A stretch of DNA of 23,795 nucleotides. It comes from an uncultured Deinococcales bacterium. Its GTDB lineage: Bacteria; Deinococcota; Deinococci; Deinococcales; JAAFIG01. Shown piece after piece: positions 1 to 23,795 of this stretch. A model generated the notes under the pieces. The model did no database searches. It was not told the DNA's origin and saw only the letters and a program-made list of their open reading frames with translations. A program made the translations under genes and the position numbers. The stretch lies in the NCBI GenBank assembly GCA_964247135.1, contig CAXTTL010000048.1, positions 1-23,795 on the forward strand, read 5' to 3'. Numbering within the stretch: position 1 is the first letter of the stretch; each line of letters opens with the position of its first letter.

Positions 1-17
1 GTGCGGGAGGTTTGTGT

Positions 18-827
18 ATGAAAAAACGAAACGATGCCCTGCTGGCGTTTTTTGGGCTGACCTTTGCGATCACTTGGGGTCTGGCGCTCGTGTTGGTCTT
101 GTTTCCTGTGACCATCAAAGCGCTGTTCGGTGCAGTCTCGGTGTCCAACCCCTTGTTTATTGTGGCGGTGGCAGGACCCACCATTGCCGCCACAATCTTG
201 ACGCTCACTCGAGAGGGTTGGGCTGGCTTGCGAGGGCTGTACAGCCGTTTGGTTCAATGGCGTTTTGGTCTGCAATGGTACGCGCTGGTGCTGCTCGGCA
301 TTCCGTTGTCGATGTTCGCCATCAGTCGAATCTCGAGTGTCATAATCAATTATGACCTCAGCACGCCAACCTTGATGATGCTGCATTTGTTGAACGAATT
401 GATCTTGGGTCCTATGGGTGAAGAATTGGGTTGGCGTGGTTTTGCCTTGCCACGAATGCTCGAGCGTTACAATCCGCTCTTGGCGGCTGTATTGCTTGGC
501 AGCATTTGGGGAGCGTGGCACTTGCCCTCGTTTTTCTTGTCAGGCTTGCCGCAAAGCCAACTTGCCATTCCCACGTTTTTGCTTGGTGCGTTGTGTCTGT
601 CAATCGTTTCAACCTGGTTGTTTTTGCACACAGGTCGTAGCGTTCTGGCAACCGTGTTGTTTCACTTTGCCATTAACGCTTCCATGAACGTTTTTGGTGT
701 GGCGTTTTCAGCCTTTACCATCGCAGCCGCGTGTGTGGCGCTGCTGGTGGTTGTTCTTGATCGCAACATCAATTGGTTTGCACCTGGGCAACCTCGAGCA
801 AGGTTGAACGTTCAAACCAATCCTTGA
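18..827 (+). CDS. CPBP family (CAAX/Abi) intramembrane glutamic endopeptidase
   Basis: Hydrophobic multi-TM protein with the CPBP motifs EELGWRG, WGAWHLP and FHFAIN. GGAGG at 6-10 favours ATG 18 as the start. Confidence 0.9.
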   Translation: MKKRNDALLAFFGLTFAITWGLALVLVLFPVTIKALFGAVSVSNPLFIVAVAGPTIAATILTLTREGWAGLRGLYSRLVQWRFGLQWYALVLLGIPLSMFAISRISSVIINYDLSTPTLMMLHLLNELILGPMGEELGWRGFALPRMLERYNPLLAAVLLGSIWGAWHLPSFFLSGLPQSQLAIPTFLLGALCLSIVSTWLFLHTGRSVLATVLFHFAINASMNVFGVAFSAFTIAAACVALLVVVLDRNINWFAPGQPRARLNVQTNP

Positions 828-866
828 TCGAGCCTGAGATGTGATGAAGCTTGTAGCAGCAAGAAA

Positions 867-1676
867 GTGAAGCAACCCATGAATCAACTGGCAGGAACTT
901 CTGAAATTCCACAATACAGTTTGGCAAAAATCCTCCTCGTATGGGCAGCCGCAACCTTCCCAATGGCAATTTTGGGATGGGTGGTGACTCCAGCCCTTGC
1001 ACACGACCCAAACAATCCAGGTTTTGAAAAACTTGCCATACTGACGCTCGGATTGATCTGGCAATTTATTTTGGTCATGATCTTGTGCTACCAAGAAACG
1101 GGCAACCTCGCCTGGTCAACAATCCGAGAACGTCTGTGGCTCAATACACCGCGAACTCCGAAAACCCGAGAACCGCGTCGGCGTTTGTGGTGGTGGCTTG
1201 TACCGATCATCGTTTTAACGGCATTTTACGAATTTCAAATTGCTGGGGTATTCGACAAGATTTGGGTTGGAATCTTCCCATTTCTGACCGAACCACGCGG
1301 TTTTGACCTTGGCAGTTTACTCGAGACACCACAAGCCAAAGCAAAGCTGGTTGGTCACTGGGGCGTTTTGCTGCTCTTTGTGGTCAATGCCGTGTTCAAT
1401 ACCGTTTTGGGCGAAGAGCTTGTGTTTCGTGGGCTGCTTTTGCCGCGAATGGCAAGGGTCTTTGGAAAATGGGACTGGGCAATGAATGGAATTCTGTTTG
1501 GTTTGTATCATTTGCATCAACCCTGGGGGATTCTCAGCGCCGCCATCGAGGGCATGTTGCTCTTGGCGCTGCCCAGCCGATACTTTCGCAGTTCCTGGTT
1601 GGGCATCATCGTTCATTCTGGGCAAAGTGTTTATTTTGCAATCCTGATTTTGGGGTTGGTGCTTGGAATGGCATAG
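867..1676 (+). CDS. CPBP family intramembrane endopeptidase (second, divergent paralogue)
   Basis: Motifs EELVFRG, FGLYHLH and VHSGQS in a multi-TM protein. The start could be GTG 867 or ATG 879. Confidence 0.85.
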   Translation: MKQPMNQLAGTSEIPQYSLAKILLVWAAATFPMAILGWVVTPALAHDPNNPGFEKLAILTLGLIWQFILVMILCYQETGNLAWSTIRERLWLNTPRTPKTREPRRRLWWWLVPIIVLTAFYEFQIAGVFDKIWVGIFPFLTEPRGFDLGSLLETPQAKAKLVGHWGVLLLFVVNAVFNTVLGEELVFRGLLLPRMARVFGKWDWAMNGILFGLYHLHQPWGILSAAIEGMLLLALPSRYFRSSWLGIIVHSGQSVYFAILILGLVLGMA

Positions 1677-1749
1677 CGACACAAGCGCTGTCTTGTCAGG
1701 TTTCAATGCTTGGTTTTCAGCCTGATATGTGCAGGCTTCAAGGTTCAAT

Positions 1750-3951
1750 TCAAATCAACCCTTGTTCAAGCGCTTGCCTGGTGGCTGCGGCTCGAGTGGC
1801 AACGTTTAATTTTGAGAAAATCGAACGAAGGTGCGTGTGAACGGTGCTGCCCGACATGCCCAATTCTGATGCAATTTTCTTGTTGGTTTTGCCATCTGCC
1901 AGCAACTTTATGACCTCGAGTTCGCGTGGTGTCAGGTCGCTTAAGGTATCACGGGCTTTGGACGCAGTCTGGTTCCGATTGACCTGGGCAATGCCCAGTT
2001 GGTGTTCGTGAACCAGTTTTTGAGCGCCAATCAATCGAGCAATCTCTATGCCAGCCGTAAAATGCTCAAGTGCTTGACTGAAGTTATTTTCGTCAAGCTC
2101 AAGCCAACCCAAGTACAACAATGCCTGACTTTCCAATGGACGGGCTTTTGCGTTTTGCGCTTGGACAAGACTCAACTCGAGCAATTGACGTGATCGTTGA
2201 TGATTTCTCAAAAGTCGTTCGGCGTTTCCAAAATTTGCTTGCCCCAATGCCATCAAGTGTGGTGGGAGATCAGCAACATACTCGAGCGCGAGTTCAAAGG
2301 TTTGTCGTGCTTCAAGCAATTTATTTGCGGTTGTAAGAATTCGACCCAGCAAATTCAGGTTGGCAAAAAATTGCAAGTTGTCCTCTGGGGTTTTCTGATT
2401 GACCGTGATCAAATTTAAACTGGTCAGACTTTGGCGTATCAGGTTTTCTGCTTGTTCATGGTTTTGGGTGTTGAGTTCAATCTCAGCCAACATCATCAGC
2501 GCTCTGGCAAGCAATTGATGGTTCGTTGTTTGATGATTGCTTGTTAATAAGGTCTTTTCAACGTGCTGACGGGCAGCAAAGTCATCGCCTTGTCTGAGGG
2601 CAAAAGTGCCAGCCAATAGCAACACTTCGTGAAAACGCAAATCGTCTTTTGAAAGTTTGATGAGCAGGTTTTCCAAAATACTGCGAGCTTCAGCCAGAAA
2701 ACCACGGATTTGCCAGTGGTAATGTTCCGCCGAAATAAAATCCCACGCCCAGTCAAAAAACCTGTTTTCAATACACCACCGTAAGGCTTGGTCAATGTTG
2801 TCGTGTTCAAGCCCAAGTATCTCGAGGTAAGCTGCTTGTTCGGCGCTTTCAAGTAACTGTGCCGCTTTTTTGACAACACTCAAAGCGTATTCAACATGGG
2901 TTTTTTGAGCCGTCTCGAGTTCACCTGCCAATTTCAGTTTCTCGAGTGCGTATTCACGTACCGATTCGAGCAATAAAAATCGTGCTGGTTGACTGTCTTT
3001 GCTGGTTTCGACCAGGCTGTTTTCGACCAAAACTGTCACATCTTCCAAAACCTCTGGGTTGCCGTTGATGATTTCGGCAGCTTCAAGGCTAAAGCCACCA
3101 CAAAACACACCCAAACGCATCAACAACTGCTGGTGTGCTGGCTGAAGCAGGTTAAAACTCCAATCGAGCGTTGCGCGTAAACCACGTTGGCGTTCGGGCA
3201 AATCTCTTGCACCGCTCGAGAGAATGTTCAACGGTTGGTTTAGCATCTCGAGCAAAACTTGGGGGCTGAACATGCGCAACCGTGCGGCTGCAAGTTCAAT
3301 TGCCAGGGGCGAACCCACCAATTTTCGAGTCATTTCAGCGACCGCAAAAGCGTTATCGGCATCCAATTTAAAATCTGGTCTGATGGCTTTGGCTCGAGCC
3401 AGCAACAACTGCACCGAAGACACGTTTTGCAAGCCATCCAGGCTGGTTTTTGCAGGGGCTGGCTCGAGTCCAGAAATTGGAAATTCGTGTTCGCCAGCCA
3501 GTCGCAACGGTGCGCGACTGGTTGTCAACATTTTCAAATCCTTGGCACTTCTGAGCTTGGCAACCACGTTTGAAGCCGCCTCGAGTACATGCTCGAGGTT
3601 ATCAAGCACCAGCAGCATTTGGCGCTCACTTAAAAACCAGGCGATACTTTCGAGCGCATCGCCTTGCCAATCTTGCAAACCCAATTCTTGGGCTATCTTG
3701 CTGGCAATCAAAGCCCCGTCTTGAATCGGGGCGAGTGAAACAAACACCACACCATCACGAAATTGTCCTAAAGCTGCTTGCGCCACCGCCAAGGCGAGCC
3801 GTGTTTTGCCGTTCCCTCCCGCGCCAATCAAGGTCAGTAAAAAAACCTCGTCGCGCTCGAGCAACTCGAGCACTTGCGCGATTTCTCGTTCGCGTCCAAA
3901 CAATCTGGTGGCAGGAACTGGCAGAACTGGATGGTCGGCAGCTACGGTCAT
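1750..3951 (-). CDS. STAND/NB-ARC-type ATPase - TPR - LuxR-HTH transcriptional regulator
   Basis: LFGRERE, Walker A GAGGNGKT, Walker B LLVLDNLE, TTSR, GSPLAIELAA, helical TPR-like repeats, and a C-terminal LuxR HTH (LTPRELEVIKLLADGKTNKKIA...TVHTHLRSIFSKL). Confidence 0.9.
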   Translation of the reverse strand: MTVAADHPVLPVPATRLFGREREIAQVLELLERDEVFLLTLIGAGGNGKTRLALAVAQAALGQFRDGVVFVSLAPIQDGALIASKIAQELGLQDWQGDALESIAWFLSERQMLLVLDNLEHVLEAASNVVAKLRSAKDLKMLTTSRAPLRLAGEHEFPISGLEPAPAKTSLDGLQNVSSVQLLLARAKAIRPDFKLDADNAFAVAEMTRKLVGSPLAIELAAARLRMFSPQVLLEMLNQPLNILSSGARDLPERQRGLRATLDWSFNLLQPAHQQLLMRLGVFCGGFSLEAAEIINGNPEVLEDVTVLVENSLVETSKDSQPARFLLLESVREYALEKLKLAGELETAQKTHVEYALSVVKKAAQLLESAEQAAYLEILGLEHDNIDQALRWCIENRFFDWAWDFISAEHYHWQIRGFLAEARSILENLLIKLSKDDLRFHEVLLLAGTFALRQGDDFAARQHVEKTLLTSNHQTTNHQLLARALMMLAEIELNTQNHEQAENLIRQSLTSLNLITVNQKTPEDNLQFFANLNLLGRILTTANKLLEARQTFELALEYVADLPPHLMALGQANFGNAERLLRNHQRSRQLLELSLVQAQNAKARPLESQALLYLGWLELDENNFSQALEHFTAGIEIARLIGAQKLVHEHQLGIAQVNRNQTASKARDTLSDLTPRELEVIKLLADGKTNKKIASELGMSGSTVHTHLRSIFSKLNVATRAAATRQALEQGLI

Positions 3952-4042
3952 GACTTCAATCCTCGAGCTTTAGATTATCGCTTTGGCGCAAATCATGTGA
4001 AGTTCTTCCAAGTTTTTGGCAATCTGACGTAGAATCAAACCC

Positions 4043-4150
4043 ATGAAGCACCAACCCGCAAAACTCGAGCTTCCAGGGCATCACCTGCGCTCGGGTTTTG
4101 TGTTTTCTTCCCCTGCGGGGGATATTTTGATTTTGGGCTTGAAGCCTTAA
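4043..4150 (+). CDS. Putative 35-aa leader peptide upstream of serS (MKHQPAKLELPGHHLRSGFVFSSPAGDILILGLKP)
   Basis: ATG lies 7 nt after TAGAAT (4030-4035), the same leaderless geometry seen for other genes here. The ORF is open to TAA 4148-4150 and is followed by a terminator-like hairpin. Confidence 0.45.
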   Translation: MKHQPAKLELPGHHLRSGFVFSSPAGDILILGLKP

Positions 4151-4171
4151 CCAATTGCCATAACCCATCTT

Positions 4172-4197
4172 GGGGCGCATGGTGCGCCTTTGTTTTT
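4172..4197 (+). terminator. Intrinsic terminator/attenuator-like hairpin in the serS leader
   Basis: GGCGCA-TGG-TGCGCC stem (extendable by G-U pairs) followed by TTTGTTTTT, directly before the serS RBS AAGGAG. Confidence 0.55.
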
Positions 4198-4213
4198 GAA
4201 GGAGAACCCAGAA

Positions 4214-5497
4214 ATGCTCGACATTAAATTTATTCGTGAAAACCCCGATACCGTGAAAAAAGCGATTCTTGAGAAAGCTACAAAATTGGATTTGGATACG
4301 CTGCTCGAGTTGGATGCAAAAATCATGGGTTTGCGCAAAGAAACCGAGGAAGTGCAAGCCGACGCCAACCGTGTGGCAAAAGAAATTCCCAAAGCCGAAG
4401 CCAGCGAACGCCCTGGCATGGTCGCCAAGGGTAAGGAACTGAAAACCAAACTGACCGATCTCGAGCCATCACTACGAAATCTCGAGGCAGAATTGCGGGA
4501 TTTGATGCTGCAAGTGCCGCAGATTCCGTGGGCTGGAGCGCCAGTGGGCGCAGATGAAAGTTTCAACCTCGAGATTAAAAAAGTTGGGGTGCCTCGAGTC
4601 TTTGATTTTGAGCCGCTCGACCATGTGGCATTGATCGAGAAAAACGCTTGGGGCGAGTTGGAGCGCATCTCGAGGATTTCGGGAACGCGGTCGTATGCTT
4701 TAAAAGGCGACCTGGCGGTCTACGAGCAAGCACTTTTAAGGTTTGCGTTTGACCAGATGATTGCGGCGGGCTTCACCGCCATGACCGTGCCGAGTTACGC
4801 TCGAGAGGAGGTTTTTACGGCGCATGGACAGTTTCCGGCGGCTCGAGATCAGGTCTACGAGATGGAAGGCTCAGAATTGTTCTTGTCTGGCACTGCCGAA
4901 GTGCTGCTGAACAGTTTGCACGCTGGCGAAATTTTAAGCGAAGATGATCTGGCGGCGGCTTATGTTGCCATCAGCCCGTGCTTCCGTGCCGAGGCTGGTG
5001 CGGCGGGCAAGGACACCAGGGGTTTGATTCGCGTGCATCAATTCAACAAGGTCGAACAATATGTGCTGTGCAAAGCCGACCCGCTCGAGTCGGAAATGTG
5101 GTTCGATAAGCTGCTAGGCAATGCCGAAAGTTTGCTCCAAGACCTCGAGCTTCCGTACCGTTTGCTCGAGACCAGCACGGGCGACATGGGTACGGGCAAA
5201 GTGCGCATGATTGACCTCGAGAGTTGGGTTCCGAGCGAAAGTCGCTACCGCGAAACGCATTCTTGCAGTGCGCTTCACGACTGGCAGGCGCGGCGTGCGA
5301 ACCTGCGTTACCGCGATGCGGACGGCAAAGTGCGTCATGCCTTCACGTTGAACAACACCGCGCTGGCAACCCCAAGAATTCTGGTGATGCTGCTCGAGAA
5401 CCATCAAAACCCTGATGGCACGGTCAACATTCCAAGTGCAGTTCAGCCGTACATGAATGGCAAGACCAAACTCGAGGCGACCAAAAAACGTGCTTGA
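4214..5497 (+). CDS. serS: Serine--tRNA ligase
   Basis: N-terminus MLDIKFIRENPD with a coiled-coil arm; class II motifs GTAEV, FRAEAGAAGKDTRGLIRVHQFNKVEQ, ETHSCS and NNTALATPR. RBS AAGGAG 4199-4204 selects ATG 4214. Confidence 0.97.
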   Translation: MLDIKFIRENPDTVKKAILEKATKLDLDTLLELDAKIMGLRKETEEVQADANRVAKEIPKAEASERPGMVAKGKELKTKLTDLEPSLRNLEAELRDLMLQVPQIPWAGAPVGADESFNLEIKKVGVPRVFDFEPLDHVALIEKNAWGELERISRISGTRSYALKGDLAVYEQALLRFAFDQMIAAGFTAMTVPSYAREEVFTAHGQFPAARDQVYEMEGSELFLSGTAEVLLNSLHAGEILSEDDLAAAYVAISPCFRAEAGAAGKDTRGLIRVHQFNKVEQYVLCKADPLESEMWFDKLLGNAESLLQDLELPYRLLETSTGDMGTGKVRMIDLESWVPSESRYRETHSCSALHDWQARRANLRYRDADGKVRHAFTLNNTALATPRILVMLLENHQNPDGTVNIPSAVQPYMNGKTKLEATKKRA

Positions 5498-5503
5498 GGT
5501 TTT

Positions 5504-6150
<647 letters not shown>

Positions 6151-6189
6151 AACACGGTTGAGAAGTCTGGCTCGAGTTAAACTTTAGTC

Positions 6190-7068
6190 GTGAGTTATTT
6201 GATTTCTGGAATGGCGGCAAACAACACGTTGCGGGTCATGGCGGCAGACACGACGGGCATTGTCGAGACGGCTCGAATCAAACACGAGACGAGCGCCACA
6301 GCCACCGCCGCCCTCGGTCGGACGTTGACGGGATCGTTGTTGCTGGCGCAAGTCTTGACCAAACGCGACCATGACCGTGTGACCTTGCGGGTTCAGGGTG
6401 ATGGTCCAATCGGTTGGGTCGTCTGCGAGGGCAGCAAAGACGGCATCACGCGGGGTTATGTCAAACACCCCGATGCCGACCTGCCCGCTCGAGAATCCGA
6501 CGGCAAGCTCGACGTTGGTGCTCTCATCGGTTTGAACGGCGATTTTGCGGTCACACGCTTGCTCGAGAACACCGAACCCTACACGGGCAGCGTCGAATTG
6601 GTGTCTGCCGAAATTGCCGAGGACATGGCAACCTATTTGGCGCACTCAGAACAAATTCCGAGTGCGGTCATGCTTGGCGTGCATGTGAATGCCAGGGGCG
6701 TGACCCATGCGGGCGGTTTGCTGGTGCAAGCCATGCCAGGGGCAGCGGAAGCCACGCTTGCCAAACTCGAGGACAACATCAAAAACATGGGGACGTTCAC
6801 CAATGCCATGCGGCTCGAGAATGGTTTGTTGGGCGCGATCAATCAGGCGCTTTCGGGGCTGGAGTTTGAAGCCAACCCGAACGCCCTCGAGCTTGTATGG
6901 CAGTGCCGTTGCAGCCGTGACAAGGCGCTGCAATCGCTGACTTTTTTTGGTGACGTCGAACGTGAGGAAATGATCGAGAACGGCGGACAAGAGGTCGTGT
7001 GTCACTGGTGCAACGAGAAATACCTGATCACACCCGACGAACTCTCCAAGCTCGAGTTGCAAGCTTAA
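6190..7068 (+). CDS. hslO: Hsp33 redox-regulated chaperone
   Basis: ATAALGRTL, GDGPIG, EPYTGSVELVSAEIAED, HSEQIPS, and the zinc centre CRCS...CHWC. TAAACT 6178-6183 lies 6 nt before GTG. Confidence 0.95.
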   Translation: MSYLISGMAANNTLRVMAADTTGIVETARIKHETSATATAALGRTLTGSLLLAQVLTKRDHDRVTLRVQGDGPIGWVVCEGSKDGITRGYVKHPDADLPARESDGKLDVGALIGLNGDFAVTRLLENTEPYTGSVELVSAEIAEDMATYLAHSEQIPSAVMLGVHVNARGVTHAGGLLVQAMPGAAEATLAKLEDNIKNMGTFTNAMRLENGLLGAINQALSGLEFEANPNALELVWQCRCSRDKALQSLTFFGDVEREEMIENGGQEVVCHWCNEKYLITPDELSKLELQA

Positions 7069-7418
7069 TGCAAGCCTCAAAAATACTGCTGGCGGTCATC
7101 ATGGCGGCGGCTGGCGTGATTCATTTCGTCAACCCGCAAATTTACGTTGCCATCATGCCCAAGGACCTGCCGTGGCATCTGGCGCTCGTGTACATTTCGG
7201 GGTTTCTCGAGCTTCTGTTTGGTGTTGGGTTGTTGACTGGGTTCTCGAGTTTTGCGGCTTGGGGCTTGATCGCCTTGTTTGTTGCGGTGTTTCCCGCAAA
7301 CTTGAACATGGCGTTTCATCCAGAACTTGTGCCCCAAATTCCGAGGCTGTTGTTGTGGCTTCGGTTGCCACTTCAAGCCGTACTGATTTGGTGGGCTTGG
7401 CAGCTTACAAAAATTTGA
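7068..7418 (+). CDS. DoxX-like small membrane protein
   Basis: AGVIHF, LVYISGFLE, AVFPANLNMA and LRLPLQ are typical of this family. The start overlaps the hslO stop (TAATG), implying translational coupling. Confidence 0.8.
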   Translation: MQASKILLAVIMAAAGVIHFVNPQIYVAIMPKDLPWHLALVYISGFLELLFGVGLLTGFSSFAAWGLIALFVAVFPANLNMAFHPELVPQIPRLLLWLRLPLQAVLIWWAWQLTKI

Positions 7419-7423
7419 GCCAT

Positions 7424-7446
7424 AAAAAACGCGCCCGTTTAGGCGC
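7424..7446 (-). terminator. Terminator-like hairpin oriented for minus-strand transcription
   Basis: The minus strand reads GCGCC-TAAACG-GGCGC-GTTTTTT. Confidence 0.45.
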
Positions 7447-7457
7447 TGATGGGGTAT

Positions 7458-7486
7458 ATTGTAACACCGTATTCGGTATTCGTCAA
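7458..7486 (-). promoter_or_regulatory. Near-consensus sigma70/SigA promoter
   Basis: The minus strand reads TTGACG (7486-7481), a 17-nt spacer ending TGT, then TACAAT (7463-7458). Confidence 0.6.
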
Positions 7487-7562
7487 GACTATGCACTCGA
7501 GTCGTGCTGCACGGGTCGCTCGAGTTTGAAATTTGAGAGCGTTTTCGTTTAAACTCGAGCAC

Positions 7563-8021
7563 ATGAAATTACTGGCTTTGCTCACGTGTCTTCTGATCTT
7601 CTCTGGTTTCGCCGATGCTCGAGTGCGAAGAGCGGGTACAACGCAATTGCAAACCTTGATCAATCAAGCTCGAGCTTCGGGGGTTCGTTGCGCGGGTGGT
7701 GGCGGGGTGAGGCTGGCTCAACTTGGAGGCAATCATTTGCTGGCGCTTGCCGCTCGAGGTCATGCCGCCAACATGAGCCGTTACGGTTTCGTCTCGCATT
7801 ATTTTCGAGGTGTTGGACCGCGCACTCGAGTTCCACGGGCAGGGTATACATTCTCGAGGATGTCCGAAATTATTTTTAAGGGTTCGGGCGGAGCAAGCCG
7901 TGCGCTGCGTTGGTGGTTGCGCAGTCCCGTGCATTGCCGTGCGATCATGAACTCGTACTACCGCGAAATTGGCACGGCGGTTGTGGGCAATGCTTTCGTG
8001 GTGGTCATGGCGGTTCATTAA
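7563..8021 (+). CDS. Secreted CAP (SCP/Tpx/Ag5) domain protein
   Basis: Signal peptide MKLLALLTCLLIFSGFADA; motifs LINQARA, AARGHAANM, FVSH and WLRSPVHCRAIMN..YREIG. TAAACT 7550-7555 lies 7 nt before ATG. Confidence 0.88.
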   Translation: MKLLALLTCLLIFSGFADARVRRAGTTQLQTLINQARASGVRCAGGGGVRLAQLGGNHLLALAARGHAANMSRYGFVSHYFRGVGPRTRVPRAGYTFSRMSEIIFKGSGGASRALRWWLRSPVHCRAIMNSYYREIGTAVVGNAFVVVMAVH

Positions 8022-8053
8022 ACTCGAGCTTGATTGCCGTGCAGCCTCAAAGG

Positions 8054-8341
8054 CTACGACAGATTTTCGCCAGCCACTTTATAGGTATCCGAGAGGGGTT
8101 GACCGATGCTGTGTGCAAACCAGATGCGGATTGCCGCTTTCGCATCGGCTGCATCCATTTCACCTCGCTCAACTTGCTCGAGCAGCGGCATGAGGGGCTG
8201 AATGGTTTGCAAAAACTTTGCGAGTTGGATTTCCATGAAGGCGCTCATGTTCATGTCCATCGCCTGAAAAACCTGGCGTGACTTTCGATAAATGTCAGGG
8301 TCTATCGTCAGGTTGACTCGGGCTTTGGTCATTTTTCCCAT
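8054..8341 (-). CDS. Small ribbon-helix-helix (CopG/CcdA-like) DNA-binding protein
   Basis: N-terminal KARVNLTIDPDIYRK...MNMSAFMEIQL fits an RHH beta-alpha-alpha pattern. Minus-strand TACGCT lies 6 nt before ATG 8341; an alternative start is 8332. Confidence 0.6.
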   Translation of the reverse strand: MGKMTKARVNLTIDPDIYRKSRQVFQAMDMNMSAFMEIQLAKFLQTIQPLMPLLEQVERGEMDAADAKAAIRIWFAHSIGQPLSDTYKVAGENLS

Positions 8342-8345
8342 TCCA

Positions 8346-8385
8346 AAAGCGTACAGATACAATACATATGATATCTGTACGCTTT
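8346..8385. promoter_or_regulatory. Perfect 14-bp inverted repeat (operator and/or amylase terminator)
   Basis: AAAGCGTACAGATA-N12-TATCTGTACGCTTT. One arm contains the putative -10 of the RHH gene. Confidence 0.6.
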
Positions 8386-8463
8386 CTTACAAATTGACCT
8401 TCAATAGCTTAAATCTGGTCTGATCAACCTTAAAGACTGCATCTCTCGAGCCTCGAGGTTTGA

Positions 8464-10362
8464 TTATTGAAAATTCCCGCCATTGTAACTGCTGGCGACC
8501 GTGCTCGGCACGGTGAAGCTGCGGTTGCTGCCGCCCTCATAGGTGTTGTCGAGCGTAAATTTAAACTGCATGGCTTGGGCGTAAGGCAAATTGCGGGTCA
8601 CAGTCCAATCGCAGGCTGTGCCGCTGCAATTGCTGGCACTCATCAACATTTTATTGGTTAAATTCCAGCTTCCAAGTTCCGTGGTGCTGCCAACCAGGTA
8701 AATGTTCTGACCCAAATTGGTGTTGGCACGAACTTTGAAAGTCACCGCCGAAGTGCTTGGCGGCGGCGTTACGCCGCCAGCGCGGTAGATGGCGGCAGTT
8801 TGGGCGGGGATGCTGACGCTCAACGCACCAGATGCCACGGTGCTCGAGCCTCCGGCAATGGCATCCGTGAAGACTGTGCCGTTGGTTAAAGCGGCGCGGT
8901 CGGCGGCAGTGATGCCCGTGTTGGCTTGAATGTTCAAGAACACGTTGGCGGCTTGCGTGCCGTTGTTAAAGACCACAATCACACGGCTGCTGCCCGATCC
9001 ACGGTAAAACGCGTAAACGTTGGTGCTCGAGCCGTTGGGACGCCACATTTCGCTGTAATAACCGTCGTACAGGGCTGGGGTGTCGGCGCGAATTTGAGCC
9101 AGGAGTTTGGTGCGATTATAGGTTAAATTGGGGCTGGAAATGGTTAAGCCGTTCGGTACGGCGCTGCTGCGGGTGGCGTCCGTCCAAGCCCAGGATGGCA
9201 TGTCTTTGCGGTTGTCTGGGTCGCTGCCGCCGTACATGCCCAGTTCGTTGCCGTAGTACAGTTGCGGAATCCCTGGGATGGTAAACAATGCAGCCAAGCC
9301 GAGGTGGTAACGGTTGCGAATGTCGCTTTCCGCAACGCCAAAACCAGGTTCGTTGGTGAAGCGTGGCAGGTCGTGGTTGTCGAGCAAGTTGGTCATCATC
9401 AGGGTTTGGTTGATCCCCAGGGTGTTGATGGTGTCCTGAACTCGAGCCGCCACGGCATCCAAACTGCCCGCTTTGGCAAAACCGCTGACCAGGCTGTCGC
9501 GCAAGTAAAAGTTGAACATCGAATCAAAACCGGTGTTCAAATACGTCTGGTATCTCGAGAGTGAACCCGTGTCGAGCAGTTCGCCGACCAGGAACAAATC
9601 GCTTTTGATGCTGCGCACGCCAGGAACCCAGGAATTTTGAAAATAACTTGGGATCACGTGTTTGACCGTGTCCATGCGAATGCCGTCGAGCGCAAAACGG
9701 CTCGTCCAACCTTTTGACAAATTGGTGAGGTACGTTGCGACGTTGGCGTCTTGGTGTTTGAAATCTGGCAGTCCCGCCAATGGACAGGTGATGTCGTCTG
9801 GACAAGGTCCAGTCTGAAACCAAGTCGGTTGTTGGGTGGTGACGCTGGCGTTGTAACCGGCGTGGTTGACAACCATATCGAGAATAAATTTCATGTTATT
9901 GCTGTGCAGATCAGTGACCAAACCCGTCAGGTCGCTGCTGGTTCCCATTTTCGGCTCGAGCGCGGCGTCGTCTGGGCTGGCGAGGTTCGCCCAATAACCG
10001 TGATAGCCGCAAGAATTGTTGATAACCCCAATTTGCTTGTTGGCGGGCGTGACCCACAGAGCGGTTGCCCCAAGGTCTTTGAGGTAGGCGATTTTCTGGC
10101 GCAGTCCCGCCCAGTCTCCGCCGTGAAATTTTTGCGGGTTGGCGGCATCAAGGCAGCCAGCAACGCCCAAATTGTCGTTGGCAGCGTTTCCATTGTAGAA
10201 ACGATCTGGCAAGGAAAGGTAAATCACTTGCTTGTGCCACAGGCTCGCATCCACCGCCCGAGTGCTTGGTAGCGCTTCCATAACTGGCGCAACGACAGGG
10301 TTGCTCGAGCAGGCGGCGAGCGAGGCGCATAAGAGCGCCAATCCAATGAAACGGTGTTTCAT
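8464..10362 (-). CDS. GH13 alpha-amylase family lipoprotein with C-terminal CBM20 starch-binding domain
   Basis: Lipobox SLAAC; GH13 regions DMVVNH, GIRMDTVKH, LVGELL and LLDNHD; a Pro/Ser linker followed by CBM20 VTFKVRANTNLGQNIYLVGSTTELGSW. AAGGA upstream favours ATG 10362. Confidence 0.92.
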   Translation of the reverse strand: MKHRFIGLALLCASLAACSSNPVVAPVMEALPSTRAVDASLWHKQVIYLSLPDRFYNGNAANDNLGVAGCLDAANPQKFHGGDWAGLRQKIAYLKDLGATALWVTPANKQIGVINNSCGYHGYWANLASPDDAALEPKMGTSSDLTGLVTDLHSNNMKFILDMVVNHAGYNASVTTQQPTWFQTGPCPDDITCPLAGLPDFKHQDANVATYLTNLSKGWTSRFALDGIRMDTVKHVIPSYFQNSWVPGVRSIKSDLFLVGELLDTGSLSRYQTYLNTGFDSMFNFYLRDSLVSGFAKAGSLDAVAARVQDTINTLGINQTLMMTNLLDNHDLPRFTNEPGFGVAESDIRNRYHLGLAALFTIPGIPQLYYGNELGMYGGSDPDNRKDMPSWAWTDATRSSAVPNGLTISSPNLTYNRTKLLAQIRADTPALYDGYYSEMWRPNGSSTNVYAFYRGSGSSRVIVVFNNGTQAANVFLNIQANTGITAADRAALTNGTVFTDAIAGGSSTVASGALSVSIPAQTAAIYRAGGVTPPPSTSAVTFKVRANTNLGQNIYLVGSTTELGSWNLTNKMLMSASNCSGTACDWTVTRNLPYAQAMQFKFTLDNTYEGGSNRSFTVPSTVASSYNGGNFQ

Positions 10363-10576
10363 CTTGATCCTTTGGTTTCTTGTTTTCAATTACCCCATCA
10401 ACGTGCCAAACCATTCAGGCAGCTCGAGGCACAAGAAACATGTTTTTGTAGACCGAGCGAGTGTAACCCCGTTGATTCTGAAATTGCAAGACAATGGTTC
10501 AATGGTAAAGATTGAGACTCGAGTTCAAAATAACCCTCGAGTTCAACGTAAAACTTCACTTGGCTATAGCTTATGC

Positions 10577-10606
10577 AAACAAAAAGGCGCACCATAACGT
10601 GCGCCT
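10577..10606 (-). terminator. Intrinsic terminator of the MalK/MsmX gene
   Basis: Minus-strand 8-bp stem AGGCGCAC/GTGCGCCT followed by TTTTGTTT, just downstream of the stop at 10625. Confidence 0.7.
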
Positions 10607-10624
10607 CGAGATTGAGGGTTAAAT

Positions 10625-11716
10625 TTAGCGTCCGATGGCGAGTTCTTTTTCCATGTCAAAAGCGTGCATTCTTGATTGATCGCAGAACAACGTAACGGTA
10701 TCGCCAACCTTGACTTGGGCGTGACCATCGACCTTGGCAACCACGGTCTGACCGCCGATGTTGACCATCAAATCGGTTTCGGCACCGAGCGGTTCGACCA
10801 CTTCAACCACACCGGTCAAACGGTTCGCGCCGCCCGCGATGGTGGTTGAACCCTCGAGACCCAAGTGTTCTGGGCGAATGCCGTACCAGACTTGCTTGCC
10901 GTTGTACGCGCCCAGCGAATCGGCAAGTTTGCCTTGGGCTTCGACGCTAAAGCCGTTGCCGGAAACGGTTTTGTTGTTGACCGTGGCGGTCAAGAAGTTC
11001 ATGCTTGGGCTGCCGATAAAGCCCGCCACGAACTTGTTTTTCGGGAAGTCGTACAAATTAAGTGGGGTGTCCACTTGTTGAATAAAACCGTCCTTCATGA
11101 CGACAATTCGCGTGCCCATCGTCATGGCTTCGATTTGATCGTGGGTCACGTAAATCGTGGTGGCTTTGAGGTTTTGGTGGAGTTTGGAAATTTGTGAACG
11201 CATTTCGACGCGCAACTTGGCGTCCAAGTTTGAAAGCGGCTCGTCCATCAAGAAGACTTTTGGTTCGCGCACAATCGCGCGACCCAGCGCCACACGTTGA
11301 CGTTGACCGCCCGAAAGCTCCTTTGGCTTGCGCTCGAGCAGGTGCTCGATTTGCAAGATTTTCGCGCCGCCGCGCACGCGTTGATCGATTTGATCCTTGG
11401 GAACTTTACGCAAACGCAAACCGAACGCCATGTTCTCGTAAACGTTCATGTGCGGGTAAAGCGCGTAATTTTGGAAGACCATCGCAATGTCGCGGTCTTT
11501 GGGCGGCACGTCGTTCATGACGCGGTCACCGATGCGCAGGACACCATCTGAAATTTCCTCGAGACCCGCGATCATGCGCAGGGTCGTGGATTTACCGCAG
11601 CCCGAAGGTCCGACGAAAACAATAAATTCGCCGTCCTCGACGTTCAGATTAAAGTCGGTGACCGCGGTGGTCTTGCCGTAACGCTTGTAAATGTGCTCGA
11701 GTGCCATGTTCGCCAT
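10625..11716 (-). CDS. malK: Sugar ABC transporter ATP-binding protein, MalK/MsmX/UgpC family
   Basis: GPSGCGKST, VFQNYALYPHM, LSGGQRQRVALGR, LMDEPLSNLDAKLR, YVTHDQ, FVAGFIGSP and a C-terminal TOBE region. RBS AAGGA precedes ATG 11716. Confidence 0.95.
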   Translation of the reverse strand: MANMALEHIYKRYGKTTAVTDFNLNVEDGEFIVFVGPSGCGKSTTLRMIAGLEEISDGVLRIGDRVMNDVPPKDRDIAMVFQNYALYPHMNVYENMAFGLRLRKVPKDQIDQRVRGGAKILQIEHLLERKPKELSGGQRQRVALGRAIVREPKVFLMDEPLSNLDAKLRVEMRSQISKLHQNLKATTIYVTHDQIEAMTMGTRIVVMKDGFIQQVDTPLNLYDFPKNKFVAGFIGSPSMNFLTATVNNKTVSGNGFSVEAQGKLADSLGAYNGKQVWYGIRPEHLGLEGSTTIAGGANRLTGVVEVVEPLGAETDLMVNIGGQTVVAKVDGHAQVKVGDTVTLFCDQSRMHAFDMEKELAIGR

Positions 11717-12067
11717 GAGTCGATTTCCTTTTTCTGCCCGCGCTCTCGTACACTGAAAATTGATGTGTACGACTGGGGTCAATCACAAGAGGGCTTCTGC
11801 GACCAAAATGCCATATTCGATTGTCATTTCTGACCCATGAAGTCTAACAATTCCAAAGCACATGTGCAAGAAGTTGACAATGCTCGAGAGTCCACGCTGA
11901 CACTCGGGTTTTTCAACCCTGAGCGCATCCGTTCAGCGAACAAAGTCTTGTTTTTTACGCCAGCAGTGCAACGAACTCGAGCACAAAAACCCTCGAGTTT
12001 AATATGAATCGAGGTCATTTCGCGCTGGCTTGGAGTTAAACCAAATTTGCCCGAGGCTAAATTGAGT

Positions 12068-13735
12068 TTAACTCAGCAATGATGGATGACCACTTTTTCG
12101 GGCGGCTTTGTTTTGGTACATTCGCGCATCGGCACGGCTGATGACTTCGGTGGGTTGTGGGTGCTCAGACCCGTAGGCAACCCCAATGCTCGCGCCAACA
12201 TCTGGGAAACCTGCTTCGCGCAATTTGATTTCGATACGACCAATGGCAGTCCTTAAACCGTATTCGTGACGTTTTTGCGCAATCAAGGTAAATTCGTCGC
12301 CGCCGAGCCGGTAACTCGAGATGCCATCGGTTTCCAAACTTTTCAGGTGCGCCGCAAAACGTCGCAAGAGTTCATCGCCTCGAGCGTGCCCATACTGGTC
12401 ATTGACGGCTTTTAAACCGTCCAGGTCGATCATCACCAGCATCAGTTGGTCTGGTTCGGTGCGGGTCACGGGGTTGTTGTACATGATCTTCAAAGCCGAT
12501 TCAAAAGCGTGTCTGTTGCCAATGCCGGTCATGGCGTCGGTGTTGGCGAGCGCCAAGGCTTGTGTCGCCCTGGTGAACGATTCATCGCGGTCGCGTTGTA
12601 GGGCGCGAATCCGTTCGGCGAGGGCAAACGCCAGCAACAAACCTTCGAGCGTCGTACCGAGCACGGTGAGCAAATCGGCATTTTCGACCACATCTGGGAT
12701 CAAACCGACGTTGGCGGGCAGAATCAGCGAGCCTGGAATAAGCAGCGCAATGAATGCCAGCACAAAATACGGCGCGGCACGAAAACCACGTCGCCAGCTT
12801 TGAATGCCGCAAATCAGGGCAAGCACCAATTGAATGCTGATGACCAGCGTTGCCAGCGAGTGCATCAGTGACAGCGACAAGAAGCTCGAGGGCAGCAGAA
12901 TGGTAGACAAAATGATGTTGCCCCAACTGAGCCGCGCCAAGAGCGGCGACCAACTCGAGACTTGCAAAAATCGTAGGTAAAACAGGGTGTTGGTGATTGG
13001 AATCAGGAAAAACCAAATGTAATGGAGGCGAAGGTCGTGCCAGCCAAACAACGCCGTTGGGATGTGAAAGGTGAACGCCCAACCCAAACAGGTCACGCCA
13101 AGGTACAGTGCGTAATAGAACAAACTGAGGTCGCGGGTCGAGACGTAAATAAAAAAGTTGTAAAAACCCAAGCACAAGAGCGCCCCGAGCGCCCCCAAGG
13201 TCAAGACGTTTTCGACCAAGACATGATGCTGATACTCGGTTTGCAGCATGACCCGAAACCCAGGTTGCGAAGCGTAATACGGACTCGAGAAACGCGCCAC
13301 AATGCTGTATCGCACTTTTGGTTTGAGGGAAATGTCGTTGCCGTAATGCAGCGTGTACGGCAGATGGCGTTGATAACCCGTTTTGAAATTTTGCAGGCTG
13401 CCATCCGAGCCATAAATTCGCACGTCCACCAGGTTAATCAATGTGCCGTAAGGATCAAACACCCAATCCCAATTGCTGGTTTTGTTTTCGACTGCTTGCA
13501 CAAACCAGTACGAGCCACCCAACAGATTCACTTTGGTGACGGGTTTTAAGGCTTTGAGCCAGCTAGAAATCTGTGCTGCCTGCGGAAAATCTGGTGACTG
13601 TTGCAGGTACAATGTGCCGTTTAAGGGGAATTCTTTGCGATCCAAAGTCTCGAGAGACGTTTGTGCCGAGGCATGGGCTGTCAAGAAAAACAGCAACAAC
13701 CAGAGGTTGATGATCACTCGAGGAAAGAGACTCAC
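12068..13735 (-). CDS. Diguanylate cyclase with 7TM-DISM extracellular sensor and 7TM region
   Basis: Signal-like N-terminus, a beta-rich extracellular domain, about 7 TM helices ending LLAFALAER, then DAMTGIGNR, IDLDGLKAVNDQYGHARGD, YRLGGDEF and ADARMY. The start is uncertain; GTG 13735 was chosen because it lies 8 nt after TACAAT. Confidence 0.9.
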   Translation of the reverse strand: MSLFPRVIINLWLLLFFLTAHASAQTSLETLDRKEFPLNGTLYLQQSPDFPQAAQISSWLKALKPVTKVNLLGGSYWFVQAVENKTSNWDWVFDPYGTLINLVDVRIYGSDGSLQNFKTGYQRHLPYTLHYGNDISLKPKVRYSIVARFSSPYYASQPGFRVMLQTEYQHHVLVENVLTLGALGALLCLGFYNFFIYVSTRDLSLFYYALYLGVTCLGWAFTFHIPTALFGWHDLRLHYIWFFLIPITNTLFYLRFLQVSSWSPLLARLSWGNIILSTILLPSSFLSLSLMHSLATLVISIQLVLALICGIQSWRRGFRAAPYFVLAFIALLIPGSLILPANVGLIPDVVENADLLTVLGTTLEGLLLAFALAERIRALQRDRDESFTRATQALALANTDAMTGIGNRHAFESALKIMYNNPVTRTEPDQLMLVMIDLDGLKAVNDQYGHARGDELLRRFAAHLKSLETDGISSYRLGGDEFTLIAQKRHEYGLRTAIGRIEIKLREAGFPDVGASIGVAYGSEHPQPTEVISRADARMYQNKAARKSGHPSLLS

Positions 13736-13864
13736 GTTAGGGTATTGTAACCGTTTTCGCACCGTTTTTAAATAGCGGCTTGAATCACAAAGTTCAACAA
13801 CCCTTGGCGCTCGAGTGCAGGATTCAGACAAAGCTTCATTCTGTGAAACGCTTATACTTTACCA

Positions 13865-16800
13865 ATGCCCAATAACCCAAATTATCTGTACCCCGCAGGT
13901 TCGGTCATAATGCACTCACCGTTGATGCTCGAGAACTCGGACATGTACGGTTATTTTGCCAAAGGCAATTTAAAGAACTTGCAAGCCAGCATTGATGGCA
14001 CGCTAAACACCACGGCTGGCAGCAAACTGAACTTTCAAGTCATCTCGCCGTATGTGCTTTTAACCTTTACCAATGTTGGTCATGCGTACTCGCAAAACCC
14101 AGTTGACCAAGCCAAAGGCTGGATTCAAGAAACCGACATCATCACCTGGATCATGGTCGGGCAGATGGCTGCAAACGGCAAACTCGAGCGAATTTTCTTT
14201 TACCCGTTTCATATCTTCGTCAACGACACGATGGCACTCATCAACGGACGCGAGTTGTTCGGCTATCCCAAGTACGACTGCCAGTACACCATGCCAGGCG
14301 TTGGCGGCAGTCAAACCGATTGCACCCTCAGCGTTAAAGGTTTTCAACCGTTCTCGAGCGACACCGAAATTGCTTGGCATCCGCTGCTCGAGGTCAACGC
14401 CGTCACCAGCAACAAACCGCACAAAATCATTAACGGCGGTTGGCTCGAGTTTTTAAAAGAGGTTTTTGAGATTTTAAAATCAATACCCGACTTTTTAAAC
14501 ATGGACGTGGCAGGTTGGGAAGATGTGATTTCGATGTTGCTCGTGCCGAGGGTCGATCAAATTTTCTTAAAGCAATTTCCAGATTCGGCGGGCGTCAAAG
14601 CTGTTTATCAAAGTGTGCTGACCGCACCTGCAATGGTTGATAAAATTCACAGTGTCAAATTGTTGGGTGACGATTACAGCCTCAATCTCCATCAGGTCGC
14701 CAGCTTTCCGCTCGCCGATTCGCTCGGGCTGACGCTCGGCGTGCAAAACGTCTTGCTGCCATTCAACCTCAACTTTGATTTTTCAGTCCCACCAGGCGAG
14801 GTTCTGGCAGACAACTCGAGCCTCCCGCCCCAGAAGGTGGCGATTCTGGGCGGTGGCGTGGGTTCGATGACCTCAGCGTATTACCTCAGCAGTCAACCAG
14901 GCTGGCAAGAAAAATACGACATCACCGTGTACCAAATGGGTTGGCGTTTGGGCGGCAAGGGCGCGAGTGGACGCAACGCCGCCTTCGGGCAACGCATCGA
15001 AGAGCACGGTTTGCACATTTGGTTTGGCTTTTACGACAACGCCTTTAAAATGCTGCGCGAGGCTTACGACACGCTGGCTCGACCCGCAGGCGCTCCACTC
15101 GCCACCTGGCAAGACGCCTTCAAACCACAAGATTACATCGTGCTGACCGAATGGATTAACGAGCAGTGGAAAATCTGGAACCTCGAGTTTCCGCACATGC
15201 CAGGTACGCCAGGTGACGGCACAGAGAAACTCAGCATGTTCGACAGCGCCGAAGCTTTGCTGACTTGGGTTCGAGGTTGGATTCATGACGCGCACCGCCT
15301 GAGCGCCACCAAACCACCAATCTCGAGCGAACCGCACGAAAATTGGTTGCAACGCCTTGCCAGCACTTTAGAGCGCGACGTTGAAGATGTGGTGGTTGAC
15401 GTTCGGGTTGTGATTGACGGACTGACTGGCGCGTTCAAGAACCTCAAAACCCACGAAGACCATTCGATGATTTCTGCCAGCTTGCGCGGCGTCAAAAAAT
15501 GGTTGATGCACCTTTTGGACCAGAAACTCGAGGACAACGACGAACTGCGCCGCGTGTTTATTTGCGCCGACCTGGGCATCACGGTGTTGATTGGAATGCT
15601 CGAGGATGGCGTGTTCGAGCACGGTTTTGACGTGATGAACAACATTGACTTTAGAGACTGGCTGACCAAGTACGGCGCGAACGTTCAATTTTCGGTGGAC
15701 AGCGCCCCAGTTCGCGGTTTTTACGATCTGGTGTTTGCCTTTGAAGGCGGCGATTTGAACAAACCCAACATCGAAGCGGGCACGTTGCTTCGCGCCATGA
15801 TGCTGATTGGCATTGCTTACAAAGGCAGCATCATGTTCAAAATGCAGGCAGGCATGGGCGACACGATTTTCAGCCCGATGTACCAAGTTTTAAAAGAGCG
15901 CGGCGTGAAATTCAAGTTCTTCCATAAAGTTGAAGAACTCATCCCAGACGATACGGGAATTGCCAAAATTCGCCTGACCGAACAAGTCCAAATCTCGAGC
16001 GGCAACGCGCAATATCAACCTTTTGTTTACGTTAACGGTCTGGCATGTTGGGGACACCAACCCAATTACGACCAAATTCTGCCAGCCGAAGCCGAACTCT
16101 TGCAGCAGAACAACATCAACCTCGAGTCGAGTTGGAGCAACTGGGCAGACGTCTACCAAAGCGCGTTCGGCTCTCCCCTGCCCAGTGTCACGCTCGAGCG
16201 TGGCAAAGATTTTGACTTGGTGATTTTTGGGATTTCCAAAGGTTCATTGACCGCGTTGTGCCCGCAATTGCTGGCAAAAAGTTCTGCCATGACCAAAATG
16301 AACAACGCCGTGCAAACCGTGGCGACCCAAGCCTATCAAGTCTGGCTGACCAAAGACCTTGCCGACCTGGGCTGGACGAACCAACCGAACGGGCAAGAAC
16401 CCGTCTTGAGCGGCTACACCGAACCGTTTGACACTTGGGCGCCAATGGATCAATTGCTGGTGCGCGAAGACTGGAAAGCGGGAGCGCAAAACCCAAAAAA
16501 CGTCTCGTACTTTTGCAGCGTGCTGCCGATCTCGAGCTTCCCGCCGTTTAGCGATTACGGCTTCCCCGCCAAAATGTCAGAAATGGTCAAGCAAGGCGCG
16601 ATCAACCAACTCGAGCATCACATGCAAGCGTTGATGCCCAATGCCGTGACGGTTGACGGATTTCAATGGGATTGGTTGACCGACACCAGCAGCGCGACGG
16701 GTAAAACCAGGTTTGACAGCCAATACTGGCGAGCCAACATTGACCCAAGCGAACAATACGTCATGAGTGTGGTTGACAGCACCGCACAGAGGCTCGAGAC

Positions 16801-16957
16801 GGACGGGAGTGGCTTTGCGAACTTGTACTTGACGGGTGACTGGATCAAAACCAACATCAACGCGGGGTGCGTTGAGGCTGCGGTCATGGCGGGAATGCAA
16901 ACCTCGAGAGCGATTTCAGGATTTCCGAAGGTGATTCAAGGCGAAAAAGATTTTTAG
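13865..16957 (+). CDS. Fusion of an acetoacetate-decarboxylase-like domain and an FAD/NAD(P)-binding oxidoreductase (amine oxidase/carotene desaturase-like)
   Basis: N-domain has GRELFGYPK (ADC-family Schiff-base Lys). From about aa 323: KVAILGGGVG, RLGGKGASGR, EEHGLHIWFGFY, and C-terminal NLYLTGDW...GCVEAAVMAG. TATACT 13853-13858 lies 6 nt before ATG. Confidence 0.8.
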   Translation: MPNNPNYLYPAGSVIMHSPLMLENSDMYGYFAKGNLKNLQASIDGTLNTTAGSKLNFQVISPYVLLTFTNVGHAYSQNPVDQAKGWIQETDIITWIMVGQMAANGKLERIFFYPFHIFVNDTMALINGRELFGYPKYDCQYTMPGVGGSQTDCTLSVKGFQPFSSDTEIAWHPLLEVNAVTSNKPHKIINGGWLEFLKEVFEILKSIPDFLNMDVAGWEDVISMLLVPRVDQIFLKQFPDSAGVKAVYQSVLTAPAMVDKIHSVKLLGDDYSLNLHQVASFPLADSLGLTLGVQNVLLPFNLNFDFSVPPGEVLADNSSLPPQKVAILGGGVGSMTSAYYLSSQPGWQEKYDITVYQMGWRLGGKGASGRNAAFGQRIEEHGLHIWFGFYDNAFKMLREAYDTLARPAGAPLATWQDAFKPQDYIVLTEWINEQWKIWNLEFPHMPGTPGDGTEKLSMFDSAEALLTWVRGWIHDAHRLSATKPPISSEPHENWLQRLASTLERDVEDVVVDVRVVIDGLTGAFKNLKTHEDHSMISASLRGVKKWLMHLLDQKLEDNDELRRVFICADLGITVLIGMLEDGVFEHGFDVMNNIDFRDWLTKYGANVQFSVDSAPVRGFYDLVFAFEGGDLNKPNIEAGTLLRAMMLIGIAYKGSIMFKMQAGMGDTIFSPMYQVLKERGVKFKFFHKVEELIPDDTGIAKIRLTEQVQISSGNAQYQPFVYVNGLACWGHQPNYDQILPAEAELLQQNNINLESSWSNWADVYQSAFGSPLPSVTLERGKDFDLVIFGISKGSLTALCPQLLAKSSAMTKMNNAVQTVATQAYQVWLTKDLADLGWTNQPNGQEPVLSGYTEPFDTWAPMDQLLVREDWKAGAQNPKNVSYFCSVLPISSFPPFSDYGFPAKMSEMVKQGAINQLEHHMQALMPNAVTVDGFQWDWLTDTSSATGKTRFDSQYWRANIDPSEQYVMSVVDSTAQRLETDGSGFANLYLTGDWIKTNINAGCVEAAVMAGMQTSRAISGFPKVIQGEKDF

Positions 16958-17805
16958 TTTTTGACCACCGAAAGGTTTTTCAGACGCTCGAGACGCGACG
17001 GTTCTGATTCGGTCAACCAGGCGTCTTGAGCCAGTATTTCGTGAGCGCGAGCAAAGTGAATTGCGGCTTCAACAGGTTTCTCGAGCGCCAACAGATTCTC
17101 GGCAATTTCTTCAGAAACGTATCCATCGGTTAAACCTTGTGCATCAAGTTGCTCGAGCAAACTGCGCTGAACCTCGAGCGCTTCGGGGTACTTCTCGAGT
17201 GACCGCAACACCCGAGCTTCACTCCACCGCGCAATGCGTTGCTTTTCGGGGTTTTGCGCGTGAAGCTGCACGGTTTCTTGGAACAATTCGAGCGCTTCGG
17301 AAAACCTGCCAAAATTGTGCAAATCCCAAGCGATGTTGTTGAGCAAACTGGTTTTCCAAGCTCGAGCACGTTCATCTTGAGAATTTCGCACCAATTCGAG
17401 CGCCAAGAAGTTCCACTCGAACGACTTTTCACCCTGCTCGAGCAACGCCAGCATGTGCGCCGCGTCCACGGTGAACGCATCTTCGTGCAAACGTTGGCTT
17501 AACTCGAACGCCTGATGAAACAATGGTTTTGCCAAATCAGGTTTTTTGGAAGACCGAAACACCCGCCCACGCTCGAGAAAATACCGAACTTGCGCTCGAG
17601 AATCTGTAGTAAGAATTTTGCTCGCCTCATCAAGGGTCGCGTGTGCTTCATCAAAACGACGCTGCAAACCTTGAGTGCGGGCAATTTGGGTCAATAATTC
17701 CGCCAGTTTTTCGGGTTGACTCGAGAATTCTGATTGAAGCTCGAGGAATTTTTGTTCGGTGGTTGTGGGGTCGTTGAAATTCCAGAGGGTATCGAAGTTG
17801 GTCAT
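16954..17805 (-). CDS. Tetratricopeptide-repeat protein
   Basis: All-helical A/L/E-rich repeats (QIARTQGLQRRFDEAHATL, NNIAWDLHNFGRFSEALELF, EARVLRSLEKYPEAL). RBS GGAG. The stop overlaps the convergent gene by 4 nt. Confidence 0.8.
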   Translation of the reverse strand: MTNFDTLWNFNDPTTTEQKFLELQSEFSSQPEKLAELLTQIARTQGLQRRFDEAHATLDEASKILTTDSRAQVRYFLERGRVFRSSKKPDLAKPLFHQAFELSQRLHEDAFTVDAAHMLALLEQGEKSFEWNFLALELVRNSQDERARAWKTSLLNNIAWDLHNFGRFSEALELFQETVQLHAQNPEKQRIARWSEARVLRSLEKYPEALEVQRSLLEQLDAQGLTDGYVSEEIAENLLALEKPVEAAIHFARAHEILAQDAWLTESEPSRLERLKNLSVVKN

Positions 17806-17827
17806 TCATTCTCCTTAAACTCGGTCA

Positions 17828-17844
17828 TTATGTTACTATCATAA
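17828..17844. promoter_or_regulatory. RDRM-like 17-bp palindrome (candidate DdrO operator)
   Basis: TTATGTTACTATCATAA has the TTATG-N7-CATAA geometry of Deinococcus radiation/desiccation response motifs and overlaps a TGn-TACTAT extended -10. Confidence 0.55.
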
Positions 17845-17872
17845 CAATTTTTGAATCCATCACAGGAGCAAT

Positions 17873-18823
17873 ATGGAAACCCAAACCTGGTATCTCGAGT
17901 TGAGTGAAGAAAACGGCAGTCACAAATTCTATGAAGTCACGCTCGAGAATACAGATTTAACGATTCGATACGGGCGCATTGGAGATGCGGGGCAATCACA
18001 AAAGAAAACGTTTGAAACACCAGAAAAGGCGTTAGTGGAAGCCGAAAAAAAATTAGCAGCCAAACGTAAAAGCGGCTATCATGATGCAGAATTGGGTCAG
18101 AGCGCCAAAAAAGCTCTGGCTGCAAAGCCGAAAATCAACAAACTTCAATGCGTGCGTTTTAAAGAAGTCAATTCTCCTATCACAGCACCGGTCACAAAAT
18201 TTGGTGGACAACCCGTTTGGCTTGAAGAACCAAAATGGCCATTAAGTGCGCACAACGGAAAACCCATTCCATTCCTGTGTCAAGTCAAGCTCGAGCCTGA
18301 ATTGTTTGAAACAATTGATGCCACAATGGCTTATATTTTCAGAGACGGAGATGGCGATGATATGGCAGCCGTCTTGCAACCAGGCAATGTGGTCGCAAGG
18401 CATGATCTTTATGGTGCAGAAGGAGATTTTCCGCTCTTCAGCGATCAAGAAAAAGGTCCGACTTTAACAAAAAGTGTTCAAGAGAATTCAACGTATAAAC
18501 GCATAGAAATAGAATGTTCTGTCGATCTCAAGGCAGGACAAGATTCGCCATACGCATATGATAACGAGCGCGAAAATTGGTCTGAAGAAAAAGGAAATCG
18601 GTATTACAGCAAAACCATTGGTTACAAAATCGGTGGCAGTCCATGTAACTTTGATGATGAGTTCATGCCTGAAAAGCTTCATGAGCAATGGAATTTACTG
18701 CTTCAAATGCGGCAAGCAGAAGAAGATGAAACCGAAGCACCATTTTCAGATATGTTCGCTGAGGTCATGTGCTTTTGGTTTATCTCAAACGATGGTAAAC
18801 AACTTTCTTTTGCAACAATGTAA
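17873..18823 (+). CDS. WGR-domain protein with C-terminal YwqG/DUF1963-like domain
   Basis: N-terminal YLELSEENGSHKFYEV...IRYGRIG...KRKSGY (WGR). C-terminal TKFGGQPVW..WP..PFLCQ and KIGGSP..WNLLLQ (DUF1963-like). RBS AGGAG. Confidence 0.8.
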   Translation: METQTWYLELSEENGSHKFYEVTLENTDLTIRYGRIGDAGQSQKKTFETPEKALVEAEKKLAAKRKSGYHDAELGQSAKKALAAKPKINKLQCVRFKEVNSPITAPVTKFGGQPVWLEEPKWPLSAHNGKPIPFLCQVKLEPELFETIDATMAYIFRDGDGDDMAAVLQPGNVVARHDLYGAEGDFPLFSDQEKGPTLTKSVQENSTYKRIEIECSVDLKAGQDSPYAYDNERENWSEEKGNRYYSKTIGYKIGGSPCNFDDEFMPEKLHEQWNLLLQMRQAEEDETEAPFSDMFAEVMCFWFISNDGKQLSFATM

Positions 18824-18828
18824 AACTG

Positions 18829-18860
18829 AAAGGGGGTCATGGTTGCCTATAACTCCCTTT
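18829..18860. terminator. Probable bidirectional terminator between convergent genes
   Basis: AAAGGGGGTCATGG-TTGC-CTATAACTCCCTTT forms a stem of about 14 bp with G-U pairs and one mismatch, with A/T-rich flanks. Confidence 0.55.
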
Positions 18861-18880
18861 AAAATTTCTCGACTCGAGTT

Positions 18881-20095
18881 TCAATCCTTCACAAGTTCAA
18901 TATCCGCCAATTCATGCCATGGCAAACCCCAAACGTTCATCGCGTCCATAAACGGGTCTGGATTAAATTGCTCCATGTTCCAAACCCCTGGTTTCATCCA
19001 TGTTCCCTCGAGCATCAACATCGCGCCAATCATGGCTGGAACGCCTGTGGTGTACGACACCCCTTGGGCTTGAACCTCGAGATAACACTGGTGATGGTCG
19101 CACACATTGTAAACAAAATGCACTTTTGGTTTGCCGTCTTTGATGCCCTTAATTTGCACGCCAATGCAGGTTTGTCCCGTGTAATTTTCCGCGAGCGATT
19201 CTGGGGCGGGCAGCACGGCTTTTAAGAATTCTATCGGGGCGATTTGCATTCCGCGAAAGTTAATCGGTTCGATGCTGGTCATGCCAATCCCCTCGAGCAC
19301 CGACAAATGCTTGATGTACGCTTCGCCGAAGGTCATCCAAAACCTTGCGCGTTTGAGGGTTGGGAAGTGCTTCACCAGACTCTCGAGTTCTTCGTGGTAG
19401 AGCACGTAACTTTTGCGGGTTTGAACGCGAGGGTAGTAAATGTCTTGGCTAATCTCGAGCGGTGTGGTTTCGACCCACGCGCCGTTTTCCCAGTAGCGTC
19501 CGTTGGCGGTGATTTCGCGGATGTTGATTTCTGGGTTGAAATTGGTGGCGAACGCCTTGCCGTGGTTGCCGTTGTTGCAGTCCACAATGTCCATGTCATG
19601 AATTTCATCGAAATGATGTTTGGCTTGCCAGGCGGTGTACACATTGGTCGCGCCTGGGTCAAAACCTGAACCCATCAGTGCCATCAGTCCCGCCGCTTGG
19701 AAGCGTTCTTGGTACGCCCATTGCCAGGAGTATTCAAATTTGGCAACGTCCTTGGGTTCGTAATTGGCGGTGTCCAGGTAATGCACGCCCGTCTCGAGGC
19801 AGGCGTCCATGATGGTCAGGTCTTGGTAGGGCAGCGCCACGTTGATAACCATTTTGGGTTGGTACTCGCGGATGAGTTTCACCAAATCTGGCACGCTGTC
19901 GGCATCAATTTGCGCGGTGGTGACTTTGGTGCTCGAGTTTGGAAAATACTGCTTGATTTCGGCTGCAATCTTGTCGCATTTGGCTTTGGTGCGGCTGGCG
20001 ATCATCAGTTCCGTAAACACGCCGTCGTTCTGCGCACACTTTTTGGCGACCACGCCGCCCACGCCACCCGCACCGATCATTAACACTCGAGCCAT
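18881..20095 (-). CDS. Carboxy(nor)spermidine dehydrogenase/synthase (saccharopine dehydrogenase family)
   Basis: IGAGGVG, NVALPYQDLTIMDACL, YLDTANYE, GSGFDPG, FATNFNPEINIRE, YHEELESL and SYTTGVPAMIGA. RBS GGAGG precedes ATG 20095. Confidence 0.9.
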   Translation of the reverse strand: MARVLMIGAGGVGGVVAKKCAQNDGVFTELMIASRTKAKCDKIAAEIKQYFPNSSTKVTTAQIDADSVPDLVKLIREYQPKMVINVALPYQDLTIMDACLETGVHYLDTANYEPKDVAKFEYSWQWAYQERFQAAGLMALMGSGFDPGATNVYTAWQAKHHFDEIHDMDIVDCNNGNHGKAFATNFNPEINIREITANGRYWENGAWVETTPLEISQDIYYPRVQTRKSYVLYHEELESLVKHFPTLKRARFWMTFGEAYIKHLSVLEGIGMTSIEPINFRGMQIAPIEFLKAVLPAPESLAENYTGQTCIGVQIKGIKDGKPKVHFVYNVCDHHQCYLEVQAQGVSYTTGVPAMIGAMLMLEGTWMKPGVWNMEQFNPDPFMDAMNVWGLPWHELADIELVKD

Positions 20096-20265
20096 AATTT
20101 CCTCCAAAAAAGTTTGAGATTGCGTTCGTGCTGCCGTGCAAGATTATCATGTCGCTCGAGGTTCAGAAAATTTATCGGGACGCCATAAAATGTAGCCTCT
20201 CGAGGATCAGGTTTTATTGCCAATACTTAACGTCAATGTTGAGCCTTGAACGGTATACTTTTGAC

Positions 20266-21159
20266 GTGAAGAAATTACTTTCATTTGTGGTGTTTGCCCT
20301 GTGCTCGGGTTCTGCGCTGGCGACAGACATGCTGTCTTTTATCGCCCCAGAAGGTACGATCACCAAATACCATGCGGCAACCAACATTGCGTTTACGATT
20401 CCCAAGTTCACCTCGAGCACGTCCAATGGTTCGACTGCCGACGTGCGAATTGGCAACAGGATTCAGCAAAACCTGGATGGTATCAAATTGGAAATCAGTG
20501 ATGATTTTACCGATACCGTGGGTACGTTTGCCGACAACCCAGATTTGATGGTCAGCACCGAAGGCAACCACAAAGTGAACACGTCCGCTCTTGGCGCGAC
20601 CACCACGGTTGAAGTTCCGTACCGTTCCGAAACCCTCTACCAATCTGATGGTACGGTTCAATTTGGCAAGTTTTTGTACGACACCAGTTTTTTGAAAGAC
20701 CCGTACACGTCCATTTTTCAAGCCCAACAAAGCATTGAAGAAAAAAATCGTAACGCCCGCATCGCGCGTTTGTACGGTTTGGACCTCGAGTTGGGACAGG
20801 ACGTGTCCCTGCCCCCCGTGAAAGCTTTGGGAGAGCTTGATCCTGATGTCATTTTGACTTCGACCTACAAATTTGCGGGTCGGGATGCCGACAACCATTT
20901 TCTGTTTGATGTCAGCACACAATCATCTTTGGTTTCCAAAACCATTAACCAGTACGGAACCAAAATTTTCTTCAAACTGATGCCAGCCGTCGGAACGGGG
21001 AAAATCAGTTTCCTCGAGGACGGTCGTTTGCTGCACGAAGAATATGCCCAAGTGACCAATGTGGTTTACACCTATATTTTTGTGGTTGGCAAAATTACTT
21101 CAACGTACCGTTTTGAAGGCACGATCAGTCTTGAACGTCACACAGACGTGGTTGAATAA
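20266..21159 (+). CDS. Secreted beta-rich hypothetical protein
   Basis: Signal peptide VKKLLSFVVFALCSGSALA; T/S/F/Y-rich strand-like pattern. TATACT 20254-20259 lies 6 nt before GTG 20266. Confidence 0.7.
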   Translation: MKKLLSFVVFALCSGSALATDMLSFIAPEGTITKYHAATNIAFTIPKFTSSTSNGSTADVRIGNRIQQNLDGIKLEISDDFTDTVGTFADNPDLMVSTEGNHKVNTSALGATTTVEVPYRSETLYQSDGTVQFGKFLYDTSFLKDPYTSIFQAQQSIEEKNRNARIARLYGLDLELGQDVSLPPVKALGELDPDVILTSTYKFAGRDADNHFLFDVSTQSSLVSKTINQYGTKIFFKLMPAVGTGKISFLEDGRLLHEEYAQVTNVVYTYIFVVGKITSTYRFEGTISLERHTDVVE

Positions 21160-21176
21160 ATCAAATTGCTCGAGTT

Positions 21177-21770
21177 TTAGATTCCGTATTTTTTCATGAT
21201 TTGGTTGAAGACTTGAAGGTTGAGAAACACCTCAGCATTCCAACCCGCTTCTCGAGCCGCAGCCACATTCTCGAGTGAGTCGTCCCAGAAGAGGACTTCT
21301 GAAGCTGGAAGCTGGATTTTGTCTTTTACAGCTTTGTAAAACTCGAGGTCTGGCTTGCGAAAACCGAGGTCACTCGAGGCGAAAACACCGTCAAGCGTCT
21401 TCAAAAATCCCATCTCGAGCTTCATGTAATTGGCGCGATTGCGCTCTTGGTTTGTGCCAAGGTAACACGGGATTCCGTTGGTTCGTAAAACTTGGATTCG
21501 CTCGAGCAGTGCGGTGTCGATGTGATGTTCATGTTCAAGCCATTGCCGAACAAAAGTTGTGGCATCTACTGGCACATTCCAACGCTCGAGATACTTTGGC
21601 AAAATGTCCAACAGCTCGAGTTCGCCCGTGGTGCAACGCTTGAACTGCCCATGAATCAATGCCATAAATTCTTGTTTTGGAATGCCGAACAGTTCAAACG
21701 CTCGAGAGACGAAAAACGTTTTTGGGCGCACGATCACACCGTCAGCGTCGAAGATAATGGCTTTTATCAT
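21177..21770 (-). CDS. HAD-superfamily hydrolase (subfamily IA)
   Basis: Motif I IIFDADGV, motif II GTN, motif III RKPD and motif IV FWDDSLENVAAA. The start is 21770 or 21779. Confidence 0.9.
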   Translation of the reverse strand: MIKAIIFDADGVIVRPKTFFVSRAFELFGIPKQEFMALIHGQFKRCTTGELELLDILPKYLERWNVPVDATTFVRQWLEHEHHIDTALLERIQVLRTNGIPCYLGTNQERNRANYMKLEMGFLKTLDGVFASSDLGFRKPDLEFYKAVKDKIQLPASEVLFWDDSLENVAAAREAGWNAEVFLNLQVFNQIMKKYGI

Positions 21771-21795
21771 CTCGAGCATCTTGACACGTTTATCG

Positions 21796-21812
21796 ATAGC
21801 CTTTAAGGCTAT
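21796..21812. promoter_or_regulatory. Perfect 8-1-8 palindrome in the HAD/YkgJ divergent promoter
   Basis: ATAGCCTT-T-AAGGCTAT lies between TTGACA (21781-21786) and TATGCT (21810-21815). Confidence 0.4.
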
Positions 21813-21826
21813 GCTGGAAAACACCA

Positions 21827-22567
21827 ATGCAAGTCTCCCCCATCAACCCAGATCAAGAAATTTTAACGGCTGTCGCTCGAGCGTACTCGAGTTTCAATCG
21901 TGACTCGAGTGCTTGGATTGAGGGTTTTACAGCCCGAGGCGGAAAAATTCACTGCCAGTCTGGGTGCTTTCACTGCTGCAATTTCCCGATTCGGGTCAGT
22001 CTTGCCGAAGCCCTGCTAACCGCTTCGCAATTGAGCCTCGAGCAGTTGGAAGCCATGAAATTCCACGCGCAAAACGTCCTCGAGAATGCGAAAACCGCCT
22101 CGAGTTGGGATGAATATTTTGCGCGTCATCGTGAAGAGGTGGGGTTCTGTCCGTTGCTTGACCGTGCAACTGGCGCTTGTGGGGCTTACGAGGCACGCCC
22201 CGGGCGTTGCCGCGATACCTTCAGCGCCCTGAGTGCCGATTACTGCAAGGTCGGCACGCTCGAGCATTTAAACCGCAACCAGCGTTTGGCGTACCAACGT
22301 GCCGTGAAAGCCAACCCCGCCACCGATGGACTCAGCCATTACGTCGCGCCGCTCGAAGATTTGGGTACAACCATCTGGGAGGTTGCCAGTCGTCAAATGC
22401 GGCAATCTTGGGGTTTGGAAATCTGGGGCGATTTTTGGGTGCTGACAACCCTGTCCCGAGATGACGCATTTATGGCGGCGGTTCGGGCTGGACAGGTCAA
22501 ATCTGCGTCCAGACGCGCCAAGATTCTGGGTTTGTGGCATCTCGAAATCGTGCAAATTGAGTCTTGA
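21827..22567 (+). CDS. YkgJ/UPF0153-family cysteine-cluster (Zn/Fe-S) protein
   Basis: CQSGCFHCC ... CPLLD...CGAYEARPGRCR. Confidence 0.88.
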   Translation: MQVSPINPDQEILTAVARAYSSFNRDSSAWIEGFTARGGKIHCQSGCFHCCNFPIRVSLAEALLTASQLSLEQLEAMKFHAQNVLENAKTASSWDEYFARHREEVGFCPLLDRATGACGAYEARPGRCRDTFSALSADYCKVGTLEHLNRNQRLAYQRAVKANPATDGLSHYVAPLEDLGTTIWEVASRQMRQSWGLEIWGDFWVLTTLSRDDAFMAAVRAGQVKSASRRAKILGLWHLEIVQIES

Positions 22568-22686
22568 GTTTTGAAGCAAGCTCAACCAGTTTCTTTGCAC
22601 AATCTTCGATTTCTTTCAGTCTTACCTTAGCGCTTGCCATTTACACTTCCATTATCTCGAGATTGCTCGAGTCTCAGGAGGTTTTT

Positions 22687-23778
22687 ATGGCTTTAGGAAC
22701 GTTTCAACGAACTCCGATTTCGACGCTCGAGTTTCCACGGTTTCAAAGCATTGGCGCGGCTTTGTTCTTGCTTGGCGTGTTCGCCACTTTTTTTGGTTTG
22801 GGTTGGGATGTGCAGTGGCACAACGACGTTGGTCCTGACACCTTCTGGACGTTACCGCACAGCATTTTGTACTTTGGCGCGGCGCTCAGCGGTTTTGCCT
22901 GTTTGACCGTGGTGCTCATTGGCACGTTCGCATCTCGGGAAACCCGCACTTTGCCAGGCATGGTCCCGATTTTGGGCGGCATGTTTTACGCCCCAATCGG
23001 TTTTATTGTCGGTGGTTTTGGCGCGGCAGGTTTTTTAAGTTTCGGGCTGTTCGACCAGTACTGGCACGCGTTATTCGGTTTTGATGTTTCGATCAGTTCG
23101 CCGCCGCACATGGGTTTGATTTTCAGTTACATCATGGCGGTCTCGGGTTGCGTGCTGGTGTTCGTTCGGGGACGCGAAACCCGAACAATGTCTTTTGTGG
23201 TTGCCACCGCGCTGGCGCTGGGTTTTACACTGCCATTCGTGCAAATGAACCTCTGGGAATTCAACCTCGAGATTCCAATGTTTTTGTTTCCAGCTTTATT
23301 TTTATCGCTTGGCATGTTGTTTGTGGCGTCCGTCAGCCGCAAGCCTTGGATGCTTTTTGTCATGACTTTGGTGTTTGCGGCGTTTCGTTATTTGTGCTGG
23401 TTTGCTTTTCCGATCATCACTTCAGGTTATGCCAGTGCCTTGGGTTTGGCTTTGCGCGATCAACCTTCAGACAACCCGATGATTCCGTACCTGATGCCAA
23501 TGTTGCTGCCCTTGGCGGGTTTGATCTCGAGTGGCGTGTTGGTTTTCGCCAAATCTCGAGGCTGGCGGGTGACTCCCAGTGTCTTGTTGGCTGGAGCTTT
23601 GGGAGCGCCACTGATGTACGTCGATTTGTTTCTTGGGCAGATTGTGACTGGCTTTCCGCTTATTTTGCTTGGTGCTGCCATTTTGGGTGCTCTGGGCGCT
23701 TGGTTGGGCTGGCAATTGGGTGTCGTGGCGCGTCATGCCAACGTCCAACTCGAGCAAGTTCAGGGGGTGCAATCGTGA
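22687..23778 (+). CDS. Polytopic membrane protein with two DxxWH...PH putative metal-binding motifs (PmoC/AmoC-like)
   Basis: About 9-10 hydrophobic segments; motifs WDVQWHNDVGPDTFWTLPH and FDQYWHALFGFDVSISSPPH. RBS AGGAGG precedes ATG 22687. Confidence 0.8.
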   Translation: MALGTFQRTPISTLEFPRFQSIGAALFLLGVFATFFGLGWDVQWHNDVGPDTFWTLPHSILYFGAALSGFACLTVVLIGTFASRETRTLPGMVPILGGMFYAPIGFIVGGFGAAGFLSFGLFDQYWHALFGFDVSISSPPHMGLIFSYIMAVSGCVLVFVRGRETRTMSFVVATALALGFTLPFVQMNLWEFNLEIPMFLFPALFLSLGMLFVASVSRKPWMLFVMTLVFAAFRYLCWFAFPIITSGYASALGLALRDQPSDNPMIPYLMPMLLPLAGLISSGVLVFAKSRGWRVTPSVLLAGALGAPLMYVDLFLGQIVTGFPLILLGAAILGALGAWLGWQLGVVARHANVQLEQVQGVQS

Positions 23779-23795
23779 AATTGGCAACTCAAGCT
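23775..23795 (+). CDS. Probable start of a translationally coupled downstream gene (truncated by the window end)
   Basis: GTGA start/stop overlap, purine-rich AGGGGG upstream, and a frame open to the window end (MKLATQA). Confidence 0.4.

Follow-up and report, generated by a model that had tools for sequence, protein, structure and literature searches.

CTCGAG as a genome-wide HIP1-like iterated palindrome in an uncultured Deinococcales bacterium

In cyanobacteria, knowledge of highly iterated palindromes (HIPs) dates from 1993, and a methylation ratchet, chromosome structure and DNA uptake are still debated as their driver. The uptake sequences of Neisseria (DUS) and the Pasteurellaceae (USS), for which biased uptake has been proven experimentally, are 9-12 nt long, non-palindromic and present at about one per kb. 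In E. coli, Vsr/Dcm very-short-patch repair is sequence-specific and shifts oligonucleotide frequencies toward the methyltransferase site, an effect that is small. HIP1 itself (GCGATCGC) raises transformation efficiency in two cyanobacteria, according to the accessible text of Rodriguez-Cruz 2026 (PMC13756078), a further source on HIPs.

The hexamer CTCGAG was analyzed in an uncultured Deinococcales bacterium (GCA_964247135.1; 84% complete, 386 contigs), starting from the window, i.e. the whole 23,795-nt stretch formed by contig CAXTTL010000048.1 (positions 1-23,795). The original prediction had drawn a parallel with HIP1, and the parallel holds. HIP1, the alternate HIPs and CTCGAG are all short, GC-containing perfect palindromes that are hyper-abundant in coding and non-coding DNA genome-wide, and HIP1 and CTCGAG alike have spread by substitution without indels, are conserved above the neutral level, occur lineage-wide and have a debated primary function. 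CTCGAG is, however, a hexamer and HIP1 an octamer, and CTCGAG, unlike HIP1, has a clear effect on the proteome. It is not among the alternate HIPs listed in the accessible part of Elhai 2015 (PMC4390886) and belongs to another phylum; it reaches about 6,660 copies per Mb compared to the 1,000-2,000 given there for HIPs, and no matching methyltransferase was found for it whereas that part of the source gives one for each HIP. With DUS and USS, CTCGAG shares over-representation across the genome, accumulation by point mutation, a peptide bias and rarity in recently acquired DNA, and ComEC and DprA are present in this family too. Given the length, asymmetry and lower density of the known uptake sequences, this likeness is an analogy only; a motif of their type was rejected for CTCGAG, a palindrome at 6.7/kb with no extended consensus, and biased uptake is demonstrated for DUS/USS whereas CTCGAG is known here from genomes alone. 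Our literature search met no published account of CTCGAG hyper-abundance in the Deinococcales.

Density, exactness and spacing of CTCGAG

The window was found to contain 156 exact CTCGAG sites (6.6/kb; field 208-23754, first site 208-213, last 23749-23754), close to an earlier hand count of about 155, and they lie in genes on both strands as well as between genes, as had been described. The expectation of about 6 from composition was right as a zero-order figure at 51% GC, while 100 dinucleotide-preserving shuffles of the window gave 3.2 sites on average and never more than 7. The density of this contig (6.56/kb) is near the genome mean of 6.66/kb. In total the genome carries 33,925 copies (6.7/kb, about 1 per 150 bp), which makes CTCGAG its commonest hexamer and, at 24.7x the zero-order expectation, bears out genome-wide the roughly 25-fold enrichment proposed from the window. 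Confinement to one contig was contradicted, since the density is 2.6/kb or more on each of the 386 contigs, each of the 825 five-kb bins holds 8 sites or more, and the independent assemblies of relatives are enriched as well. CTCGAG is a genome-wide HIP1-like iterated palindrome.

The hexamer itself is the unit, as originally suggested, because its flanks are nearly uninformative; the top preferences reach 39% (G at -1 / C at +1) and 37% (A at -3 / T at +3). With a strongest flanking base frequency of 0.39 and no extended conserved sequence, a dispersed repeat of the REP/MITE type was rejected. A Chi-like recombination signal was likewise rejected; CTCGAG cannot be oriented because it is its own reverse complement. 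The 18 one-off variants of CTCGAG together have 22,412 copies (O/E 0.08-1.74); transitions are the most frequent among them (O/E 1.17-1.74), and the C-to-T variants are not depleted. Because these one-base-off neighbours stand at ordinary levels, the force on the motif must read the exact hexamer.

The sites repel each other at short range: the pair correlation rises from 0.14 at 7 bp through 0.85 at 22 bp to 1.0 at 75 bp. A spacing of 7 bp occurs 87 times genome-wide and a spacing of 6 never, because it would create GAGCTC. Gaps above 500 bp are rarer than exponential (935 observed vs 1,213), and the longest CTCGAG-free gaps are foreign-looking islands of 27-40% GC. No clusters were found in the genome (at most 9 sites per 300 bp), and the pair-correlation analysis found no periodicity.

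Densities in coding (6.57/kb) and non-coding DNA (7.24/kb) were similar. The enrichment persisted under Markov and codon-shuffled nulls: non-coding DNA holds 4,902 sites against 132 (first-order) or 370 (second-order) expected, and coding DNA 28,964 against 4,017 (7.1x overall) when synonymous codons were shuffled within each gene, a procedure that keeps the protein and also the gene's own, already inflated, codon usage. The predicted use of all three codon frames was seen genome-wide (18,103, 4,249 and 6,612 sites), with 62% of coding sites in the CTC-GAG frame and the two non-Leu-Glu frames at 15x and 11x over the shuffle. As many as 18,103 of 23,522 Leu-Glu pairs (77%) are written CTCGAG, whereas outside such pairs CTC makes up 15% of the other Leu codons and GAG 32% of the other Glu codons; in motif context only, CGA accounts for 82.5% of Arg and TCG for 88% of Ser. 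Leu-Glu is in 2.35-fold excess as a dipeptide compared to 1.01 for Glu-Leu, and 61% of synonymous opportunities (28,964/47,245) are occupied by CTCGAG. The pattern is neither a codon-usage effect nor a mobile repeat, and the force is strong enough for about 13,000 extra Leu-Glu dipeptides in the proteome.

Conservation, turnover and spread of the sites

When sites were compared with five genomes of the same genus, 43/61 to 65/83 (70-80%) were conserved, where codon-position identities would predict about 41%. Identity at third positions was 83-90% inside sites and 72-74% outside, and at non-coding positions 92-98% and 79-83%, respectively; such bases evolve 2-4 times more slowly when they lie in a site. 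Among 71 alignable positions there were 11 singleton presences and 14 single absences.

The seryl-tRNA synthetase gene serS (4190-5497, plus strand; Pfam tRNA-synt_2b and Seryl_tRNA_N), for which about 14 sites had been reported, contains exactly 14, mostly as Leu-Glu codon pairs. In a codon alignment 13 of the 14 could be traced; 10-11 are common to the genus, and only 2 of the 13 are common to another genus, indicating turnover between genera. The 13 face substitution-variant hexamers, with no indel at a site, and they arose through synonymous changes and I/V-to-L and A-to-S replacements, which agrees with the expectation that sites arise by synonymous and conservative changes. Two plus-strand sites in the xCT-CGA-Gxx frame, 4800 and 4842 (4800-4847), read CCAGGG in most relatives of the genus; at each, CTCGAG was found in 2/6 genomes and CCAGGG, three synonymous changes away, in 3. 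Outside the gene calls, the three sites placed at 7496-7559 were confirmed at 7496, 7519 and 7554, in or adjoining a dispersed repeat of about 100 bp (7415-7530), with 7496 and 7519 conserved in 4/5 and 5/6 genus genomes and 7554 present in 1/5. The tandem pair at 8445-8457 (CTCGAGNCTCGAG) was also found as described, at 8445 and 8452, 7 bp apart in an intergenic gap outside the gene calls. An Rfam search of the window gave no match. Conservation above neutral within the genus, together with turnover between genera, points to a weak genome-wide directional force on the exact hexamer.

All 19 family genomes carry 4.3-6.8/kb CTCGAG. The suggestion that other Deinococcota might share the motif proved correct, since several further genera of the phylum have 1.4-3.4/kb; two large genera have no such excess.

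Restriction-modification, competence and putative phages

The claim that CTCGAG inverts the usual avoidance of restriction-type palindromes was supported: 36 of the 64 six-base palindromes have O/E below 0.2, GAGCTC has 0 copies in the genome and GGCC 380. The lineage is under intense restriction pressure, with many sporadic restriction-modification systems. The resident pairs belong to the NgoPII, Eco29kI, PvuII, MvaI/BcnI, NotI-like and SacI-like families and match the avoided palindromes, not CTCGAG; at 25x enrichment, CTCGAG was therefore rejected as the target of a resident Type II system. XhoI/PaeR7I-type systems and the orphan methyltransferases of Nocardia share the recognition word, but restriction targets are normally avoided, as are the other palindromes here, and CTCGAG is enriched. 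In Nocardia, CTCGAG clusters at the replication origin, as given in the accessible part of Blow 2016 (PMC4752239), whereas here it is dispersed.

An orphan XhoI/PaeR7I-type methyltransferase had been put forward as the agent, and this part of the prediction found no support in gene content. A search with five Pfam families (PF00145, PF01555, PF07669, PF02384 and PF02086) of this genome and five family genomes at least 91% complete found no methyltransferase orthologue common to the six, whether C5, N4/N6, Eco57I-type, D12 or N6_Mtase. The one-contig genome G011 had no PF01555 match and G008 no PF00145 match. Every match was beside a nuclease of other specificity, or was Type I, MmeI-like or sporadic; the C5 methyltransferases are sporadic and paired with nuclease families for GGCC or CCGCGG. 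Individual candidates were also discarded: a 466-aa enzyme on contig C4 is interrupted by stop codons in two relatives (G005 and G012) and was not found in most others, the PF07669 matches of about 500 aa are Type I HsdM, and the C207/C4 enzyme has an orthologue in G009 only. Scanning the proteome for [DNS]PP[YFWH] gave 45 proteins, 19 of them with a SAM-type motif as well; 10 of these 19 were put to Pfam and none was a DNA methyltransferase. NCBIfam names were obtained for 0 of 8 nuclease candidates. The XhoI nuclease family (PF04555) had no match in this genome, a weak result because the model rang in no control genome. Vsr was found in 0/19 family genomes and MutH in 2/19, thus not family-wide; Vsr/Dcm repair needs Vsr and a C5 methyltransferase, and a product of Vsr-type repair was rejected. 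Because the genome is 84% complete, a novel or unassembled CTCGAG methyltransferase may be present.

ComEC and DprA, core genes of transformation, were each identified in 18/19 family genomes. They do not discriminate, because both were also present in the 12 genomes of other families searched, including those of CTCGAG-poor genera. A scan of viral contigs with three spaced motifs was too permissive (at least 120 loci), and five records were followed up; the loci listed were mostly high-GC phages in which GAGCTC is equally frequent. Three records showed host-like palindrome avoidance, with 2.5-3.3/kb CTCGAG and 0-4 GAGCTC, their assignment to this host resting on oligonucleotide likeness only. 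If they are phages of the lineage, a force on all DNA in the cell or host mimicry fits better than uptake bias.

Possible causes and significance

We favor, with a probability of roughly 0.4, a motif of the HIP or uptake-sequence kind that is maintained by a putative CTCGAG-reading protein in DNA exchange or repair. Sites would arise through single-base changes at any place in the genome, and their retention would slightly outweigh their loss. The observed equilibrium would be reached with a fixation bias per site of about e^3.3 (about 27-fold), an estimate in which mutation rates are taken as equal and protein constraint is left aside. The force acts on double-stranded DNA and reads the exact hexamer, and its most likely source would be a putative dimeric CTCGAG-recognizing protein, although no gene for such a reader was identified in this analysis. 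Acting in natural transformation, recombination or gene conversion, the reader would cause motif-bearing alleles to be preferentially taken up, integrated or restored, the same 'molecular drive' that has been suggested for uptake sequences and is now under discussion for HIP1 in cyanobacteria. The data may reflect either selection or biased conversion.

There is practically no chance that the pattern is an artefact of assembly or a mere result of base composition, codon usage or proteins rich in Leu-Glu. The high share of CTC-GAG frame sites would suit such an origin, as would a genus (g9, genomes of about 2.1-2.5 Mb) in which CTCGAG and GAGCTC are about equally frequent, consistent with a common compositional or codon-usage cause. 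It was ruled out by the 7x excess over the synonymous shuffle, the agreement of 19 separately assembled family genomes and the non-coding Markov test; non-coding density equals or exceeds coding density, and GAGCTC, the mirror word made of the same bases, has no copies. Primase or topoisomerase sites, quasi-palindrome correction and a by-product of GAGCTC avoidance were considered and dropped. An RNA-level role was dropped as well, though it stays conceivable because the palindrome is present in transcripts of either strand. Somewhat doubtful, in our view, is a ratchet in which a CTCGAG methyltransferase, unrecognized, unassembled or replaced by different enzymes across lineages, marks the site and methyl-directed or context-specific mismatch repair restores or creates sites. 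The incompleteness of the genome and the frequent transitions among one-off variants are in its favor, and the enriched putative phages would be accounted for by a force on all intracellular DNA. Precedents are the matching methyltransferase of every alternate HIP in cyanobacteria (accessible part of Elhai 2015, PMC4390886), an orphan CTCGAG methyltransferase in Nocardia (likewise in Blow 2016, PMC4752239), and methylation of CTCGAG and TCGA in one hot-spring host-phage network, its phylum not named in the accessible text of that 2026 preprint (10.64898/2026.06.24.734251). The ratchet is, however, difficult to reconcile with five Pfam families that yield no orthologue group spanning six genomes, the lack of PF01555 in G011 and of PF00145 in G008, the proteome scan that added no candidate, the counts for Vsr and MutH, and C-to-T variants without the depletion expected from Vsr-type repair.

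Binding of CTCGAG by an abundant nucleoid protein, with even coverage of the chromosome selected, appears unlikely. Short-range repulsion, the deficit of long gaps, the lack of clusters and the like coding and non-coding densities are what it would predict, and Xu 2018 proposed a structural role for HIP1 (as summarized in the accessible text of PMC13756078). On the other hand, spacing is without periodicity, individual positions are subject to turnover between genera, the analysis yielded no candidate protein, and a phage would have no obvious need of such sites; the repulsion could also reflect protein constraint, or avoidance of the hairpins that self-complementary sites would form with each other. 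More improbable still is a self-DNA tag for defence, in which a nuclease or other defence spares CTCGAG-dense DNA, as Chi does versus RecBCD, and host and phages are selected to carry the motif. The restriction pressure, the foreign islands without the motif and the density in the putative phages agree with such a tag, but Chi sites, unlike CTCGAG, are asymmetric and strand-oriented, no candidate gene was found, and the viral hosts were assigned by oligonucleotide likeness. To our knowledge, no defence system of Chi type exists for a palindromic hexamer.

CTCGAG is a second, independent case of the HIP phenomenon, with another word in another phylum. Its density is about three to six times that of cyanobacterial HIPs, and it has measurable codon and protein effects; with no matching methyltransferase evident, the case for a cognate methyltransferase as a necessary factor is weakened. 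The genera of the phylum offer a comparative series, from none through about 3/kb to about 6.7/kb. As most genomes searched in the 3/kb genera are 99-100% complete, some may come from cultured strains, and the Deinococcota include naturally transformable members, so the question is testable at the bench. The excess of CTCGAG, combined with how nearly GAGCTC, GGCC and a large number of further palindromes are missing, is also a strong signature for binning, phage host assignment and the spotting of foreign DNA, and predicts which restriction enzymes cut DNA of the lineage and which do not. A wider and rather speculative possibility is that CTCGAG is an ancient, methyltransferase-independent tag of self DNA in the Deinococcota outside two large genera, read by a putative dimeric protein in transformation, recombination or defence, near saturation in one family and copied by its phages. 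If true, no denser sequence tag would be known from a cellular genome, and the HIP1 problem, now 30 years old, would gain a second model that is tractable.

Abundance and arrangement of CTCGAG

The window held 156 exact copies of CTCGAG, spanning positions 208 to 23754, whereas 100 dinucleotide-preserving shuffles averaged 3.2 copies and never exceeded 7. The details claimed in the original prediction were all confirmed: serS (4190-5497) contained 14 sites, three more lay at 7496, 7519 and 7554, and two sites spaced by 7 bp lay at 8445 and 8452. GAGCTC, the mirror word of identical composition, was absent from the whole window (1-23795).

The genome assembly (5.09 Mb in 386 contigs, 52.6% GC, 84% complete, 1.8% contamination) contained 33,925 copies of CTCGAG, or 6.66 per kb. 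This amounts to a 24.7-fold enrichment over the zero-order expectation, and no other hexamer was as common. The density was at least 2.6 per kb on 386 of 386 contigs, and at least 8 sites were found in each of 825 five-kb bins (825/825). Enrichment limited to a single contig had been named as an outcome that would speak against the claim; with the motif dense on every contig, an artefact of the contig under study was ruled out.

A spacing of 6 between sites, which would create GAGCTC, was never seen in the genome. Short-range repulsion was observed, the pair correlation rising from 0.14 at 7 bp to 0.85 at 22 bp and reaching 1.0 by 75 bp. At longer distances the genome showed no periodicity except the 3-nt coding signal. 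Origin-like clusters were absent from the genome, the densest group being 9 sites per 300 bp. The longest CTCGAG-free stretches, up to 2,644 bp, were mostly islands at 27-40% GC that look foreign, and the contigs of lowest density (2.6-3.7 per kb) often contained GGCC, which is almost absent elsewhere. CTCGAG occurred in 8 of the 66 predicted tRNAs. A predicted tRNA cluster (Leu, Thr, Glu) on another contig (C157:3282-3938) carried the motif in stems; in the predicted tRNA-Glu, one example of the motif-bearing tRNAs, it lay at the T-stem/acceptor junction.

The window also contained two dispersed repeats. One of about 65 bp (5498-5568), immediately past the serS stop codon, matched both strands in a hairpin-like manner and had dozens of copies at 80-89% identity, both in this genome and in each of the five genus relatives. 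The other, of about 100 bp (7415-7530), had dozens of copies in the genus and lay in a region of about 1 kb (7066-8056) where the custom caller found no gene and Rfam gave no match. Pfam searches identified a STAND/NB-ARC-TPR-LuxR regulator of 733 aa (1750-3951, minus strand), a protein of 1,030 aa combining NAD-binding/FAD oxidoreductase domains with an acetoacetate-decarboxylase-like one (13865-16957, plus strand) and a WGR-DUF1963 protein (17873-18823, plus strand), and no Pfam family for the ORFs at 20128-21159 and 22564-23778.

Codon usage, proteome and a possible fixation bias

A custom ORF and codon-score procedure called 4,522 genes covering 86% of the genome. CTCGAG was present at 7.24 per kb in non-coding and 6.57 per kb in coding DNA, and was read as CTC-GAG (18,103), xCT-CGA-Gxx (4,249) or xxC-TCG-AGx (6,612). 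When synonymous codons were shuffled per gene, retaining the proteins and each gene's motif-inflated codon usage, the 28,964 coding copies fell to 4,017 (SD 39, ten shuffles). The enrichment therefore persisted under a codon-preserving null, with an excess of 7.1 times overall, 15 times in the second frame and 11 times in the third. Non-coding DNA contained 4,902 copies, where first- and second-order Markov models predicted 132 and 370, respectively.

Codon choice in this genome is context-dependent to an extreme degree. CTCGAG encoded 77% of the 23,522 Leu-Glu dipeptides. Before residues other than Glu, by contrast, CTC made up only 15% of Leu codons, and after residues other than Leu, GAG made up only 32% of Glu codons. 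The share of CGA among Arg codons was 82.5% in motif context vs 11-13% elsewhere, and that of TCG among Ser codons was 88% vs 15-23%. Altogether 28,964 of 47,245 peptide contexts offering a synonymous opportunity (61%) were filled by the motif. The proteome itself is shifted: Leu-Glu was the most over-represented dipeptide (observed/expected, O/E, 2.35), with Glu-Leu at 1.01.

The flanks of CTCGAG were nearly uninformative, the top frequencies being 0.39 for G(-1)/C(+1) and 0.37 for A(-3)/T(+3). The 18 one-off variants, most frequently transitions, had O/E values of 0.08-1.74 and amounted to 22,412 copies together, and therefore the force reads the exact hexamer. In a balance model that assumes the same mutation rate for all changes, losses (33,925 sites with 18 paths each) were set against gains (22,412 with one path). 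For balance, a CTCGAG gain would have to reach fixation approximately 27 times as readily as a loss, corresponding to a scaled coefficient of about 3.3; this is a rough estimate that leaves protein constraint out of account.

Conservation of sites and distribution in Deinococcota

The closest relatives in SerRS searches were 'Deinococcales bacterium' MAGs with 91-95% identity, followed by a complete 5.09-Mb chromosome at 71%, and the loci of these relatives had 5-8 CTCGAG sites per kb. No CTCGAG was found in the eight alphaproteobacterial loci checked (L007-L014). When the window was aligned to five same-genus genomes (about 86% DNA identity), 43/61 to 65/83 of its sites (70-80%) were conserved, whereas the identity at each codon position would predict about 41% for a hexamer. 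Third codon positions were 83-90% identical within sites vs 72-74% outside, and non-coding positions 92-98% vs 79-83%. Among 71 positions that could be aligned in four or more genomes, 31 were invariant and 40 variable. At 11 of the latter the motif was present in one genome only, and at 14 it was missing from one genome only, which suggests a balance between gain and loss.

The alignment of orthologues indicated that sites differ by synonymous changes and by conservative replacements, as had been proposed for examination. Some differences required three synonymous changes (CCAGGG vs CTCGAG, Arg AGG vs CGA), and when serS was compared with outgroups, its sites coincided with replacements such as I/V to L and A to S. 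Of 13 traceable serS sites, 10-11 were common within the genus and two were also present in another genus, which had five sites of its own. The sites are thus mostly kept within the genus and seldom across genera, and therefore density is maintained while individual positions turn over. The same behaviour has been described for HIP1, the highly iterated palindrome of cyanobacteria, and for uptake sequences.

Each of the family's 19 genomes, which represent five genera, contained 12,028-35,442 copies of CTCGAG, or 4.3-6.8 per kb as computed from rounded genome sizes. Counts of GAGCTC ranged from 0 to 25 in 16 of these genomes; the other three had 114, 161 and 568 copies. The CTCGAG enrichment is real, genome-wide and family-wide, at the DNA level. 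Another 120 genomes were sampled from the rest of the phylum. The 63 belonging to one large genus had only 26-1,010 copies, and the 23 belonging to a second genus, with sizes of about 2.1-2.5 Mb, had 1,455-2,537, about equal to GAGCTC. Three genera from the family of the second genus had 3,336-12,522 copies (1.4-3.4 per kb) with 278-2,187 GAGCTC, a further family had 1.7-2.9 per kb, and a single genome of another family had 6,990 CTCGAG vs 62 GAGCTC. The enrichment is graded over the phylum and most extreme in this uncultured Deinococcales family.

Methyltransferases, viral records and possible mechanism

Most other palindromes were avoided extremely strongly in the genome, 36 of 64 hexamer palindromes having an O/E below 0.2. 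With 1,100-1,700 copies of each expected, GAGCTC occurred 0 times, GGGCCC 1, CGGCCG 3, AGGCCT 4, CGTACG 5, GGATCC 7, CCGCGG 11 and CAGCTG 15 times; GGCC had 380 copies vs 24,481 expected (O/E 0.016) and CTAG an O/E of 0.07. Six Type II methyltransferase-nuclease pairs were identified outside the window, on contigs C14, C178, C36, C189, C207 and C320. By Pfam, the nucleases beside the methyltransferases belonged to the NgoPII, Eco29kI, PvuII, MvaI/BcnI, NotI-like (weak match) and SacI-like (weak match, above the threshold) families. The specificities of these families are, in the same order, GGCC, CCGCGG, CAGCTG, CCWGG/CCSGG, GCGGCCGC and GAGCTC. Judged by family, the resident nucleases match the avoided words and not CTCGAG.

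The other methyltransferases were two MmeI-like enzymes, one Type I system and a 1,499-aa protein on a foreign-looking contig. A 466-aa methyltransferase was rejected as the CTCGAG enzyme, being sporadic in relatives with stop codons in two. Restriction-modification systems were likewise sporadic among relatives; the SacI-like pair occurred in 7 of 19 family genomes as two alleles. MutH was present in 2 of 19 family genomes and Vsr in 0 of 19. The XhoI nuclease family had no match in the genome, the same model matching no control genome either. No methyltransferase orthologue group was common to this genome and five further family genomes, which all had a completeness of at least 91% and included a single-contig assembly, and a motif scan of the proteome revealed no additional DNA methyltransferase. 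As neither a CTCGAG-matching enzyme nor one common to these six genomes was found, the orphan XhoI/PaeR7I-type methyltransferase of the original prediction is unsupported. A novel or unassembled CTCGAG methyltransferase may exist in this 84%-complete genome, and a methylation ratchet driven by such an undetected enzyme is a doubtful explanation.

Full-text literature searches returned nothing linking 'highly iterated palindrome' to CTCGAG, and nothing relevant on CTCGAG over-representation in genomes or CTCGAG in Meiothermus. The alternate HIPs described by Elhai (2015, PMC4390886) are all cyanobacterial (GGCGCC, GCsGC, GGGATCCC, rCCGGy and TCGATCGA) and are reported there at 1,000-2,000 per Mb, each with a matching methyltransferase. 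Evidence summarised in Rodriguez-Cruz (2026, PMC13756078) holds that HIP1 boosts transformation efficiency in a methylation-dependent manner, and an uptake-signal role is argued there. For Nocardia, Blow (2016, PMC4752239) describes an orphan CTCGAG methyltransferase with motif clusters at the origin, and a 2026 preprint (10.64898/2026.06.24.734251) reports CTCGAG and TCGA methylation in one hot-spring host-phage network. The present case is a variant of the highly-iterated-palindrome phenomenon, and differs from the cyanobacterial HIPs in its new word and phylum, its several times greater density, its visibility in the proteome and the lack of an evident methyltransferase.

Our tentative reading, with a probability of about 0.4, is that a CTCGAG-reading protein would act in DNA exchange or repair and that motif-bearing alleles would gain a small fixation advantage. 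ComEC and DprA were each present in 18 of 19 family genomes and also in 12 of 12 genomes searched from other families, a distribution that would fit an involvement of transformation but does not discriminate. A nucleoid-binding role of the motif appears improbable, and its use as a self-tag for defence more improbable still.

A scan of IMG/VR for CTCGAG-rich viral contigs gave mostly noise, and three records stood out among the matches listed (G140, G141 and G143, behind loci L292, L230 and L327), with 2.5-3.3 CTCGAG per kb and 0-4 GAGCTC. The counts were 186 vs 0 (72.9 kb), 100 vs 1 (36.9 kb) and 56 vs 4 (17.0 kb). In 36 kb examined of the 72.9-kb record G140, 16 other palindromes were entirely absent, resembling a family genome. 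Judged by sequence, the three may be phages that infect this lineage or a related one within Deinococcota. If so, either the force would act on any DNA in the cell, or the tag would benefit the phages.

Follow-up and report, generated by a model that had tools for sequence, protein, structure and literature searches.

A PmoC-like double metal site in a ten-helix membrane protein family of non-methanotrophs, with a translationally coupled candidate partner in copper handling

The analysed window, a stretch of 23,795 nucleotides, is a complete contig (G000:C48) of the 5.09-Mb, 386-contig assembly of an uncultured Deinococcales bacterium, which is 84% complete. Close to its 3' end lies a gene on the forward strand (22687..23778; ATG start, TGA stop) with a Shine-Dalgarno-like AGGAGG, read from the sequence, 5 nt 5' of the ATG (22676..22681, forward strand). 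The product, P0001, is a membrane protein of 363 amino acids with about ten transmembrane (TM) helices and both termini inside. Residues 10-165 (22714..23181, forward strand) form a four-helix N-terminal domain (N-domain) that resembles the metal-site core of PmoC/AmoC and consists of a duplicated TM hairpin. This domain contains the codons of site 1 (D41/H45/D51/H58; 22807..22860, forward strand) and site 2 (D123/H127/D133/H141; 23053..23109, forward strand), designated CuC-equivalent and CuD-equivalent, respectively, from invariance and hhalign register. Residues 166-363 (23182..23775, forward strand) form a six-helix C-terminal domain that is absent from PmoC and carries a conserved periplasmic loop, YAxxLGxxLRD (residues 248-258). 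The next gene on the forward strand, that of the partner protein, is translationally coupled through the GTGA overlap noticed in the original prediction: its GTG at 23775 overlaps the TGA at 23776-23778, and its first seven codons (VKLATQA; 23775..23795) are present before the contig end cuts it. A search of the organism's own assembly with the partner of a Deinococcales relative (locus L003) as query did not find the remainder of the gene.

Neighbours of the P0001 gene within the window encode a CxxCxxCC protein, a HAD hydrolase and unrelated housekeeping functions; no copper gene occurs near it within these limits. The CxxCxxCC protein (246 aa; 21827-22567, forward strand) belongs to PF03692, the YkgJ-type Zn/Fe-chelating proteins, and is encoded directly upstream on the same strand. 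Because an orthologue occupies the same position in L003 (L003:5135-5887), this gene may be part of the locus in its Deinococcales form. Elsewhere the window encodes a 1030-aa protein (13865-16957, forward strand) with an unusual combination of an acetoacetate-decarboxylase-like region and NAD(P)/FAD-binding oxidoreductase domains, and a 733-aa STAND-type regulator (1750-3951, reverse strand) with NB-ARC/AAA, TPR and LuxR-type GerE domains.

Both metal-site motifs are found in the P0001 translation as originally described, D41-x3-H45-x12-H58 in WDVQWHNDVGPDTFWTLPH and D123-x3-H127-x13-H141 in FDQYWHALFGFDVSISSPPH. P0001 contains five histidines, four of them within the two motifs. Shuffling its sequence 20,000 times produced the first motif 25 times and the second 20 times, but never the pair. 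A protein search with P0001 against 5.8 billion proteins yielded 69 matches at E<=1e-3, including two Deinococcus and two Umezawaea proteins, all of them unnamed or 'hypothetical'. The family profile retrieved 3009 of 1.84 billion cluster representatives (50% identity) at E<=1e-3, 1751 at E<=1e-10 and 372 at E<=1e-30. A scan of species-representative genomes matched 599 stretches, 583 of which were confirmed as family loci; locus comparisons rest on 80 loci kept from these 583. Five of the 80 are from Deinococcales MAGs, three of which have 83-87% identity to the query; the others are from MAGs of Thermomicrobiales and Chloroflexota, from Acidobacteriota and Gemmatimonadaceae, and from many Actinomycetota (Nocardia, Amycolatopsis, Lentzea, Mycobacterium, Streptomyces and others). 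The family is found in Deinococcota, Actinomycetota, Chloroflexota, Acidobacteriota and Gemmatimonadota. Homologues P0050 and P0051 come from the cultured species Deinococcus ruber and D. oregonensis.

Conservation was assessed in two alignments, A1 (33 family sequences, 20-86% identical to the query) and A4 (51 sequences). All six proposed ligands (D41, H45, H58, D123, H127 and H141) are invariant in both. W40, G49, F53, Y62, G105, W126, G131 and D133 are also invariant in A1, where D51 is nearly so, and D51 and D133 are both invariant in A4. The motif pair, with its members 70-110 residues apart, occurs in 208 of the 216 family proteins examined; the misses are two proteins with a spacing of 67-69, fragments, and P0211. 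P0001 has no match in Pfam, NCBIfam or the PDB sequences, and the PDB sequences likewise contain no match to the family profile or to the distant member P0064. No Pfam model covers ten further distant members, no NCBIfam model covers 51 members, and the ESM Atlas returned unnamed actinobacterial clusters only. As judged by these sequences, the family has no Pfam or NCBIfam model. Pfam DUF7598 was rejected as its identity, the weak match in 2 of 33 members not being repeated in the ten further distant members. Nine longer family members contain no extra domains, and a search for members of 733-2090 aa, itself weak evidence, found none.

The AlphaFold2 model of P0001, computed with the 33-sequence alignment (pLDDT 87.4, pTM 0.87), has about ten TM helices and includes the extra C-terminal helices that had been expected, six in number. 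As also expected, each motif lies at the end of a TM hairpin, where it covers a helix end, the short connecting loop and the beginning of the following helix (helix pairs 15-47/56-80 and 104-130/139-159). Lys and Arg number nine in the loops on one side of the membrane and one on the other, and therefore the termini are predicted to be inside and both motifs extracytoplasmic. The two hairpins of the N-domain match each other (hhalign Prob 96.8%, E 2.3e-10) and represent an internal duplication. In A1 and A4, all invariant polar residues are on the outer face, with none within the membrane and none on the cytoplasmic side. Because no such residues line a path through the membrane, a transmembrane importer is not favoured.

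P0001 alone does not match the Pfam AmoC model (PF04896) at E<=10. Five of 33 members show sub-threshold matches (12.4-15.3 bits versus a gathering threshold of 26.7), limited to profile positions 113-148 and all on the first motif, and 1 of 51 members matches NCBIfam AmoC_BACT (E 0.0064). A proper test of AmoC likeness needed genuine AmoC proteins, and Mycobacterium-family genomes were therefore searched. PF04896 was detected (about 190 bits) in 2 of 301 sampled genomes, at loci L082 (G038:C144) and L083 (G004:C19); in L082 the gene is followed by PmoA- and PmoB-like ORFs. The L082 AmoC product retrieved 51 proteins, all containing PF04896. In the AmoC alignment (A2), D144/H148/H161 and N217/H221/H235 are invariant, with spacings of +4/+13 and +4/+14. 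In Methylococcus capsulatus PmoC, as described in PMC12576850, CuC is bound by Asp156/His160/His173 and CuD by Asn227/His231/His245; D144/H148/H161 of A2 correspond to the former, and H221/H235 to His231/His245. The PmoC ligands named in the original prediction and the spacing and order said to be shared with P0001 are in agreement with both A2 and this source.

As an observation on these organisms, an hmoCAB-like copper monooxygenase operon is present in only the same 2 of 301 sampled Mycobacterium-family genomes, and its subunit C shares 96% identity with a named Smaragdicoccus niigatensis protein. Three metagenomic proteins (P0229, P0235 and P0236; 502-514 aa) contain PF04896 and PF02461 in one chain and are natural xmoC-xmoA fusions.

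An hhalign comparison of A1 with A2 brings the six positions into register over 115 columns (E 0.0012), with a Prob of only 19%. The N-domain profile from 169 full-length members (residues 10-165) aligns with 44 AmoC sequences in the same register, the six ligand positions matching those of CuC and CuD, with Prob 92.6% and E 4.5e-7 over 116 columns. Negative controls gave 0.6% (C-terminal domain versus AmoC), 0.2% (N-domain versus reversed AmoC) and 0.3% (reversed N-domain versus AmoC). Hairpin 1 alone matches AmoC hairpin 1 strongly (95.9%, E 5.3e-9), and hairpin 2 alone matches AmoC weakly (12.8%). At site 1, the invariant D41/H45/H58 have the Asp-x3-His-x12-His pattern of CuC; at site 2, H127 and H141 align with His231 and His245 at the same spacing, and the first ligand is an invariant Asp (D123) where AmoC has an invariant Asn. 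Structural searches with the full model were less direct: Foldseek gave no match at E<=1e-3, PmoC was outside the top 50 both there and in the wide VIA search, and it surfaced only on re-alignment of the Foldseek top 1000. In that re-alignment, the model superimposes on PmoC residues 83-242 of 7s4m_C. PmoC also has the highest sequence identity (14%) among the N-domain fold matches. The profile alignment bears out the proposal of a distant protein of copper membrane monooxygenase (CuMMO) type, and the N-domain is very probably a remote homologue of the PmoC metal-site core.

The family and PmoC/AmoC/HmoC (PF04896) share a four-helix core with two adjacent sites, D-x3-H-x12-H followed by [D/N]-x3-H-x13-H, and the flanking residues W-H, R/P-D-T, [FW]-T-P-x-H and S-x-P-x-H in the same order. 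However, family members score below the Pfam threshold or do not match at all, and only residues 119-259, approximately, of the 296-aa HmoC-like protein align with them. Because the family has no counterpart to the N-terminal part of PmoC, extends by six further helices at the C-terminus, carries Asp at site 2 in place of the Asn invariant in CuMMOs and is without pmoA/pmoB, it is placed outside CuMMO subunit C. In contrast to xmoCAB, its neighbours in the 80 loci are the partner, a YtkA-like protein and a secreted protein of about 480 aa, rather than xmoA and xmoB. PF04896, PF02461 and PF04744 have no match in the 84%-complete own assembly, as expected of the apparent non-methanotroph that had been proposed. 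The C-terminal domain was considered as a PmoA equivalent and rejected (Prob 0.5%, with a shallow PmoA alignment of five sequences). The two AmoC hairpins compared with each other give 0.4%, versus the 96.8% of the new family; the comparison suggests that the PmoC pocket may have arisen via hairpin duplication and then diverged.

Full-length orthologues of the truncated partner are encoded in L003, L002 and L025. The L003 partner (L003:7089-7613, ATGA overlap) has 174 aa, with a beta-rich domain between a signal peptide and a C-terminal helix. An HMM built from three partner proteins matched 74 ORFs in 73 loci in its first round, the round on which the counts given here are based, with starts re-cut. 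The partner is immediately downstream of the membrane-protein gene in 73 of 80 loci, with a start that overlaps the upstream stop by 4 nt in 28 of the 73 and 8 nt in 30. It is missing from L071, which ends inside the family gene, from five loci of Acidobacteriota/Gemmatimonadaceae, and from L021, which was dropped as it had no start in range. In three proteins (P0081, P0114 and P0094), the partner is naturally fused to the C-terminus of the membrane protein.

Among 40 partners (alignment A3), H27, S52, D54, W95, G96 and D98 are invariant, no Cys or Met is conserved and no Pfam family is matched, including YtkA (PF13115; 0/40). The partner model (pLDDT 90.5) is an eight-strand sandwich (residues 27-130) followed by a helix (138-163). 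Its best fold match is Helicobacter pylori CrdA (Foldseek 2.1e-5; wide VIA search 11.4; 99/108 residues), 2 Z-units above the rest, which include HftA, Tp34 and FtrA-P19 (8.6-9.4 in the wide VIA search), PmoD (1.8e-3; 8.3) and CopC (1.2e-3; 7.0). The downstream gene had been expected to encode an extracytoplasmic, PmoB-like or copper-binding protein; in the relatives, the extracytoplasmic location and a copper-protein fold are borne out, and the likeness is to PmoD, CrdA and YtkA rather than to PmoB. PmoD, as described in PMC6189053, has the same layout of signal peptide, sandwich and anchor, and PmoD/AmoD are defined there by two strictly conserved Cys in the periplasmic domain. The partner, in contrast, has no invariant or near-invariant Cys, and no sequence-level match to PmoD/AmoD was found; because neither Cys nor Met is conserved, the CuA-like ligand set of PmoD is absent from it. 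The partner likewise differs from CrdA/YtkA/CtaK (PF13115) in the lack of Pfam matches and of the M-x-x-M-G-H stretch of the neighbouring YtkA-like proteins. More generally, it is without the Met/Cys/His-rich motifs of CrdA, PmoD or YtkA. However, the partner profile does match the neighbouring YtkA-like proteins of actinobacterial loci in hhalign (84.9%, E 6.4e-6), so a distant relationship is possible despite the lack of Pfam matches.

Complex prediction for the L003 pair, with the signal peptide removed, gave an ipSAE of 0.87, and the best of three controls gave 0.00. Of 80 solved complexes, 58 reach this mark, as do 2 of 110 mismatched pairs; the calibration is only rough because own alignments were used. 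The runs agree in at least 97% of contacts, with a partner pLDDT of at least 85. In the predicted interface, the partner helix lies on residues 104-153 and 342-351 of the membrane protein, and the sandwich touches residues 45, 48-51, 126, 129-134 and 137-139, which are the two motif loops. The model supports binding of the partner to the membrane protein over the two sites.

Two further genes recur at the family loci. A YtkA-family gene (31.5 bits versus a cut-off of 25.9) is directly upstream in 68 of 80 loci, in the actinobacterial operon, and an unnamed secreted protein of about 480 aa is encoded in 71 of 80, upstream in the same operon. Both are absent from the five Deinococcales loci. The actinobacterial operon has four genes, for the 480-aa secreted protein, the YtkA-family protein, the PmoC-like protein and the partner; the first two are exemplified by L017:4100-5548 and L017:5545-5952. 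The 480-aa protein belongs to no family and gives only weak Filamin/PKD hints. A weak YtkA/FixH-like extension is found at the N-terminus of one metagenomic member, P0062. In Bacillus subtilis, YtkA domains (CtaK, the C-terminus of YcnJ) help to supply cytochrome oxidase with copper, according to PMC13344008. The genome of the present bacterium has one YtkA-family gene (G000:C233:6251-6493, L084; 44.9 bits), on another contig and unlinked to the locus.

In the subfamily of Acidobacteriota and Gemmatimonadaceae (L077:7026-7343 and 7297-8556), the usual partner is absent; the signal peptide of the downstream ORF seems to stop directly ahead of a His (AVA/HVGSPDVY), and this ORF is followed by another that encodes a relative of the 480-aa protein. 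This subfamily may have a different partner arrangement. The pattern TACCC-N5-GGGTA, which we take to be the RicR/CsoR-type operator, occurs in 0 of 83 loci. The genes that flank subsets of actinobacterial loci (MpaB/Lcp-type oxygenase, alpha/beta hydrolase, methyltransferases, ABATE regulator) include none that is copper-specific, and the operon has no conserved gene for a reductase, for quinol binding or for electron transfer.

The pair most likely forms an outward-facing copper-handling complex. P0001 would supply the membrane part of an outward-facing metal centre made up of two proteins, and its first four helices would hold the ligand triads D41/H45/H58 and D123/H127/H141, each with a further invariant Asp (D51 and D133), so placed that both sites would face the extracytoplasmic surface. 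The partner helix would pack on TM3, TM4 and TM10, with the beta-sandwich over the two motif loops. The pair would bind copper at the two sites and pass it on to, or hold it for, extracytoplasmic copper proteins. We give a probability of about one half to this reading, in which the pair relays or holds copper for extracytoplasmic cuproproteins rather than oxidising methane or ammonia. The in silico results comprise the homology to PmoC/AmoC, the conserved ligands, the topology, the coupling of the two genes, their natural fusions and the predicted interface; copper as the bound metal, and trafficking rather than catalysis, are what we infer. The YtkA-family gene directly upstream in actinobacterial loci also speaks for the copper reading. 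The same logic, an outward copper-binding sandwich with a polytopic membrane protein of conserved His, is described in PMC13344008 for CopC/CopD/YtkA import (YcnJ of B. subtilis). However, neither the membrane protein nor the partner has a CopC or CopD Pfam match, and the membrane domain belongs to another family. The copper reading is weakened by the Asp/His-rich sites, by a partner without copper motifs, by a window without a copper gene nearby and by the lack of the operator pattern in the 83 loci.

A self-contained PmoC-type copper oxidase or oxygenase, acting without PmoA or PmoB on a membrane-soluble substrate while the partner shapes or loads the active site, is rather unlikely. It is favoured because the only role known for the PmoC site, as described in PMC11725843, is catalytic, the pMMO pocket with CuC and CuD being the active site. 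The invariance of both triads and the extra acidic residues, confined to one surface, is expected of a catalytic centre and not of a channel; the partner, with its fusions and predicted helix-helix contact, looks like a fixed subunit, and the separate YtkA-like protein of actinobacterial loci could be a loading chaperone. Against an enzyme stand the operon without a conserved reductase, quinol-binding or electron-transfer gene, the missing PmoA-like domain (the shallow comparison given above), the Asp of site 2 where CuMMOs have their invariant Asn, and a gene context that suggests no substrate. The more specific proposal that the family represents an ancestral type of self-contained copper oxygenase or oxidase of the PmoC class, which works with one subunit of chaperone fold and occurs in five phyla, is unlikely.

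Sites rich in Asp and His are poor Cu(I) sites and are as suitable for Zn, Fe or Mn as for Cu(II). A pair built for one of these other metals, either as a binuclear membrane hydrolase or for uptake through a permease with a P19/FetP-type partner, is nonetheless improbable, since the best fold match of the partner is the copper protein CrdA by 2 Z-units, a bona fide YtkA-family gene shares the operon in 68 of 80 loci, no intramembrane transport path is conserved, and the homologous PmoC sites are copper sites in an active enzyme (as described in PMC11725843 and PMC12576850).

Least probable is that the likeness to PmoC is convergent and the N-domain a generic four-helix bundle, perhaps haem-binding (cytochrome b561 or CcmF-like), given the identity beyond the ligands in shared order and spacing, hhalign controls below 1%, the top rank of PmoC in identity among the N-domain fold matches, and four His at one membrane face beside invariant Asp. 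Di-haem membrane cytochromes b of the b561/Dcytb type have four His on four helices at two membrane levels, a pattern that the single-face arrangement of P0001 does not have.

Full-text literature searches returned no paper on the family, the hits in the texts searched being true pmoC in methanotrophs and phages and other copper systems. The novelty is that non-methanotrophs have a double metal site of PmoC type whose architecture and partner are both new. Methane and ammonia monooxygenases are proposed to have their active site in the CuC/CuD pocket of PmoC, which is difficult to investigate owing to the fragility of the enzyme once it leaves the membrane (as stated in PMC11725843). A large family with a simpler, two-protein setting in cultivable non-methanotrophs could serve as a tractable model of the chemistry of this site. 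The family would also supply an outgroup for CuMMO evolution, for which a study took Thaumarchaeota AMO by distance only, as described in PMC6215863. If the ancestral oxygenase reading were true, the hairpin duplication would show the origin of the CuC/CuD pocket, and the family would be the first outgroup for rooting the CuMMO tree. As a copper-handling pair, the family could reveal a new route by which copper is handled at the cell surface.
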